NCBI GenBank assembly: GCA_963663765.2
Contig: CAXXUA010000004.1
Location: forward strand, 960,001 to 1,024,000
Direction of reading: 5' to 3'
DNA from: Candidatus Poribacteria bacterium
GTDB taxonomy: Bacteria > Poribacteria > WGA-4E > WGA-3G
Length of the DNA: 64,000 nucleotides
Below the pieces are notes generated by a model. It was not told the origin of the DNA. It saw only the letters and a list, made by a program, of their open reading frames with translations, and did no database searches. Both the position numbers and the translations under genes were made by a program. The number at the start of each line of letters is the position of its first letter. Position 1 is the first letter of the stretch. Of the stretch, positions 1 to 64,000 are shown in pieces.

Positions 1-891
1 TTCATCAGCAATGATTTTTACCGTTCCATCAATCAGGTCAACGCCTAATCCTTGTTCCAACGCTTCCTTAACCTGTTCTGCATTAATTTCTGTAGTGCCT
101 TCTTGCGTTTTCTTTTCATCCTCGTCATCCCTTCCATCAAATACGTCTGAAAGTGTATCCTCCAAATCTGAAGCGTTTGCGTAAGTTAATGGGACTATTG
201 CAATCTTTAGTGGAAATCGTTCACCTTCATCAGCAAACTGTAGAATAGAAGCAATTCGACGGATATTGGATGACACATCCGTAATCACCAATGCATTCGT
301 AATCGCATCCGCAAAGATATTAGCTTGACTATTCAACAGCGGTCTCAGCACATTTGCCTGTTCGGTAGCAGAGGCATTTAACAACTGGATGATATACGTC
401 TGAATTTCATCTGTCATTTCAACCAGTTCAGGATTCGCTTCTATAATCTTGACTGGTACATTCATCACTTTCGCTTTTTCAAAGGTTGTGACAAGCAGGG
501 TACTATCCACTCTAACAAATGTAAGGTTATACTGTGCAAGCACGGTTTTCACTTTCTCAATGACTTCATCCAATGTGACGTTGTTCAAGTTAATCAGTGA
601 AAACCTTTTACCTTGAATGTCGTTCTCACTTGCAATAATGGTGAGATCAGTTTCCCGTGACAACCATTCAAACAAGTTCTTCAGTTCCTGACTGGTAAAG
701 TTGAAGTTGAAACGTACGGGTCTACCAGTTTCCTCATCTGTCTCCGCAACTTCCATCGTTCCTTCACCACGTTGCGCATACAGATCCCCCTGAATTAGAA
801 CGAATAATCCGAGGCTAAGCAAAGCAATCATACATAACTTGCTACGGTGTCGTGAAAATGTATTCAAAAAATCAAAAAACCTACTTATCAT
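1..891 (-). CDS. gspD: Secretin (GspD) paralogue 2, N-terminal part; runs off the window edge
   Basis: ATG at 891 after GAGG, open to position 1. It reads ...LYAQRGEGTMEVAETDEETGRPVRFNFNFTSQELKNLFEWLSRETDLTIIASE..., nearly identical to the N-terminus of 947-3949. Confidence 0.85.
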   Translation of the reverse strand, partial: MISRFFDFLNTFSRHRSKLCMIALLSLGLFVLIQGDLYAQRGEGTMEVAETDEETGRPVRFNFNFTSQELKNLFEWLSRETDLTIIASENDIQGKRFSLINLNNVTLDEVIEKVKTVLAQYNLTFVRVDSTLLVTTFEKAKVMNVPVKIIEANPELVEMTDEIQTYIIQLLNASATEQANVLRPLLNSQANIFADAITNALVITDVSSNIRRIASILQFADEGERFPLKIAIVPLTYANASDLEDTLSDVFDGRDDEDEKKTQEGTTEINAEQVKEALEQGLGVDLIDGTVKIIADE

Positions 892-946
892 TAACAATTC
901 CTCGTTTTCGTTCTAAGCTAATAGTAGCCTCAACTATATTATTTAA

Positions 947-3900
947 TTATTTCATGGATTCTTGTAAATTTGATTTCCCATTTCTAAACCATTTCTCATC
1001 AGTTTTCTTCAACTTTTCAAGGTCATCAGGATTCTTAATATCTATTATGTGTGGGGTAATAATAAAGACTATTTCTGTATCTTGGATTTCTGTTTCTGTG
1101 CTTTTGAATAGTCTACCGAGTAATGGTATATCACCAAGTATCGGAACTTTGTTTTCGACCTCTTTCTGTTTTTTTCGAATGATACCACCAACGATGATTT
1201 GTTGTCCATCTTCTACGTCAATATATACACTCAATGAGTTGTCATCCGTAATCGGTGCATTAAAATCGGTAAACTCAATGAAGTTACTAGCACTGATACT
1301 CGTAATATCCAAACCGATAGTACGCTTGCCATCTTCACTAATTTGCGACTTTGCTATAAAGGGTGTAAGTTGTATATTGATACCAACAGGTGGGTCAATA
1401 AAATCATAGTTAAACAATGGTTGTGTAGCAGTATCACCAAGAATGCTGTTTGTATCAACACTTTGCAGGTATGGAATGCGCCGACCACTGCTCCATGTTG
1501 CAGGTCGACTGTCACGCGTCATAATAGTTGGTGTTGAAAGCGTCCTGACCTTATTCTCACGCATGAGCGTATGAAGCAACAACATATATTCTCGGGTCAC
1601 TAAACTATAGTTGAAGCCAGAAATTTCTTGCACAAGACCAAGTTCCGCATTCGCATCACCAATAAGTGGATTCGTTGGACTTAGTTCTATCCCTCCAAGT
1701 TTACGTTCATTCAGAGTCGCTTCTATCCCCAGTTTTGTCGCTTCATCAAGTGTCACTTCAAGAATCTTTATATCAATCCGAACTTGTCCACGCACAAAAT
1801 CCAACTTTTTGATCAATGCTTTTACTTGTTCCATATACCGACGACGGGTCGTTACAACCAAAGAATTGGTATCTGGATCCGCAAAAATTGTAACCTTACC
1901 GAACAACGAATTTATATCTACCGGTTCATCACCAGCGAAAACACTACTAATAAACCGTTCAAAACCGCCACCGCCACCGCCACCTTCTTGCTGTGCATCT
2001 TGCCATACTTGTGCAAGCACTTGTGAAATGGCATCTGCAGTTGCATATTCAAGCCGAATTGTCTCGGTGATCTCTCGCTGCTCATCTGGAGTCGGCACAT
2101 CAATCTGTTTAATAAATTCCTCGATCATATCAAAGTTGCGTTTAGTACCTGTTGACACGATCACTGCATTCAGATTCGCAAAAGGTTCAGCCGCAATATT
2201 CCCTGCTAAAGACCCCTGAGTCTGTGATGTAGAACCTCTACTCCGATCCCACCAATCATCATTCCAACCGCGACGACTACTACTGCTGCTGCTGCTTGCG
2301 TTCCCACCGAAATGTGAATTCAGAAGATTCGCAACATTTTCGGCATCAGCATATTTAAGGTAGATTATTTTTGTTCCCCATTCCTGTTCAGGCATGCTAA
2401 CATCAAGCTTCTTGATCAACTCATCAATCATAGGAAAATTCTGGGAAGCCGTTGAGATTAACAAAGCATTCAGACGAATATCGTACACAATATGTACATC
2501 ACCTTGAACTCCGAAACCGCCACCTGCTGACGCTTCACGGTTACTCTGTTCCCACCAGGGCCTATCACGGTCCGCTCCAGCACTACCACCCTCAAAAAGG
2601 TCCTGTAAATTAGCAGAAAGTGCCTCTGCATTCGCAAACTTCAACAGGTACATCTTGATCTCTTCCTGAGTCTCCGCCTGATCCAGTTCATCGATTATTT
2701 TTTCAATAATCGTAAAATTGCGTGGATCTGATGAAATGACAATAATATTGAGACGATCATTACGAGAGATGTTGACTAGTCCAACAATACCTTGAAAAAT
2801 GTCCTCTGTTATTCCCCGCTCGCGACGCTCTCTAATCAATCTCAGAATATCCTCTCTATCAAAACTCCTACTACCATTTTGGATATTTTCACCAGTGATT
2901 ATCTCTTCAAGCGTCGTTGCAACATCCTCCGCAGACGCAAATTTTAGTCGATACGTCCTTATCTCTGTCTGACTCGTCGGACCAGAATCGAGATGACTAA
3001 CAATCTCTTTTAGGATAATCAGGTTGTCTTCAGTCGCTTTGATGATGAGTGTGTTTGAGTTCTCATCGGCATATACCTTAACCGTACCTTCAATCAGTTC
3101 AACACCTAATCCCTGTTCAATCGCTTCCCTAATCTGTTCAGCATCAATACCTATTAAACCTTCCTGTGTTTTCTTCTCACCATCTTCTTCTTGAAAAACT
3201 TCGGAAAGTGTATCCTCTAATGAAGATGCTTCCGCAAACTTTAATGGAATAATTGCGATTTGTAATGGAAACTGTTCACCTGCATCAGCAAATTGTAGAA
3301 TTGATACGATTCTTCTCACATTTGACGAAATATCAGTGATTACAAGTGCGTTAGTCATCGCATCGGCAAATATGTTGGCTTGACTGTTCAACAAAGGTCT
3401 TAGCATATTCGCTTGTTCAGACGCATCCGTATTTTCTAACTGGATGATATACGTCCGAATCTCATCCGTCATTTCTACCTGTTCCGGCACCGCTTGGATA
3501 ATATTCACCGGAACGTTCATCACCGTAGCTTTTTCAAACGTAGTCACAAGGAGGGTACTATCAATTTTAACAAAGGTTAGGTTATACTGTGCAAGCACTG
3601 TCTTGATTTTTTCAATGACTTCATCAAGTGTTACGTTATTCAGGTTAATCAGAGAAAACCGCTTACCCGATATATCACTTTCACTCGCAATAATCGTTAG
3701 GTCAGTTTCTCGTGACAACCATTCAAACAAGTTTTTCAACTCTTGGCTTGTAAAGTTGAAGTTAAATCTTATGGGCCTGCCAGTTTCTTCATCCGTTTCT
3801 GCAACTTCCATCGTTCCTCCATCACCACGTTGCGCATACAAATCGCTTGGTGACACAGTCAGCAAACAGATGCTGAACAAGATAAATAAGATTAAACTCA

Positions 3901-3949
3901 GTTTTTGTGTCCTCTTCGGACATACTACGTTAACACAGGATAATATCAT
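947..3949 (-). CDS. gspD: Type II secretion secretin GspD, 1000 aa, with about 6 Secretin_N repeats
   Basis: Signal peptide; repeated LKFA/LKYAxAE N-domain motifs; QVRIDIKILEV; secretin signature KVPILGDIPLLGRLFKS. Confidence 0.92.
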   Translation of the reverse strand: MILSCVNVVCPKRTQKLSLILFILFSICLLTVSPSDLYAQRGDGGTMEVAETDEETGRPIRFNFNFTSQELKNLFEWLSRETDLTIIASESDISGKRFSLINLNNVTLDEVIEKIKTVLAQYNLTFVKIDSTLLVTTFEKATVMNVPVNIIQAVPEQVEMTDEIRTYIIQLENTDASEQANMLRPLLNSQANIFADAMTNALVITDISSNVRRIVSILQFADAGEQFPLQIAIIPLKFAEASSLEDTLSEVFQEEDGEKKTQEGLIGIDAEQIREAIEQGLGVELIEGTVKVYADENSNTLIIKATEDNLIILKEIVSHLDSGPTSQTEIRTYRLKFASAEDVATTLEEIITGENIQNGSRSFDREDILRLIRERRERGITEDIFQGIVGLVNISRNDRLNIIVISSDPRNFTIIEKIIDELDQAETQEEIKMYLLKFANAEALSANLQDLFEGGSAGADRDRPWWEQSNREASAGGGFGVQGDVHIVYDIRLNALLISTASQNFPMIDELIKKLDVSMPEQEWGTKIIYLKYADAENVANLLNSHFGGNASSSSSSSRRGWNDDWWDRSRGSTSQTQGSLAGNIAAEPFANLNAVIVSTGTKRNFDMIEEFIKQIDVPTPDEQREITETIRLEYATADAISQVLAQVWQDAQQEGGGGGGGFERFISSVFAGDEPVDINSLFGKVTIFADPDTNSLVVTTRRRYMEQVKALIKKLDFVRGQVRIDIKILEVTLDEATKLGIEATLNERKLGGIELSPTNPLIGDANAELGLVQEISGFNYSLVTREYMLLLHTLMRENKVRTLSTPTIMTRDSRPATWSSGRRIPYLQSVDTNSILGDTATQPLFNYDFIDPPVGINIQLTPFIAKSQISEDGKRTIGLDITSISASNFIEFTDFNAPITDDNSLSVYIDVEDGQQIIVGGIIRKKQKEVENKVPILGDIPLLGRLFKSTETEIQDTEIVFIITPHIIDIKNPDDLEKLKKTDEKWFRNGKSNLQESMK

Positions 3950-5250
3950 TGATAAACCCTCGCAATTAAAAGGACTTCCACAAGTATTTTGTTATCTTTG
4001 CTATCAGCGGACATTTGCAAGTCTCTCACTAATAACCATTTTGATTTCGTTTCAATCAACCGATTCAAGTTAACAACTTTATCTAATTCCGTTGTGAACT
4101 TTATTTTTATCGTGAAACTTTCTGGTGTATATGTTGTTTGTGCCAACTCTAACTTATCGGTAAGTTCCGATACTTGCTTCTGAATCATGCTAAAGTATTC
4201 CAGTAAGCCGGAAACCAAATTCTTCTTGTTCAGCACTTCACTATGGTTGTCAAGTAGATTAGTAAATTTCGCCAATATTTTGCTATCTCGTTGAAAATTA
4301 TACTTAGTTGTTGCTTCTTTTGCACCGATACCAAAAAATCCAGAAGACGGTTCCGTCTGTGTCTTGAAGAATTCGTTTTCAAAAAGAACTTTTTCTGCTC
4401 CAATAATATGTTGCTGTGATAAGGACAAAATAAGATCAATAAGTTCTATCCGAATAGAACCCGGGATTGATTCAGGCAAAGAAACGTAAGTCCATTCTTC
4501 AGGTTTCTGTTCCTTAGATTCCTTCTCCTTTTTATTGTCGTCAGAGTCTTGCGATGCATTCTCTTTGTCCGTATCCTCTTTTTCCTCATCAACAGATGGT
4601 TTCTCGGATTCGTCTTTGTTCTCATCAGGTTTTTCATTATCTTTTTCTTCTTTATCTTCACCTACATCTTCATCTTCATCTTCATCTTCATCTTCATCTT
4701 CTAACCACGCATTCAACAACATATCCATCGTATCATCTTCAATTTCAGATTCATCTTGTGCTTGTGTATCCTGTTTTGCCGATTCTAACTCAGCTTTGAT
4801 AGCATCACGTTCTGCTTCCAAATGTCTCTGATACAAGAACACCACTAAATTCCGTCGAGCTTGCGGAGAAATCTTCTCCGATCTTCGTCCAGGAACAGGT
4901 TCCATATTCATCTGGTAGTTCTGTGGAATTCCCGCCTGTTTGATGATTCCATTGATTTTTTCGCGGATCACCGTTTCAGGAAAATTTTCTGCAAAAATAG
5001 ATGTCGTTTTCCCACCATCAGCAATACCCATCTTCTGGTATAAATCCGATTCTATCGGTTTCAGAATCTTTGAAGCATTCACCAAGTCTTCTGACTTTTG
5101 CAATTCCAACTGTTTAGTCTTTATGTCCGAATTGGCAATCATACCATAGATACCCGGACCCAATTGCGTAACAACGGCTATGATAAGCACAAGCAGAAGC
5201 ACGCCGATTAATAACTTAGATTGTGTTGTGAGTTGCAGATCTAATTTCAC
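3946..5250 (-). CDS. PilO/GspM-like inner-membrane platform protein with a long acidic low-complexity insert
   Basis: Single N-terminal TM helix and coiled coil; C-terminal ferredoxin-like pattern (FTTELDKVVNLNRLIE...LLVRDLQMS); lies between pilMN and gspD. Confidence 0.55.
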   Translation of the reverse strand: MKLDLQLTTQSKLLIGVLLLVLIIAVVTQLGPGIYGMIANSDIKTKQLELQKSEDLVNASKILKPIESDLYQKMGIADGGKTTSIFAENFPETVIREKINGIIKQAGIPQNYQMNMEPVPGRRSEKISPQARRNLVVFLYQRHLEAERDAIKAELESAKQDTQAQDESEIEDDTMDMLLNAWLEDEDEDEDEDEDVGEDKEEKDNEKPDENKDESEKPSVDEEKEDTDKENASQDSDDNKKEKESKEQKPEEWTYVSLPESIPGSIRIELIDLILSLSQQHIIGAEKVLFENEFFKTQTEPSSGFFGIGAKEATTKYNFQRDSKILAKFTNLLDNHSEVLNKKNLVSGLLEYFSMIQKQVSELTDKLELAQTTYTPESFTIKIKFTTELDKVVNLNRLIETKSKWLLVRDLQMSADSKDNKILVEVLLIARVYQ

Positions 5251-5318
5251 TGTATTTTTTCCTTATCTAAATAAACTTATTGATAGATACTCTTAGAAAA
5301 ATAAAACACTATCAACTC

Positions 5319-7046
5319 TTATCTATCCTCTTCATTGTCTTCATTTGAGAATTCTATATTCCGAGGTGGCGGTATGTTCACATCATCCAAATTTGCTTCT
5401 TCATTCTCCGGTTCTGGCATAATAAATTCAATTTCAGGTTTGGGATGGCGTTTTTGAGCAAACTTCTGGATAGATGCATTATCAATTTGGCAACTTATCT
5501 TAACCTCAAATGTCGGTCTACGTTGATCACCCGTCGTTGTCGTCTCACCCGTCTCAATTTTGCTGAACAACTTTGAGTTACGTAGCGAACGATCCATCGC
5601 AATTATAGATTCGTTAGAATTCGCTTGTATATTAAACGTAATACGAGTCTTTGTTAGATCATCTAAATTCTTAACATCAAACGTCTTCCAAGCAACCTTA
5701 GTCCTATCATTAAAAAGCGTACTGAGTGTATGTAAAATATCTATCGGAGAAATCTGATGCGTCAATTTATCCGCAACTATAAGGTCAAGTGCAAGATTCT
5801 TGTTTGCTTGCGTTTGTTCCTGTGTCAAATTGGCTATTCTCCTATCCAACTCATCAACTTTTGAACCTTGAGTTCTACTCCAAGTCAGACTACCAAATAC
5901 AATAAATAGTATAACGATTCCACCAACTGTAGCGGCGAGTACTTGTTGACGTTTGCGACTAAATTCCGCACGTTTTTCACCGACCTCTTTCGGTATCAAA
6001 GAGACAGGTACTTCAGTTTCCAGAAGGTGAATACCGACACCTAAAGGTATCGCTAAACTATTACTATAAGATTCAATGGACGACAATGATGGTGATGTTG
6101 TATCCAATGTACCCGCTAAAAGTGGATTCCAAACCCGGGTGGGGATCTGCAGCTGCTGTTGACACGTCTGTGCTAATTCAGGAACCTCTGCGCCACCTCC
6201 GCATAAACGTATCTCAGAGATTTCCATCGGTCCGCCACCATTCACCTCACGTTCAGCCGCCGCTATAGAACGTACAAGTTCAGCAATGAAACGTCTTGAC
6301 CACGTACGCGTTGGGGGTTGACCAGCAGGAACTTGGCGCTTTTCCAGTTCAGCTGCTTCCTCATCCAACTCCAGCTCCGATTCAAAGAGCTCAGTTAACT
6401 GATCACCATTCACTGAAATTCTACGGGAAAACTGCAACGTATTACCATACATCAGACAGAATTCAGTGTTACCAGCACCAATATCTACAATAATTGTCCG
6501 TTCTGCATTACTTGACAAAGAACTCTGTGCAACTGACGATATCGCATACATAGATGGAATCACCGCTGTAGGTGAAATACCAACTTCTTTCAAAATATCA
6601 ATGTAACGTTCAACTGTTTCGCGTCTTGTTGATACCAATTCTACAGATAATGCATCCGGTGACCTTTGAATATCGTGATAAGTATATATCGCATCTTGAA
6701 CAGGAAATGGCAACTCCGTTTCGGCTGCCATTCCCACCATGGAGGGTAATTGTTCCTCCTGGGTCGCGGAGGGAAGGTTAGATAAACGTTTCGTTACCAC
6801 AAAACCACGAGGAATTGATATGCCAATCTCAATACGATGTTTGTTGAATAGGTTATACTTGATACCCAGTTGATTCCACAACTGTTTCACCGCACCAGCA
6901 ACTTGCTGAGGATCGTCCGGGTCAGGATTAGGTGTTACACCACCATCTATTAAACGTAATACACCTGCAACCTTTTCTATGTACAGTATCTTTATGGACG
7001 CATTACCGATGTCTATTGATATGACCTGATCTTTTGTCATTTGCAA
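5319..7046 (-). CDS. pilM: PilM (actin-like)-PilN fusion / GspL-equivalent
   Basis: ISIDIGNASIKI, IIVDIGAGNT and LCGGGAEVP actin-fold motifs, then a PilN-like 'VSLIP' motif, a TM helix and a periplasmic domain. Confidence 0.8.
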   Translation of the reverse strand: MQMTKDQVISIDIGNASIKILYIEKVAGVLRLIDGGVTPNPDPDDPQQVAGAVKQLWNQLGIKYNLFNKHRIEIGISIPRGFVVTKRLSNLPSATQEEQLPSMVGMAAETELPFPVQDAIYTYHDIQRSPDALSVELVSTRRETVERYIDILKEVGISPTAVIPSMYAISSVAQSSLSSNAERTIIVDIGAGNTEFCLMYGNTLQFSRRISVNGDQLTELFESELELDEEAAELEKRQVPAGQPPTRTWSRRFIAELVRSIAAAEREVNGGGPMEISEIRLCGGGAEVPELAQTCQQQLQIPTRVWNPLLAGTLDTTSPSLSSIESYSNSLAIPLGVGIHLLETEVPVSLIPKEVGEKRAEFSRKRQQVLAATVGGIVILFIVFGSLTWSRTQGSKVDELDRRIANLTQEQTQANKNLALDLIVADKLTHQISPIDILHTLSTLFNDRTKVAWKTFDVKNLDDLTKTRITFNIQANSNESIIAMDRSLRNSKLFSKIETGETTTTGDQRRPTFEVKISCQIDNASIQKFAQKRHPKPEIEFIMPEPENEEANLDDVNIPPPRNIEFSNEDNEEDR

Positions 7047-7079
7047 TTTCCTGTTTAAATTTCTTGTTCAAATCCTTAT

Positions 7080-8609
7080 TTAATCTTGGCGCCAATACGG
7101 AACACTCAACTGAGTATCACTTCGTTCAATTATGCCAAGACAAGTTGCAATCACCTTACCATTAAGATCTATTCCATTGGATTGAATACGGTACCCATTA
7201 GAACGGTAAGTAACCCAATCAATAACTTGACGGAACGTCTGATCGTCAATTTCCTCAATATCCAGTAGTTGTCCAATATCACTGAACGGGTTTCCTGTGA
7301 TAGGTACCTGTAACGAATTTTGCAATTCCTCATTTTCCTCTTCGCGACGTGTAATAATAGCTTGTGCCTTTGTCTGATCCATCCCAGGCAATAACTGAAG
7401 GACTTCCAACGGTGCTGTATTAACGTTAATTAACCCTTCTATCCTTTGATCCGACTTAATGGATATTTTATCAACAATTCCAGCCAGTTCATTTACTGTA
7501 ATAACTTTTACATCTTTTATGGCATCTACGTTTTGAAACTGACCAACAGAATCTCGGTGTGATATAATCCGATCAGCAATCCCTCCATCAATTCCTTGTA
7601 AATCCTCAAGCTCATCATCATCCGCAGTATTTATATTGGTTAATGTAGGTCCTTCTTGATTACGGCCACCGCCAGTATTTTGAACAGTGATCCGATTTCT
7701 GATGCTATTGAATACGTTATCAGATACAGCTTGAGCATCTAACAATGCTGATAGTTGATTGAATGTCCGTTGCTGAATGATAGCGTTGGCTTCACCTTGT
7801 GAAAACACTGTCTGATTATTGTTAGAACGAATTTGACTGATCTGCTGAGCATTTGCTGAGTTTAAATCCACACGTTGTTGTCCATTGGTATCTGTGTTAA
7901 CATCAACTGAATACACCGTCGCTATATTCACTAACCCGCCTATACTCGTTGCTGTGAGAGTTGGGGGTAGAACTTCCTCTGTTTCCTCCATCTCCTCTTC
8001 TACTGCTGCCTGTTGCTGCAAGCCATAGAGAATCTCATAAGTCATCCCTTCAACACGTGAAATATCGCGCACCGTTCTATAAGGTCGACCTTCCACGATA
8101 CGTGTCGCAAGATCACCAGTGGGATTGTTCTCAGGTTCAACACCTAACGCTGTCAACACATTTCGAAGTATCGTCTCATCAACCGTGTTGATATTTATTC
8201 TTGCACCTTCATCCGTGATGGTCACCTGATAGTTTAATATATTACCAACCTGCATCAAATCGTCAATTTGTTGTTCAATTGGTTGAGCCCACGTCTCTCC
8301 AAGCGAGTCAAAATTGGTCTCATCTGTACGCAATTTCGCAAGCGACCATTCAAATCCCGATTTTGCCGCATAGTGATACTTCGTCCTATCAATGAAGTTA
8401 CCTTGTGCTTTGTTTTCAAGATTAAATGAATATAGTATTTGCATCGCCAATACAGAAAGAATCGTCAGAATCCAAAGTGTTGAAATTAATGACAAACCTG
8501 ATGGGTCGCTCATGTCAAACTTACCTGATGACATGACAACTTTTCTTTTGACAAGTTGTTTATTCTGATTGAATAGAAAACTTTTGACGTTTCTCATCTG
8601 TTTTACCAA
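7080..8609 (-). CDS. gspK: Minor pseudopilin GspK with multiple helix-hairpin-helix domains (true start probably near MSSGKF)
   Basis: G|LSLISTLWIL prepilin helix lacking E5 (a GspK trait); DSLGETWA; ITDEGARININT; repeated INTA/VNTA HhH motifs. Confidence 0.85.
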   Translation of the reverse strand: MVKQMRNVKSFLFNQNKQLVKRKVVMSSGKFDMSDPSGLSLISTLWILTILSVLAMQILYSFNLENKAQGNFIDRTKYHYAAKSGFEWSLAKLRTDETNFDSLGETWAQPIEQQIDDLMQVGNILNYQVTITDEGARININTVDETILRNVLTALGVEPENNPTGDLATRIVEGRPYRTVRDISRVEGMTYEILYGLQQQAAVEEEMEETEEVLPPTLTATSIGGLVNIATVYSVDVNTDTNGQQRVDLNSANAQQISQIRSNNNQTVFSQGEANAIIQQRTFNQLSALLDAQAVSDNVFNSIRNRITVQNTGGGRNQEGPTLTNINTADDDELEDLQGIDGGIADRIISHRDSVGQFQNVDAIKDVKVITVNELAGIVDKISIKSDQRIEGLINVNTAPLEVLQLLPGMDQTKAQAIITRREEENEELQNSLQVPITGNPFSDIGQLLDIEEIDDQTFRQVIDWVTYRSNGYRIQSNGIDLNGKVIATCLGIIERSDTQLSVPYWRQD

Positions 8610-8620
8610 AGCTAATTCGA

Positions 8621-9517
8621 CTATTGAGCGTTATTTGTACTCGCAGGTAAATACACCATTGTTGATTGCGTTAACACACCTTGCATTAATCCAGCAGTGT
8701 CATCTACAGTAGATTGGTTCGCTGGAGATGCTTGTCTTTCTTCATCAATAACTGAAACCACCACCTGCACTGCTGTCGGAATAACGTCAGTCTGATCCCA
8801 CGTGTCGTAAACTTGTGCTTCTTCATCAAGATACTTCAAATCAAAATTGACTATCCCATCTATTAACACATCAGGTTTATAGTAAATCTCTATTCCATTT
8901 TCATCAACCGTTGGAATTGATCCAGAATGCATTGATTCTATAACAAGTTCTGGATTAAGCCCTGTTGTTACAATACGATATAGCGCGAGTTCTTCATTTT
9001 CCGCAGATGGTGTTTGTCCAGGTTGTTGTGCCCCTGTAGCAGGAGGCGGAACACCAACACCGCTTTGCAGCATCTCTATCGGCACTTTCGGACCGACATA
9101 GTAAGCAACACGTCTAACATCACTCCACGGGGGTGTGTTTGTCACCCTCCCTTCCTTCAATGCGTCCAACTGTGCTGTAAACACATCAATATCTGTCTTA
9201 ACTAAGGTTACAATACTGAGTATGTCTCGGTCACCCGACATCGTTGGAACATCTTCCGAGTAAAGTGTCAACAACTCATCTGAAGTGTCTGCCTGCATCT
9301 GACTCAAATCGGTACTAATCGTGTCCAGAGCAACACGACAACGTTGTGCTTGAAGCACTTTAGATTGACTCTTTTGGTAGGAATTTATCGCTGAGTTAAA
9401 TACTGCGTAAGTGGAACCACCCATAATTACTATTATACTCACCGCGGTTATCATCTCAACAAGTGTTAGACCGCTTTCACTTTGCAAAAATAGTTTTCTC
9501 ATAATATTAGTGACCAC
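8621..9517 (-). CDS. gspJ: Minor pseudopilin GspJ-like
   Basis: ESG|LTLVEM prepilin motif; C-terminal WD...IPTAVQVVV typical of GspJ; operon position. Confidence 0.75.
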   Translation of the reverse strand: MVTNIMRKLFLQSESGLTLVEMITAVSIIVIMGGSTYAVFNSAINSYQKSQSKVLQAQRCRVALDTISTDLSQMQADTSDELLTLYSEDVPTMSGDRDILSIVTLVKTDIDVFTAQLDALKEGRVTNTPPWSDVRRVAYYVGPKVPIEMLQSGVGVPPPATGAQQPGQTPSAENEELALYRIVTTGLNPELVIESMHSGSIPTVDENGIEIYYKPDVLIDGIVNFDLKYLDEEAQVYDTWDQTDVIPTAVQVVVSVIDEERQASPANQSTVDDTAGLMQGVLTQSTMVYLPASTNNAQ

Positions 9518-9545
9518 TTCTATTTAGTTCATTGTAAGATTAATT

Positions 9546-9956
9546 CTATTGTCCTTGACCCTGTTGCATTTCACGATCCGCTATATATGTCATCATACTA
9601 ATTGACCGCGGTTTTCCCAAATGTTCCCAAAGCACCGTCAACTCAATCATCCGTAATCCCTCTATTTCATCCGATTCTAATTCTGTTACTGACGACTGCC
9701 ATTGGAATAGCGAATTCTCACCAAATTCACCACCATATTGACCGGGTTCCGGATAACCTTCCATCTCAATTTGTGCCATCTGATATTTAAGCAAGTAGAG
9801 TGCTGTTACGCGATTATCTGATAGTGCAACATTCCGTGAGGTATCACTAAAAACCTTCAACAATGCAGGAAAAATCGCTGCCATAACCGCTATAGTAACA
9901 AGGATTTCAGCAAGTGTAAAACCCTCTTCACTTGAGGAAATATTTCGCCGCTTCAT
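9546..9956 (-). CDS. gspI: Minor pseudopilin GspI-like
   Basis: EEG|FTLAEI prepilin motif; 136 aa; lies between H and J. Confidence 0.75.
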   Translation of the reverse strand: MKRRNISSSEEGFTLAEILVTIAVMAAIFPALLKVFSDTSRNVALSDNRVTALYLLKYQMAQIEMEGYPEPGQYGGEFGENSLFQWQSSVTELESDEIEGLRMIELTVLWEHLGKPRSISMMTYIADREMQQGQGQ

Positions 9957-9957
9957 C

Positions 9958-10599
9958 TTACAAGTTGTTCCCTAAACCTAAGGTTTGAATCTCATCTGAC
10001 GATAACTTTTGAATACTGTTACGACCTGTTGATGCTTCAACATTAACCGCAATAAAGTGTTCCCTTACGTTCTGTAAATACACAACAGTATTCACTGAGG
10101 TCGCTGTCGGTGTGAAATATACGTAATCCACACCAGTCGATAAATTTTGTATAACGCCGTTATTCGTTGTAGAAAATGCCGTGATGGTTATGCCATCGTT
10201 CAGGGGTTTAGCAATACCCATGACTCCACCTGTGCGTGATACCGTAGGTTGACCTCCTTGTGTGGTTGTTGCTGCCGCAACCCTTCCCGCAGATGCAATC
10301 GGATTCTGCGCATCAAATGTTTCACTGGATGCCAACCAATACCTATTATTGCCAATATCAAAAACAACCAAATACGTAGTCCGTTCAGTAATTGCCATGT
10401 CACGTGCATAAGAAAAAGTATCAGCAATGGATTGTGCAGATGATTTTAACCGACGAGACGCAGCAAAACCACGCATCGCTGGCATGGAGATAGTTGACAA
10501 TACCGCAATAATTGACAAGACTATCATGATCTCCATTAGACTGAAACCATGTTCCGTACTTTTTCCAAAAGGCACTCGCATATACCTTAACATACACAT
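9958..10599 (-). CDS. gspH: Minor pseudopilin GspH/FimT-like
   Basis: HG|FSLMEIMIVL motif; LKSSAQSIADTFSYARDMAI GspH/FimT helix. Confidence 0.8.
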   Translation of the reverse strand: MCMLRYMRVPFGKSTEHGFSLMEIMIVLSIIAVLSTISMPAMRGFAASRRLKSSAQSIADTFSYARDMAITERTTYLVVFDIGNNRYWLASSETFDAQNPIASAGRVAAATTTQGGQPTVSRTGGVMGIAKPLNDGITITAFSTTNNGVIQNLSTGVDYVYFTPTATSVNTVVYLQNVREHFIAVNVEASTGRNSIQKLSSDEIQTLGLGNNL

Positions 10600-10629
10600 A
10601 CCCTCAACAGTAACATATATCTCAATAAA

Positions 10630-11070
10630 TTACATGCCACTTTCTATCATGTTTCCAATGTCTGCATCCATACCCAATCCACCAAGTTTCCCATCTTTAC
10701 CATAGGTGGATAGTTCATAGTCATAACCAGTTTTTTTGCTGGGATACCTATATTGATAATCGTTACTCCACGGATCTTTCGTTATTGGACTTACAAGATA
10801 TGGTCCTTTCCAGTTAGTAACATCCTGAGGGACTTGCCACAACGCATCTAATCCCTGTTCTGTTGACGGATAGGTGCCAACATCAAGATTATACTGAGAT
10901 AACGCAACACCAAGATTCGCAATTTCGTGACGTGCCTTGCCAACTCTCACATCATCCATGGAAACTAATGTTTTTGTAATACTCTTGTAAAGTCTTGGAC
11001 TAAATTGGACTACTACAGCTATAATTAGTACAATAAGGATACCAAGTAGAATTTTGTTTTGTGTTTTCAT
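10630..11070 (-). CDS. GspG-domain protein with a non-prepilin N-terminal membrane anchor
   Basis: GspG core (YNLDVGTYPSTEQGLDAL, WKGPYL, DPWSNDYQY, YGKDGKLGG) behind MKTQNKILLGILIVLIIAVVVQFSP, which has no G|FTLIE cleavage motif. Confidence 0.8.
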   Translation of the reverse strand: MKTQNKILLGILIVLIIAVVVQFSPRLYKSITKTLVSMDDVRVGKARHEIANLGVALSQYNLDVGTYPSTEQGLDALWQVPQDVTNWKGPYLVSPITKDPWSNDYQYRYPSKKTGYDYELSTYGKDGKLGGLGMDADIGNMIESGM

Positions 11071-11119
11071 TTGTAAATCTTTGTTCCTTTTTGGCACCTT
11101 AAAACAGAAAAACGATAAC

Positions 11120-11575
11120 TCAATTAAACTCCGCTTCCTCATCAACCCAATTAGTTATATCTGCATTTAAATCTTCTCCACCCAATTTGCCATCTTTACC
11201 ATAAGAGAATAGGTCATAGTCATAACCGTAATGCGTACCGGGAAATCTATATTCGTAAGCAGTTCCCCAAGGATCGTTGGTTACAGGACTTTGGATATAG
11301 GGACCATCCCAGTTTGCAACATCCTGACTCGGTGCTCGCCACAACGCATCTAATCCCTGTTCTGTTGACGGATAGGTGCCAACATCAAGATTATACTGAG
11401 ATAATGCAACACCAAGATTCGCAATTTCGGTACGTGCTTTGCCAACTCTCGCATCGTCTATAGCCGTTATCACACGTGGTGCAATAAACGCAGCCAAAAT
11501 ACCTAAAATCGCAATAACAATCGTCAATTCTATCAGTGTCAAACCTGATTCATCGTTTTTCAACTGTTTAAACAT
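11120..11575 (-). CDS. gspG: Major pseudopilin GspG
   Basis: ESG|LTLIEL; YPSTEQGLDAL; WDGPYI; DPWGTAYEY; GKDGKLGGEDLNADITNW. Confidence 0.93.
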   Translation of the reverse strand: MFKQLKNDESGLTLIELTIVIAILGILAAFIAPRVITAIDDARVGKARTEIANLGVALSQYNLDVGTYPSTEQGLDALWRAPSQDVANWDGPYIQSPVTNDPWGTAYEYRFPGTHYGYDYDLFSYGKDGKLGGEDLNADITNWVDEEAEFN

Positions 11576-11715
11576 TTTTTACTCCTTCTGTTTATACATA
11601 AACCAACTTTATCAATATGTTTATTTTGTGCTCAGAACTCATATCTATTTAGATTAGACATATAATCTACATGATAGTTTATAAAAATCTGAATAGAACA
11701 CTCCTTAATATGTAC

Positions 11716-12939
11716 CTAACCACCTATCAATTTGTTCGCTTCAAATATCGGTAAAATCATCGCCACAGCGATAAAACCAATCAGTAAACCCATAAACAGA
11801 ATAACCATCGGACCGATAGAACCCGTCACACGTTCCAAATTCTTCCTAATCTCCATGTCAAAATAATCTGACAATTTTTTTAGCATTGTCACAGGTTCAC
11901 CAGACTCTTCACCCACAGCGATCATGTGTGTCACGAGTGTCGGAAAATCAGAACTTTTTTCAAGCTCACGTGATAACGTAGAACCTTGTTCTACCTCTCT
12001 CTCTGCTTCAGCGACAATATTACTGTACACCTTATTACCAATCGTATCTTTGACTACTTGCAGTGCAGGAAGCAACCGAACACCGTTCTCCAGAAGTGTC
12101 GCCATAGTGCGCGTAAAACGCACAATAGCAAACGTGCTAAATATTGACCCAAGCAGCGGAAGCTTAAGTTTAAACTTGTCAAATTGCAACTGACCAGATT
12201 CCGTCTGCAAATAATTCCTTAGCAAAATACTTATAGGAACAATTATCAATAAGCCTAACCACCAATAAGTACTCAGTACGTCCGAAATCCCAATGAGAAT
12301 TCTGGTCGGTACGGGTAAATCTCCACCAAGGTCTTCAAACATCGTCGTAAATTTGGGTATCACGAATATCATCAACACTGTAACCGAAAATATCATCAAC
12401 GAAAACAGTATAGCAGGATAGAAAAGAGCTGAAATAACTTGGTTTTTCAACAAACGCTGCCGTTCTGCAAAATCAGCAAGCCGTTCTAACACTTCACCCA
12501 ACACACCCCCGGTTTCTCCAGCCTTCACCATGTTCACATATAGATCTGAGAATACTTTTGGGTGTTGGTTCAGTGAATCATTAAAAGTTGCACCTTGCTC
12601 AACATTCTGCTTCACATCAGAAATAATCTTGTGGAATTCTGGATTGGCGATCTGATCCAACGTCACTTCTATCGCACGGGGAAGTGCAACGTGCGCATTT
12701 ATCAAGGCAGCTAACTGGTAGGTGAAAAACTCTACTTCTGCAGGTTTAATCTTACGAGAACCTATACTAAACAAACGTTTTGCTTGTGATTCAAGGACTT
12801 CTCCCTCCTCAACTATATTTGTCGGCCAATACCCCATCTGTTGCAGCTGAGCAATCAGGTCTGCACGAGAGTCTGCTTCTAAGGTATTACTTACTGTCGT
12901 CCCTGTATTCGTGATAGCTTCAAATTGATATCTTGGCAT
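11716..12939 (-). CDS. gspF: T2SS inner-membrane protein GspF
   Basis: Two T2SSF domains; HPKVFSDLYVNMVKAGETGG; MIAVGEESG; AMILPIF. Confidence 0.93.
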   Translation of the reverse strand: MPRYQFEAITNTGTTVSNTLEADSRADLIAQLQQMGYWPTNIVEEGEVLESQAKRLFSIGSRKIKPAEVEFFTYQLAALINAHVALPRAIEVTLDQIANPEFHKIISDVKQNVEQGATFNDSLNQHPKVFSDLYVNMVKAGETGGVLGEVLERLADFAERQRLLKNQVISALFYPAILFSLMIFSVTVLMIFVIPKFTTMFEDLGGDLPVPTRILIGISDVLSTYWWLGLLIIVPISILLRNYLQTESGQLQFDKFKLKLPLLGSIFSTFAIVRFTRTMATLLENGVRLLPALQVVKDTIGNKVYSNIVAEAEREVEQGSTLSRELEKSSDFPTLVTHMIAVGEESGEPVTMLKKLSDYFDMEIRKNLERVTGSIGPMVILFMGLLIGFIAVAMILPIFEANKLIGG

Positions 12940-13044
12940 GGCAATCTCTTTTCAAAATGTTATATGATAGTTTATATCGTAGGGCGGAGTCTCTGTTCCC
13001 GTCAGGTTTTACCTACTATTTACACGTATTTCCTTGAAAATACA

Positions 13045-14919
13045 CTACTCAGCTTCATCAAACTCATGTGCATCTTCTTGTGTCAGACGAAGTACCTCAT
13101 CAACCGTTGTTTGTCCAGCAGTGACCTTTTGCCAACCATCTTCACGTAGACTCTTCATCCCCATTTTAATTGCAAGCTTACGAAGTTCAGATGTAGATGT
13201 TTGTTGAAGAGACATATTACGTATTTCTTCCGACATAAATATCACTTCAAAGATACCGATTCGTCCTCGGTAGCCTCTTCCACGGCATTCCTTACAACCC
13301 CCCTCTTTCGCACGTGGTATCTCAAGATCCTCATCTACATGCACACCATTGTTCCTAAAGATTACTGCAATTTCATCAGCACTGGGACGATACATTTCAC
13401 GGCAAGATTTGCAAACACGTCTCGCTAAACGTTGCGCAATAATACCTTCAACCGTTGACGCAACCAAATAAGGTTCAACCTTCATATCAATCAAACGCGT
13501 GATAGCACCCGGCGCATCATTGGTGTGAAGCGTACTGAACACAAGGTGACCTGTCAACGACGTATGTATTGCCATCTCCGCTGTTTCATAGTCACGAATT
13601 TCACCAACCAATACCTTGTCAGGGTCCTGACGAAGGATATGCCGCAAACCTTCCGCAAATGAAAACTCAATATCAGGATTGACCTGAATCTGGTTGATCC
13701 CCTCTAACTCATATTCAACGGGGTCTTCAAGCGTTATTATCTTCACTTCAGGAGTATTGATCTCTTTCAAGCATGCATAGAGTGATGTCGTTTTACCACT
13801 ACCAGTCGGACCTGTGGCAAGTATAATGCCGTGCGGTTTATGAATCATGCGTTCGAACAGTGTATAATTCTCATTGGTAAGTCCCAATTCGGCTAATCCA
13901 AATTCAATTGATTGTCTGTCAAGGATACGAAGCACTACACTTTCACTATGCTGCGTTGCAACTGTCGGAACAGTTGAAACACGAAGGTCAATCTGACGAT
14001 CTCCCAAACTTCCAATCTCTTTGTTGATTTTACCATCTTGAGGACGACGACGCTCAGCAACATCCATGCCTGCCATGATCTTAATACGTGATGTAATTGC
14101 TGACTGCAAATACGCAGGCGGTTGCGGTTGGTCTTCTAACACGCCATCAACACGAAAACGAATCTTCAACTCACCCGGATACGGCTCAATGTGAATATCA
14201 CTCGCACCCGCACGCACCGCATCAATAATCATCTGGTCAACAGCATTCATCACCGTCGGATCCTGACTCAGATCCTTTTCGTCTATACCAAAGTCAACAA
14301 GTTGACCACGTTCAAATGTCGCAGCCGCACCGACCGGTCCCTTGATACCTCCACTCAAAAGCGAGGCAGCATCCTTACCATAGCAACGGATAATCGCTTC
14401 AGAAATTTCATCTTCATCTGCAATGGTCGTCTTTATATCACATTCTGTCAAAAACTCTATTTCGTCTATTAACATTACATCCTGAACATCCGCCATCGCT
14501 ATCGTAAGAACTTTACCCACAAGACGTAACGGTACAATCTTATTGCGATTTGCAAAACTTGGTGGTATTTTTTCAAGCGCGTTCTCTTCAGGTGATACCT
14601 CATCTAACCGAATGATCGGTGAACCCGTATCACGTCCTTTTTTCGCAAGTTCAAGCACTCGCTCAGATACATACTCAGTTATGATTGCTTCTTCCGAATC
14701 TCCCGCTTTCTCAATCTCATTCAAAATTTGTCTATACTTCTGAGACTCAGACTCTGGCGATTCCTCCGTCTCAATATCAGAATACACAGGCTTATTTACC
14801 CACCCTTCAAGTATCTTCTCATGTATTTCTTGATAGGCCTGCTCCGATATCAAATTCCCTTCTTTTAATACTTCAACAAGTGATTTTTGGGTAGATGTAC
14901 TACTAATCATAATAATCAA
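13045..14919 (-). CDS. gspE: T2SS/T4P assembly ATPase GspE/PilB
   Basis: ASDIHIEP; Walker A GPTGSGKT; TLEDPVE; LRQDPD...GEIRD; His box TGHLVFSTLH; CxxC...CxxC Zn site. Confidence 0.95.
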   Translation of the reverse strand: MIIMISSTSTQKSLVEVLKEGNLISEQAYQEIHEKILEGWVNKPVYSDIETEESPESESQKYRQILNEIEKAGDSEEAIITEYVSERVLELAKKGRDTGSPIIRLDEVSPEENALEKIPPSFANRNKIVPLRLVGKVLTIAMADVQDVMLIDEIEFLTECDIKTTIADEDEISEAIIRCYGKDAASLLSGGIKGPVGAAATFERGQLVDFGIDEKDLSQDPTVMNAVDQMIIDAVRAGASDIHIEPYPGELKIRFRVDGVLEDQPQPPAYLQSAITSRIKIMAGMDVAERRRPQDGKINKEIGSLGDRQIDLRVSTVPTVATQHSESVVLRILDRQSIEFGLAELGLTNENYTLFERMIHKPHGIILATGPTGSGKTTSLYACLKEINTPEVKIITLEDPVEYELEGINQIQVNPDIEFSFAEGLRHILRQDPDKVLVGEIRDYETAEMAIHTSLTGHLVFSTLHTNDAPGAITRLIDMKVEPYLVASTVEGIIAQRLARRVCKSCREMYRPSADEIAVIFRNNGVHVDEDLEIPRAKEGGCKECRGRGYRGRIGIFEVIFMSEEIRNMSLQQTSTSELRKLAIKMGMKSLREDGWQKVTAGQTTVDEVLRLTQEDAHEFDEAE

Positions 14920-15437
14920 GTTCCTTATAAATAATACTGATAAACCAACATCTTAACCAATCGGTTTAAACAACTTTAATGCTACTCCCAACATACATTA
15001 CTTGAAAAGGCGAACTTTCTTTGAGGGATTGTCGTTTCCACAATCGCCTTTTTTAGACGAAAAATCCTACAAATAAGTTTAATCACTTTCCACGCACCAT
15101 TAAGTTTTAAATGCAATAACTCATTGCTTATTGACACAGAAACTAATACTATTGCAAATCACATTGGGGTTGAAAATAATCTTGGTAATCCGATAATGCT
15201 TGTTCAGAACAATTAACAATTTTGTATCCAAAAACAGAAAAATTACGTATAATGCTATTTTGACAATAGTTCATTAAACGCCAATGACTATCCTATATAT
15301 GTTCTATTAGACTATAAAATAGGGTATAAGTTCGGAATTTAAAGGATTTCAACTGAATACAAAAAGCATAAATCTATCGTTTTTTACCGATATTTCAAGA
15401 AAATATCAAAAATTATACTTTTTATTAAACAATTTGC

Positions 15438-15467
15438 TTGACAGAACGTTATAGTATACTGTATTAT
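15438..15467 (+). promoter_or_regulatory. Putative sigma70 promoter for the sigma factor gene
   Basis: TTGACA at 15438, 18-nt spacer, TATTAT at 15462; AGGAGAGGAG RBS at 15511. Confidence 0.5.
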
Positions 15468-15524
15468 ATATCTTCGGCAGATTTTGCATATAATTTTTAC
15501 ATTTACATTAAGGAGAGGAGAAGA

Positions 15525-16493
15525 ATGGAAACCGAGTTTTTCGGTGACACACAAAACATTGAAGGTGTTGACACTTTCATAAATGAAGTTTATCCGTCGG
15601 AAGAAACTGAGAATGTGAACGAATACAAAGGGAGTGATAGAAGCGCACTAACAAGTTGGTTACGCAGCGTCGCTGGACACCGTTTATTAACGCGAGAAGA
15701 GGAAGTTGAATTAGCAAAAAGAATTGAAGCTGGTGATACTACTGCACGTGATGAACTCGTTCAAGCAAATCTAAGACTGGTTATCTCAATCGCAGTCAGG
15801 TATCAAGGAAATAAAGTCCCGCTTGAAGACCTAATTCAGGAAGGAAACATCGGACTAATCAAAGCAGCAAGCAAATTTGATTACCGGAAAGGATTTAAAT
15901 TCAGTACCTATGCTATTTGGTGGATTAAGCAATCTATAATGCGCACTCTTGATAACTTCGCACGATCTATACGTTTACCTGCATATATCGTCGCAAAGAT
16001 GAACAAGTTTGATGCGACCTACGCAGCACTATGCCAAGAACTACAACGAGAACCTACACGGGCTGAAATCGCTAACGCTCTTGAACTAACGTTACAACAG
16101 GTAGAGGAAATCCTTACTTTTAACGCAGATACCATCTCTATGGATTTACCACTCGGGGATGACCCCGGATCACGGTCGGCTGCTACTTTAGGTGATTTAA
16201 TTGAAGACCCCGCAACCGCAGCTGAAGACGGACCTATCGCAAAACTGATCACACAGGACCTTGTAAAACAATTCCTTAGCAAACTACCAGAACGCGAGCA
16301 ACAAGTCCTAACAATGAGATTCGGCCTTGATGATGGAGAACGCAAAACACTTAGAGAAATCGGAGACGCACTTGATGTTACGAGAGAACGCATCCGACAA
16401 CTTGAGATATACGCTATCTCTCAATTAAGCAGCCTATACAACGAAATGGGAGAATTCCGGACTGAATACACTGCGGATCAAACCGCAGCATAA
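15525..16493 (+). CDS. RpoD/RpoS-like sigma70 factor without region 1.1
   Basis: LLTREEEVELAKRI; ANLRLVISIA; DLIQEGNIGL; FKFSTYAIWWIKQ; VTRERIRQLE. ATG at 15525 follows a strong RBS. Confidence 0.92.
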   Translation: METEFFGDTQNIEGVDTFINEVYPSEETENVNEYKGSDRSALTSWLRSVAGHRLLTREEEVELAKRIEAGDTTARDELVQANLRLVISIAVRYQGNKVPLEDLIQEGNIGLIKAASKFDYRKGFKFSTYAIWWIKQSIMRTLDNFARSIRLPAYIVAKMNKFDATYAALCQELQREPTRAEIANALELTLQQVEEILTFNADTISMDLPLGDDPGSRSAATLGDLIEDPATAAEDGPIAKLITQDLVKQFLSKLPEREQQVLTMRFGLDDGERKTLREIGDALDVTRERIRQLEIYAISQLSSLYNEMGEFRTEYTADQTAA

Positions 16494-16515
16494 CACGGAA
16501 TCCAAGAGGACACTT

Positions 16516-17127
16516 ATGAAAAATCTAATAAAAAAACTCGCGGGAAGTGAAAATCCTTTAGTGGAAGTAACAAAAACCGCAAAAGAGAAAATTCAGGGTG
16601 TTATTGAAAACGAAGAAGTTGAAGTGGAAGGACTGCGAATCAGCATTGAAGGTCGCAGTGCTTCCGCTTTTCAATACAGCCTCGGCTTAGCTACAGAAAC
16701 AGAAGACGATGACATCATCATTGACATGGGTCCCTTTAAAGTATTCGTTGACCCAAACAGCGCTGATGACCTTCAAGGGGCTGTCATTGATTATGTTGAA
16801 GACCTAAACTCAAGCGGCTTCAAAATTGACAACCCAAATACACCAACATGGGATAATCCGAAAGCACAGAAAATACAAGAACTAATTGATGAACGAATCA
16901 ATCCTGCTGTCGCTGCACACGGTGGACAGATTGAACTCCTCAACGTTGAGGACGAAGCAATCTATATCCACATGGGCGGTGGATGTCAAGGCTGCGGCAT
17001 GGCAAATGCTACTCTCAAACACGGCATTGAAGCTATGATACAAGAGGTATTCCCTGAAATCAAGCAGGTCATTGATACAACCGACCATGCTGCAGGAACA
17101 AATCCATACTACGAAGGCGGAAATTAG
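16516..17127 (+). CDS. nfuA: Fe-S biogenesis protein NfuA
   Basis: Cys-less degenerate A-type carrier N-domain plus NifU C-domain (INPAVAAHGG, GGGCQGC, DTTDHAAGTNPYY). Confidence 0.9.
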   Translation: MKNLIKKLAGSENPLVEVTKTAKEKIQGVIENEEVEVEGLRISIEGRSASAFQYSLGLATETEDDDIIIDMGPFKVFVDPNSADDLQGAVIDYVEDLNSSGFKIDNPNTPTWDNPKAQKIQELIDERINPAVAAHGGQIELLNVEDEAIYIHMGGGCQGCGMANATLKHGIEAMIQEVFPEIKQVIDTTDHAAGTNPYYEGGN

Positions 17128-17171
17128 TAGAATTATCCTCCCATTCAAAAAATATTATACACCCAACCCAA

Positions 17172-17196
17172 TAGGTGCGGTTTCCTAACCGCACCA
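17172..17196. repeat. REP-like palindrome TAGGTGCGGTTTCCTAACCGCACC
   Basis: Perfect stem GGTGCGGTT/AACCGCACC; degenerate relatives near 17615, 23240, 27955, 28452 and 29785. Confidence 0.7.
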
Positions 17197-17264
17197 AAGG
17201 TGTCAACTTAGCGATTCATATTATTGTAGGAGGGAAACCTTGAAATCCCGATTTTCTCACTCAA

Positions 17265-17568
17265 GGTAGGCGTGCTTTGTAAGCGCGCCCCCCAACTGCA
17301 GGCGTGCTTTGTAAGCGCGCCCCCCAACTGCACTCCCCTGCAGGCGTGCTTTGTAAGCGCGCCCCCCAACTGCAGGCGTGCTTTGTAAGCGCGCCCCCAA
17401 CTGCAGGCGTGCTTTGTAAGCGCGCCCCCCAACTGCAGGCGTGCTTTGTAAGCGCGCCCCCCAAAGGTAGGCGTGCTTTGTAAGCGCGCCCCCCAACTGC
17501 AGGCGTGCTTTGTAAGCGCGCCATTGCCAATCTTGTGTTTATCGGTGCACTTACAAAGCACGCCTACC
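17265..17568. repeat. Tandem array of 8 GYAG-type REP hairpins plus one inverted copy (BIME/REPIN-like)
   Basis: Unit G(T/C)AGGCGTGCTTTGTAAGCGCGCC + CCCCAACT linker, period about 32 bp; inverted copy at 17545-17568. Confidence 0.9.
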
Positions 17569-17722
17569 GGGATGGGGTATTTAGCACTTGGCTTTTTCTA
17601 AAGTTGACACCTATGTGGTTAGGTTTCCTAACCCCAACGAGTCTAAAAATCTGACCTATCAAACTCACCTAATCCTTAGCAAAACATGCAATTGCACAAG
17701 TCTTATCCGCGCAATCCGAGAT

Positions 17723-18715
17723 TCAGATTATTTTAATTTCAACCCCTTCATTGTTCGGATATGTAACAAAACAACTCCCTCCATTTGGCAACCCCTTCAA
17801 ATATGCTTCAGTCTTCTCTTTCAGTCCCACAACATCCTCAGCCACAGCACAAATCGCTGGTCCCCAGCTACTTACACCCGCTCCCAATGCCCCGTTAGCT
17901 TGCAAGAAATCAAGCGTTTGTCTCAACTCATCACCTTGCGCATCAATCTCAACTTTTTTCCATCCAAATGTCTGTATCTCGTTGATCACTTCACCAAAAT
18001 TTTGCATGTCGTTTTCAAGAATTGCTGGTAGTATCCGTAGCAGCAGCAGATGACACAACCTCGGTGCAACTGATGCAGGTTGTGGACACAGTGTACGAAA
18101 AAGATCCAATTCCGCATCACCAAAAATACGCGTACAATTGGGTATCACAATAAGTATAGGTACATTTGGAAAGTCATATCGGAGTAAGATCGGTGGAGGA
18201 GAAACATCATCGGTCGCAGCGGATGGGAGAAAAGAGGGTTTCTGATCAGGATACCGATGACCGCCATCAACAATGAAACCACCATTTTCAAAAGCAGCAA
18301 TTCCAATACCAGATGTCCCACCACGTCCTACAACATTCGCAAGTTCTAAGACACTCAACTTAAGGTCAAACAAAACGTTAACAGCAGCAGCGATACCAAG
18401 AGAAAGTTGAGTCCCAGAACCAAATCCGCTATGCATTGGAATTTCAGATTTGAATTTTAGGTTAATGCCAGGGAACTGATACGTACTATGAAGTAGTGAA
18501 AGAACAGCACAAGCACGCGCACGGTAGGATTCAGATTCAACCTGAATATCTTCGGCTGGTTCAGCAATAATCTGGAAATTCGGCTCAGTTATGGCTAATC
18601 CAAACCCACCATCAATGCGTCCGAGTTGTCCATTCAAGTCTATCAGCGAAAAATGAAGCCGGGATGGGGTGGTAATAATGACTTTACTTATTGGGGTATT
18701 AGTCGCGTCGTTCAT
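17723..18715 (-). CDS. mptG: Beta-ribofuranosylaminobenzene 5'-phosphate (beta-RFAP) synthase, GHMP-kinase fold
   Basis: TPSRLHFSLIDLNGQLGRIDGGFG; HSGFGSGTQLSL; GRGGTSGIG; GGFIVDGGH; GVSSWGP. Start MNDAT overlaps the upstream ATPase stop. Confidence 0.85.
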   Translation of the reverse strand: MNDATNTPISKVIITTPSRLHFSLIDLNGQLGRIDGGFGLAITEPNFQIIAEPAEDIQVESESYRARACAVLSLLHSTYQFPGINLKFKSEIPMHSGFGSGTQLSLGIAAAVNVLFDLKLSVLELANVVGRGGTSGIGIAAFENGGFIVDGGHRYPDQKPSFLPSAATDDVSPPPILLRYDFPNVPILIVIPNCTRIFGDAELDLFRTLCPQPASVAPRLCHLLLLRILPAILENDMQNFGEVINEIQTFGWKKVEIDAQGDELRQTLDFLQANGALGAGVSSWGPAICAVAEDVVGLKEKTEAYLKGLPNGGSCFVTYPNNEGVEIKII

Positions 18716-19379
18716 CTCGCTCAATGAGGCCGTCCCGAATATGAAGGACGCGTCTGGCATGTTCTGCGACTTCCGGTTCATGCGTCACCATGATAATTGT
18801 ATTTCCTTCCTCATTAAGTCGGTCAAAAATAGCCAAAATCTCAGCACCAGAACGTGTATCAAGGTTCCCAGTCGGTTCGTCAGCAAAAAGTAGTGAGGGT
18901 TTGTTCACAAGCGCACGCGCAATCGCTACACGCTGCACCTGACCCCCAGATAATTCCGTCGATTTGTGATCAACCCGATCCGCTAAACCAACTGCTTCCA
19001 ACGATTCAAACGCTCTCCGCTTACGTTCTTTCCTACCTAAACCTGAATAGATTAACGGAAGCTCAACATTGTGAAGTGCGCTTGTTCGCGGCAGTAGGTT
19101 AAATGACTGAAATACAAATCCTATCTTCTTATTCCGAATATCTGCCAGACGGTTATCCGACAGTTGACCTACCTCTTCACCCTCAAGAAAATACTCACCA
19201 TCTGTTGGAGTCGCAAGGCATCCGAGAATATCCATCATCGTGGACTTACCAGAACCAGAAGGTCCCATAATCGCAATAAACTCACCCGGATCCACAGTGA
19301 AACTCACACCTCGCAGCGCATGAACCTGCACATCACCCATCTCATAGATTTTTGTTATGTCTTTAACATCAATTAACAT
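18699..19379 (-). CDS. ABC transporter ATP-binding protein (LolD/MacB-type)
   Basis: GPSGSGKST; IGFVFQSFNLL; LSGGQVQRVAIARAL; ADEPTGNLD; MVTHE. Confidence 0.95.
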   Translation of the reverse strand: MLIDVKDITKIYEMGDVQVHALRGVSFTVDPGEFIAIMGPSGSGKSTMMDILGCLATPTDGEYFLEGEEVGQLSDNRLADIRNKKIGFVFQSFNLLPRTSALHNVELPLIYSGLGRKERKRRAFESLEAVGLADRVDHKSTELSGGQVQRVAIARALVNKPSLLFADEPTGNLDTRSGAEILAIFDRLNEEGNTIIMVTHEPEVAEHARRVLHIRDGLIERDERRD

Positions 19380-19398
19380 CTATAAATATCTTCCTTTG

Positions 19399-21363
19399 TT
19401 ATTTCTTATCTTTGTTCTCTTCACCCTTCGTCAATTCCATCATAGACGGCACAAACACGCGATCCCCCTCTTTCAATCCATGGACAACTTCAAAGTGAGT
19501 TTTGTTCCGCCGACCTACCTTCAAATGCGTCTTAACCCCTTTTTCATCGTCCTTTTTCTTCGGTTCTTCACCAGTATCAAGCTTAACAAAATGATGGCGC
19601 TCACTCTTAATTTCTGCCTCAACACCTGTCATCATGTTGTTTTCAGATATGATTATCGTTATTTCTGTCGGACCTGGTCGCATACCTGTAGGAGTCTCAT
19701 CAAACAGTATTTCAAGATTGCCACGGGTTTCCGTTGGTGAAATCTTAGATACCTGACCATCATAGTGTTTGCCAATAAGGTTTTGGATCTTCAATCTCTG
19801 TCCCTGCTGAAATCTACCGAGGGCATCTGAGTCCAAGGTAGCTTTTGCTGAATATACTTCCGGACTTAATACTGCGGGTATCGGAATCTGAAGAATATCG
19901 GTCTTCTCAAATACAACAATGTCAATGTCCGCAGACATACCTGGTAAAAGTTTCGGACCTTCTTCCGGGATATCTACCTCTATATCCACCTCAAACGTGA
20001 TGACTGCATTCCCACCACTCTGATTACGTTGCGTGGAACTGGGGGATATTTCACTCACAAACCCATCAAATGTCTTGTTACGAAAACTATCTACACGAAT
20101 CTCAACCCGCTGCCTCTCTTTTATCCTACCAATTTCTACCTGATTGATCTGAGTTTTCACAATCATCTGCGATAAGTCAGCAATACGCATTATCGCTTCA
20201 CCGCGCGAAAAAGCTGAACGACCTGATGTAATAATCTCACCTTCCTCTACTGAAAGACGCGTTATCGTTCCTGTCATCGGTGCTTTCACTGTCGTCCATT
20301 CATGCCTCTCCTGTTGTGATTTCAGACGACTCTCCGCCTGCATAAAGTTCGCTTTTGCACTCACTTTAGCATGTTTAGTCAAGGCTTTCTCATCTTCAAT
20401 GGTCTCTTCATTCTGTGTGAGTCTTGTGCGTGCGTTTTCCAAATCCGCCTCCAGTTGTTTTTCCTGTGCCTTCTGAGATTCTTTCACTGTTTCAACGTTC
20501 TTCTTATTTAAAGCAAGGGTCGCCTCGCGACTCTGAATCGCCTCCTTCATTGCATTGACACTCTCTTCTTGCGACTTAATCGTTTCCTCTTGAGATTCTA
20601 CAACTTTCTGCGCCGTTTCGTACTGAGATTGATTCAATACAAGCTGTTTCTGAGATTGTTCCAACGTTTGTTCGGAAATTAATTCCTTTTTATACAAGTC
20701 TTGATTTCGCTTATGTTCTGCCTGAGTTGTCTCAAACGTAATCTTGGCAGACTCAACATTAACTTTAGCACGATCAAGAGTTAGTTTGTCTTGCGTTAAT
20801 TTGATTTCTGCCTGCTTCAGTGAAATCTTATCACGATTCAGCAAGTTGGTTGTCGTCAGCACAAGCGTTAGTGCTTCATTTATTCGCTGCTGTCTGTTCA
20901 CCGCAAATGAAGCAAGAGATGCTTCTAACTTTGCTACTATATTTTTAGATTGAAGATACTCACTCGTTTCGCGCTTTTCAGCAATCTGAATTCTCAAGTC
21001 TGATTGCTCCAATTCCGCTTTACGCGCATCACGATTCGCCTCCGCCTGCTTCATCTCCTCTAAAATCTGTTCATCATCTATTTTTAGCAAGGGAGCACCT
21101 GCCTGAACAAAATCTCCTTCTTCAACATAGAGTGCTACAATCTCTCCTTCAACATTAGAACGCACATCCACCTCTATAAATGAACGAATCGTACCAGATT
21201 CCTGAACCTTCACAACGAACTTCCCACGACGCACAACTTCCCTTTTATCCTCTTCTTCATCCTTCTTATCACCGAAGTTGATGCGCGTCGCTCCAATGAC
21301 AACCAACGCAATCACAACTATACCAATCGCACCGAAAATATAAAACCTTCTACCAAATTTCAT
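19399..21363 (-). CDS. Efflux periplasmic adaptor (MacA/HlyD-like) with a very long coiled coil
   Basis: N-terminal TM; VEEGDFVQAG lipoyl half; about 250 aa coiled coil; VKAPMTGTI; LLPGMSADIDI; GLKEGDRV. Confidence 0.88.
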   Translation of the reverse strand: MKFGRRFYIFGAIGIVVIALVVIGATRINFGDKKDEEEDKREVVRRGKFVVKVQESGTIRSFIEVDVRSNVEGEIVALYVEEGDFVQAGAPLLKIDDEQILEEMKQAEANRDARKAELEQSDLRIQIAEKRETSEYLQSKNIVAKLEASLASFAVNRQQRINEALTLVLTTTNLLNRDKISLKQAEIKLTQDKLTLDRAKVNVESAKITFETTQAEHKRNQDLYKKELISEQTLEQSQKQLVLNQSQYETAQKVVESQEETIKSQEESVNAMKEAIQSREATLALNKKNVETVKESQKAQEKQLEADLENARTRLTQNEETIEDEKALTKHAKVSAKANFMQAESRLKSQQERHEWTTVKAPMTGTITRLSVEEGEIITSGRSAFSRGEAIMRIADLSQMIVKTQINQVEIGRIKERQRVEIRVDSFRNKTFDGFVSEISPSSTQRNQSGGNAVITFEVDIEVDIPEEGPKLLPGMSADIDIVVFEKTDILQIPIPAVLSPEVYSAKATLDSDALGRFQQGQRLKIQNLIGKHYDGQVSKISPTETRGNLEILFDETPTGMRPGPTEITIIISENNMMTGVEAEIKSERHHFVKLDTGEEPKKKDDEKGVKTHLKVGRRNKTHFEVVHGLKEGDRVFVPSMMELTKGEENKDKK

Positions 21364-21365
21364 GG

Positions 21366-22700
21366 CTATTCAAGAACTCCCATAGCATCACGCAACCGCG
21401 CCCATGCTATCTTGTAGTCATAAAAAGCATTCACCTGATTTGTCAAGGCTTGAGCATAACTCGTTTGCGCATCAAGCACCTCAAGCAAAATCGCCTTTCC
21501 AACTTTATACCTCTCCTGAATTATATCTAAACTCAGTTGCGCATTGACAACCTGAGTATCAGATATTTCTACCGCGGTTTCACTCTGTTTCAAATTGAGA
21601 TAATTTTGACGAACTCCAAGCGCAACTGAACGTTCCAAATCAGTCGCATTCTCGCGCGCTTGTTCCAATTGCATACTGCGCTCTTTAACACGATTACCCA
21701 ATACACCTCCATCATACAAAGTAAAATTAAGCGAAGCACCCACATTCCAACTTCGGAAATCTGAAAAATTCTGACGCACACGCAAGTAATCATCCAAATT
21801 TACAGCATAATCAACATTCGCATTCAAACGTGGCCAACGCTGCAACTTTGATAGTGTTAAACTCCATTCCTGTTGCTTTAACTGCGCATCAGTCTCCAAA
21901 AACTCAGGACGATTATCAAGCGCTGTCTGAATCGCTTCCTCAACTGTTATCTCTATCTTCTCGATCGTACCACGTTCCAAATACAACTGATACGATTCAT
22001 CTACCGCTACAGTTATTAACAGACCCGGATCCAATCCCATCAAACGAGGTAAAGTCGCTTGTGAAACCTGCAGTGAATTCTGATTATTCAGCAAACTCAA
22101 TTGACTGTTCGCCTCACGCACCCTTGCAGTCGCAACATCCGCCGGAATCAGAACACCCGCATCTTTCAAAGCAACCGTCTGTTCGGTGTTTTCTACTGCA
22201 CGCGCCAAGACATCTTCACTCACCTTAACAAGCTCAGCATCCTTAAGCACATTGTAGTAGGCTTGCGTAATCTGTAAAATCAAACCCTGTTTGATACTTT
22301 CATTCCGACTAGAAGTAGCAATCAAAGACTCTTTTGACTGAGCATAACTGACTTCACGTTGACCATTGTCCCAAAGTGTATAACTCCCTCTTAGTCCAAC
22401 ATTGTAGTTCTCTTCTTCAAAACCAAAATCCAAACGATCATTAAAATTGTAATTCCCTGTAGATGAAATGGTTGGAAAATAACCTGCACGCGCATTCTTC
22501 ACACGTAACTCCTGTATTGCTAAACTCAAACGCGCATTCCGCATACGTGTTGCATTTTCCAGTCCCAATTGTATACACTGTTCAAGCGTCAACGGCTGCG
22601 ATAAATCAATTTCTTCCTGCTGTTGTGCATCTCCATTAAATATAAATAATAACTGAATAACAACCAGAATTAGCGTTAACCCAATTCTCCTTTGAACCAT
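21366..22700 (-). CDS. TolC-family outer-membrane efflux protein
   Basis: Signal peptide; LTLEQCIQLGLEN; AIQTALDNRPE; ERYKVGKAILLEVLDAQ. AAGGAG RBS precedes MVQ. Confidence 0.9.
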   Translation of the reverse strand: MVQRRIGLTLILVVIQLLFIFNGDAQQQEEIDLSQPLTLEQCIQLGLENATRMRNARLSLAIQELRVKNARAGYFPTISSTGNYNFNDRLDFGFEEENYNVGLRGSYTLWDNGQREVSYAQSKESLIATSSRNESIKQGLILQITQAYYNVLKDAELVKVSEDVLARAVENTEQTVALKDAGVLIPADVATARVREANSQLSLLNNQNSLQVSQATLPRLMGLDPGLLITVAVDESYQLYLERGTIEKIEITVEEAIQTALDNRPEFLETDAQLKQQEWSLTLSKLQRWPRLNANVDYAVNLDDYLRVRQNFSDFRSWNVGASLNFTLYDGGVLGNRVKERSMQLEQARENATDLERSVALGVRQNYLNLKQSETAVEISDTQVVNAQLSLDIIQERYKVGKAILLEVLDAQTSYAQALTNQVNAFYDYKIAWARLRDAMGVLE

Positions 22701-22932
22701 TTGCATCTCCTTAAACACATAAGACATTATGTTATATTTTTGATAAAAAATAATATTCAAAAGTTCAGAGTCTTTAATAAAATAAATTGCTAATTATGAC
22801 GCAAAACAAGCATAATAGTTTAATTGTCATTATGTCAGATTTATTATATCTAAATTGAAAAAAAATATCAAGTTCCGTGATTTAAATGGGTGTGAAAAGT
22901 GTTTGCACAGAGGTACTAACTTTTGTTCTCTT

Positions 22933-23160
22933 TAGTCCCGTAGGGACGCAATGTTTATAGAAAGACGTTATCACATCCCCTATCTTTAGTTCCGTAGGAA
23001 CGACATAGAAGGATAAACATATCGTCCCTACCAAATCAACGCCAAATGCGCCAAATCAACGGTATGAATGCCATTAAGGCATTCCCCGTATTGCATTTGG
23101 CGGGACTAAAAAGACGTGGCGATATGTATTTCTATAAACATATCGTCCCTACGGGACTGA
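22933..23160. repeat. Palindromic REP cluster (TAGTCCCGTAGGGACG...CGTCCCTACGGGACTGA) carrying nested micro-insertions
   Basis: Two forward and two inverted GTCCCGTAGGGACG units with TGTTTATAGA/TCTATAAACA arms; the third unit is interrupted at 23032-23101. Confidence 0.8.
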
Positions 23161-23200
23161 AGAATATGGTTAATATTAACAATATTTCTTTATATTGACA

Positions 23201-23344
23201 CCTAATGAAGTTTGACAATCAAAATCGGTAGTTGAATTCGTAGGGGTTGGGTTCCCCAACCCGTTTCGTTTTTGAGTTTGCGTAGATCAGGTGTGGAAGC
23301 CACGTCCCTACGAATACACAACTTGAACGTCAAAACTCATTAGG
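23201..23344. mobile_element. MITE-like element with imperfect TIRs enclosing a REP pair
   Basis: CCTAATGAAGTTTGAC ... GTCAAAACTCATTAGG; internal GTAGGGGTTGGG...CCCAACCC and ...GTCCCTAC. Confidence 0.6.
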
Positions 23345-23577
23345 ACTCTGTGTCCGCAATCTCTCATTTAATCAGTTGCGGCGGGGCACAGAGACCCGGG
23401 GAATGCCAAAAGGCATTCATACCGTCGATTTCTTGATTTCTTGATTTCGCCCTACAATGGAGAGTGGGATGTTTGTGCAAAAACTTTACACACCCTAACC
23501 AATACAATTTGCATTTTATCACAACAGATGCTATAATAGACATATCACAGAAACTACCAAATTGATAGGAGGCATAA

Positions 23578-24723
23578 ATGAAAGATTTTGCATTCACAGG
23601 CGGTAGACCCGACCCATACACATTCCCAACAGACGCTCTAATAAAGGCAAGTGAAAAAGCTCTCAAAAAATTAGGTGGACAACTCGTTAATTACCCTGGA
23701 GAAGCTGGTTACAGAGGTTTACGTGAACTCGCATCTATGCGATTTGAACGCAGGGAAGGTGTTCCACTCCCTGTAGATAATACCTCTATCACATCAGGAT
23801 CGATGCAAGCACTTGACCTTGTACTAGGTACTTTCATCAAACCGGGGGATACGGTCTTAACAGAGGAATTTACATACAGCGGTACGCTTGGGATAATGCG
23901 TCACCTAAACGCAAATATAGTCGGTATACCGATGGATTATGAAGATGGCATGAATATGGACGCATTGGAAGTGCAGCTAAAAGAACTTAAGCGGAAAAAC
24001 GTCACGCCTTCACTCATCTACACCACATCAAATCACCAAAACCCAACAGGTGCGATCCTATCGCTTGAACGTAGACACAGAATGTTAGAACTTGCCGAAA
24101 AATACGACACACTCATTGTTGAAGACGATTGCTACGGTGATATTGACTTCGTACCCAATCCGACCCCTGCATCGTTGTTTACGTTGGACACAACAAACCG
24201 TGTGATCTTCATCGCAACGTTCTCAAAAATACTCGGTGCGGGTGTCCGTCAAGGTTACTTCGTCGCAAGACAACCCTATTACGGAATGATACACAACAAT
24301 AGATGGGACGGTGGGACAAGTGCACTTGCAAGTGCGATTGTATCAGAGTTTTTCAAGGAACATCTTGAAGCACATCTTGAAAAAACAAATGCTGCGGTCG
24401 GTGCAAAATGCAAAGCTGTTACGGATACACTTGAAAAGCATGTCAGCGACCTATGTACGTGGACAAAACCGCGGGGTGGACTTTTCCTATGGATAGACCT
24501 TCCTGAAACAACCGATATGAATAAACTAAAATCGTTAGCATCAGCAAAAGGTGTCGGTTTTAGCAATGGCAGTGCATTCCATTATGCTGGTAATCCAGTG
24601 AAAGCAATACGGTTAGCCTACGCATACTGCCATGTTGACGACATTCCAGAGGGAATAACCTATTTATCAGAAGCAATCCGCACCGCACAAATCGCAGCTG
24701 TTGATGCCACCGCAGCAGATTAA
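23578..24723 (+). CDS. PLP-dependent aminotransferase (class I/II, MocR/ARO8-like catalytic domain)
   Basis: FTGGRPDP; ITSGSMQALDL; HQNPTG; IVEDDCYG; TFSKILGAGVRQG; PRGGLFLW. Confidence 0.9.
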   Translation: MKDFAFTGGRPDPYTFPTDALIKASEKALKKLGGQLVNYPGEAGYRGLRELASMRFERREGVPLPVDNTSITSGSMQALDLVLGTFIKPGDTVLTEEFTYSGTLGIMRHLNANIVGIPMDYEDGMNMDALEVQLKELKRKNVTPSLIYTTSNHQNPTGAILSLERRHRMLELAEKYDTLIVEDDCYGDIDFVPNPTPASLFTLDTTNRVIFIATFSKILGAGVRQGYFVARQPYYGMIHNNRWDGGTSALASAIVSEFFKEHLEAHLEKTNAAVGAKCKAVTDTLEKHVSDLCTWTKPRGGLFLWIDLPETTDMNKLKSLASAKGVGFSNGSAFHYAGNPVKAIRLAYAYCHVDDIPEGITYLSEAIRTAQIAAVDATAAD

Positions 24724-24794
24724 CAGACCTTTGAGCAAACCTTAAACATAAATAGTGTGACCCGCTAATATATAGATAAGCCACGGAGGAGACC

Positions 24795-26165
24795 TTGCGT
24801 AATATTATCCTATTCTCTTTAGATACACTCCGCGCGTCAAGTATGAGTTGTTACGGACATTCCAATCTAACAACGCCACACATTGACGCACTCGCAGCAA
24901 ACGCCACATTGTTTGAAAGCTGCATCAGTCCACATATACCTACGCATCCTGCACATACAACGATGTTCACGGGGAAAGATGTACTGACCCACCAAATCAT
25001 AACACAAGGCGGACAGATTAACCTATGTGAGAACAATAAGACGTTACCAGAACTGCTAAATGAAGCGGGTTACTTTACAGTTGCAGCTGACAATTTGGGA
25101 CGTTGGTTCCAACGCGGATTTCCAGAGAAACAGTACCGTGGATATAAATGGGAAACACGGTATCAAAATGCACGCAAAGCTGAAGCAGTCAACAAAACTG
25201 CAATTGAATTGTTGGAACTTGCACAATCGCAAGACAAACCTTGGTTTGCGTTCCTGCATTACTGGGACCCACACACACCATACCTACCGCCGACACCCTT
25301 TGAACGCATGTTCTATAGTGGTAACGAATGTGACCCCAACAATCGCAGTATGGATGAAGTTTATGCGTGTGAACCCTTTACAGATTATTTTCGACAGTGG
25401 ATGTGCAAACCGGACGCAAATGACCCAGACAATATAGAGAAAAAACAGCTCTGGACAGATCGAAAATATGTCAACGCACAATACGACGCTTCTATTGCAT
25501 ATATGGACGCTACTTTGGCACAACTATTCCAATATCTGTCCGACTGCAAACTGATGGAAGAGACACTCTTAGTTATCACCGCAGACCACGGAGAAGAACT
25601 CGACGAACACCAACTCTGGTATGATCACCATGGACTATATCAGACAAATTGCCATATTCCTTTGATACTACACTGTCCAGAACTAATTCCGAAAGGACAA
25701 CAGCTTGAAGGAATAGTTACCTTGAAAGACATTGCTCCAACTATTCTGGATTATGCTGCAAAAACAAATCTCTCTGAACGTGAAAATATGGAAGGTGCAA
25801 GCCTACGTACCATAATTGAAAATGGAGAAGAGAGCGGATCCTGTGATGCAATATACCTTACAGAATGTGGTTGGATGAAAAAGCGGGGATGGCAAACAAG
25901 AAAATGGAAACTGATTGTTGAAACAGGTGGTACTCCTGCAGTCTACAACACACCGGATATTGAACTCTATGATCTGGAAGAAGACCCGAATGAAATATAC
26001 AACCTCGCTGAAGAAGCAGATGACATTGTGCGACAATTGAAAAACGATATGGACAGTTTCCTAACAAAACGGTTGGCTGAAACTGGATTACCAGACCCAA
26101 CAGAAGAACAGGATATTACAATGCGTAAAATCGGAGATAAAACAAGAGCAGTCCCACTACCATAA
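24795..26165 (+). CDS. Sulfatase-like hydrolase/transferase
   Basis: NIILFSLDTLRA; TPHIDALA; PTHPAHTTMFTG; FLHYWDPHTPY; ITADHGEE; ELYDLEEDPNE. Confidence 0.88.
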   Translation: MRNIILFSLDTLRASSMSCYGHSNLTTPHIDALAANATLFESCISPHIPTHPAHTTMFTGKDVLTHQIITQGGQINLCENNKTLPELLNEAGYFTVAADNLGRWFQRGFPEKQYRGYKWETRYQNARKAEAVNKTAIELLELAQSQDKPWFAFLHYWDPHTPYLPPTPFERMFYSGNECDPNNRSMDEVYACEPFTDYFRQWMCKPDANDPDNIEKKQLWTDRKYVNAQYDASIAYMDATLAQLFQYLSDCKLMEETLLVITADHGEELDEHQLWYDHHGLYQTNCHIPLILHCPELIPKGQQLEGIVTLKDIAPTILDYAAKTNLSERENMEGASLRTIIENGEESGSCDAIYLTECGWMKKRGWQTRKWKLIVETGGTPAVYNTPDIELYDLEEDPNEIYNLAEEADDIVRQLKNDMDSFLTKRLAETGLPDPTEEQDITMRKIGDKTRAVPLP

Positions 26166-26220
26166 ATCAAATTTTAGCAGATTGCTGTGGGAGGGATCTT
26201 CGTTTCCTGACTGAAAAAAA

Positions 26221-27270
26221 ATGAAATCAAAAAACAATTCTTATTCCTCTAATCACACTATAATCACTTGCATTCTAATTCTCGTAGCGGTCGGTTTGAT
26301 CTTTAACGGTTGTGCTTCACTGCAAGAAGCACAACAGCGTAGAGACCAACGCTTAAAGGAAAGACGCAATACGGATCAACTCCTATTGAAACCGACTGAT
26401 GCAACCATCACTGTAAATCCAAAACCACCTCATGGCAAACCCCATGGAGAAAGTGATCACTATTCATTCACTTTCGTTGAGAACTTGCATATACACCAGG
26501 ACTTTGACGAAATTGAGGAACGTAATGCATTCGCAAAGAGTTCACTTGCATACATGGAAAGTCTTTATAGTGCTATGTATGACATTTTCGGATTTAAACC
26601 AAAGCAAAAAATTCATATAAAATTGCACAACTTGTATAAAGGTGGTAGCATGATAGCTGAGACCGGTTCATATTCCAGTTATATCATCCGCAATGGAGAT
26701 GTAACGAAGAACATTACTGACATAGAGATGGATTTTCCATTAGCCATGTTTCGATCACATGGAACACGCGTCCATGAATTGACACATGCCTTTACCAACA
26801 TCTATTATTTCCCTGTCTGGTTCTCTGAAGGCATTGCGGTCCTGATGCAGACTGAATATGCAAATGACAACTCACACCCAAAATTTGACGGCATTGACAG
26901 AAACTTAAGAGTTGGTCCCAACGGCATAAACTTATTAGAAGGCTGGCGTGGACACGGCGATCATCAGGCTGGAGCAAATATCACACAATGGCGATATAGA
27001 TATGCATATACAGTCGTGTCTGAACTTAGAAAACTGTATGGAAAGGATTTTTACATGCGGGTTTTCAAATTAATGGACGAAGATCAACTCTATAAGAAAC
27101 TTGTTGGAAGAATGTCAACAAGTTTTGTCGTCTACTATTTCAGCCAAGCCGCTGGAGAAGACCTTGTTCCATTTTTTAAAAAATTGCAGTTTGATGTCCG
27201 CAAGTTAGAGAAGGACGATATCCTACAACAAATTGAAAAGCAGAAGGAACTGATACGGAGGCAACTATGA
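26221..27270 (+). CDS. Lipoprotein with a gluzincin/peptidase-MA-like zinc motif
   Basis: Lipobox FNGC; HELTH followed by PVWFSEGIA. Confidence 0.65.
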   Translation: MKSKNNSYSSNHTIITCILILVAVGLIFNGCASLQEAQQRRDQRLKERRNTDQLLLKPTDATITVNPKPPHGKPHGESDHYSFTFVENLHIHQDFDEIEERNAFAKSSLAYMESLYSAMYDIFGFKPKQKIHIKLHNLYKGGSMIAETGSYSSYIIRNGDVTKNITDIEMDFPLAMFRSHGTRVHELTHAFTNIYYFPVWFSEGIAVLMQTEYANDNSHPKFDGIDRNLRVGPNGINLLEGWRGHGDHQAGANITQWRYRYAYTVVSELRKLYGKDFYMRVFKLMDEDQLYKKLVGRMSTSFVVYYFSQAAGEDLVPFFKKLQFDVRKLEKDDILQQIEKQKELIRRQL

Positions 27271-27887
27271 TTCTTACACAACAGAACGCACGTTCTCGCT
27301 ACGAACTCTTGCTACCGATTTTTGCATTGATATTCATTTCGGCTTGTGCTGTCGGGCAGCAATGGAGCGAAAACTACGCTCGTATAGCTGGCACACGGTC
27401 AACTGACCCACTCATCATTGATGGTAACTACAATACTGTAGGTCAAACACAGTTTGTTAACATCTTAGGAATTTATAACCTTGATGCACATCCACCATCG
27501 GAAGTTTCTGTCAAGTTACCTGAGGAAAAAAAGATCTACCGTGTTGTAATCCATACTACGAACATGCAAGAATTTAAGCTCATGGCACGTAATAAAGAGG
27601 GGAAATGGAAGCAAATCCATGACCAACGCAGCAACAAAGATAAAAAAATTGATATACGTTTTAATCCTCCTCCTACTACCGATGCTATCAAATTAGTCGT
27701 CCATAAAACTTCAGATGACGCAGCACAAAAGCGAAAAAACCTAAAGATCGAAAGAGAAAACCGTGTTGCGCCAGACGGTACAGTTCGCCGTGGACAGATG
27801 GTCTACAAAATATTAGGTCCCTTAAAAGCTACTGCAAAAATCGCAGAAATGGAACTTTACGGTTTCGCAGAAACGACTAAAAACTAA
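27267..27887 (+). CDS. Hypothetical lipoprotein, possibly a discoidin/galactose-binding-like fold
   Basis: Lipobox ISAC; IIDGNYNT; TTDAIKLVV; IAEMELYG C-terminus resembles F5/8-type domains; overlaps the upstream stop codon. Confidence 0.5.
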   Translation: MILTQQNARSRYELLLPIFALIFISACAVGQQWSENYARIAGTRSTDPLIIDGNYNTVGQTQFVNILGIYNLDAHPPSEVSVKLPEEKKIYRVVIHTTNMQEFKLMARNKEGKWKQIHDQRSNKDKKIDIRFNPPPTTDAIKLVVHKTSDDAAQKRKNLKIERENRVAPDGTVRRGQMVYKILGPLKATAKIAEMELYGFAETTKN

Positions 27888-28181
27888 ATGATACCCAAAA
27901 TTTAATGCAACGATTACGAATCATAAGAACGGTCATAAACTTTCACCCCAAGGTAGCTGCGGTTTCCTAAAGCCACTGTAACCTTTGATATAACGCGAGT
28001 GATTCTGACATGCAAGAACACCTTAAATAGACGTTTACAATTACCCAAATTGTTATACCCAACTCACCTTTAATTTAACAATTAGTTGTATTTAATATAC
28101 GTAATTCTGCGTTAATACTCTTATAAAACACGGAAATTTGGCATAATTCCTCTTTTTTCTTCAAAATTAATGAAAAAAAGT

Positions 28182-28210
28182 TTGCATTTAATTAATTTTT
28201 GTGTTAAACT
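28182..28210 (+). promoter_or_regulatory. Putative sigma70 promoter with extended -10
   Basis: TTGCAT (28182), 17-nt spacer, TGn-TAAACT (28205), with an upstream A-tract. Confidence 0.55.
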
Positions 28211-28528
28211 ATATTTCACGTTTTTATTGTTTTGCGTTTCTTGTAATGGTTAGGTAATTCTACTTTTCGGAGAAACTCGGTATTCAATTTCTGTCATTTT
28301 AGACGGAGAGAGAACAAGATATCAGTCCTTATATAAGAAACAGACAATGTTGAAATGCAAAGTAACTGTTGTATCAGAGGTTCTAAAATCTGGTTTTTAT
28401 TTTCAAATTATCTATTATAGTATAAACAAATATACATTTTCGTCCTTCGGATGGTACGGTTTCCTAACCCCACTGAAACAGAATGTATAATTATTTCTAT
28501 AATCTACCATAGATGAAAGGAATTACAA

Positions 28529-28867
28529 ATGAGTGATGAAGTTATTTCCCGCATAAAACAACGGCGACGTGAACTTAAGATGACGCAAACTGAATTGGCA
28601 AAAGCCGCGAACCTAACACCCGCAGCTATCTCCCAATTTGAGTCGGGTACCAGAAAACCTTCTTTTAATACGCTTTCCAGTCTGTCAGATGCATTGAAGG
28701 TAACAACGGATTATCTACTTGGGAAGAAAGAAAGAGGCTACGAAGACCTAATGGCAGACCCAAGGCTTAATGTCATGTTCAGAGGAATGATGAATTTTAA
28801 AGAGAGGGATAAAGAAACACTCTATGAGTTCTACAAATTTCTCAAAACACAAGCGGATTCAGAATAG
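28529..28867 (+). CDS. XRE-family HTH transcriptional regulator
   Basis: RIKQRRRELKMTQTELAKAANLTPAAISQFESGTRKPS...LKVTTDYLLG. Confidence 0.92.
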   Translation: MSDEVISRIKQRRRELKMTQTELAKAANLTPAAISQFESGTRKPSFNTLSSLSDALKVTTDYLLGKKERGYEDLMADPRLNVMFRGMMNFKERDKETLYEFYKFLKTQADSE

Positions 28868-28877
28868 AAAGATTTCG

Positions 28878-29747
28878 ATGATTCTGAATAGGCGTTTGCG
28901 CAAGGCGAAGGGTAGCCCCGCCGCCGTGGCATGGGGTATCCTTCGCGACTTGCGTGTACAAGATTTTCCAATAGACCCTCGACGAATCGCATCTGAACTC
29001 GGAATTGCACTCTGGGAAAAAGAACTCCCTGGCACCTATGATGGATGTCTGATGCAGGTAGGCAACGCATGGGGTATCCTCATCAATGCAAGCATACGTT
29101 CAGAAGCACGGCGAAAATTTACTATCGCACACGAAATTGGACATTACCTGTTAGAGCGCAATACATCACGTCCCTGTTCGCTTGATGAACAATTAAATAC
29201 TATGCTGTCTGAGCAGGAACAGAATACAGAACAAACGCGGTCACAGAAACAGGCATACCTTTTGAGTGAACAGCGAGCAAACCGATTTGCCGTTGAACTG
29301 TTGATGCCCTCCCCCATCTTTATGGCTGACGCATCCGCACTAACACAAGTCGGCTTACCAGCAATTTCATCGCTTGCTACACAATACGACACCTCTTTGA
29401 CAAGCACCGGTATCCACTACACAAGGTTGTCCGAACATGTATGTGCCATCGTGTTTTCTGAAGGAGGAATCATCCGCTATTTCGCATATTCTGATGGATT
29501 CCGAGAGAATAAGCATTGCTTTCTGGTAAACGGACAACCCCTACATCCGAATGCATTAGCAACCCAGTTTACCAATACCACACGCATTGGTGAGTTAATA
29601 GATGAAGTACCGCTACATTATTGGTGCAAACCAAACGAAAATCAAACCAATGTAGACAATCCAGAGGACACAGACAACACCATTATTGAACATTCAAGAC
29701 GAACTTCCCGCACAAAACAGGTCATCACCTTCCTCCACCTACCCTGA
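28878..29747 (+). CDS. ImmA/IrrE-family metallopeptidase (DUF955)
   Basis: RRKFTIAHEIGHY; EQRANRFAVELLMP; YDTSLTS; C-terminal GAF-like region. Confidence 0.88.
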   Translation: MILNRRLRKAKGSPAAVAWGILRDLRVQDFPIDPRRIASELGIALWEKELPGTYDGCLMQVGNAWGILINASIRSEARRKFTIAHEIGHYLLERNTSRPCSLDEQLNTMLSEQEQNTEQTRSQKQAYLLSEQRANRFAVELLMPSPIFMADASALTQVGLPAISSLATQYDTSLTSTGIHYTRLSEHVCAIVFSEGGIIRYFAYSDGFRENKHCFLVNGQPLHPNALATQFTNTTRIGELIDEVPLHYWCKPNENQTNVDNPEDTDNTIIEHSRRTSRTKQVITFLHLP

Positions 29748-29955
29748 TATATAGTAGACTTGAGGATTGATTGGACAATATGTTTGGTTGGGTTAGGAAA
29801 CCGAACCAAACATATTGCCTAAGTAATTATGGATTTCACTATAAAACCTATTGCATTAGACCCAAAATACCTATTCTCTTAACACCGTATTCTGAAGCGA
29901 GATATTCCGATTTTTTCCCGATAAAATCTATGTGGTTTTCTCTTTAGTAATATCA

Positions 29956-32097
<2,142 letters not shown>

Positions 32098-32308
32098 TTA
32101 TGATCTAGTTGCGTGTATTGCATCGGAAACGTCCGCAGTGTTGAAGTAACTGAGACATGCGAATCTATATGATGCATAGGTGAAACGTTTTGATATTTAC
32201 ACGAAAGTGTTGACCAATAAAGAATGGTGAGTGTCAACAATGAGTATGATTATCTTATACGTTGGTTGTATATTCTCTGTTATTCCTAAACTTTGTTATG
32301 GGTCATCG

Positions 32309-33112
32309 TTATAGGACATCCTGATCTAGTTTCACTTCAACATCCTTATCACCTTCAGACATCTTCAATGTATATACTTCCATTAAGAACTTGTCATAGT
32401 TGATTGAAGCGACACCTTCCATCTTATCTGCGATGGGTTTAGCGATGGTTCTTGCAAGTTGCAATCGTCGATTAGCAGTAAGTCCATCCCTGCGGTGAAA
32501 GTATTCACGTATCATAGTCCATTCGCGTTCTGTCACCAGAATCAGTTTGATCCAGGATGAGTATAGCATCTCTTCCGTTGAAATTCCAATTGGTTTGTTA
32601 GTATGATTTACACTTACACGGTTTGTTCTCAGGTAGGTTCGATTTGTTTTTACAACAAGTGTTCCTGCAGCCAAATCTCCTAAACGTTGCCAATTGGGAT
32701 TCAACAACATCACTAACAATCCTGCCCCATAGAATAAGGGTAGAAAATCAACAATGCGCATAAGATTTCGGATTGCAGAGTCAGCGAAACTGATAGGATA
32801 CCCACCCTCCTTTATAACACGTAGTCCGAGGGCAAGTTTCCCTGGTGATCGTCCATTTGTTATAACCTCAAACACCATAAAGTACCCCCAGAATATAGCA
32901 AAGACAATAATCCCACCGATTGCACCTAACCAATTACCGAAAATAAACCCAAGTTCTCTGATAAAGTTGGAATTCACGTAAGTGCCGATGAATACTATGA
33001 AACAGAGTAATAGTGTATCAAGAATTGCAGCATAAAAACGGGAACCGATACCTGCTTTCTGATAATTAATGTTGATCTGTTCTGGAGTTTCTACTGACAA
33101 CTGGTCATACAT
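32309..33112 (-). CDS. RDD family membrane protein
   Basis: ETPEQI; AGIGSRFYAAILD; GRSPGKLALGLRVI; QRLGDLAAGTLVV. Confidence 0.92.
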   Translation of the reverse strand: MYDQLSVETPEQININYQKAGIGSRFYAAILDTLLLCFIVFIGTYVNSNFIRELGFIFGNWLGAIGGIIVFAIFWGYFMVFEVITNGRSPGKLALGLRVIKEGGYPISFADSAIRNLMRIVDFLPLFYGAGLLVMLLNPNWQRLGDLAAGTLVVKTNRTYLRTNRVSVNHTNKPIGISTEEMLYSSWIKLILVTEREWTMIREYFHRRDGLTANRRLQLARTIAKPIADKMEGVASINYDKFLMEVYTLKMSEGDKDVEVKLDQDVL

Positions 33113-33379
33113 TGTATAAAAATACTCTTCTTGTTTTAATCATGTGTGTATCATGATACCACATCTGAATATAGATTACATAGAAGAATTTAGGTAGAAC
33201 AAAAGTTGGAACGCTTCAGTATGTACTCTGTTTCTAAGGATCATTCGTACTTGACACTGCAAAACCTATGTGTTAACCTATACAAATGCAGTACTAACGA
33301 GTTAGGAGAATTAAAAAGTCTGAATTTATCCATTGTGTGCTTCGTTGCTATTGTTGCACTATAGCCTTGATAATATGAT

Positions 33380-34342
33380 ATGTCTTACGATTTTATTGAA
33401 AAAAAAAGACAGAATTGGAATGAATTAGAGGAATTGCTGAAGAAGAACCGTAGAGCAGATGCAAAAGATCTCAATCGTCTGGGATATTTGTATCATCGTA
33501 TTACCTCTGATTTAGCCATCGCGCGTCGTGATTTTCCACAAGCCCCATGTGTCAGATACCTGAATGAGTTGGCATCTAATGCGCACTCCAAGATATATTC
33601 AGCCTCGCCTCTGAAACGTGGTACATTCTTAGAGTTTCTTCGTTTCGGTTTTCCTTCTGTATTCCGCGAGAATTTATATTTTATCGGTGCGGCGTTTGTA
33701 ATATTTGTCCTTGCGTTCGCGGGTGCTTACATAAGCGCATTGAGAACACCAATATTTGCTGAAAGTCTTGTACCTGATAGTGTCGTATCTCATATCAAAG
33801 AGTTGGGGACAAGCGGTTGGAATACGACATCTGCAGAAGGCAGAAATCTCTTTGCTTCCTTTGTGATGACCAACAATATACGGGTTGCATTCCTTGCCTT
33901 TTCATGGGGTATCATGTTTATGGTCGGGAGTATCTATATTTTAGTGTACAACGGTCTATTAATTGGAGCTATTGCGGGGTTGTGTCATGTAAATGGTGTT
34001 GCATTGCAACTGTGGTCATTTGTGTCACCTCATGGTTACATAGAATTGACGACAATTTTTATTGCTGCCGGCGCGGGTATAAAATTAGGGTATTCGCTCA
34101 TTGCACCATCAACGTTGACTCGGAAACAGACCTTAGTAAATGCAGCAAAAACAGCGATTAAATTACTCGGTGGGTGTGTTGTCCTGCTTGTCATCGCAGG
34201 AATCATTGAAGGATTTGTATCACCCTCTACGTTATCAAATACAGTCAAAATAGGTTTTGGTACGTTGACTGGTGTTTTGCTGTTTACCTACCTTTTTGGA
34301 ATGAAATCTCATCAAGAATATCCTATAAGCATATCCAAATAA
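33380..34342 (+). CDS. Stage II sporulation protein M (DUF95) family membrane protein
   Basis: SDLAIARR; YLNELA; TNNIRVAFLAF; PHGYIEL; IAGIIEGFVSP. Confidence 0.9.
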   Translation: MSYDFIEKKRQNWNELEELLKKNRRADAKDLNRLGYLYHRITSDLAIARRDFPQAPCVRYLNELASNAHSKIYSASPLKRGTFLEFLRFGFPSVFRENLYFIGAAFVIFVLAFAGAYISALRTPIFAESLVPDSVVSHIKELGTSGWNTTSAEGRNLFASFVMTNNIRVAFLAFSWGIMFMVGSIYILVYNGLLIGAIAGLCHVNGVALQLWSFVSPHGYIELTTIFIAAGAGIKLGYSLIAPSTLTRKQTLVNAAKTAIKLLGGCVVLLVIAGIIEGFVSPSTLSNTVKIGFGTLTGVLLFTYLFGMKSHQEYPISISK

Positions 34343-34405
34343 TCACTTATATTTCATCACCAGAAATAGCACTTCCCGTAAAGAGTTCTCGGACTTCCGG
34401 AACTG

Positions 34406-35761
34406 TTATATTTTTGATTTTGCCTTCAGTTCTAAATACTTATTTACAACAGACATAGTCAGTTGATGAGCTGGTACATCAATTGTTATAACCCCTCGGC
34501 GACGCAGGATTTCTAAATTAGTGTGTTTATCATGTAACATTCGTTCTGCAATTGCTTTCTGATAGACAGTCTTAGAATTTGAGACAGTCTGTTTAGCCAA
34601 TTCAATGATACCTGAATCTGTTAAAGTAACACAGATTACAAGGTGATGTTTTGAATATTGTGAAACATAAGTAGCAATACCTTCAGCAGAATCCTTGTCG
34701 AGTATGTCTGTGAAGAGAATGACGAGTGCACGTTTTCGTTGTTTTGAGGAAAGAAAAGAGAACGCAGCTTCAAAGTCAGGTTCTATAGGATGAACCGGTA
34801 AAGCGAATATTGTTTCTAACATCGTAAGAAACTGCTTTTTTCCCGGTTTTGGGGATAGGTATTGATGAACAGTATCAGCAAATGCGATCATCCCAACCTT
34901 ATCACCTTTCAACATTGAAACATAAGCTGCCATAAGTGTTGCATTTATAGCGTAATCTAATTTTTGCATTGCTTTTTGAGATTCAGAGTCTGTGTCTGTT
35001 GTATATGATGTATCTAATAGAATTGGAGATGCCATTAGTCGTCCAGTATCTAACATTATTACAATATCTTGACTTCGTTCAGTTTCAAATTCTCTGACGA
35101 TCGGTTTTTGGTGTCGTGCAGTTGCTTTCCAATCAATGCGCCGAAAGTCGTCATCAGGTAGATATTCCCGCAGTCTTTCTATTTCTGTACCTTCACCAAA
35201 TAATCGTGAATTCTTAAGACCTAATCGGTGCAGCATACCTCGTTTCACTAACAGCTCATACTGACGAACTGCCTGTAGGTTCGGATATACCTTTATCTCT
35301 GTTTGAGCGGGAAATGTATAATGTCTAATAACCAAACCTAAGACACCCCAACAGCGAACATGGATATCTCCAAATTGATAAATACCGCGCCGCAATGGTG
35401 TTAGGTGGTAAGATAACTCAGCATCCTGTGAACGTGAAACCAGTATATCATGTATGACATCATCATATAAGAACTCAGAAGGATAATCGTCCTTCAGACG
35501 CAATTTTAAAAGATGATGTGTAGGGTTGTTTATACGCAATGTAACCACATTTTTTACTCCCAAGGAAAATTTATTGTTCATTAATCGGTAGACTTGAACA
35601 TTTTTCAGGAGAGGATTTGTAGCATAATCAATAATACCGACAACAAGCAGTAATAGCAGATAAGCACCACTAACATATAACAGACTCGGTAAGACGGTGT
35701 ATAGCGCAATTGTAATAGAAACAGGTAACAGAAAAAAAAGGAACCGTTTGCTGATATGCAT
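34406..35761 (-). CDS. DUF58 (vWA-like) protein
   Basis: GTEIERLREYLPDDDFRRIDWKATAR; LDTGRLM; LVILFTD. Confidence 0.92.
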   Translation of the reverse strand: MHISKRFLFFLLPVSITIALYTVLPSLLYVSGAYLLLLLVVGIIDYATNPLLKNVQVYRLMNNKFSLGVKNVVTLRINNPTHHLLKLRLKDDYPSEFLYDDVIHDILVSRSQDAELSYHLTPLRRGIYQFGDIHVRCWGVLGLVIRHYTFPAQTEIKVYPNLQAVRQYELLVKRGMLHRLGLKNSRLFGEGTEIERLREYLPDDDFRRIDWKATARHQKPIVREFETERSQDIVIMLDTGRLMASPILLDTSYTTDTDSESQKAMQKLDYAINATLMAAYVSMLKGDKVGMIAFADTVHQYLSPKPGKKQFLTMLETIFALPVHPIEPDFEAAFSFLSSKQRKRALVILFTDILDKDSAEGIATYVSQYSKHHLVICVTLTDSGIIELAKQTVSNSKTVYQKAIAERMLHDKHTNLEILRRRGVITIDVPAHQLTMSVVNKYLELKAKSKI

Positions 35762-35768
35762 CTTAGTT

Positions 35769-36722
35769 TTATCGTGGAATTTCGACTTCTGTGAGTAGTC
35801 TGTCGATCACCCCATCTGATGTCAACCCTTCAATTTCTGCTTCAGGTTTTAGTAATATACGATGACGATAAACATGGGGTGCTAAGTATTTCACATCATC
35901 AGGTATGATATAGTCGCGTCCTTGAATTGCAGCATAGGTTTTGCTAGCTAACAATAGTGTAATTGATGCACGTGGACTTCCACCTAATACCAATTCATGA
36001 GAATTGCGAGATGCTTCTGCTAATCCGACAATATAGTTGAGAATTGACGGTTCTACCGTGATTGAACGTATGACTTCTTGACATTCCATAAGGGATTCAC
36101 TGTTAACAACACTTTCAATACCAGCTTCATCTAAACGGTTTGCATTAAAGCCTTGGTGGTAATTCATCAATATTTGCGTCTCTACATCTGGACCGGGATA
36201 GTCTACAAGAAGTTTGAACATGAACCTATCCAATTGTGCTTCTGGTAGTGGATATGTTCCCTCATATTCAATTGGATTCTGCGTAGCTAACACAATGAAG
36301 GGTAATGAGAGTTGATGTCTTATCCCATCAATACTAACTTGCTGTTCTTCCATACATTCAAGGAGCGCAGACTGTGTTTTGGCTGGTGAACGGTTGATTT
36401 CATCTGCAAGGAGTACATTCGTGAAAACGGGACCGTGCTTTAAGTTGAACTGATTTGTTGCCAAGTCATAAACGCTTGTTCCCACAATATCGGACGGCAT
36501 AAGGTCTGGTGTGAACTGAACACGACTAAACTTGCCAGAAACAATCATTGCTAATGTCTTAGCGATTAATGTTTTGGCTGTTCCTGGTACACCTTCTAAT
36601 AACACATGTCCACCTGAAAACAGGCTGACGACAACGAGTTCAAAAATTTCTGTTTGACCAACGATCACTTTATGTGACTCTTGTTTTATTTTTTCAAATA
36701 CTGTTTGTACTAAATTTTCCAT
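35769..36722 (-). CDS. moxR: MoxR-family AAA+ ATPase
   Basis: GHVLLEGVPGTAKT; RVQFTPDLMPSD; DEINRSPAKTQSALLE; TQNPIEYEGTYPLPEAQLDRF. Confidence 0.95.
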   Translation of the reverse strand: MENLVQTVFEKIKQESHKVIVGQTEIFELVVVSLFSGGHVLLEGVPGTAKTLIAKTLAMIVSGKFSRVQFTPDLMPSDIVGTSVYDLATNQFNLKHGPVFTNVLLADEINRSPAKTQSALLECMEEQQVSIDGIRHQLSLPFIVLATQNPIEYEGTYPLPEAQLDRFMFKLLVDYPGPDVETQILMNYHQGFNANRLDEAGIESVVNSESLMECQEVIRSITVEPSILNYIVGLAEASRNSHELVLGGSPRASITLLLASKTYAAIQGRDYIIPDDVKYLAPHVYRHRILLKPEAEIEGLTSDGVIDRLLTEVEIPR

Positions 36723-36820
36723 AATCTCTATATGACCTACAAACTTGGGTACGGGTATACGTTCTGTTTGTTAAATGGATGATTAATCTATATTGATATT
36801 AGAAGGCAAACGGTTATTTT

Positions 36821-37933
36821 TCAACGCATTTTAGCATCTGCACGATATGTCTCAACCCGTTTTGCAATTTCAATTAGTTGCGTTTCAGATATATCCCCGA
36901 TTGAATCCAAGTCTTTTATAAGGTTTGTAAGTTGTGAATCTTCATCAATGAAACCTCGTAACACCAATTGTTCCATAAACGCTGACGTATCCAAATTTGG
37001 GTTGACACGCCATCGGCTGGCTATATCTGTTTTGAATTTTTCTCGTATGTGTTGCAAAATGTCTTTGCGTGTGTTTCCTTTCTGATATAAAGCAGTCATT
37101 GCATGGACATATTCTGTGCTGAAACGTCGGTGATTTGCTTTGATATTTAATGGTTCTCCGAATCTTCTTCCTCTAAGTGTCATAAAAACGAATAGGATTA
37201 GGCAGATATATACAGCAGCTAACCCCCAAGATGTTTTGAAGACGAAGTTCATAAATGCATTATTCGGATTTATACTTTTCGTATAATAGTTTGTTTCTGC
37301 CAGTCCGATGCGGGCACGGGAAGGTAATGTTGACATTAGGTTATAGAACAGCATAGCGTTTTCATCATGTCTCAATCCGTTTTTATCAAAAAGATATGCT
37401 GAGGTGCTGAAATATAAACGTCCATCCCCATCTTGAAGGGTTACCACGACAGCTTGATTTCCGACAACGTATAGGTTCGCTATATCTCGTTCATTAGTTT
37501 GAATGACAAAATATGCGCGTGGATGTATTCTGTCAACGGAGTTTGAAGGAAAAAACGGTTCATCCTCAGTTCTATTTGCGTATTCCAATCTATTTGATAA
37601 ACTCTTCAATTTTAATCCATAAACATCTGCGAATCTTTCCATCATTTTTTGATACCCACCGCTAATAATTAGTATACCACCATTTTTTACGAAGTTCTGT
37701 ATTTCTAACATTTCATCTTCGTTTGGTAGTTCAGCAAGTTCCTGAAGGAATAAAACATCATAGTTTTTCAATTGTGAAGGATATTGTTCAGAAATTAACG
37801 TCACACGAAATTTAAATTTCAGCATGATGTTATAAAGGATGCTACCTTCAACTAATGAATCACACGAATAAAGAGCGCATGATAACAACAAAACGATATA
37901 GATAGGAAAAGATAACTTGGAAATTTGCAGCAT
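36821..37933 (-). CDS. DUF4350-like protein
   Basis: FVKNGGILII GATase-like segment; TM followed by RGRRFGEP; EYVHAMTALY; MoxR operon context. Confidence 0.75.
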   Translation of the reverse strand: MLQISKLSFPIYIVLLLSCALYSCDSLVEGSILYNIMLKFKFRVTLISEQYPSQLKNYDVLFLQELAELPNEDEMLEIQNFVKNGGILIISGGYQKMMERFADVYGLKLKSLSNRLEYANRTEDEPFFPSNSVDRIHPRAYFVIQTNERDIANLYVVGNQAVVVTLQDGDGRLYFSTSAYLFDKNGLRHDENAMLFYNLMSTLPSRARIGLAETNYYTKSINPNNAFMNFVFKTSWGLAAVYICLILFVFMTLRGRRFGEPLNIKANHRRFSTEYVHAMTALYQKGNTRKDILQHIREKFKTDIASRWRVNPNLDTSAFMEQLVLRGFIDEDSQLTNLIKDLDSIGDISETQLIEIAKRVETYRADAKMR

Positions 37934-37990
37934 TGTCTTCGTTTTTAAGATTTATCGTAGATTTATCGTAGATTTACCAAAATCTATTAC

Positions 37991-38617
37991 TTAAATCTTT
38001 TGTAATAAGTCTCTATAATTTGCAATAGTATCCGCATCACATGTTTTGTGTCCGTACCAAACATCATCAAAGACAGTCACAACTGTTCCGAACGTTTGCT
38101 GAAGATTAATGTCTAAATGGGCTTGATGTAGATATTCACGGTTTGTCATGCTTTTATCATAAGGTAGGATACCGCGTTCTTGCAGGTTTAAAATCGCGGA
38201 TAGATAGAGATAACGTAAAGCATCGCGGAAGTCATTTGCATTCTCAGCAGTATCAGCGTGAGCAAGCGCTGCCTTCTCTGTAGTCACCAGTTCACCTACA
38301 ATTTCAGTTTCTTTATCGTGTACCTCACTGATTATGTTCATACGTATCTGTTTAATGAAGAAGATGAGTACGATACCAATTGCTATAACTCCCAAAGGAA
38401 ATAATATGTACTTTAACTGAAATTGAGGTAAAGGTTTTGGGTTTAGCAACTTATCTAATTCGGTTTGATACTCTTTATAGGATAGTTTTGATTCCGATTG
38501 TTCCTTTGCTAATTCATCACGAAACATTTGTACTTCTGATGCGTATACCGATAGTATAATAAGGTTCATCATAGCCATGAAAAGTAAGATTCGAATACTG
38601 ATATTTTGTATGGTCAT
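37991..38617 (-). CDS. DUF4129-domain protein
   Basis: DFRDALRYLYL; KSMTNREYL; FDDVWYG. Confidence 0.8.
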   Translation of the reverse strand: MTIQNISIRILLFMAMMNLIILSVYASEVQMFRDELAKEQSESKLSYKEYQTELDKLLNPKPLPQFQLKYILFPLGVIAIGIVLIFFIKQIRMNIISEVHDKETEIVGELVTTEKAALAHADTAENANDFRDALRYLYLSAILNLQERGILPYDKSMTNREYLHQAHLDINLQQTFGTVVTVFDDVWYGHKTCDADTIANYRDLLQKI

Positions 38618-38625
38618 GTTTCTTA

Positions 38626-39537
38626 TTAGGGATTTGGTATCTGGTCATCAGGAGTTGTAGCTTGCATTTCAAGATCATAAGCCTCTTTACGAATTCTCAT
38701 GTCAAAGTACAGAAGGGTGTAACCGATTGATAAGATGGGCATTGTTAACGCCTCAATGCTTGTAACAATAAATGACCAAAACAGATAAAGACCCCAACCG
38801 ATAACGTGCGGTGTAGGTTCAAGCATAAATACCATAGTTTCAAGGGTAGTAGCAGTAGCAAAGAAGTCGCCGGTTCCTGGAATCAAAAAGAATATAATAG
38901 CAACTGAAATTATCAGAATAATGTATATTATAAAATAGATCAGAAAAATGGCGAGAGTTATACCAAAAACACGCCACCAACTTCCCTTGACTAATTCTGA
39001 ACTGCGACGTAATGAATTCATTGACGACGATTCCTCTGACAGAATTGGCAGCGAATACAAGCACCAGCGAACTAAAAAATAGAACCCAAACGGGATACCT
39101 ATGATTGTAATTGACAAACCGCCGCAAACCAACACATATATAAAGAATGCTCCGAACAGGATTAAATAACGACGCAACGATTGTTGAACAGCTGATGTTG
39201 CATTTATATTCTTACCCAAAAACACATGTGCAGTCGCATACAATAAAGCACCTGTGATAAAAAGACCTAACAACGATATAAATATCATATTCATGATTTC
39301 CAGATTTCGTTGTGAAACCAGCGCTCCGCTTACTATACTCACGGAGACCCAATTTCTTATAATATCAAACCCATACGATATGACAAAATAAACGGTAGCG
39401 ATCATAAAATAAAGACGGAAGTGTTTACGATAGAGTGTAAACATTCCATCTAATATTTCTGTGAAATTCAAGGGCTGCAATGGAGGTAAGGTTTCTTGAA
39501 TATCTGTTTCTGGAACTATACTATTTTGTGTTTGCAT
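38626..39537 (-). CDS. Membrane protein (GDPD membrane-anchor-like) of MoxR clusters
   Basis: PLNFTEILDGMFTLYRKHF; SLRRSSELVKGSWWRVFG; LLYFDMRIRKEAYDL. Confidence 0.75.
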   Translation of the reverse strand: MQTQNSIVPETDIQETLPPLQPLNFTEILDGMFTLYRKHFRLYFMIATVYFVISYGFDIIRNWVSVSIVSGALVSQRNLEIMNMIFISLLGLFITGALLYATAHVFLGKNINATSAVQQSLRRYLILFGAFFIYVLVCGGLSITIIGIPFGFYFLVRWCLYSLPILSEESSSMNSLRRSSELVKGSWWRVFGITLAIFLIYFIIYIILIISVAIIFFLIPGTGDFFATATTLETMVFMLEPTPHVIGWGLYLFWSFIVTSIEALTMPILSIGYTLLYFDMRIRKEAYDLEMQATTPDDQIPNP

Positions 39538-39622
39538 GTTTTCCTGATCTATGTAACAGATTTGTATGTATCTTTAGTTTATCTAATTTCGTGTTTTATT
39601 GCAAGGTATTGTAGGGCAGGGG

Positions 39623-40937
39623 CAGGGTTATTTAGTTTTAAAAACTCTCAGTTATCAAGTTAACTGCGAGTTTAGGTTTTGAAGCTAAGTATTTTATCTC
39701 ATCTGCTATACGCGTTATCCCAGCAAATCGCAACACTGCTAATGCTGTATTTCGCAAAGCAGCCATGATTTGTGGAATAGCACCGCATCGGACAGACGAT
39801 GCGTCTTCTCCAAGTTGTGTATCACGCATCCAATGCGACTTGTTCTCTATTGACCAATGCCCACGGCGTAGCTCAAGTAAACGTTGGGCAGAAGTTTCTT
39901 CGGGTGTCAGACTTGTAATACCATAATGGATTTTGGTTTTTTCTTCTCCTGTTTTCGTGTTTTTGTAAGTATAACGATATTGGAACACTTGTGCTATACC
40001 TGGCCAATCCAGATATGCGTTGAGACTTGTGCTTGCTTTCAAACACCTTGTCTCTATTCTACCATGTGATTTTTCAGAAGTCTCGTGAGTGTAAATAGGG
40101 GCTCCCAATTTAGGATGTGGTGTGTTATCAGAAAGCGTGTCTGGAACGTCTTGAAAGAGTTTTTGGATCTCATCGTAAAGGTCCGGTTGGTTCTTTTTGA
40201 CAGGGAGCACATAGTCTCCATTACCCTCTATGATGGCGTGGCAGAATGGTCGCTGTGTCAAAAGTGCGTCTGTTGTGATGACTTTACCACTCACATCAAA
40301 GTTTTTGAGGATCTCTGTTGAGATCGGTATTTCGTTGGTTTTATCACTGACACCTTTTTGTGTCAGTGTGACGCCTAACTCATGAGACACAACAGAGAGT
40401 AAATGGCTTATTGTCGCACCACTTTTCTTACTGGCACGCATCGTTTTACCGTCTATAGCGACTGCGTCAAGACAACCTTCTAAATCAGGTCGATTTTTAC
40501 AAACGTCTTCTACCCAGTCTGTAAATGTCTTTTCAACAGCATCAGCATCTAAATCTTTTAGAACATTATGTATTGTTGCGGGACAAGGTGTTTTCTTGTG
40601 TGTAAAACCGAGTGTCCTTGCGAGGTTTGGTTGGGTTCGGGCCCAAGTTGCGATGGATGTATATCCTTTATGTCCAGTCATAAAACCAATAAGGACAAGT
40701 CCGAGGATTGAGTTCAGTGGGTGTCGTTTTCCTTTATTGTTGCGCGGGTCTTGAATTTCTGCTAATCTATCTAACAAGTGTCGAGAGTTTTTCTCTGGCA
40801 TTTTTCACCTCAAAGGTAAGATTTTTTAGGTGAAGTATAGCAGATATAGCGCGATAAATCACGCTATATCTGCATATCCAAAAATATTAACGATTGTGAT
40901 AAAAAACAACCAAAACTCCTAAAACTAAATAACCCTG
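39623..40937 (-). mobile_element. ISAs1-family insertion sequence, complete
   Basis: Perfect 18-bp TIRs CAGGGTTATTTAGTTTTA (39623-39640 / 40920-40937) and a 9-bp direct repeat GGGCAGGGG on both sides. Confidence 0.93.
39638..40801 (-). CDS. ISAs1 transposase
   Basis: IQDPRNNKGKRHPL; VAIDGKTMR; KTNEIP; ITTDALLTQ; DYVLPVKKNQ; HGRIETR; RGHWSIENKSHW. Confidence 0.95.
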   Translation of the reverse strand: MPEKNSRHLLDRLAEIQDPRNNKGKRHPLNSILGLVLIGFMTGHKGYTSIATWARTQPNLARTLGFTHKKTPCPATIHNVLKDLDADAVEKTFTDWVEDVCKNRPDLEGCLDAVAIDGKTMRASKKSGATISHLLSVVSHELGVTLTQKGVSDKTNEIPISTEILKNFDVSGKVITTDALLTQRPFCHAIIEGNGDYVLPVKKNQPDLYDEIQKLFQDVPDTLSDNTPHPKLGAPIYTHETSEKSHGRIETRCLKASTSLNAYLDWPGIAQVFQYRYTYKNTKTGEEKTKIHYGITSLTPEETSAQRLLELRRGHWSIENKSHWMRDTQLGEDASSVRCGAIPQIMAALRNTALAVLRFAGITRIADEIKYLASKPKLAVNLITESF

Positions 40938-41080
40938 GGGCAGGGGTGTGTAAAGTTTTTGGCAGATGTGTTGTCAGATTCACGGATTACTCGAATAAAA
41001 CAGGAACCTTACGTATTATGTCTGAATCACAGAGGACACAGAATACGCGGAATGTGTTTTTTTTGCATCATTACCCTCTT

Positions 41081-41195
41081 GGTAGGAGCGACCTTCTGGT
41101 CGCGACCGTAAGGATACAATGAATCAAAACGGTCGCGACCAGGAGGTCGCTCCTACCAGCGCGGTGGACGGTCGCGACCAGAGGTCGCTCCTACC
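41081..41195. repeat. REP cluster GGTAGGAGCGACC(n)TGGTCGCGACC: one forward and two inverted copies
   Basis: Copies at about 41081, 41130 and 41169; the same family sits inside the 48213-48673 repeats. Confidence 0.85.
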
Positions 41196-41361
41196 GAAGA
41201 GAGAAACCCCCTGCCAGTAAACAGTAGAATTCCTTAATGAGACAAGATTTATTTGAATTGGTATTACTATGCGTCCTGCCCCAAGCACACTGCCAGAAGT
41301 GGTTACCAAATGTCACCTTATTTTCAAACGACGCGAACTGGTCGTATAAGACCTATTTCTT

Positions 41362-42786
41362 TCACAATGTGTGTGCAGAGAGATTGTTGGCAATGGTGAG
41401 TCGTCTTTGCCTTGTAAATGTTCGGGGACGGGTGTATCCTTCTCCAGTTGGTCCGGCGATTGTCATTGCCAAGAAACCTTCACCTTCCAGACCACAACTG
41501 GCATAAGAGGGTGCATTCACGACGACAACAGAACAGTTCATCGCCTTGTTGTATTGCGTAATACGAGCGGTGTTATTCGTGTGTAGCATCGCGGTGTGTC
41601 CACGTCCACCATCTGCTGCGACAGCACCTTTGACCGCTTCATCAAAATCACGCACACGGACAACTGGTAATATCGGCATAAGATATTCGTTGATAACAAA
41701 GCCATGATCCGCAGGAACTTCCACAACAATAGCGACCGTCTGTGCAGGTGCAGAAATACCAGCAGCGTCCAAGATAGTACTTGCATCTTTACCGATGTAT
41801 TCCTTGTTGGATTCTCCATTCTGTGTGACGACAGCCTCAAGGGCTTCGCGTTGGCTTGCACTGAGGAGATGTCCACCGTTTTGAGTCAATTCACGGATAG
41901 TCTCGTTAGCGACAGATTCGACGACAAATAGAGCCTTTTCGCCAATACAAAGTAGGTTGTTGTCAAAACTTGTTCCTGCAATAACATGCCTTGCGGATTT
42001 TGGAATATCAGCAGTTTCGTCTATGATAGCAGGCGGGTTGCCTGGACCTGCGGCGATAGCCTTCTTACCACTTGACAATGCTGCTTTCACAACACTTGCA
42101 CCGCCAGTTGCTACAAGCATTGCGATGTCGGGATGGTCCATAATTTGTTTTGCTGTACGGAGTGTCGCGTTTGCAACAGAGGTTAGCAAATTCGGTGGTC
42201 CTCCTGCCTTCACAATGCCTTCGTTAATCACATGCATGGTTTCTTCCGTACATTCACGAGCATTCGGATGTGGACTAAATACTACGGCATTGCCAGCAGA
42301 AATCATGATAATCGCATGGTTTATCACTGTTGAAGTTGGATTTGTGGTGGGAGTAATAGAATTTATGAGACCAAACGGTACATATTCAATCAACAACGTG
42401 CCGTCATCTCCGGACATTGACTCCGAGATAAGGTCTTCCATGCCAGGTGACAAGTTGACAGCACCTTCGTTTTTCATCACCTTATGTTCAGCATTCCCCA
42501 TTTTTGTCTCTTGAACTGCCATGTCTGCAAGTCGTTTTGAGTTCTCAAGCGAAACCTGTTTTATTGCCTCAATAAGTTCACGTCTTTTAGCAATTCCAAG
42601 TTTTGTGAGCGCTGCTTGTGCTGTTTTTGCTGCACTAATAGCCTCCTCAACTGTAGAAAAAACACCTGACTGTGAAGAACTTGAACTCTTTGCTGTAGGG
42701 GGTACAGCAACCTTTACATCATTTTGTAGTGTTGTTAAGACTTGCGAAACAATTTGTTCAATCTGTTTCTCATCAATTTGTGCCAT
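41362..42786 (-). CDS. Acylating aldehyde dehydrogenase (EutE/PduP-like) with a BMC encapsulation peptide
   Basis: N-terminal IDEKQIEQIVSQVLTTL plus linker; PTTNPT; ATGGASVV; AGPGNPP; SFDNNLLCIGEK; TIAGPTGEG. Confidence 0.9.
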   Translation of the reverse strand: MAQIDEKQIEQIVSQVLTTLQNDVKVAVPPTAKSSSSSQSGVFSTVEEAISAAKTAQAALTKLGIAKRRELIEAIKQVSLENSKRLADMAVQETKMGNAEHKVMKNEGAVNLSPGMEDLISESMSGDDGTLLIEYVPFGLINSITPTTNPTSTVINHAIIMISAGNAVVFSPHPNARECTEETMHVINEGIVKAGGPPNLLTSVANATLRTAKQIMDHPDIAMLVATGGASVVKAALSSGKKAIAAGPGNPPAIIDETADIPKSARHVIAGTSFDNNLLCIGEKALFVVESVANETIRELTQNGGHLLSASQREALEAVVTQNGESNKEYIGKDASTILDAAGISAPAQTVAIVVEVPADHGFVINEYLMPILPVVRVRDFDEAVKGAVAADGGRGHTAMLHTNNTARITQYNKAMNCSVVVVNAPSYASCGLEGEGFLAMTIAGPTGEGYTRPRTFTRQRRLTIANNLSAHTL

Positions 42787-43018
42787 TCAGCCCTCCAATA
42801 TTTCTATATAGGTATGCGCTGAAACCAAAATATGTTCGTCAGTATAGCATGGTTAACAACCACCGTAACACTGATTCACTTTCGGTCATCTGCATATCAC
42901 CACGGCTCTATTGTTGATATTTTCAATTCTTAAGTGTTGGGATGAATATATATTTATGAATACTTATGTAAATCGGTTAACGCGCTTTCGTAGTAATATG
43001 CATCATGCGCGTTCCCCG

Positions 43019-43044
43019 TTGGCGCGATACTTATATCGCGCCAA
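43019..43044 (-). terminator. Hairpin downstream of the BMC-H gene (possible terminator or stability element)
   Basis: TTGGCGCGATA-CTTA-TATCGCGCCAA perfect 11-bp stem; weak U-tract. Confidence 0.45.
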
Positions 43045-43065
43045 GATCCAACACCGATAAGGGTT

Positions 43066-43371
43066 TTACGCATCTTCATCGTCATCTACGGACGCAGCTT
43101 TGCCAGTAAGAATTGATTCAACATCGGAATGTGGACGTGGAATGACATGTACGGATACCAGTTCACCGACTGCTTTCGCAGCTTCTGCACCAGCATCTGT
43201 AGCGGCTTGCACCGCACCGACATCACCGCGAACCATCACGGTAACGAAACCGCCGCCAACCTGTTCTTTGCCGATTAACTTGACGTTAGCGGCTTTGACC
43301 ATCGTATCCGCAGCTTCAACTGCACCTACCAATCCGCGTGTTTCAACCATTCCTAAAGCTTCATTGCTCAT
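43066..43371 (-). CDS. Bacterial microcompartment hexamer shell protein (PduA/EutM-like)
   Basis: [27 protein letters not shown]...[10 protein letters not shown]...SVHVIPRPH; acidic tail. Confidence 0.96.
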
Positions 43372-43758
43372 ATTTTTTGCTCCTTATGTGTCTTATAGAG
43401 TAGAATGCAAGGCACTGCACACTATATATTTGTCGCAGTCCTTACATTTGATAAATGTGTCCTTTTAAATGATACTATAAATGTGATTTTTCTGCAAATC
43501 AAATTTTGCATTAGGGTGTGTAAAGTTTATTATTTATCTGAACCAGGATATTCAGGATAATCAGATTACCCAGCTAAGCGTCTGATGCGTTATTTACTGT
43601 TCTCATGAAACACTTTCCTAAGCAGACCCACATGTTGGTATAATCCTGTATATCTACTAATCCTGAAGAATCCAATTTCAGACAAGAAGAGCTTCACGAC
43701 AAACCCATTCTATGTTTTCAGTGCTTTCAGCATCTATTGATATTCAGACAGACTCAGT

Positions 43759-45057
43759 TTAAAGACTTCGGTACCGCAATTGCCACAACCACCACAGAAT
43801 CGCAGGAATCAACGGCAGCGCAACCATCCCCCACAAAACAACCTGTACACCAAACAGATCCATCATTGCCCCAACAATCGCGGTTGCAACAGCCCCCATC
43901 AATGTAAAAAGTGCAAACTCAGTACCAAAAATCCGACCACGAATCTCATTTGGTGCGCGTTGCAACAGCAGCTGCGTAGAAAAGACCCATGCAATGCCCC
44001 CACCAACACTTCGTACGAACCCACCGAAAACAACGAGCGGTAAACTCAACAGTGGTGCAACAAGCAACAATCCCGCCGATCCAATCAGATACCCGAGACT
44101 AATACTACTTCGAAGCGGTTTGTCACGGTCTCCTGTCCAAATTCTCGCTACTATCGGTCCAATCCCGCTCCCAACCCCACCCATACAATACATCAATCCT
44201 AAACTGATCGCACCATCAATCCCAATAACGAAGTGGGACTTTGCAATTTCAACCTGTGCTACCTGAAACCCAGCAGATAATAACAATGCTATTGCACCTT
44301 TGTGTAACGATATAAATAGAATATCGGGATGACGGACCATATACCCAATGGCAGAGAACTTTGACCATTCTTGTTTAGATGTCTTAGAACCAATAGGATT
44401 CGGTAACTTTATCTGTAGCAGCAAAAACGCAGAAACAAGAAACGTAAATCCATCAATTATAAAGGCAGTATGTGCGCCATAAAGACCTGCGGTAACCCCT
44501 CCTATTGCAGAACCCAAGGCAAGCATCACGGACCAAGTTGTCGCGCTCAATGCATTCGCTGTTCCCAGCTCAATTTGCTCCGTAATATCAGGCAGAATTG
44601 CACTACGCGCAGGACTAAAAAAGCCACTCACCCCAAACAGCAGTCCAACAAGGATATAGAGTAGCAAAATGTCGTTTTCGTCACGGACAAAGAGAAATCC
44701 AAAAACGAGCAGTCCTCTCACAACATCTGTGATGATTAAGAGATGCTTTCTGTTGTACCGATCCGCACAAATACCAGCAATCGGTGCAACGCAGAACGGT
44801 GCAAGCATCCTAATCGTAAACAGCAACCCTAACGCAAAACTCGAATCTGTCAGATTACGTATCAGGATAGCAGACGAAATGATGTTAAACCAATCTCCTA
44901 ATAGACTGACGACCTGTCCCGACCACAACCAACGAAAATTTGAATTCGTTTGAAGTAACTCAAAGTACCCGACTATCCTGTCTCTCTTAGCAGCCCCATC
45001 CTTTGGGTCAAAAGTACTATCAGTCATCTCAGTAGCTGCTTGTTCTTTTTCAGCCAA
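43759..45057 (-). CDS. MFS transporter (DHA3/MFS_3-like)
   Basis: NFRWLWSGQVVSLLGDW; motif A AGICADRYNRK; about 12 TM; APNEIRGRIFG. Confidence 0.9.
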   Translation of the reverse strand: MAEKEQAATEMTDSTFDPKDGAAKRDRIVGYFELLQTNSNFRWLWSGQVVSLLGDWFNIISSAILIRNLTDSSFALGLLFTIRMLAPFCVAPIAGICADRYNRKHLLIITDVVRGLLVFGFLFVRDENDILLLYILVGLLFGVSGFFSPARSAILPDITEQIELGTANALSATTWSVMLALGSAIGGVTAGLYGAHTAFIIDGFTFLVSAFLLLQIKLPNPIGSKTSKQEWSKFSAIGYMVRHPDILFISLHKGAIALLLSAGFQVAQVEIAKSHFVIGIDGAISLGLMYCMGGVGSGIGPIVARIWTGDRDKPLRSSISLGYLIGSAGLLLVAPLLSLPLVVFGGFVRSVGGGIAWVFSTQLLLQRAPNEIRGRIFGTEFALFTLMGAVATAIVGAMMDLFGVQVVLWGMVALPLIPAILWWLWQLRYRSL

Positions 45058-45251
45058 CTCTAACCCCCACCACTATTTGACAGACTTTGTGTTGCTGTTT
45101 ATTTTGATCCCCTCACCAGCAACTCCTGTTAGATATAACATCAATCACCCCTTTCTCGTAGGCATTATAATGACCTAAACTCTATGATATGATACGCACA
45201 TACAAATACCATAGATACGAATTATTAGCCATCTCTCACAGTTGAATTTGT

Positions 45252-45354
45252 TACAACCTATCTCATAAATGGTAGGAGGGGTTTCTAACCCAGATTTACT
45301 CAACACGTGAGCCGGTGAATTTGCAAATAAATCGTATTTATGAGATACGCTGTA
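45252..45354. mobile_element. About 100-bp MITE-like element containing a REP (copy 1)
   Basis: TIR ACAACCTATCTCATAAAT / ATTTATGAGATACGCTGT; an inverted homologue lies at 49417-49517. Confidence 0.7.
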
Positions 45355-45431
45355 GTTATCCTTTTCGTTTAGTGTTGATATGAGATGGCTTATCAATGAT
45401 AAGGAAGCAAATTTGGCAGCTAATGATATAA

Positions 45432-45650
45432 TAACGCAAGTTGCTACCTATAAGGTTTAGACGAATAAACACCGTTTTTTTTAGAGTATAATACACTTTT
45501 CGGTAGTATTTGTAGCACAAACTTTTAGTTTGTGCATCTTTATGACGCAAACTAAAAGTTTGCGCTACAAAATATAGGCTATTTATCAACACTTTTTTGA
45601 TAATAGATGGTGTTTCTATGTCTAATTATTGTAGGTAGCAACTTGGGTTA
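45432..45650. mobile_element. About 218-bp MITE (copy 1)
   Basis: TIR TAACGCAAGTTGCTACCTA / TAGGTAGCAACTTGGGTTA; internal inverted GTAGCACAAAC REP pair; near-identical copy at 52392-52609. Confidence 0.85.
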
Positions 45651-45726
45651 TAATAATAAATCACCGTGAATGATAACAACATATAGTCATCTCTCACGGT
45701 GATTTTATAGAACTGATTCTTTGAAA

Positions 45727-46101
45727 CTAAGGATATTGTATCCCTAATTTACGACACATCTTACGGATTTTATTGATCGCTCCACCCACTTTGCGTCCAT
45801 CACGTGTCACCCCAAAAAGGTGTTGACTAACAACGCGACGAGAAATCCCCAGAATATCACCAATTTCCTCCTGTGTTTTCCCTTCGTAGAAATAAAGTTG
45901 GACACAATCGTTTTGTCGGTCAGTGAGCTCCTTAGAAATGATCTGGTGTATCTGTTTGATGACTTTCTGACGTTTCACTTGACGCGCCTTCGTATACGTA
46001 TTCGGCGCAGACTGATACCACAAGTGGTGTTCCGTAGTCAGTTGATCAAAATACTCGGGTGGCACCGGAATTTCCCAAAAATCCGGATTATACTTAGACA
46101 T
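45727..46101 (-). CDS. Small sigma-70 region-4 HTH protein
   Basis: ELTDRQNDCVQLYFYEGKTQEEIGDILGISRRVVSQHL...GAINKIRK. Confidence 0.8.
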   Translation of the reverse strand: MSKYNPDFWEIPVPPEYFDQLTTEHHLWYQSAPNTYTKARQVKRQKVIKQIHQIISKELTDRQNDCVQLYFYEGKTQEEIGDILGISRRVVSQHLFGVTRDGRKVGGAINKIRKMCRKLGIQYP

Positions 46102-46522
46102 AGATAACGACTCCTCAAAGTGAGGCTTAAGCACCTATGCCATTTCAATTCATTATCTTGAGAATGGACAGAGGTACCATCGCCTACAAAACAAACCGTT
46201 TATATTAGGGGTGGTAAAATTCATAAACAACATAATGGTACCCTCCTTATTAGAATTTATTATTTGGAAAGATGTTAATCAAACATCTGTGTAATATGAT
46301 TACATGCTTTCTACATAAATTAGTATACAAGAAAACATAAAAAATAACAATACTCATTTTAACACAATTCTGGATGCGCTGCATTAATAAACTTGGAAGT
46401 TGGCTCGATGCTGCAAACCCAACATGCTATGAAACATTACACAACCTGCTATTAATTTCAATTTGACTATATAATCCAAATATGCTACTCTAAATAAAAT
46501 TTGGAAATGGAGCTGCATAAGA

Positions 46523-48151
46523 GTGACACACTACACCCAGAACAAGGTAATACGTTCTATATTCATGTTGTCTCTTATTCTAATCTTGTTTTCGGTGAAA
46601 GGACTCACTTCTGAAATTCAGTTTGTTGATGTAACAGAAACAGCAGGGATCAATTTTATACATGCAGGGGGTATAGATCATCGTGTAGTTCCCGCATTGG
46701 TCGGTTCTGGTGTTGCATGGTGTGATTATGATACTAATGGCACACTTGATTTATATATCGTAAACAGTGCTATCGCAAGACCTGAACCCGATACAATTCT
46801 ACCCCAAAACGTGCTGTATCGGAACAATGGCGATGGGACATTTACGGATGTAACTGACAAAACCGGTGTTGGTGATACAAGTTGGGGCATGGGCTGTGCC
46901 TTTGCTGATTATGACAACGACGGTGATCCTGACCTTTATGTTACCAACTACAAGGCAAACATTTTTTATCTAAACAAAGGGGATGGGACATTCAAGAAAT
47001 TCACGTCTGGTGCAGGAGCAATTGGACATACGGGATTTGGATCGGGCATCGCATGGGCGGATTATGATGCTGATGGGTTTCTTGACTTATATGTAGGTAA
47101 TTATATTGAATATAAGAAAGTTCCACAAGGGGATGAAGTATTCTTTCCTTATGATTTCTTCGGACAAGAAAACGTACTTTATTTGAACAAAGGGGATGGT
47201 GGATTTATTGATGTTACAGATGCTGCAAAAGTAAATGGTGGGTTTCATCTAACACTTGGAATCGCTGCTGCTGACTATGACGATGATGGTGATGTAGATA
47301 TTTATCTCGCAAACGATACTGACCAGAACATTCTATATCGCAACGATGGTGAAATTACTTTTACGAATACGAATCAACCGGATGCAAGAAGCAGAACGGG
47401 AGATATCCGCAGTGGAATGGGAATCGCATGGGGAGATTATAATAATGATGGAACTTTAGACTTGTTCGTCACAAATTGGCTTGATGAAAACAACGTACTA
47501 TACCGGAACAACGGAGATGGCACTTTCACAGATGTTTCAGCAAAAAGCGGTGTTTTTGAGTCTGGTCTTGGGAAGACATGTTGGGGTACTGTGTTTTTTG
47601 ATGTAGATAATGATACAGACTTAGACCTATTTTTCGCAGCAGGACATATTGATCCCGCGTCTTGGGAAAGCCATGATCAAACGGATGTTCTGTTACGAAA
47701 CAATGGAGATGGAACTTTCACCGACATATCAGAAGATGTGGGATTGCAACAGCTTGATCCAAAAGGAGTCGGAAGGGGAGTTGGTGCTGGTGATTACGAT
47801 TCCGATGGAGATGTGGACCTAATCATAATCAACAGTGGTGGGAAACCCCGACTGCTTCGCAATGATGGTGGGAACAAACAGAATTGGCTTCACATCCGCA
47901 CTGTCGGTGTTCAGAGCAACCGAGATGGGATTGGGACACAGATAAGAATAATAACTGGAAGTCTACATCAGATTCGGGAAGTAACTGCTGGTAGCAGCTA
48001 CCTATCACAAAACAGTTTGGAGGTAGAATTTGGACTCGGTGATTACAATAAAGTTGATAAGATAATTATGCAATGGCCCAGTGGTATTATACAAACATTG
48101 AATGACATTTCTGTAAATCAAACTATAGTTATAACCGAGAAGACAAAATGA
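46523..48151 (+). CDS. CRTAC1/ASPIC-UnbV family FG-GAP repeat protein
   Basis: Signal peptide; repeated DYDNDGDxDLYV and YRNNGDGTFTDV; SNRDGIGT; SSYLSQNS..FGLG; WPSG. Confidence 0.92.
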   Translation: MTHYTQNKVIRSIFMLSLILILFSVKGLTSEIQFVDVTETAGINFIHAGGIDHRVVPALVGSGVAWCDYDTNGTLDLYIVNSAIARPEPDTILPQNVLYRNNGDGTFTDVTDKTGVGDTSWGMGCAFADYDNDGDPDLYVTNYKANIFYLNKGDGTFKKFTSGAGAIGHTGFGSGIAWADYDADGFLDLYVGNYIEYKKVPQGDEVFFPYDFFGQENVLYLNKGDGGFIDVTDAAKVNGGFHLTLGIAAADYDDDGDVDIYLANDTDQNILYRNDGEITFTNTNQPDARSRTGDIRSGMGIAWGDYNNDGTLDLFVTNWLDENNVLYRNNGDGTFTDVSAKSGVFESGLGKTCWGTVFFDVDNDTDLDLFFAAGHIDPASWESHDQTDVLLRNNGDGTFTDISEDVGLQQLDPKGVGRGVGAGDYDSDGDVDLIIINSGGKPRLLRNDGGNKQNWLHIRTVGVQSNRDGIGTQIRIITGSLHQIREVTAGSSYLSQNSLEVEFGLGDYNKVDKIIMQWPSGIIQTLNDISVNQTIVITEKTK

Positions 48152-48212
48152 GAGATTTTCTCAGGAAACATCTGGTCATAGTTGAAGTTGAATTACCAAT
48201 TGTAACCAGGAA

Positions 48213-48673
48213 TATTCAGTTTTCCTAATTTTTGGATTTTTCTAAAAAGAACCCCGCGGTAGGAGCGACCCGGGGAATGCCTAAATGGCATTCATACCGT
48301 TGATTTCTTGATTTGCCGGTCGCGATTTTCTCACAAAACAAATAAAATGCATAAAACTGAAAAACCCTAAATTGAAAACAAAACATTTGACCAGAGTTAT
48401 TCAGTTTTCCTAATTTTTGGATGTTTCCAAAAAGAACCCCCCGGTAGAAGCGACCTCCCGGTCGCGATTTTCTCACAAAACAAATAAAATGCATAAAACT
48501 GAAAAACCCTAAATTGAAAACAAAACATTTGACCAAGGTTATTCAGTTATCCCAATTTCTGGATGTTCCAAAAAGAACCCCCGGTAGGAGCGACCTCCCG
48601 GTCGCGATTTTCTCACAAAACAAATAAAATGCATAAAACTGAAAAACCCTAAATTGAAAACAAAACATTTGAC
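48213..48673. repeat. Three tandem copies of a 142-bp unit, each containing a REP
   Basis: Units start TATTCAG at 48213, 48398 and 48540; the first is 43 bp longer because of a micro-insertion. Confidence 0.92.
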
Positions 48674-48768
48674 TCATAGAATGAATTAATGTATGATTCA
48701 AATGAAAATGAAGTAAAAGTTGGAAAATTATACACTTCAACTACTAATTTCAACTAATAGGAGGGAAA

Positions 48769-49410
48769 ATGCAACATAAAATATTTTTTATAATGTTATG
48801 TGCTATATTTATCACGGTATTTGCTTTTGATGGTATTCCAGCAAAAGAGATACGAGTATGGGGAGGTAAACAAAATGATTATACCGATACTAACGGAAAT
48901 GTCTGGTACGGTGGGCAGAAAACGAAAGAGGATTGGGGTGGCTGGATCAAAAAGGAACCCCTTACTGCAGAAGTTCGGGAACTTACAGCTGCAGCCAGAA
49001 AACTTGCAATGGATGAGGGCTACGATGAAGAACTCTTCTATGCTGTGAGTTGGGCACAATATCCAGATATAGTTGAGGTTGATCTGAATACAGGTAGAGG
49101 CACTTTTGATGTAACCTATCTCGTTGGGGAACACTGGTCACCTAACAATAGGGGTTTTGATATTATTATTGAAGATAAGATTGTAGAGGCACTCTATATT
49201 ACCCCTGGCGATGATGAAATTGATATAAAACGATATGAAGGCATTCAGGTTAATGACACAGTGATGAGTCTTGTATTTTCTGGTAATCCTGAAGCAGGAG
49301 TGACTGATACAAACGGAATGTTCAGCGGAATAGAAGTTGTTCCTTCCAGATTAGCAGTTGATCCAAAAAAGAAGTTAACAACAACATGGGGCACATTAAA
49401 ATCCCAATAA
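48769..49410 (+). CDS. Secreted malectin-like protein with a C-terminal AVDPKKKLTTTWGTLK tail
   Basis: Signal peptide; GG..YTDTNGNVW; GTFDVTYLVGE..RGFDIIIED; FSGIEV. Confidence 0.7.
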   Translation: MQHKIFFIMLCAIFITVFAFDGIPAKEIRVWGGKQNDYTDTNGNVWYGGQKTKEDWGGWIKKEPLTAEVRELTAAARKLAMDEGYDEELFYAVSWAQYPDIVEVDLNTGRGTFDVTYLVGEHWSPNNRGFDIIIEDKIVEALYITPGDDEIDIKRYEGIQVNDTVMSLVFSGNPEAGVTDTNGMFSGIEVVPSRLAVDPKKKLTTTWGTLKSQ

Positions 49411-49416
49411 AATTAC

Positions 49417-49517
49417 TGCAACGTATCTCATAAATGCAAGATTGGACAATATCACCGGATCGTGTTTCTGGTTAATTGGGGTAGAAAGCCCTCCTACTAT
49501 TTCTGAGATAGGTTGTA
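49417..49517. mobile_element. About 100-bp MITE-like element (copy 2, inverted)
   Basis: Reverse complement aligns over its whole length with 45252-45354. Confidence 0.7.
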
Positions 49518-49523
49518 ACATAA

Positions 49524-50183
49524 ATGGAGGTAAATATGAAATTACTGAGTATTTTGTCAATAATAATGCTTCTATCGGTTGTGATAGCTGTGGATATGCA
49601 ATCTGCTGAAGAATACCGAGTAAGAGGTGGAAAAGCAGACGACTTTACCGACTCACAAGGCCGTGTATGGCGTGGAGCACAACAAGCTGACCAAGCATGG
49701 GGTGGTTGGATTGAAACAGAACCCCTAACCGCTGAAGTTGCAGATCTGACTTCTGATGCGCAAGCACAAGCAGCAGAAGCTGGGTACGATGCTGAGCTGT
49801 TTTATGCGGTCAGTTGGGCGCAGTATCCTAATACTATAAAATACCAGTTAAAAACTGGCAACGGCACTTTTGACGTGACCTATCTCGTTGGGGAACACTG
49901 GTCACCTAATAATAGAGGTTTTGATATTATTATTGAAGATGAAATTGTAGAGGCACTATATGTGACGCCTGGTAATCATGAAATTGATATTAAGAAGTAT
50001 GATACAATTGTTGTCGCTGATGGAACACTTGATTTGGAATTCGCAGGAAATCCAGATGCTGGTACTACAGACACAAATGCAACCTTCAGTGGACTTGAGG
50101 TGATTGAAAGTGTTAGCACTGCTGTAGACCCGAAAGAAAAATTAACAACTACATGGGGGACATTGAAAACCATTCGTCAATAA
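49524..50183 (+). CDS. Secreted malectin-like paralogue with an AVDPKEKLTTTWGTLK tail (start probably MKLL)
   Basis: Highly similar to 48769-49410; shares GTFDVTYLVGEHWSPNNRGFDIIIED. Confidence 0.7.
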   Translation: MEVNMKLLSILSIIMLLSVVIAVDMQSAEEYRVRGGKADDFTDSQGRVWRGAQQADQAWGGWIETEPLTAEVADLTSDAQAQAAEAGYDAELFYAVSWAQYPNTIKYQLKTGNGTFDVTYLVGEHWSPNNRGFDIIIEDEIVEALYVTPGNHEIDIKKYDTIVVADGTLDLEFAGNPDAGTTDTNATFSGLEVIESVSTAVDPKEKLTTTWGTLKTIRQ

Positions 50184-50200
50184 TCAAAGTATGTAACAAT

Positions 50201-50239
50201 AACTAACCGCGGTATGTTTTATACCGCGGTTAGTTTTTT
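50201..50239 (+). terminator. Rho-independent terminator
   Basis: AACTAACCGCGGTAT-GTTTT-ATACCGCGGTTAGTT followed by a T-run, between convergent genes. Confidence 0.85.
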
Positions 50240-50262
50240 GCGATCTATTTGCGAGTAAGGTT

Positions 50263-51054
50263 TCATTCCGGTTTGGGTGTTGTTAAATCACCACTTAATA
50301 TTGTTGGACACCAAAACTTCTCAATATATTCAATAATCAACTGCGTGCCTTCTTCATGACTAACATAAGGTGGCTTAAATGGATTGTACATTGCATCCGT
50401 TAGATCACGCGTCAAAACACAGTTGACTCCCCAACGGACCATCTGCTTTATTGCAAATGAACGACCCAATACACACATATTCGTATGGACACCCATAAAG
50501 ATGATATTTTCTATCCCTCTATGTGAAAGCAAATTGTAGACCTCTTGTCCATTATCACTAATGGTATCAGAATCATCAATATCAATCGCTGGATGTTGAC
50601 GGTGCCATGCTTTGTAACTCTCAGTCTCACCCGTATCCGAACCACCATCAGAAGCATCAACAGGTTGTGGTGGATCAGGGATTTCACGTTCTTTTGGTGG
50701 TTCAGCGTACGGAATTTCAAGCACAGACTTACGCGCAGGATGATATTCATAAAAATCCAGTGTATCAGAAGGTGCGTGGATTATATGCACCCCGCGTTCA
50801 CGCGCACGATGCAACACAATATTCATTCTCGGTGCCATTACATTCACACGTTCAGTCGCACCCCATGACCAGTGTTCATTCCACATATCAACAACAAGAA
50901 TCGCAGTTTCACTCACCTTCCAGTCAACCTCTTTCTCAACAATACGCCACCCATTTCTACCAACTGTCCGTGCATCTTGTGTCCGCACAGAAAGTGTTAC
51001 AGTCTCATCAGAAGGTGTAGCGGAAAAAACGTTCCGTGCTATATCAAAGTTCAT
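50263..51054 (-). CDS. Isochorismatase/nicotinamidase-family cysteine hydrolase
   Basis: ETAILVVDMW; GVHIIHAPS; GVHTNMCV; LTRDLTDAMY. Confidence 0.85.
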   Translation of the reverse strand: MNFDIARNVFSATPSDETVTLSVRTQDARTVGRNGWRIVEKEVDWKVSETAILVVDMWNEHWSWGATERVNVMAPRMNIVLHRARERGVHIIHAPSDTLDFYEYHPARKSVLEIPYAEPPKEREIPDPPQPVDASDGGSDTGETESYKAWHRQHPAIDIDDSDTISDNGQEVYNLLSHRGIENIIFMGVHTNMCVLGRSFAIKQMVRWGVNCVLTRDLTDAMYNPFKPPYVSHEEGTQLIIEYIEKFWCPTILSGDLTTPKPE

Positions 51055-51100
51055 AGATATATTCCTCCAATAAATACAAGTGTAACCAAACCTATTTAAT

Positions 51101-51308
51101 CAGGACTTACGCAATAACGGTAGGCGGTGAATGCCTAAATGGCATTCATACCGTTGATTTGGTGCTTTGTAGGCGGGGAATGCCAAAAGGCATTCATACC
51201 GTTGATTTCTTGATTACTTGATTTGGCGCTGGAAACCTATAAAAAGCTGATAATTACATCATTTTCATCATAATTCTTGATTAAAACAAGAAAACTACGT
51301 AAGTCCTG
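51101..51308. mobile_element. MITE with CAGGACTTACG TIRs (copy A)
   Basis: CAGGACTTACGCA ... CGTAAGTCCTG with TTAAT on both flanks (5-bp TSD); contains a REP carrying two micro-insertions. Confidence 0.8.
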
Positions 51309-51330
51309 TTAATAAAGAAACCTTTAAATA

Positions 51331-51801
51331 TTAGTCTTGTAATCCCTTCCACATTACATAAGCATCCTCACCATCACTATAATATCTCTTACGTACATCG
51401 CAAACTTCAAATCCAAATTGCCGGTAGAGGCACCGTGCTGCGCTATTTTTCACAGCTACCTCAAGATACACCTTCTTTCCTGAGTGCCTCCTGACAACAC
51501 TTAATGCTGAAGCCAATAAATATTTACCAACACCTTGCTGTCTATAATCTGCGGTAACAGCGATATTCATTATATGTGCTTCATCGCGAACAATGTAAAA
51601 CACTACATATCCAACGACTTCATTATTCAAACGTGCAACATAGCAAAAAGTACTCTTTTTAGGAAAACGGAGTTGTCTTTTAAAAAACGATATGTGCCAA
51701 GGTTCAGGAAAGGAAGCATTTTCAATCAGCATCACCTGTTTAAGGTCTTCCTGTCCCATCTGATCAAAAACTATATCTGGAAAAGGTTTCTCAATTATCA
51801 T
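51331..51801 (-). CDS. rimI: Ribosomal protein S18-alanine N-acetyltransferase
   Basis: IENASFPEPW; DEAHIMNIAV; RQQGVG; YLEVAVKN; RKRYYSDGEDAYVM. Confidence 0.9.
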   Translation of the reverse strand: MIIEKPFPDIVFDQMGQEDLKQVMLIENASFPEPWHISFFKRQLRFPKKSTFCYVARLNNEVVGYVVFYIVRDEAHIMNIAVTADYRQQGVGKYLLASALSVVRRHSGKKVYLEVAVKNSAARCLYRQFGFEVCDVRKRYYSDGEDAYVMWKGLQD

Positions 51802-51860
51802 TCGTGGAATTTTATCACAATCAATTTGGCATGTCAAGAACATCATCTTAAAATATTAAA

Positions 51861-52317
51861 CAGGACTTACGCAAAAACGGTAGGCGGGGAATGACTAAAT
51901 GGCATTCATACCGTTGATTTGGTGCTTTGTAAGCGCGCACCCGATGGTAGGCGTGCTTTGTAAGCGCGCCCCCGACGGTAGGCGTGCTTTGTAAGCGCGC
52001 ACCCGATGGTAGGCGTGCTTTGTAAGCACGGTATGCACATCAAGTCCCAATAGCGCGCTTACAAAGCACGCTTACCATTGCCTATGACATCTACCACAAA
52101 TTCTATTGACAGATGCCGAAGATTGCTATAAGATAAACTCATAATGAACTCATAACGAGTAACATCTAATCATTGTCACCTGCTTCGGAATACTGAAGAT
52201 TTAGTTACCTTCTCTGCGCCTACTCCCTACTGGTATTTGGCAGATGATTTAGCAAATGGGGGAGGATCAGTTTCCGTGAGTGGAACCCGTATTGATGATG
52301 ATAGTGCGTAAGTCCTG
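51861..52317. mobile_element. MITE with CAGGACTTACGCA TIRs (copy B) carrying a REP array
   Basis: CAGGACTTACGCA ... TGCGTAAGTCCTG; four tandem GGTAGGCGTGCTTTGTAAGCGCGC units plus an inverted copy (52053-52076). Confidence 0.8.
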
Positions 52318-52391
52318 ATAAAGAAAGGAGATTTCTCTTGAAATTGAAATGTCAATTGTCCCATGTGAAATGTCCACCTTAATCTTTATGT

Positions 52392-52609
52392 TAACGCAAG
52401 TTGCTACCTATAAGGTTTAGACGAATAAACACCGTTTCCTATAGAGTATAATACACTTTTCGGTAGTATTTGTAGCACAAACTGTTAGTTTGTGCATCTT
52501 TATGACGCAAACTAACAGTTTGCGTTACAAAATATAGGCTATTTATCAGACTTTTTTGATAATAGATGGTGTTTCTATGTCTAATTATTGTAGGTAGCAA
52601 CTTGGGTTA
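52392..52609. mobile_element. About 218-bp MITE (copy 2)
   Basis: Near-identical to 45432-45650, same orientation. Confidence 0.85.
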
Positions 52610-52627
52610 TTATAGTATTTTGTATAT

Positions 52628-53184
52628 ATGAAAAGCGAAAAAACAGATAAATCCCAAGAACTCCCCCATTCCATCAGTGACGCAGCTTGGAAAAGCCATT
52701 CTCGTTGATAGCACGATGGTGCGTGTCCACTCCTGCTCAGCCGGTGCACCTAAAAAAAGGAGGACAAGAAACACAAGCACTTGGTCGGAGCCGGGGCGGA
52801 TTTACCACGAAACTAAATCTATCTCTCAGCGATGAATGGATACCTCTCAGGTTTACTTTGACAGCAGGACAATGCCATGATATTACGCAAGCATCTGCGC
52901 TGATCAAAGGTTTTTCTTATCTGTATGTGATAGGAGATAAAGCCTACGATTCGGATGCTTTTATAGAGGAGATTGTCTCCAACAATGCGACGGCTGTGAT
53001 ACCGCCGCGCAAAAATCGCACTGAAATACGCACCTATGACAAAGAGTTATATAAACGGCGAAACAAAATAGAACGTTTCTTTCATCAATTAAAACAGTAT
53101 CGTCGTGTAGCAACACGTTATGATAAATACACAGACCGGTATCTCGGTATTGTATATTTCGCATCAATTCTCATAACAATATAA
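52628..53184 (+). pseudogene. Internally deleted IS5-family (IS427-like) transposase
   Basis: OrfA start MKSEK...ISDAAW joins directly to ILVDSTMVRVHSCSAGA; A7G slippery site; OrfB LGRSRGGFTTK, GDKAYDSD, YKRRNKIERFF, RRVATRYDK; right end ATGTAAACACTACCTAG. Confidence 0.8.
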
Positions 53185-53301
53185 GAATATGTAAACACTA
53201 CCTAGTCAAAAATAAGGCGTGGGACAGATATTGGATGCAACGCCCACAAGCAGCATGAAATTTATAACCAAAACTTTACACACCCGATTCTATTTTATTT
53301 C

Positions 53302-53330
53302 TTGACTCATTTGTAAAACTAAGGTATCGT
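53302..53330 (+). promoter_or_regulatory. Putative promoter of the cas operon
   Basis: TTGACT, 17-nt spacer, TATCGT, about 50 nt upstream of ATG 53382. Confidence 0.4.
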
Positions 53331-53381
53331 TAAATGACTTAATGATATTTGAAACATTTGATTTATGCAGAGGGACGCAGA

Positions 53382-55244
53382 ATGAACATCTATGTGGGCA
53401 ACGTGCCTTATACAGTAACAGAAAAGGATTTAGAAGAACTATTCAAAAAACATGGCGAAGTAACAAGTGCCAAAATCATAAATCATCTTAACGGCAGATC
53501 CAAGGGTTTCGGCTTCGTAGATATGCCAAACGAAGACCAAGCCAATCCCGCAATGAAAGCACTGGACGGTTCTGAGTTCAGGGGACGTCAATTAAGAGTT
53601 AACCCCGCCCGTCCACTCGGACAACAACGCCGACAATCGACACGGCAACCACAGCAACGACCACCCCGTCCACGTCAAACCGATCCGCCAAAATCCCAGA
53701 CAAAATCTACTGACAAGTTTCATAATCCCTATACCTTTGTGCCGACACCGTCACGCGACAATGTAATAGATCAAGACATTTTCGCCGCAGATTTTGATCC
53801 TCTGAAAAAAGGGCTGAACCACGCAACACTGCAAGATAATCTATGGACAGGACACATTCCGATAAAACTTACCGCCACGACACCATTAGTCCTACTCAAG
53901 AGTGAGGGTAGAGACGAAGACGCAACAGATGCACCCTACAGTGTACATTCACGTATTCCAGAGTCATCCCTGCGTGGCATGCTCCGCAGTGCTTATGAAA
54001 CTATTACGAATTCACGTTACAGCAGCTTCCGAAATAATGAAAAACTAGAATATCGTATGGGAAGAGAGAAACTCCCTTACCCTAAAAGTCCAGACGCGCT
54101 TCTCGATTCCTCGTTGAAACCTGCAAATAAACTTACTAAGTTATCCCCAGCAGACCGATTGTTCGGATGGACACCGCCACCCAACAGTAGTGATAAAAGC
54201 AGTGATAGCGGATACAAGAGTCGACTTCGAATCGTCTGTGATGATGTTGAACCCGCGGATCCCCTAAACCCTTTTCAGGATGACCCACTACCCCTTACTA
54301 TCTTAGGAACACCGAAACCTGAGCAAGGACGTTTTTATGTTGCCAAAGATGACAAAGGAACTCCGCAAGATGATGGTCTCAATAAAGAAGAGGCTGGATA
54401 TAGTAGTGGTAAAGGTTTGCGTGGGCGTAAACATTTCTGGCATCACAAAAATTTAGACAAAGACTATTGGGACCAAACAGGTGATGATAGCACTCGTGAA
54501 TATATACGCGCGAACAGAGAAAAAGACTCTCAAAATCGTAGCATCAATGCTTGGATCAAACCCGACACTACATTTCATGCATCTATATATGTCCAGAACT
54601 TACAGCAGGCAGAAATCGGTGCACTTCTATGGCTTTTAACACTCCCAGACGAATACCATTTCAGACTTGGATACGGAAAACCTTTAGGATTTGGCAGTGT
54701 GAAAATTAAGATTGACAATGACGACTGCCTACCACTTGGCACGTGTTCCGACTGGAAAGCATATTACTCACAACTGGAGGCATCACCTCCTGCTACAATG
54801 GATAAAGCAAAACGAGATGAATGTATCAATAAATTCAAGGATAGTATGGTGTCGGCATATTCACCAAAGCAAGAGAACGATGCAGAAGATGACAGCGACA
54901 TCAAAAAGACCTTATCCAACCTTTCTATGGCAGATCAACTCAAAAGCACACTGGAACAAACATCTGAAGGCAAAGCGGTGCTTGACGAAACGCAGTTTGA
55001 TAAACTCCGTTTTGTTGAGGGGTTCCTACAGGTTCTGAAAGGTCCGGATACGGGCTATCCAATCCATTATCCGCGTCGGAATCGTGAACCTGATGAAAAA
55101 GGTAATAACTATGAGTGGTTTATGGATAATGAGAACGGTAGAAATCGTTATGAAGATGGCGAAAAGCTTGCATTACCAGATGTATCTGACGATGAAGGTT
55201 TACCTTATATTCCATGCAAGCCAAAGCCAAGAAGAAGAAATTGA
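53382..55244 (+). CDS. RRM domain fused to a type III-D TIGR03986-like Cas7 (RAMP) protein
   Basis: RNP2 IYVGNV and RNP1 KGFGFVDM; Q/R/P linker; FHNPYTFVP; IPESSLRGMLRSAYE; SPADRLFG; LRGRKHFWH; RLGYGKPLGFGSV. Confidence 0.88.
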   Translation: MNIYVGNVPYTVTEKDLEELFKKHGEVTSAKIINHLNGRSKGFGFVDMPNEDQANPAMKALDGSEFRGRQLRVNPARPLGQQRRQSTRQPQQRPPRPRQTDPPKSQTKSTDKFHNPYTFVPTPSRDNVIDQDIFAADFDPLKKGLNHATLQDNLWTGHIPIKLTATTPLVLLKSEGRDEDATDAPYSVHSRIPESSLRGMLRSAYETITNSRYSSFRNNEKLEYRMGREKLPYPKSPDALLDSSLKPANKLTKLSPADRLFGWTPPPNSSDKSSDSGYKSRLRIVCDDVEPADPLNPFQDDPLPLTILGTPKPEQGRFYVAKDDKGTPQDDGLNKEEAGYSSGKGLRGRKHFWHHKNLDKDYWDQTGDDSTREYIRANREKDSQNRSINAWIKPDTTFHASIYVQNLQQAEIGALLWLLTLPDEYHFRLGYGKPLGFGSVKIKIDNDDCLPLGTCSDWKAYYSQLEASPPATMDKAKRDECINKFKDSMVSAYSPKQENDAEDDSDIKKTLSNLSMADQLKSTLEQTSEGKAVLDETQFDKLRFVEGFLQVLKGPDTGYPIHYPRRNREPDEKGNNYEWFMDNENGRNRYEDGEKLALPDVSDDEGLPYIPCKPKPRRRN

Positions 55245-55281
55245 ATTTCATATAGACTTGCATATGGAGGTAACCTGAACA

Positions 55282-56385
55282 GTGGCAACGCAACTTATCA
55301 TGACTGTCGGCACCAATGCATTACCTATCTGGGTCGCTTGGTATCATCTGAAGGGTAAACTGAAACAACCTGTAAAAGTCCAATTTATCTATACAAATGA
55401 CACGGAACCACAAAGAGACTCATTGCGCAGGTTCTGTGATAACGCACAATTCGGAACAGACATAAAAACGTCGCCAGGGGACCCATCCACCGTCCGTGGA
55501 GATATCAGGAAGCAAATATTGAATTGTTTAGATCAAAAAACGACACATCTTCATGTGCATTACACAAGCGGTACCAAGGTTATGGGGGTTGAGACAGTCT
55601 CAGCTATTGAAGAAAGAATAGCAAACAAAGCTTGCTTAAATTTAGAAACCACTTATTTAGATCCACGCGGTGACAAGGGACCGCGCCTCCTTAGTAGAAC
55701 AAACGTTTATCAAGAAGATGCTCGGATGGGTGTTAAACCAACACTTGATCGCATAGCAAATCTAAACGGATTTACTCCCGCACCTTTTACCCACGAATAT
55801 TGGAACAGAGAAGATAGCAGATGGATTAGAGATGAAAAACTAGCTCCTGCTGAACTTGATCGTGATCAAGAGGCAGATGGAAATAATGTTATAGATAGCA
55901 TGAGGAGAGGAGTGTGGGGCGCTATGGATCCAACACACTTTGAATATGCGGCTTATGTCGCACTTAACCAAGCGCTTGAAGCTATAAAAGCAGCTAATTC
56001 AGAGCGATCCAACTACAGGATCTACCATAATGTGTTTGTCCGAAGAACTAGTGCGGATCAACGGGATAGGATCTTTGAACTGGATGTTGTCGCGGTATTA
56101 GGATATCAAATCCTTGTTGTTTCATGCACACTTGAAACAGGACCTGCGGCGATTAAGGAAAAAGGAATGGAAGTCATCCTACGTTCAAGGCAGCTTGGCG
56201 GTGATGAGGCACAAGCCATCGTTCTCTGCAAAGGCTATTCTGAAATTACAGAACGCGTTGAGAAAGAATTGTACGATGAAATCGGAAGTGCAGGTCGACC
56301 TTTACGGATATGGGGAACAAACAAGTGGATAAAGCTACAAAACGAATTCAAGCAATACTTACGAAATGACCTCCATTGGCACTAA
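55282..56385 (+). CDS. CARF + restriction-endonuclease-like effector (Card1/Can2, DUF1887-like)
   Basis: CARF motifs IMTVGTNALP and HYTSGTKVM; nuclease motif FELDVVAVLGYQILVVSCT; RQLGG. Confidence 0.8.
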   Translation: MATQLIMTVGTNALPIWVAWYHLKGKLKQPVKVQFIYTNDTEPQRDSLRRFCDNAQFGTDIKTSPGDPSTVRGDIRKQILNCLDQKTTHLHVHYTSGTKVMGVETVSAIEERIANKACLNLETTYLDPRGDKGPRLLSRTNVYQEDARMGVKPTLDRIANLNGFTPAPFTHEYWNREDSRWIRDEKLAPAELDRDQEADGNNVIDSMRRGVWGAMDPTHFEYAAYVALNQALEAIKAANSERSNYRIYHNVFVRRTSADQRDRIFELDVVAVLGYQILVVSCTLETGPAAIKEKGMEVILRSRQLGGDEAQAIVLCKGYSEITERVEKELYDEIGSAGRPLRIWGTNKWIKLQNEFKQYLRNDLHWH

Positions 56386-56404
56386 CAGAAAGGCAACAAT
56401 ATCA

Positions 56405-57985
56405 ATGTCAGTAAAATGTATCACACTCCTTGGCACTGTCAGTGTCCAACAATATATCTTTCAGAGCAACAGGTTGAAGGAAATCATCGGCGCATCGTAT
56501 TTGGCAAAACACTGGTTTGATGACGGATTGATTCATGTAATTCAGCAGTCACGACACTCTTTAGATAGAGACGTATGGGACGCATACAAACAGAACCCAT
56601 CCATCACACAATCTGATGTGGAGGAAAACACCGAATCGGATGTCCAGATTATCTACATCGGCGGCGGTAATGCTGCTCTACTCTGCAAGGACAAAGACAC
56701 CGCTGCAGACGTCGTTCAAAAATGGAGTTATGCAATACTCAATAAAGCGCCCGGGCTCCGAGTCGCTGTTGGATTTGGTGAGGTAAACAACTCGTTATAT
56801 AAGGCATACGATGAAGCACGGAAACAACTAAACAAGTGTGAGGAAGCACTCCCTTACGGCGCAGAATTGGGAAGGCTACCTATCATTCGCTCCTGTTCAA
56901 CAACTGGTTTACCAGCAAGTATAAACGCCAGAGAGGAAAACAATCGAGTAATTCGGATATCTAAGGAAGCAGCAAGTAAAAGAGAACAGGTCGGCACAAC
57001 AAACAATCCAGGGAAAGCACGGCAGACTATTACGAAGGAGTTCAAGTCCGTTCTTAAAGAGAACCAACATTTCGCTTCAGATTTTGATGCCGAATTAGGC
57101 GGCGGTGATGGGCATTCCTATATGGCTGTCGTTCACGCAGATGGAAACGGGATGGGTGACCTCCTACAGGCAGCAGTGAAGGGTGCGCCTGAAGATCAAT
57201 TCCTCCATTTCATCAGAAGGTTTTCCGCATCTGTCTCAATGTTGTCTAAAAACGCTTTTGAGAGAACACTCCAACACTTCCAAAATAAGTTAAAGTTGCC
57301 ATTGAAAGGAATCAAAGAAAAGGATAACGTTTTTCCGCTCCGTCCAATCGTCTATGGTGGTGATGATTTGACCTTTGTTTGTGATGGAAGGGTTGGACTG
57401 CACCTAACGCAACACTACCTACAAGAATTCACAAAAGATCCAATAAAAGTCGGGGATGGAGTCAAACACATTGATGCATGTGCAGGTGTCGCTATTGTGC
57501 ATACAAAGTTCCCGATCGCACAAGCCTACAGTTTCGCAGACGAACTCTGTGCAAATGCAAAATCAGAACGTCGTAAGAAGGGCAATCAGAACGGGAGTTG
57601 GATGGATTTTCAGATAGTCCAAGCAGGTGTAACGGGTTCTGTCAACACTATCAGAAACACACAGTATCGCACCTTGACAGGGGCGCAACTTCATCAAAGA
57701 CCCTATCAAGTGCCAGAAAAGTGGACAGTTGTTGTTGAGATCTTGCGCGAGTTCCAATCTGATAAATGGCCGCGGAGCCGTGCGAAAAGTCTCATGCACG
57801 CCCTCACAAAGGGTTCAGATGAAACAGAACGTTTTGTCAAAGCAGCAAATTGGAGAGGTATTGAATTACCATCTGCTGAGGAACGACAGACTGGATGGTC
57901 AGGTGGTATAGAGGAAGAAAAAACAACACCATATTTTGATCCACTTGAGGTACTGGATTACTATCTAAAAGAACTCCTAAATTAA
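56405..57985 (+). CDS. cas10: Cas10 (HD-less, type III-D) with an intact GGDD cyclase motif
   Basis: VQQYIFQSNRLKEIIGAS; YIGGGNA; AVVHADGNGMG; RPIVYGGDDLTF; CAGVAIVH; MDFQIV. Confidence 0.92.
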   Translation: MSVKCITLLGTVSVQQYIFQSNRLKEIIGASYLAKHWFDDGLIHVIQQSRHSLDRDVWDAYKQNPSITQSDVEENTESDVQIIYIGGGNAALLCKDKDTAADVVQKWSYAILNKAPGLRVAVGFGEVNNSLYKAYDEARKQLNKCEEALPYGAELGRLPIIRSCSTTGLPASINAREENNRVIRISKEAASKREQVGTTNNPGKARQTITKEFKSVLKENQHFASDFDAELGGGDGHSYMAVVHADGNGMGDLLQAAVKGAPEDQFLHFIRRFSASVSMLSKNAFERTLQHFQNKLKLPLKGIKEKDNVFPLRPIVYGGDDLTFVCDGRVGLHLTQHYLQEFTKDPIKVGDGVKHIDACAGVAIVHTKFPIAQAYSFADELCANAKSERRKKGNQNGSWMDFQIVQAGVTGSVNTIRNTQYRTLTGAQLHQRPYQVPEKWTVVVEILREFQSDKWPRSRAKSLMHALTKGSDETERFVKAANWRGIELPSAEERQTGWSGGIEEEKTTPYFDPLEVLDYYLKELLN

Positions 57986-58060
57986 TCAGATTGTGTCTTT
58001 ATTTGAAGTGTAGCATATTCTTCCAGATTGTGTATATAGACTACAACAGGAAAACACAGA

Positions 58061-60454
58061 ATGATCAAATACGTATTGGAAATAAAACTTATCTCACCAC
58101 TAACATCTGCCGCAGGTGAAGGACGAGTCGGCTTAGTTGACCGAGATATTGCTTTTGACAAATTAGGACTACCAATTCTCCCCGGTAGACGACTCAAAGG
58201 ACTGTGGCGCGACGCATATCGCGATGTTGTGGATGCATGGCATCAGTGTGGAAACGACACTACGCCAGTTGAACAGGTTTTCGGGGAAATAGGACAGAGA
58301 CCTTATCACGGAGACGCATGCATTCATATCGCAAATGCTGAATTAAAGCATATTTTGTCTTTGAAGGAATGGTTAGCATACTTACAACATCCCAAGATTC
58401 GGAAACTCCATCCAGATGATGTCGTGCAACACTATGCAACTGTGCGTGCACAAACAGCAATTGAAAGGCTCACGGGGGCTGCAAAAGAAAACACGCTACG
58501 TCTAACACGAACTTTAAAACAAGATTTAGTCTTCTGGGCACCCGTCAACTTTGCAGATATAACGCCTGACGACCCATTGCTACAAGCATTAGCACTCGCA
58601 GCCGCTGCACTCAATTATATGGGAACAGCACGTACAAGAGGACTTGGAAAAGTCAATTGCCGGTTTATTGAGATTAAACCAAACTCCGAAGAAAAGGATC
58701 TCAAGCCACAGTTAAACACAAATGTCCTTCCATCCATTAAAAGCACTGTTTTAGCGAAATCTACCGTGAACCCCGTAACACCAACAACACATACAGGCAA
58801 TACATCCTGCAAAACACCCACTCACATATTACGATATCGTCTGAAGTTGACATCGGCAACCGTTATACCAACATCAGAGGGTGATCCGAATACTGTCGTT
58901 AGCCGTCATGACATCCCAGGAAGTCATCTATGGGGAATTGCTGCATGGTCTTATCTCAATCAACCAAATCAATCCGCTGCAGATCCTACCTTTCGCAAGA
59001 CTTTTCTCAATGGAGGTTTACGTTTCTTAAATGCATATCCAGAAGCAATTGATAACCAGCAGCGTATGATCCCAATACCACATTCCATCCGCAAATCCAA
59101 AAAATCCGATAATACACTCTATGACTTGGTTGAACAGCCACCAAAGGACGAACCCATAAGAAGGTTAGGTTCGGTCTATGCAAGAATGGGCGATGATGGT
59201 TTAGAGACACAATCGGTGAAGACAGAACGTAATTATCATCATGCGCGTGCGGCGAATGACCGAAGCAAAGGACGCGCACTCGGTGCGGAAGTCACAGATG
59301 GAGGAACACTCTTTACATACAACGCTATCCAACCTGAGCAGACTTTTCAGGGCACAGTTTTGGGGTCAGAAGAGGACTTGGCGCAATTGAAATCTTGGCT
59401 ACAGAGTCCAAGAACAGTCCGGATCGGTAGGTCTCGCAGCGCGCAATACGGCGAGGCGGAATTTGAATGGATAGATGATAACCCACTGTCCTATGAAGAT
59501 CTTATAGAATGGAGCGGATTCACTGTGGCACAACCCGGAGAAGCACAACCCGACACCCTTGAAAAACGCTTAATTATTACAACATTATCACCTTTATTAG
59601 CAGTTAACGAAAACGGACATCCGACTGCAGTCTTTCCCATACAGGAATTAGCCAATGCTTTAGGAATACAGGATAATGGCACTCCGAAACTCTTGAAAAG
59701 TTATACCAGAACTGAAGTTAACAGTGGATACAATACACATCTACGGTTACCGCGTCAGCAGTCTCAAGTAATCGCTGCGGGAAGTGTCTTTAAATTTGAA
59801 TTAGATGAAAAAATAACGGATGCACAATTGATGGAATTGGAGCGAAACGGATTAGGACTCCGTAAAGCAGAAGGCTTTGGACGTATCGCTATAAATCGGC
59901 TACATTTAGGCGGTGAAGAAAAGCAACTGGATGACCCGAACAACGTTAATACGCCTGATAAACCTGAATTAAACATGCCATCTGACCTTTCGCACATTCT
60001 AAAACAGATCGTGATGACATATTGCAGAACTGAAATGCAAAACAATGCAAGGGAGATTACAACCAAATTACCAAAGCAAAATATACCGAGTAACGCTTTG
60101 TTAGGACGACTAAAGTTATTCTTCCAACACGGTACCATAGAAGATAGTTTAGAACAACTGCGAAAGCCAGCAAAGGAACAATTAACGAGCTATCAGATTG
60201 ACATGCGTGAGTGTAATTTGTCTGAATTACCTAATGAACAGACACTATTTGGCATATTTAAGAATGCAGATACTCAACCAAACAAGTTTACGAAGAATAT
60301 GATTGAAACCAAAGTTAACGAACTGGCAGGCGACTTTGATGAAGATACACGCAACGAGATAATTCAAACAATGGTAAATGAACAAAGCACCAAATTATGC
60401 AAAGAATTTCTTGACTACCTGACTACAGCACTGCGCCGAAAATCAAGAGGTTAA
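58061..60454 (+). CDS. csx10: Cas7-Cas5(Csx10)-Cas11-like fusion
   Basis: N-terminal RAMP (DKLGLPILPGRRLKG...GTARTRGLG); central Csx10 (IPGSHLWG, IGRSRSAQYG, AAGSVF, GLGLRKAEGFG); helical C-terminus (PSNALLGRL). Confidence 0.82.
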   Translation: MIKYVLEIKLISPLTSAAGEGRVGLVDRDIAFDKLGLPILPGRRLKGLWRDAYRDVVDAWHQCGNDTTPVEQVFGEIGQRPYHGDACIHIANAELKHILSLKEWLAYLQHPKIRKLHPDDVVQHYATVRAQTAIERLTGAAKENTLRLTRTLKQDLVFWAPVNFADITPDDPLLQALALAAAALNYMGTARTRGLGKVNCRFIEIKPNSEEKDLKPQLNTNVLPSIKSTVLAKSTVNPVTPTTHTGNTSCKTPTHILRYRLKLTSATVIPTSEGDPNTVVSRHDIPGSHLWGIAAWSYLNQPNQSAADPTFRKTFLNGGLRFLNAYPEAIDNQQRMIPIPHSIRKSKKSDNTLYDLVEQPPKDEPIRRLGSVYARMGDDGLETQSVKTERNYHHARAANDRSKGRALGAEVTDGGTLFTYNAIQPEQTFQGTVLGSEEDLAQLKSWLQSPRTVRIGRSRSAQYGEAEFEWIDDNPLSYEDLIEWSGFTVAQPGEAQPDTLEKRLIITTLSPLLAVNENGHPTAVFPIQELANALGIQDNGTPKLLKSYTRTEVNSGYNTHLRLPRQQSQVIAAGSVFKFELDEKITDAQLMELERNGLGLRKAEGFGRIAINRLHLGGEEKQLDDPNNVNTPDKPELNMPSDLSHILKQIVMTYCRTEMQNNAREITTKLPKQNIPSNALLGRLKLFFQHGTIEDSLEQLRKPAKEQLTSYQIDMRECNLSELPNEQTLFGIFKNADTQPNKFTKNMIETKVNELAGDFDEDTRNEIIQTMVNEQSTKLCKEFLDYLTTALRRKSRG

Positions 60455-60465
60455 TACCGAATACC

Positions 60466-61983
60466 ATGACAAACACAACACACCAAATACCCAAAGATGC
60501 CGTAAAATCTAGGATCTATGCAAAAGGCATCTGGAAACTTGAATCTGTCGCACACTTCGGCGGCGAAGACACAGGCATTGCAGACATGTGTCTCCTACAA
60601 GATAAAGACGGCAAACCCTTTATACCAGGCGCATCTATCGCAGGAGCAGGACGGAGTCTCCTTGCTCATCAGTGCCTAACGTGGTCAGAATATATAAACG
60701 GTATATCAAAGGAAACACCAGAACTCAAACGTCTCTTCGGAGGTGCGGACGAGAAAGACACCATGAGCGCACTCATCTTTGCAGACGCAGTATGTGTCAC
60801 CAAAAAACCCGCAACAACCGTCCGTGATGGAGTCCGTATTGATACCGATTCTGGAACTGCGTTTGATAAGGCGAAGTTTGATGTTGAAGTCGTCGAACGT
60901 GGCACAGAATTCAATATAGAACTGGAATGTATTCTCCGTCAAGCAGACTCCGAACAGGAAGCAACTCTCAGAAGGCTGTTTGCAGCACTCCTCTATGCTT
61001 TTGAACAAGGCGACATCCGACTCGGTGCACGTACTCGAAGAGGTTACGGACAAGGCAAAGTTGAAACTTGGCAAACACGAGATCTACAGATGGACAACCC
61101 GCAGGATGTCATGTCATGGCTACATGACGATGTCTGGAAATATAAACAAGCACAAACCACATTAAAGCCACAACCGTTATCTGAAGATCAACGGAAATTC
61201 TTCCGTATAGAAGCTGACTTTGCACTCCGTACTTCGCTTCTTATCCGAAGTTCCTCTGGAGAACCAAAAGACCCAGACATGGTGCATCTGCACTCCAACG
61301 GAAAACCCGTCATCCCCGGCACATCCTTTTCGGGTGCATTCCGCCACCGAGCAGCCTTGATCGCAAAGATTCTGAATTGGACACACAAAGAGGGTGAAGA
61401 TGTTACCAGTGAGATGTTCGGTGCTGTTCATGACCATGATAAAAAAACAGACGACACGGAACAAACAGAACTATGGGCAAGTCGCGTGACAATAGAAGAA
61501 CAATTGGTGGAAAATGTGAAACCGATATGGCAAGACCGCGTCGCAATTGATCGCTTTACGGGTGGTAGCCTACAAAGTGCGTTGTTCAATCAGAAACCCG
61601 TATATCCTTGTCCCATCAAAGCAGAAACAGAAACCAACGTCAGACTGATACTCACAATAGAGGAACCGATGCATGCAGAAATCGGATTGTTGCTATTAAC
61701 CATGCGCGACTTCTGGCACGGCAATGCTACACTTGGCGGAGAGGCAAGCAACGGACGCGGCACACTACAAGGACTCAATGCTACATTGACATATAAGGAC
61801 ACAGACATATCATCCGATGCAAAACAATGGCAATTATCAAACAATGGCAAACACATGATAGTTGAAAGTGGCGATGCTGCATGCCTTCAATCCTATGTGG
61901 AAGCAGCCCAGAAATATGAAAACAATCCAGAAGCATCACGACGACCGGAAAACCAGAATCAGGAGGATACCGATGCCAAATAG
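60466..61983 (+). CDS. cas7: Tandem Cas7-Cas7 (double Csm3-like RAMP)
   Basis: Two RAMPs: PFIPGASIAG...RDGVRID...LGARTRRGYG and PVIPGTSFSG...RVAIDRFTGG...LGGEASNGRG. Confidence 0.88.
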   Translation: MTNTTHQIPKDAVKSRIYAKGIWKLESVAHFGGEDTGIADMCLLQDKDGKPFIPGASIAGAGRSLLAHQCLTWSEYINGISKETPELKRLFGGADEKDTMSALIFADAVCVTKKPATTVRDGVRIDTDSGTAFDKAKFDVEVVERGTEFNIELECILRQADSEQEATLRRLFAALLYAFEQGDIRLGARTRRGYGQGKVETWQTRDLQMDNPQDVMSWLHDDVWKYKQAQTTLKPQPLSEDQRKFFRIEADFALRTSLLIRSSSGEPKDPDMVHLHSNGKPVIPGTSFSGAFRHRAALIAKILNWTHKEGEDVTSEMFGAVHDHDKKTDDTEQTELWASRVTIEEQLVENVKPIWQDRVAIDRFTGGSLQSALFNQKPVYPCPIKAETETNVRLILTIEEPMHAEIGLLLLTMRDFWHGNATLGGEASNGRGTLQGLNATLTYKDTDISSDAKQWQLSNNGKHMIVESGDAACLQSYVEAAQKYENNPEASRRPENQNQEDTDAK

Positions 61984-62536
61984 AACCCTAATAGAACAAC
62001 TCAATTCTACGTGGCTTTCTCAACAATTGGGTGATATTACCGCAAATGATACAGCATGGGTATTCCTTCAGGAACCAGCATTCATCGGTTTCGGAGTCGT
62101 TACAAAGAACGATACCTATTTCCCACCAAAAGTAAACCCTGATTGGACACTGACCAGCGATCTGCGTCTGTTCGGTGAAAAAGGGGAATGGCATGTCTGG
62201 CGGGATTGGGACGGTAAGCATTACGCACGCCTATGGACATTAAAAGAAATGACGGATGCAATCACCGAACACCATTTCCTCTGGGGAACGGAAAAAAAAG
62301 ATATAGATAACGGTCCTTGGACAAAACTCACAGAGGACCGAGGTACTGAAATATGGCTACCGTTGGCAAAAAAGTTGAAAGACACCGATATACCTTTACG
62401 TCTAAGACTCAAGCAGATAGTAACGTATGACCCGATAACGCACATAGCAGGCATTACCGACGCTGCTCTCATCGGACTCACCAAATCTGATAAAAGTCTA
62501 TTGCAACCACCTGCCGATATGTCCGCTGGTTCGTAG
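61973..62536 (+). CDS. csx19: Type III-D protein Csx19
   Basis: LRLFGEKGEWHVWR; FLWGT; LTEDRG; AGGAGG RBS before ATG 61973; follows Cas7x2. Confidence 0.82.
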   Translation: MPNRTLIEQLNSTWLSQQLGDITANDTAWVFLQEPAFIGFGVVTKNDTYFPPKVNPDWTLTSDLRLFGEKGEWHVWRDWDGKHYARLWTLKEMTDAITEHHFLWGTEKKDIDNGPWTKLTEDRGTEIWLPLAKKLKDTDIPLRLRLKQIVTYDPITHIAGITDAALIGLTKSDKSLLQPPADMSAGS

Positions 62537-62538
62537 TT

Positions 62539-63516
62539 ATGCTCAAAAACTTCCGATTTGCCCGTTACCGACTCACCTACACCGTCCAAGAACCACTAAA
62601 GATGCCAACATACAAAGGCAGCATCTTCCGCGGACGCTTCGGATACCTGCTCCGCCACATCGCGTGTATCGGAGATGCGGGTGAATGCGAAAAAAAGTGC
62701 CAACACGCAGACCGATGCGTCTACTCCAAGTGCTTTGAAACACCTGTTCCTAAAGATAGTCCCATGTTGCGAGGACAACCCTTTGCACCACATCCCTTCA
62801 TCCTTCAGCCACCCTGCACATCTAAGAAGGAATATGTCCGAGACGATACCTTTACTTGTAATATCACGCTCATCGGAGAGGCGATTGACTTGTTGCCGTG
62901 GATTGTGCTGACTTTTCATGAGATGGGTAGACTGCGCATTGGACTTCAAGGGGCACGTGGACAGTGTCGACTGGACACAGTGGAAAGCCTATCCGCACAT
63001 AGCAATCCTCAACCTCAGACAATCTTCACCGCAGAGACCGAGATGCTAACAGATGATGGTATCATACTCAAACTTGACGATGTGATGCACAACACACCCG
63101 ACATCACAGATAAGATGGAATTAGAGTTTATCACCCTTACCAGCATCAAGGTAGATGGAAAATGGGCGAAGGAGTTGACATTTGAACACCTTATTCGTAA
63201 CCTACTCCGACGTATCCGATTTTTGAGCTATTTTCATTGTGGAGAGGATTTAGACGTGGATGCACACGCATTGATTGATGCTGCACGTGCTATTTCACAC
63301 GAATCCCGTTTCCGTTGGCTCAAGTCAAACCGTTATTCTTATCGTGCGGAGAGTTCTATTCCAATGGATGGGTTTATCGGGAAGGTACGTTATATAGGTG
63401 AATTAGGGCAGTTCTTGCCATTCATTTTTCTTGGTGAGTATATGCACATCGGACACCACACAGCGTTCGGATATGGGCAATATAGACTAATCTCACCTGA
63501 GACACCGATTTCGTAG
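62539..63516 (+). CDS. cas6: Cas6 pre-crRNA endoribonuclease
   Basis: YKGSIFRGRFG; Cys cluster; PHPFIL; C-terminal G-rich loop HIGHHTAFGYGQY. Confidence 0.9.
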   Translation: MLKNFRFARYRLTYTVQEPLKMPTYKGSIFRGRFGYLLRHIACIGDAGECEKKCQHADRCVYSKCFETPVPKDSPMLRGQPFAPHPFILQPPCTSKKEYVRDDTFTCNITLIGEAIDLLPWIVLTFHEMGRLRIGLQGARGQCRLDTVESLSAHSNPQPQTIFTAETEMLTDDGIILKLDDVMHNTPDITDKMELEFITLTSIKVDGKWAKELTFEHLIRNLLRRIRFLSYFHCGEDLDVDAHALIDAARAISHESRFRWLKSNRYSYRAESSIPMDGFIGKVRYIGELGQFLPFIFLGEYMHIGHHTAFGYGQYRLISPETPIS

Positions 63517-63561
63517 GAATATGATAAACTGATAAGAATATAACAGACGGAGGGAAATGCC

Positions 63562-63837
63562 TTGTTTTACATTATCTGTTACGATGTCCCAGACAATAAA
63601 AGGCGGAATCAACTTGCGAAAGCACTAAAGGGATTCGGCACTCGTGTCCAATATAGCGTGTTTGAAGCACAATTAAACCGAAAGCAGTTTAATGAGCTAA
63701 AAAACACAGTTGCTGGTATCATTGATGCTTCAGAAGACTCAATCCGTTACTACGCACTCTGTAATGCTTGCGTGGAACGTATTGAAGTGCCTGCTGTTGG
63801 AGACATAACATCGGAATCGAATACAATTATCGTTTGA
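63562..63837 (+). CDS. cas2: CRISPR-associated endonuclease Cas2
   Basis: YIICYDVPDNKRRNQLAKALKGFGTRVQYSVFE...DSIRYYALC. Confidence 0.95.
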   Translation: MFYIICYDVPDNKRRNQLAKALKGFGTRVQYSVFEAQLNRKQFNELKNTVAGIIDASEDSIRYYALCNACVERIEVPAVGDITSESNTIIV

Positions 63838-63889
63838 TATGTAATCCGAATATCAGATTTATACATACTTAAAGAACATTCGTAACAAT

Positions 63890-63920
63890 AAAGGCGCGCT
63901 TTTGAAGCGCGCCTTTTTCT
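63890..63920 (+). terminator. Rho-independent terminator after cas2
   Basis: AAAGGCGCGCTT-TTG-AAGCGCGCCTTT followed by TTCT; the stem resembles the GGCGTGCTT/AAGCGCGCC REP. Confidence 0.75.
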
Positions 63921-64000
63921 TTGCATGACTCGTGGATTAGTGAATATCGGCATTTATAGCTGCACGATTCACCGCACACTAAATTCCCTTCAAACGGGAA

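Follow-up and report, generated by a model that had tools for sequence, protein, structure and literature searches.

The window analysed here, a 64,000-nucleotide stretch of the genome of a Candidatus Poribacteria sponge symbiont (G000), contains very short hairpins with TTGATTT tails that lie within other palindromes, and the question is what these modules are and how they came to their sites. The six copies of one stem family (family 1) and the single element with a second stem (family 2) reported in an earlier note were all found at their coordinates, and a search of the window allowing up to three substitutions returned the six family-1 copies and no further ones. The exact core pattern was matched five times against 0.00 expected (100 shuffles), the copy at 51886 falling outside it because of one stem mismatch, and the double tail was matched twice against 0.02 expected.

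The family-2 module (23032 to 23101, minus strand) combines a different stem with the single tail unit common to family 1. Its host is CGTCCCTAC^GGGAC, which reads GTCCC^GTAGGGAC on the strand of the module, and insertion is at the C^G; an empty copy of the host lies at 23144 to 23157. The module's DNA folds at -17.7 kcal/mol (z -4.4), and its stem end followed by the tail was found in 131 cases genome-wide. Nested in its loop at ..ATAC^GCGC.. is a family-1 copy (23052 to 23087, minus strand; loop TTAAT, one tail unit) whose host class comprises 63 clusters, 43 of them with rejoined flanks (20+20 nt) exact elsewhere. The copy at 23398 to 23448 (plus strand; loop AAAA, three tail units of which the first is a variant) lies in a GTAGGGCG.. 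REP on the minus strand, and that at 48272 to 48315 (plus strand; loop TAAAT, two tail units) in the loop of a GGTAGGAGCGACC..GGTCGCG REP, with empty sister repeats at 48443 to 48466 and 48583 to 48606. The remaining copies, all on the plus strand, occupy REP-A units. The copy at 51126 to 51161 (GGTG variant, one tail unit; DNA fold -8.2 kcal/mol, z -5.0) was located at GGTAGGC^GTGC, the 5' site of a REP-A within a MITE, a context of 156 clusters. At the 3' site of the same REP-A (..GTAGGC^GCGC..) lies the copy at 51175 to 51225 (loop AAAA, three tail units), in a context of 40 clusters for which empty GCGC alleles are present genome-wide. In a tandem REP-A array, the mismatched copy (51886 to 51921) fills the leading unit at its 5' site, and three empty units (GGTAGGCGTGCTTTGTAAGCGCGC) stand directly behind that one (51946 to 52030, plus strand). 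A further empty unit was found at 17265 to 17289 (plus strand). All empty sites quoted in the earlier note were present, except that the sequence near 12979 is no more than a diverged relative. For an empty REP-A unit the fold is at -9.5 kcal/mol (z -3.9), and a filled one reaches z -1.7; insertion destroys the host fold.

Compared with empty alleles genome-wide, five of the seven window junctions were exact C^G (23032, 23052, 51126, 51175 and 51886), where six had been claimed; the empty alleles of the 23398 copy (gagacCCCGCcctac) can be read in two ways, as an insert of 35 nt at C^C or as C^G off by 1 nt. At 48272 the junction is off the empty loop by 1-2 nt. Between filled alleles and their most frequent empty counterparts, differences of 1-3 nt were seen in five host classes; the tail is followed by G in 379 clusters, by C in 71, by A in 16 and by T in 6. 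Such non-uniform junctions are unusual for conservative cut-and-join, unless the alleles that really preceded insertion have gone unsampled.

Genome-wide, 608 hairpins were found in 472 clusters. In the constant unit, C and GGGG are followed by a stem of 7 bp enclosing an AT loop of 4-5 nt, then by ATACC and one tail unit (GTTGATTT); further (C)TTGATTT units are optional. Whole modules measure 36-51 bases, with a hairpin core of 27-28 nt. Of 115 distinct copies, 91 have a C ahead of GGGG, and the ATACCGTTGATT block does not vary. The tail, an 8-mer whose counterpart in the sister genus is a 6-mer, moves together with the hairpin and is present in 0 to 6 units per copy. True MITEs and one IS were seen inserted into the AT loop. 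Right halves without a left arm numbered 18, and since most of them are copies split by another element in the loop, true 5'-truncated copies are few among the 608. The bottom strand is REP-like, with a GTAT tag replacing GTAG before the stem, and the DNA of both strands folds (z -5.0 and -4.8). Across species, 92.2% of stem cells were paired (20-59% in slid controls), and two-sided changes were counted in 48 cells against 5.9 +/- 2.2 in shuffles, with 0 of 500 shuffles reaching 48; this covariation points to a recognised structure. The module is non-coding; as stated earlier, it is non-autonomous and far below typical MITE size. Its comparison with Rfam gave no match.

When copies were excised in line with the C^G rule (removal of GGGG..TTT plus 1 nt), an empty paralog with at least 60 nt on each side was found for 419 of 471 clusters. 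Thirteen of these filled/empty pairs were at least 99% identical and 49 at least 97%, the best matching at 240/240 positions with 0 gaps. Rejoined flanks were exact elsewhere for 170 of the 471 clusters at 12+12 nt, 105 at 20+20 nt and 25 at 40+40 nt. The flanks fall into 84 distinct contexts, 55 of them singletons, with many further contexts in other species. Insertion is precise and without target duplication, and many independent insertions are supported by the 84 contexts and by filled/empty paralogs of up to 100% identity.

Insertions lie almost always inside other hairpin repeats, in loops or 5' stems, at C^G and sometimes at C^C or C^T; the hosts are GTAG-type REPs, the second hairpin-and-tail family and the module's own copies. 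CG is a palindrome, and still the modules keep one orientation with respect to the host repeat; no reverse-oriented context was found among the contexts listed. That the module lands in hairpins, as noted earlier, is borne out by these data. Strand bias relative to GC skew gave an odds ratio of 0.45 (p = 2e-5) with copies counted as independent and was not significant per 50-kb segment (p = 0.22). The nesting seen inside the second element recurs as stacks of copies carrying different loops; of 65 stacked pairs, 42 have unlike loops, and simple tandem duplication therefore does not account for the stacks. Two-hairpin stacks carried one tail unit in 4 cases and at least two in 68, against 231 and 92 for single copies (Fisher p = 1e-26).

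Within two genera, 90 of the 94 genomes sampled contain the module, as does G000, and a search of 5 genomes from three sister genera did not find it; it is restricted to lineages within Candidatus Poribacteria. Copy number ranged from 1 to 498 among genomes of the two genera, the highest being that of G000 (97.8% complete). Other element-rich genomes were G031 (191 copies; one contig, 92% complete), G021 (132), G017 (112) and G146 (44; 73% complete), and G031, G017 and G021 still hold copies of 95-100% identity as well as tandem arrays.

An HUH enzyme or a reverse transcriptase had been proposed as the engine, and neither proposal fared well. Of 151 genomes, 137 had Y1_Tnp matches, and these extend to genera where the module was not found; G031, G017, G021 and G146 had none. 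RAYT searches of G031, G017 and G021, the three near-complete genomes among these four, were likewise without a match. G000 encodes one RAYT (NF047646, 122.5 bits, cut-off 80), flanked by REP arrays, and four IS200/IS605 copies with ends unrelated to the module. At the inspected RAYT/IS200-like loci no module was found at the gene ends; the flanks read in G000, in G039 and at the IS605 copies contained none, and two of the G130 copies had one module copy about 390-440 nt upstream. The transposase gene bounded by hairpin and TTGATTT tail that the earlier note had envisaged was not found, nor was a long element bounded by the two half-sites. A Y2_Tnp search of five genomes gave no match, its control being likewise blank. 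RVT_1 was not matched in G000, G031, G017 or G039; the one match, in G021, was the sole one among the four other element-rich genomes searched (G031, G017, G039 and G021). No HUH gene is tied to the module and Y1 HUH enzymes are not coupled to it, and both reverse transcription and Y1/RAYT are poorly supported as engines.

What held of the earlier interpretation is that the sequence is very probably a mobile, non-autonomous micro-module that has inserted repeatedly, without target duplication, into hairpins; the engines and the claim of novelty did not. As to movement, the module may be processed in the form of a folded DNA single strand. Hairpin and tail together would be recognised by an enzyme provided in trans, which would cut at defined ends, and the piece would be joined into a single-stranded C^G exposed by another folded hairpin. 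Such cut-and-join would be HUH-like, comparable to the action of RAYTs on REPs or of IS200/IS605 TnpA on its own ends. Tail length would change through slippage of the 8-mer, with about one unit gained per stacked insertion. A duplex of 36 bp is far shorter than the persistence length of DNA, so its ends cannot meet and it cannot circularise as a duplex; the single-strand reading is also suggested by the fixed orientation and by targets in hairpin loops and stems. With the trans-acting enzyme included, the full account, though the favoured one, is tentative, its chance falling a little short of even.

The junction variation of 1-3 nt, the variable base after the tail, the C that is shared or added 5' and the range of 0 to 6 tail units would also fit copying without a dedicated enzyme. 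Replication or repair synthesis would stall in a folded REP, and the nascent end would switch template to a module copy and back, guided by 1-nt microhomology (C left, G right). Element-rich genomes without Y1 and RT matches speak for this, as do chimeric flanks, which indicate that copies recombine with each other. Yet dozens of unrelated contexts hold the unit in constant, full-length form, armless copies beyond those split by later insertion are few, exact insertions with 0 gaps occur in paralogs identical over 240 nt, and the covarying stem points to a recognised structure; as 1 nt of homology is also very little guidance for two switches, we regard this route as unlikely. Most present copies have indeed multiplied as passengers of host REPs and MITEs, in agreement with the earlier suggestion of carriage by host repeats: the top three contexts account for 259 of 472 clusters, and the AATA-loop copies represent one event amplified along with a larger repeat. 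These data, the chimeric flanks and the absence of Y1 or RT matches from some element-rich genomes could be taken to mean that the module has no mobility of its own today, a few old insertions having been amplified solely along with REPs and MITEs and then reshuffled as the repeats recombined and underwent gene conversion. That is distinctly improbable in view of the number of contexts, the mixing of subfamilies in stacks, filled/empty pairs of 99-100% identity over 160-240 nt and the range of 1 to 498 copies within two genera.

Retro-insertion, in which a nick in the target hairpin would be the site of reverse transcription of a small hairpin-and-tail transcript and slippage on the tail would set its length, would account for a variable tandem 3' tail resembling those of retroelements, and an RNA route has reportedly been suggested for the closest known elements, the SDRs. 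This explanation is already weakened and very improbable. The orientation relative to flanking long ORFs is unbiased (147 co-directional, 148 opposite) and a G:U-type strand asymmetry is lacking (11 G:T against 16 A:C wobbles), which together with the absence of RVT_1 matches from four genomes supports a module that is not RNA-linked; 5'-truncated copies are few and Rfam gave no match. A selected site (protein-binding, promoter-like or RNA element) recruited beside REPs, rather than a selfish insertion, could explain the compensatory changes in the stem, the invariant ATACCGTTGATT block and the excess of copies between divergent genes (115) over those between convergent genes (47). It is scarcely probable: orientation shows no preference with respect to genes, of 27 syntenic intervals in which a relative carries the module, 22 are without it in G000, insertion destroys the host REP fold, and related genomes differ up to about 500-fold in copy number.

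Among known systems, REP/BIME/REPIN elements with RAYTs share with the module short extragenic palindromes in hundreds of copies, folded single strands and module mosaics. Unlike REPs, the module sits inside REPs as a parasite, is without GTAG, is absent from the ends of the inspected RAYTs and persists in genomes without a RAYT or Y1 match. IS200/IS605 elements and PATEs resemble it in hairpin-defined ends, lack of target duplication, precise presence/absence and, if the module is handled as proposed, the use of single-stranded DNA, and the tail contains a pentanucleotide that we take to be the ISDra2 target; the module has one hairpin instead of two subterminal ones, 36 nt instead of hundreds, and no full-length partner sharing its ends, those of the four IS605-like copies in G000 being unrelated. 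With rolling-circle elements (IS91/ISCR, Helitrons and non-autonomous forms) it has in common a short-word target, no duplication and a 3' hairpin followed by a tail, whose units contain a tetranucleotide that is presumably the IS91 target. It is, however, an order of magnitude smaller, has no 5' end motif and is not accompanied by a Y2 match in five genomes, where the control was blank too. Classical DDE-moved bacterial MITEs are also non-autonomous, inverted-repeat, high-copy and intergenic, but the module differs in lacking a target-site duplication and a parent IS with shared terminal repeats and in being too short as a duplex.

The small dispersed repeats (SDRs) of Nostocaceae, elements of 21-27 nt reportedly described by Elhai and co-workers in 2008, are said to have been proposed by them to be RNA-mediated. 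Like the module, SDRs have, to our knowledge, no encoded protein and no known engine. They are reported to be very small hairpins with hundreds of dispersed copies and compensatory structure, to nest in themselves, to occur within short tandem repeats and mini-transposons, to be lineage-restricted and to insert precisely into palindromes without duplication. As described, SDRs share the module's profile to this extent, which contradicts the statement that no described element has it. SDR5 is inserted between the third and fourth base of HIP1 (PMC4390886), and SDR-like repeats in HIP1-rich cyanobacteria were reported as not found outside Nostocaceae (PMC5861425). SDRs belong to another phylum and target HIP1, whereas the module lies in GTAG REPs and other hairpins and carries a travelling tail, an 8-mer here and a 6-mer in the sister genus; for the module, RNA mediation is disfavoured.

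The family-1 module was read from three regions of the window as GGGG (or GGTG), a 7-bp stem (GAATGCC/GGCATTC) with an AT loop of 4-5 nt between its arms, ATACC and GTTGATTT, followed in the window copies by up to two more (C)TTGATTT units. It is a structure-defined micro-module of at least 36 nt with defined ends; the unit measured 36-51 nt and the hairpin core 27-28 nt. A search allowing up to 3 substitutions recovered the six copies reported in an earlier note, and no others in the window. The exact core was matched five times in the window (0.00 expected) and the double tail twice (0.02 expected), and the tail 7-mer alone occurred 23 times, in six cases behind a hairpin. The element with another stem and the same tail (family 2) was confirmed at 23032-23101 (minus strand), with the copy at 23052 in its loop and an empty host copy at 23144. 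The empty sites quoted for the host repeats were also present, except that the site at ~12979 was a diverged relative only.

Folding of the 36-nt unit as single-stranded DNA gave -8.2 kcal/mol (z -5.0), and its complement gave -8.3 kcal/mol (z -4.8). The host hairpin repeat REP-A folded with z -3.9 as an empty unit versus z -1.7 when filled; the module insertion therefore spoils the host hairpin. No known RNA family reached its gathering score in the window, with chance-level matches only (E up to 5) at 51000-52100. The stem alignment comprised 115 distinct copies, drawn from the window and from 113 loci. In this alignment 92.2% of the cells were paired (slid controls, 20-59%), and six of the ten pairs had changes on both sides. 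Cells with two-sided changes numbered 48 versus 5.9 ± 2.2 in shuffles, and 0 of 500 shuffles reached 48. The block ATACCGTTGAT was invariant, in part owing to how the copies were chosen. Wobbles were balanced (G:T versus A:C, 11 versus 16), so that neither strand is favoured as the folded one.

The genome carrying the window (G000) comprised 6.35 Mb in 15 contigs with ~41% G+C. It contained 437 exact palindromic cores (874 matches counting both strands) and, at up to 2 substitutions, 608 oriented hairpins grouped in 472 clusters. Among the 608 hairpins, one tail unit was found in 259, two in 145, three in 28, four in 11, five in one and six in one; the 163 hairpins with zero units were mostly inner members of stacks. 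The loop subfamilies were TAAAT (173 hairpins), AAAA (163), TTAAT (67), ATAA (42) and others. Family 2 was represented by 131 tail starts, and two minor families with the same tail by 12 and 16. A longer composite hairpin family had its 5' and 3' ends in common with the micro-element. In G000, a 14-mer from the flank of the GTAGGGACGATATG-type repeat occurred 661 times and a 14-mer of REP-A 1308 times.

Empty alleles were sought throughout G000 by removing GGGG..TTT plus one base. Under this rule 419 of 471 clusters had an empty paralog that covered 60 nt or more on either side of the junction; identity was at least 99% in 13 of these 419, at least 97% in 49 and at least 90% in 128. The best filled/empty pair was identical at 240 of 240 positions with zero gaps. 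The rejoined flanks matched exactly elsewhere in G000 for 170 of 471 clusters at 12+12 nt, 105 at 20+20, 25 at 40+40 and 3 at 80+80. A strict test with 12+12 nt of flank gave at least one empty paralog for 172 of 295 single copies; the other 123 lay almost always within recognisable REP-like hairpins, of which a few were unique.

Insertion into the hairpin repeats was precise and without duplication, and copies were also found inside MITEs. As the earlier note had held, target-site duplication was absent from both the empty-allele and the rejoined-flank comparisons; the 3' junction was slightly variable. The proposed insertion point between C and G (C^G), the sole target feature in common, was exact in four host classes: GGTAGGC^GTGC (REP-A 5' site), ..GTA(A/G)GC^GCGC (REP-A 3' site), ..CCATAC^GCGC (loop of family 2) and CTACCC^GACC. 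It was not exact in five others, in which the filled and the commonest empty allele were 1-3 nt apart. In the loop of REP-B, another host hairpin repeat, TC or T was replaced; T or G was replaced in two further classes and AG in one, and one class is compatible with an insert of 35 nt at C^C. Across species, 91 of the 115 distinct copies had a C directly before GGGG, and this C pairs with the first G of the tail. Directly after the tail, the clusters of G000 had G in 379 cases, C in 71 cases, A in 16 and T in six. The junction data thus give C + GGGG..GTTGATTT as the constant unit. In every host class and every listed context, the module had one fixed orientation with respect to its host repeat.

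The 472 clusters fell into 84 flank contexts, of which 55 were singletons and the three largest held 156, 63 and 40 clusters. Since few large contexts hold many clusters, many copies have multiplied with their host REP or MITE. This heavy passenger amplification is in line with the suspicion that the copies at 51126 and 51886 are a single event copied by their host; the AATA-loop copies were likewise one passenger-amplification event. A passenger-only history, in which copies would spread with their hosts alone, remains the second of the rival explanations; dozens of contexts in G000 and many in other species need separate insertions. Some copies had the left flank of one host family and the right flank of another, and copies therefore recombine with each other. 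Such recombining copies join or delete unrelated repeats. Chimeric flanks were seen, for example, on G000 contigs C5 (+1740178), C7 (+105057), C13 (+381440) and C15 (+481640).

The module was also nested in itself. Stacks had the layout hairpin-C-hairpin-tail, and head-to-tail arrays reached 10 units. The loops of stack members differed in 42 of 65 pairs, so the stacks are not tandem duplications. Among two-hairpin stacks, 4 had a single tail unit and 68 had at least two; among single copies, 231 had one and 92 at least two. Longer tails thus go with stacks (Fisher p = 1e-26). A single copy cannot become a stack by one clean insertion, because one base must change too.

The micro-modules are in turn insertion targets of MITEs and of an IS. 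A MITE of ~170 bp with AT-rich terminal repeats was located inside the AT loop of a micro-hairpin on G000 contig C2 (~89667-89850, plus strand) and at about ten similar places in G000, where it splits micro-hairpins into two half-sites. An insertion of ~1.7 kb with ~16-nt terminal inverted repeats was located on contig C15 (reverse-strand offsets 258145-259887). It interrupts the TTAAT loop of a family-1 hairpin that itself lies within a family-2 element. TTAA is present on both sides of the insertion, which is probably an IS targeting TTAA. The modules disrupt REP hairpins, insert into one another and receive MITEs and an IS; they are parasites of parasites, a layer that remodels intergenic DNA in sponge symbionts.

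The core pattern was scanned in one genome per species, which yielded at least 95 stretches. All organism-labelled stretches listed were from Candidatus Poribacteria MAGs, and one further stretch was labelled 'uncultured bacterium'. The 95 listed stretches held at least 108 core copies, and the same tail came after nearly all of them. Of these stretches, 92 gave alignments of 400 bases or more to G000, at 67-88% identity; G000 thus represents a Poribacteria species separate from the ones in the collection. Searches of plasmid and phage records gave chance-level matches only and no similar DNA.

The distribution was probed with a 15-mer spanning the stem end and the tail in a 151-genome sample of the phylum. 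It was present in 37 of 37 genomes of the genus of G000 (G000 excluded) and in 53 of 57 genomes of a second genus, in 0 of 5 genomes of three other genera of the same family, and in 1 of 51 genomes of all other families (a single match). Where present, it occurred 1 to 498 times per genome, the maximum being that of G000 (498). A reversed control pattern gave 0 in the 151 genomes, with one exception. Between-species turnover was evident in intervals anchored on both sides and filled in a relative, of which G000 was without the element in 22 of 27. About 150 genomes with copies from not found to ~500 and a sharp genus boundary provide material for a phylogenetic-profile search for the engine. 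In the sister genus (locus L014 and others), the tail repeat was the 6-mer TGATTC, versus an 8-mer in the genus of G000; the slipping unit differs between lineages and the first tail word is kept.

The suggestion that a transposase or RT gene might be bounded by the module ends was not borne out in G000, in which no long element bounded by both hairpin halves was found. Unpartnered halves numbered 73 left and 18 right. An autonomous parent was rejected as a candidate: all resolved half-sites were the composite hairpin family, the ~170-bp MITE or the one 1.7-kb IS in the AT loop.

The Y1 enzymes of G000 were four IS200/IS605-type copies with ends unrelated to the module, a fragment and, on contig C4 at ~621.6 kb, a true RAYT (122.5 bits on NF047646, cut-off 80). 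Arrays of two other REP families flank this single RAYT. Several large REP populations in G000 seem to be without a cognate RAYT. Y1_Tnp was matched in 137 of 151 genomes, including genera in which the element was not found. No Y1 match was obtained in four element-bearing genomes: G031 (one contig, 92% complete, 191 copies of the 15-mer), G017 (4 contigs, 97%, 112 copies), G021 (110 contigs, 94%, 132 copies) and G146 (73%, 44 copies). The first three were also without a match to the RAYT model and held many 95-100% identical copies and arrays. The module was at no gene end in the Y1 loci read in other genomes. The RAYT of genome G039 was flanked by other REPs, and IS200-like genes (in genome G130 and others) had on their flanks arrays of the GTCCCGTAGGGAC repeat, which hosts family 2. 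The Y2_Tnp profile gave no match in genomes with the element or in control genomes and is thus uninformative.

The IS200-type Y1 proteins of other genomes (loci L114, L115, L116, L117, L120, L121, L122 and L125) were 160-200 aa long and scored 85 bits on NCBIfam. Their genes were flanked by GTCCCGTAGGGAC arrays in RAYT fashion. L114, L115 and L116 are three copies within 35 kb on contig C27 of G130, each with a hairpin-less tail word just upstream of the gene.

RVT_1 was not matched in G000, G031, G017 or G039 (416 copies of the module probe) and was matched once, in G021. Based on crude ORF calls, modules were co-directional with flanking long ORFs in 147 cases and opposite in 148, and lay between divergent genes in 115 cases and between convergent genes in 47. 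Truncations of the 5' end were few. Orientation versus GC skew gave p = 2e-5 per copy and p = 0.22 per window, and was set aside as evidence. RNA mediation, by which copies would be reverse-transcribed, remains the third of the rivals; the lack of an RVT_1 match in G000 and in three of four other element-rich genomes, the few truncations and the even orientation speak against it. The earlier proposals of an HUH engine (IS200/IS605/RAYT-type) and of reverse transcription both lost ground: gene content does not tie the element to Y1/RAYT, with element-rich genomes lacking a match, and RT and Y1/RAYT engines look unlikely.

The module lacks defining features of REP/RAYT systems, IS200/IS605 miniatures, DDE-type MITEs and retro-insertions. 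Unlike REPs and REPINs it has no GTAG (or CGTC) tag; its hairpin is bordered instead by CGGGG and ATACC, and its bottom strand reads GTAT before the stem. No cognate RAYT was flanked by it, the inspected RAYT/IS200-like genes being flanked by other REPs. In contrast to IS200/IS605 miniatures, it has one hairpin, not two subterminal ones matching full-length IS ends, and no full-length IS with its ends was found in G000. A DDE-type MITE would have a target-site duplication and terminal inverted repeats in common with a parent IS; neither a duplication nor a parent was found here. Insertion in the manner of a SINE-like retroelement is at odds with the same RVT_1, truncation and orientation results.

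The SDRs of Nostocaceae, ascribed to Elhai in 2008, are reportedly 21-27 nt long and fall into three families with a common fold backed by compensatory mutations. They are said to be embedded in tandem heptamers or mini-transposons, nested in themselves, confined to one subgroup and proposed to move through RNA. To our knowledge, the movement of such very small mobile repeats of cyanobacteria has been unexplained since 2008. By the available descriptions, SDRs are the closest known elements to the Poribacteria module and match its whole profile, so that the statement that no described element has such a profile does not hold. Like them, the module is very small, dispersed, high-copy and non-coding (608 hairpins in G000), has a common fold supported by compensatory changes, is nested in itself, carries tails of 0-6 tandem units, occurs inside MITEs and shows recent mobility via precise filled/empty sites. 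It differs, as far as those descriptions go, in phylum, in its GTAG REP targets, in its tail and in having no support for RNA.

The insertion point of SDR5 lies exactly between bases 3 and 4 of the HIP1 palindrome (PMC4390886). SDRs are referred to in the REPIN paper (PMC3116915) and in the GTAG/CGTC REP paper (PMC3733652) only as palindromic repeats that are unexplained or carry no tag. A search of main texts gave no description of such repeats in Poribacteria, and the literature search no papers on small nested elements without duplication. An SDR-like kind of element is now seen in an unrelated, uncultivated phylum.

A trans-acting protein may process the module in the form of folded single-stranded DNA. 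Such handling is suggested because a 36-bp duplex would be too stiff to synapse or circularise, because the target dinucleotide is palindromic and yet orientation is fixed, because the targets are loops and stems of hairpins, because the ends are defined and because RNA signatures are absent. Among known chemistries, HUH-type cut-and-join fits best; the slight irregularities at the junctions are unusual for it. It is a tentative and rather doubtful proposal that the mover is an enzyme class new to transposition, neither RT nor Y1 HUH, which would splice hairpin and tail into C^G of folded hairpins. This mover would read the folded 27-nt hairpin and the tail; a housekeeping nuclease or ligase acting on single strands is one possibility, a topoisomerase-like protein another. 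If true, a new transposition mechanism would act on the smallest mobile DNA known, in principle in common with the unexplained SDRs of Nostoc. Enzyme-free template switching, by which copies would arise with no dedicated mover, remains the first of the rivals.

Further candidates were dropped. An IS110-type recombinase was set aside since a 36-bp duplex cannot synapse. Integron attC-like sites, Cas1-type integration, relaxase nic-site mimicry and gyrase or topoisomerase cuts in REPs were considered as possibilities only.

Sequencing runs were compared with the window. Nine of the 14 runs listed held part of it, a sponge metagenome among them, and no RNA run was among these listed holders. In all four runs compared, short-read contigs ended at repeats, e.g. 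at 48241, 51145 and 51888; module sites break short-read assemblies. Two tandem paralogous genes with signal-peptide-like N-termini were located at 48769-49410 (213 aa) and 49524-50183 (219 aa). In run X6, one contig joined 49209 to 49974 within this pair, which suggests that the X6 strain carries a single fused or collapsed copy.

What the first reader, a model, noticed from the sequence alone, without database searches (positions are those of the whole stretch)
53382..55244. Canonical RRM RNA-binding domain fused to the TIGR03986-type Cas7 of a type III-D complex
Seen: the first ~80 aa from ATG 53382 form a complete bacterial RRM (RNP2 IYVGNV, RNP1 SKGFGFVDM, ending GRQLRVNPARP). A Q/R/P-rich linker joins it in frame to a RAMP beginning FHNPYTFVP. 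The segment between LRSAYE and PADRLFG is only about 50 aa. Knowledge: this Cas7 caps type III-D complexes and usually carries a large insertion, sometimes with cold-shock/OB domains; I do not recall RRM fusions as characterised. Inference: the insertion appears to be replaced by a tethered ssRNA-binding module. It could load or unfold target RNA, protect the crRNA 3' end, or autoregulate the operon, which this gene leads.
Basis: partly seen in the sequence, partly recalled or inferred. Interest (0 to 1): 0.8.

Follow-up and report, generated by a model that had tools for sequence, protein, structure and literature searches.

The report
RRM head on a CRISPR Cas7
A standard single-stranded-RNA-binding domain is truly fused, through a floppy linker, to the capping subunit of an RNA-targeting CRISPR complex, and relatives swap this head for a cold-shock domain, which suggests that the unexplained head of this subunit grabs RNA.

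Summary
ORF 53382-55244 (620 aa) is one open frame. It has a canonical RRM (aa 1-78), a disordered Q/R/P-rich linker (aa 79-111) and a TIGR03986 Cas7. [quoted passage not shown] It leads a complete III-Dv operon.

The fusion is not an artefact. Contigs of runs from two studies bridge the junction, and 69 of the 120 nearest protein clusters carry the same RRM head.

Of the 69 RRM proteins, 55 have both RRM and insertion. The window copy belongs to a recurrent insertion-less form in which about 6 aa replace roughly 230-290 aa.

The new points are these:
- The N-terminal head is a swappable module: RRM, cold-shock domain, or an uncharacterised β-rich head that is the commonest across the wider family.
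- Cores that are about 100% identical carry different heads, and the breakpoint lies exactly at the FHNPY motif.
- Fused RRMs resemble the host's own free RRM protein, up to 93% nt identity in one genome.

Best reading (about 0.5): a tethered, non-specific ssRNA-binding head beside the crRNA 3' seed that captures or unfolds target RNA. It is a new variant of a known kind, and I found no description of it in the papers searched.

The parts
53382..55244 (+). [quoted passage not shown]
   Evidence: Open frame. Pfam RRM_1 and RAMPs. TIGR03986 at 247.5 bits. PDB 8s9t_E at E 2.1e-75.
53382..53615 (+). RRM head, aa 1-78 (RNP2 aa 3-8, RNP1 aa 41-48)
   Evidence: Pfam at E 1.2e-22. AF2 pLDDT 79-96 with βαββαβ topology. 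Foldseek hit to 7jly and other RRMs.
53616..53714 (+). Q/R/P-rich linker, aa 79-111; a stretch about this size has net charge +7
   Evidence: AF2 pLDDT below 50 for aa 80-117. Composition and charge. Relatives' linkers differ in length and sequence.
53715..55241 (+). Cas7 core, aa 112-620, beginning at the FHNPY motif; this is where heads are exchanged among relatives
   Evidence: Alignment to 8s9t_E from aa 98 onwards. Head/core breakpoint at FHNPY in 4 of 4 pairs examined.
54057..54080 (+). Site of the missing insertion domain: aa 226-233, a connector of about 6 aa where relatives have 231-405 aa
   Evidence: P0002 aa 222-508 has no counterpart here. Insertion lengths across 120 proteins. 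Matches 8s9t_E 229-457.
55282..56385 (+). 367-aa protein, possibly a CARF-nuclease signalling effector (weak)
   Evidence: Pfam NERD E 0.002 and CARF_Card1 E 0.016, both below the cut-off. Conserved directly after the Cas7 gene in 6 of 6 related loci.
56366..57985 (+). Short Cas10 (539 aa) with a GGDD motif; no HD domain detected
   Evidence: Pfam Cas10-Cmr2_palm2 at E 1.9e-13. NCBIfam Cmr2/Csm1 partial matches. GGDD seen in the translation.
58061..60454 (+). Cas7-Cas5 (Csx10) fusion with a C-terminal tail of about 185 aa where Synechocystis has Cas11
   Evidence: NCBIfam Csx10 for aa 256-613 and Cmr4/Csm3 for aa 11-199. Collinear with the Synechocystis Cas7-Cas5-Cas11 over aa 6-612. The tail was not matched.
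60466..61983 (+). Double Cas7 (Cas7-2x), 505 aa
   Evidence: NCBIfam Csx7 at 112.8 bits in 4 stretches.
61862..62536 (+). Csx19; the true start is probably downstream of 61983
   Evidence: NCBIfam TIGR03984 at 64.5 bits (cut-off 35), matching from aa 51.
62539..63516 (+). Cas6-like endoribonuclease
   Evidence: Pfam CRISPR_Cas6 at E 3.8e-17.
52687..53184 (+). IS5-family transposase fragment upstream; its multi-copy sequence ends near 53286
   Evidence: NCBIfam transpos_IS5_3 at 137.6 bits, covering model positions 110-257 of 258. Depth jump and loose ends at 53203 and 53286.

Best explanation
The gene encodes the capping Cas7 subunit of a type III-Dv CRISPR effector. This is the homologue of Synechocystis 'Cas7-insertion', here in a natural form without the insertion. 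Its N-terminal head is a canonical RRM on a disordered, basic linker of about 33 residues. [quoted passage not shown] I propose that the RRM is a flexibly tethered ssRNA binder without sequence preference. It would catch passing transcripts, hold or unfold the RNA next to the protospacer, and so speed seed pairing or prolong target residence. Shown here: the domain identity, the tether, conserved RNA-binding motifs, the operon, and the interchange with a cold-shock domain. Inferred: RNA binding by the head, its place near the seed in this complex, and its effect on targeting.
For: 1. Identity and position. The body matches 8s9t_E. In that complex the subunit caps the crRNA 3' end, the seed is there, and its own N-terminal 112 residues were flexible and unseen (passages of PMC11026444, and of bioRxiv 10.1101/2022.06.13.496011).
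2. RNA-binding residues are kept. Strict RNP1 is present in 63 of 69 RRM heads and RNP2 in 68 of 69. In the alternative cold-shock heads an RNP1-like motif is present in 40 of 47 and an RNP2-like motif in 45 of 47.
3. Two unrelated ssRNA-binding folds occupy the same place. Of the 120 proteins, 69 have RRM, 47 have CSD and 4 have neither. Pfam confirms CSD in P0051, P0111 and P0067, and RRM in P0014, P0126 and P0127. A tree of the core needs at least 10 head changes. The pairs P0014/P0067, P0005/P0051, P0021/P0106 and P0023/P0082 have near-identical cores starting exactly at FHNPY but different heads and linkers. Exchange of analogous domains argues that generic ssRNA binding, not a specific protein contact, is what is selected.
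4. The tether. pLDDT is below 50 for aa 80-117, and linkers vary in length and sequence.
5. The heads come from housekeeping RNA binders. Fused heads are 78% identical at the median (maximum 93%) to this genome's free 95-aa RRM protein. In G170 the fused head and the free gene share 217 of 234 nt and 67 of 71 codons at identical residues.
6. A head is a family-wide feature. Among 150 representatives found with the core alone, at least 66 carry a different conserved head. That head folds as β1-β2-β3-helix-β4-β5 at pLDDT 94-98.
Against: No binding or activity was measured. The 2022 preprint made a Synechocystis mutant lacking the N-terminal 104 residues. Its sentence literally says these residues 'were necessary for cleavage', but the authors removed them from an engineered construct, so it may mean 'not necessary' (the supplementary figure could not be read). 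If the head is dispensable in vitro, its benefit may show only in cells or on structured RNA. The window's own RRM is among the most divergent, at 61% to the free RRM protein. A minority RRM subtype in relatives lacks the first RNP1 aromatic. The common head of the wider family has no detectable RNA-binding motif, and its similarity to CSD is weak (hhalign probability 26%). The AF2 model of the window protein's body is only moderate (mean pLDDT 65.7), and no complex was modelled.
Confidence: 0.5

Rival explanations
1. The head handles the guide rather than the target. It would bind the 3' part of pre-crRNA or mature crRNA, protecting it, setting its length or helping loading. In insertion-less forms such as this one it would substitute for the insertion domain that cradles the crRNA 3' end in Synechocystis.
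For: In 8s9t/8s9u the insertion domain holds the six 3' bases of the crRNA (passages of PMC11026444). The window protein lacks that domain but keeps an ssRNA binder on a tether at the same end.
Against: The head and the insertion vary independently: RRM-long 55, RRM-short 14, CSD-long 26, CSD-short 21. The head is therefore not a specific substitute for the insertion. The head in Synechocystis was not seen on the crRNA in the maps.
Confidence: 0.15
2. The head is regulatory or a protein-contact module. It could autoregulate the operon mRNA that this gene leads, or dock a host or accessory factor.
For: The gene is first in the operon in 7 of 7 loci (window plus 6). Free bacterial RRM proteins score on an NCBIfam model named 'RNA-binding regulator' (94.9 bits, cut-off 100).
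Against: Interchange with an unrelated fold, and retention of RNP motifs in both, fits generic RNA binding better than a specific contact or a specific operator. In Synechocystis and Nostoc the gene is last among the effector genes, not first, yet it also has a head. No conserved leader element was sought.
Confidence: 0.1
3. Head and insertion are exposed, fast-shuffling surface modules shaped mainly by conflict with phage inhibitors. The head would act as decoy or shield. Its RNA binding would be incidental.
For: Mosaic pattern. The core tree needs at least 10 head changes and at least 19 insertion gains or losses. Between P0014 and P0067 the insertion region diverges while the flanks are 30/30 identical per window. 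P0039 and P0066 are 100% identical before the insertion site and roughly 55-90% per 30-residue window after it.
Against: No inhibitor of III-Dv is known to me (recalled, not searched). Conserved RNP motifs show selection on RNA-binding residues. This reading is compatible with the best explanation rather than opposed to it.
Confidence: 0.1
4. The fusion is an assembly or annotation artefact: a free RRM gene wrongly joined to a Cas7 gene, or a missed stop.
For: A free RRM gene exists elsewhere in the genome, and an IS fragment lies just upstream.
Against: The frame is uninterrupted. Contigs of two studies bridge the junction with no differences. Of the 120 nearest clusters, 69 have the same architecture, and so do 9 of 13 core-bearing genomes of the phylum.
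Confidence: 0.01

Closest known systems
Cas7-insertion subunit of the Synechocystis sp. PCC 6803 type III-Dv effector (PDB 8s9t/8s9u chain E; pSYSA, TIGR03986 family)
   Same: Same family: phmmer E 2.1e-75 and Foldseek E 4.5e-20. Same partners: short Cas10, Cas7-Cas5(-Cas11), Cas7-2x, Csx19 and Cas6. Both have an N-terminal head of about 100 residues before the FHNPY motif.
   Different: The Synechocystis head is an uncharacterised domain that Pfam does not recognise. My RRM and CSD head profiles do not recognise it either. The window protein has a canonical RRM instead. The window protein lacks the insertion domain (8s9t_E 229-457) that holds the crRNA seed. The gene order is permuted: the Cas7 gene is first here and fifth there.
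Free-standing bacterial RRM proteins (about 95-115 aa; for example PDB 7jly, 'RNA binding protein PG1')
   Same: The head is a complete RRM_1 with RNP1 and RNP2. It is 51% identical to 7jly at rmsd 0.8 Å. It is 59-61% identical to the genome's own free RRM protein.
   Different: Here the RRM is covalently tethered to a CRISPR effector subunit and is not a separate small protein.
Cold-shock-domain-headed TIGR03986 proteins (for example P0051, P0067)
   Same: Same core (50-60% identity to the window protein), the same two length classes and the same head position.
   Different: An OB-type CSD stands in place of the RRM. The linkers are shorter and not basic (median 20 aa, net charge -2, against 32 aa and +2).
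Cas7.4 with insertion in type III-E Cas7-11 (gRAMP) and type III-D2 Cas7x3 (PDB 7zol, 7x7a, 9wxh)
   Same: The C-terminal half of the core matches these chains (E 3.7e-15 to 4.9e-20; Foldseek ranks 3-29).
   Different: Those are domains inside giant fusion proteins, so there is no free N-terminus for a head. A passage of PMC11026444 reports the insertion of III-E as dispensable.

Membership tests
TIGR03986 family type III CRISPR-associated RAMP (Cas7) | Score above NCBIfam's curated cut-off for the equivalog model | tested here: met
   247.5 bits against a cut-off of 161.35, in two stretches because the insertion part of the model is absent.
TIGR03986 family type III CRISPR-associated RAMP (Cas7) | Homology to a solved member, and the Cas7 fold | tested here: met
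   8s9t_E by phmmer at E 2.1e-75 over three stretches. Foldseek top hits are 8s9t_E and 8s9u_E.
'Cas7-insertion' as named for III-Dv | Large insertion domain between the first helix of the core and the ADRxFG segment | tested here: not met
   Only about 6 residues stand at the site where 83 of the 120 relatives have 231-405. It is the orthologous subunit but an insertion-less form.
RRM_1 (PF00076), RNA recognition motif | Full-length match above the gathering score, RNP1 and RNP2 motifs, and the βαββαβ fold | tested here: met
   80 bits (cut-off 20.7) over model positions 1-70 of 70. Motifs seen. Fold.
RRM_1 (PF00076), RNA recognition motif | Binds single-stranded RNA | not testable with these tools
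   Inferred only from the conserved RNP aromatics.
Type III-Dv (III-D variant) CRISPR-Cas system | Gene set: cas10, cas7-cas5-cas11 fusion, cas7-2x, csx19, TIGR03986 cas7, cas6, and an array | tested here: met
   All were found in the window. cas1 and a 56-repeat array lie 0.4-1.8 kb beyond the window's end. The Cas11 part of the fusion was not matched by sequence.
Type III-Dv (III-D variant) CRISPR-Cas system | Cas10 able to signal (GGDD palm motif) | tested here: met
   GGDD is present in the 539-aa Cas10, and there is a palm2 hit. No HD domain was detected. Activity was not tested.

The most novel reading that the evidence does not exclude
The top of the III-Dv effector is built from exchangeable cassettes. 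One is an N-terminal ssRNA-binding head, repeatedly recruited from the host's own housekeeping RNA chaperones (RRM protein or cold-shock protein) or from an older β-rich head. The other is an optional crRNA-seed-holding insertion. Recombination at two fixed joints, FHNPY and the insertion site, reshuffles them between otherwise identical effectors. This would tune how the complex finds structured or scarce target RNA, and perhaps help it evade phage inhibitors. The RRM/CSD swaps would then reveal that the unresolved N-terminal domain of the model Synechocystis subunit is an RNA-capture module.
Probability: 0.3. Interest if true: 0.75.

Novelty: new variant of a known kind. Interest (0 to 1): 0.6.

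Why it matters
The N-terminal domain of the III-Dv capping subunit is called uncharacterised and was invisible in the cryo-EM maps. Nature's replacement of it by two textbook ssRNA binders gives a direct, testable hypothesis for what that end of the complex does. The natural insertion-less forms, and the clean module boundaries at FHNPY and the insertion site, are ready-made designs for minimal or retargeted RNA-guided effectors. The near-identical cores with different heads are natural swap experiments. The copying of a housekeeping RRM gene into a defence gene (93% nt identity in one genome) is a clear case of host domain recruitment by an immune system.

Tried and rejected
Assembly artefact: rejected.

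'RRM replaces the insertion': rejected.

Intein-like or mobile insertion as the reason for the clean presence or absence: considered and dropped without a test. In Synechocystis the insertion is a folded domain that holds the crRNA, and P0115 shows a deletion with other borders (gap 41 instead of 56).

Composition of the RRM segment: no anomaly beyond a GC-richer linker.

The promoter and terminator scan found no more sites than in shuffles, so I draw nothing from it.

The search for related loci on genome contigs with the single protein returned 11 loci. Ten were free RRM genes and one was a distant Actinokineospora Cas7, so it did not help. The genome search was used instead.

The ESM Atlas gave no usable hit for the common head.

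hhalign of the common head against CSD heads: probability 26%, E 7e-4, 68 collinear columns. Against RRM heads there was nothing. This is a lead only. Foldseek on the whole P0202 model was dominated by the core, so the head's fold class rests on DSSP topology alone.

The 367-aa neighbour is not similar to the Synechocystis CARF protein at the equivalent place.

RNA run X6 holds one 151-nt contig over 53544-53694 with 2 differences. It may come from a relative or from DNA, so it is no evidence of expression.

No complex prediction was run, because I claim no protein-protein contact.

Literature searches: 'TIGR03986' (1 paper); 'Cas7-insertion'/'III-Dv' (23 papers); type III-D + cold shock domain/RNA recognition motif/Csx19; Cas7 + type III + RRM domain/cold-shock/N-terminal/fused; Poribacteria + CRISPR + type III. 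Passages were read in PMC3936711, PMC13294483, PMC11026444, PMC12669027 and bioRxiv 10.1101/2022.06.13.496011. None mentions an RRM or cold-shock head on this subunit. Subscription journals and supplements were not searchable, and supplementary Fig. 13 of the preprint bears on the Δ104 mutant.
Full report
**What is there**

The frame from ATG 53382 to the stop at 55244 is open and gives 620 residues.
- Pfam finds a full-length RRM_1 at aa 3-72 (E 1.2e-22) and RAMPs at aa 190-441.
- NCBIfam's TIGR03986 equivalog scores 247.5 bits against a cut-off of 161.35.
- AlphaFold2, given 120 aligned relatives, models aa 1-78 as β1α1β2β3α2β4 at pLDDT 79-96. Residues 80-117 fall below 50. The body is modelled moderately (mean 65.7, pTM 0.62).
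- Foldseek puts 8s9t_E and 8s9u_E first (E 4.5e-20 and 1.5e-19), followed by type III-E gRAMP chains. Further down it matches the head to RRMs such as 7jly (TM 0.88 on the target, rmsd 0.8 Å, 51% identity).

**Not an artefact**

Contigs of 6018 nt from runs X1 and X4, which belong to two studies, lie on 53231-54400 with no differences or gaps. A 371-nt contig of X5 spans 53481-53851. One of these runs may be the assembly's own source. Independent support comes from the same architecture in many other assemblies, described below.

**The system**

Downstream on the same strand lie:
- a 367-aa protein with weak CARF_Card1 and NERD hits;
- a 539-aa Cas10 with a palm2 hit and a GGDD motif but no detected HD domain;
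- a 797-aa Cas7-Csx10(Cas5) fusion;
- a 505-aa double Cas7;
- Csx19;
- a Cas6.

cas1 and an array of 56 repeats of 37 nt follow just beyond the window.

[quoted passage not shown] The 797-aa protein is collinear with the Synechocystis Cas7-Cas5-Cas11 over aa 6-612, but its tail was not matched. The order differs. Here the TIGR03986 gene and the CARF-like gene come first. The same order holds in 6 of 6 related loci that I fetched from the same phylum.

**The insertion**

By sequence the protein matches 8s9t_E in three stretches and skips 8s9t_E 229-457. The closest relative, P0002 (902 aa, 69-74% identical), equals the window protein plus about 287 residues between its aa 226 and 233.

I aligned the 120 proteins and counted residues at that site. 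In 37 proteins there are 0-7 residues and in 83 there are 231-405, with nothing in between. The window copy is therefore a member of a discrete insertion-less form. In Synechocystis the insertion cradles the six 3' bases of the crRNA that seed target pairing.

**The head is a module**

I classified the 120 proteins with phmmer, using the window's RRM and the head of P0051 as queries. The result was RRM 69 (55 long, 14 short), cold-shock domain 47 (26 long, 21 short) and neither 4. Of those four, two look N-terminally cut and two carry degenerate remnants. Pfam confirms CSD above its cut-off in P0051, P0111 and P0067, and RRM_1 in P0014, P0126 and P0127.

A FastTree of the core alone needs at least 10 changes of head type and at least 19 of insertion state. 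That tree used the columns of window aa 112-620, with heads and insertion excluded and all 120 rows kept. It carries local supports only, and recombination violates the tree model.

The direct evidence is in pairs:
- P0014 (RRM) and P0067 (CSD) are 30/30 identical per 30-column window from FHNPY onwards, except inside the insertion, while heads and linkers are unrelated.
- P0005/P0051, P0021/P0106 and P0023/P0082 behave alike.
- P0097/P0115 are nearly identical except for a deletion.
- P0039/P0066 are 100% identical up to the insertion site and roughly 55-90% per 30-residue window after it.

The gene is a mosaic with joints at FHNPY and at the insertion site.

**Where the RRM comes from**

The genome has one free RRM gene (G000:C6; 95 aa from MNIYVGN). 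Nearly all genomes of the family have one. The 69 fused heads are 78% identical to it at the median and 93% at most. The window's own head is an outlier at 61%.

In five genomes that hold both a fused head and a free gene (G101, G127, G170, G100, G088), the two are 64-74 of 78 residues identical. In four of the five they share lineage signatures. In G170 they share 217 of 234 nucleotides and 67 of 71 codons at identical residues. For comparison, free genes of different genera share about half their codons. At least one head is therefore a recent copy of, or conversion by, the host's housekeeping gene.

**Distribution**

In the phylum, the matches listed show the Cas7 core in 13 of 176 genomes; ten further matches were not listed. 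Heads are RRM in 9 of the 13, CSD in 3 and undetermined in 1.

I then searched 1.84 billion cluster representatives with the core only. This gave 4607 hits at E ≤ 0.001 and 694 at E ≤ 1e-30. The heads of the top 150 were as follows:
- My RRM and CSD head profiles matched 7 and 2 proteins respectively.
- 119 of the 150 matched my regex for the start of the core. Of these, 93 had a head of at least 30 residues and 26 had less.
- A jackhmmer search over the 93 longer heads found one conserved head of a different kind in 66 of them. Of the other 27, nine are the RRM and CSD heads and the rest are mostly basic low-complexity stretches or unclassified.
- The remaining 31 did not match my core-start regex. 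Several of them visibly carry the common head.

The common head is the one in Synechocystis and Nostoc. It is unknown to Pfam and was described as a small, uncharacterised, flexible domain that is missing from the maps.

AlphaFold2 of P0202, a short-form protein with this head, is confident (mean pLDDT 91.7). It models the head as β1-β2-β3-helix-β4-β5 at pLDDT 94-98, followed by a disordered linker. That order of elements is what I recall for OB-type barrels. I could not search the head alone. Its profile similarity to the CSD heads is weak (probability 26%).

**How it most likely works**

Shown here:
- a canonical ssRNA-binding domain on a flexible tether at the N-terminus of the subunit;
- conserved RNP motifs in both the RRM and the CSD versions;
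- repeated exchange between the two folds on identical cores.

From the solved homologue: this subunit caps the crRNA 3' end, and the exposed 3' bases are the seed.

Inferred: the head binds target RNA without sequence preference near the seed. This would raise the local concentration of target or melt local structure, as free RRM and cold-shock proteins are known to do (general knowledge, not tested here).

The rivals are listed with their odds: guide handling, regulation or protein contact, and a conflict-driven surface.

The only experimental hint is the Δ104 Synechocystis mutant. The preprint's sentence about it is ambiguous, and its supplementary figure could not be read.

**Comparison and novelty**

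The protein is a member of TIGR03986 and the orthologue of Cas7-insertion, but it fails the feature that gives the latter its name. The RRM head is common among its nearest relatives and is already tagged by automatic Pfam annotation. It is therefore not a unique oddity.

I found no paper that mentions an RRM or cold-shock head on this subunit, its modular exchange, or the insertion-less form. I rate it a new variant of a known kind, of moderate to good interest. It turns the unexplained N-terminal domain of a structurally solved effector into a testable RNA-capture hypothesis and offers natural swap variants for the test.

Noticed in passing
window 52687-53286: IS5-family transposase fragment (model positions 110-257 of 258). 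In three runs contig depth jumps and loose ends occur at 53203 and 53286, so a multi-copy element ends about 96 nt upstream of the operon's first ATG. It may supply or have displaced the promoter.
   Followed up: partly
window 17268-17522 and 51922-52027: Two tandem arrays of 31-32-nt units (7.7 and 3.4 copies) share a palindromic core. The units are contiguous, so these are not CRISPR arrays. Their nature is unknown.
   Followed up: no
window 48316-48673: Tandem repeat of a 142-nt AT-rich unit, 2.5 copies, 96% matches, in an intergenic stretch.
   Followed up: no
window 55282-56385: A 367-aa protein with sub-threshold CARF_Card1 and NERD hits always follows the Cas7 gene (6 of 6 related loci). 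It is a likely cOA-sensing nuclease of a family that the libraries do not name. In three relatives the tblastn match is split by about 280-460 nt, which suggests an extra inserted segment.
   Followed up: partly
window 63982-64000 and beyond (L016:1982-2093, 2413-3405, 3765 onwards): Two repeats in inverse orientation stand before cas1, followed by a 56-repeat array with a 37-nt repeat. The array and cas1 lie outside the window.
   Followed up: partly
P0038, P0095, P0120; genomes G021, G071, G134: A second RRM subtype occurs on the same Cas7. It has a longer β2-β3 loop and an RNP1 that lacks the first aromatic residue. It could bind RNA differently or not at all.
   Followed up: no
L051 and L056 (G170): The fused RRM head and the same genome's free RRM gene share 217 of 234 nt. 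This points to recent copying or gene conversion between a housekeeping gene and a cas gene.
   Followed up: partly
P0202 aa 1-75 (and Synechocystis L001:8662-9000): The common, uncharacterised head of the family is modelled with high confidence as β1-β2-β3-helix-β4-β5, an order of elements that I recall for OB-type barrels. Its profile similarity to cold-shock heads is weak.
   Followed up: partly
L048 (G100), 3071-3623 and 13399-14501: Fragments of cas6 (about 30 aa) and of the CARF-like gene (about 139 aa) lie upstream of the Cas7 gene. The cas7-2x match is interrupted by about 1.1 kb. These look like scars of rearrangement in a related locus.
   Followed up: no
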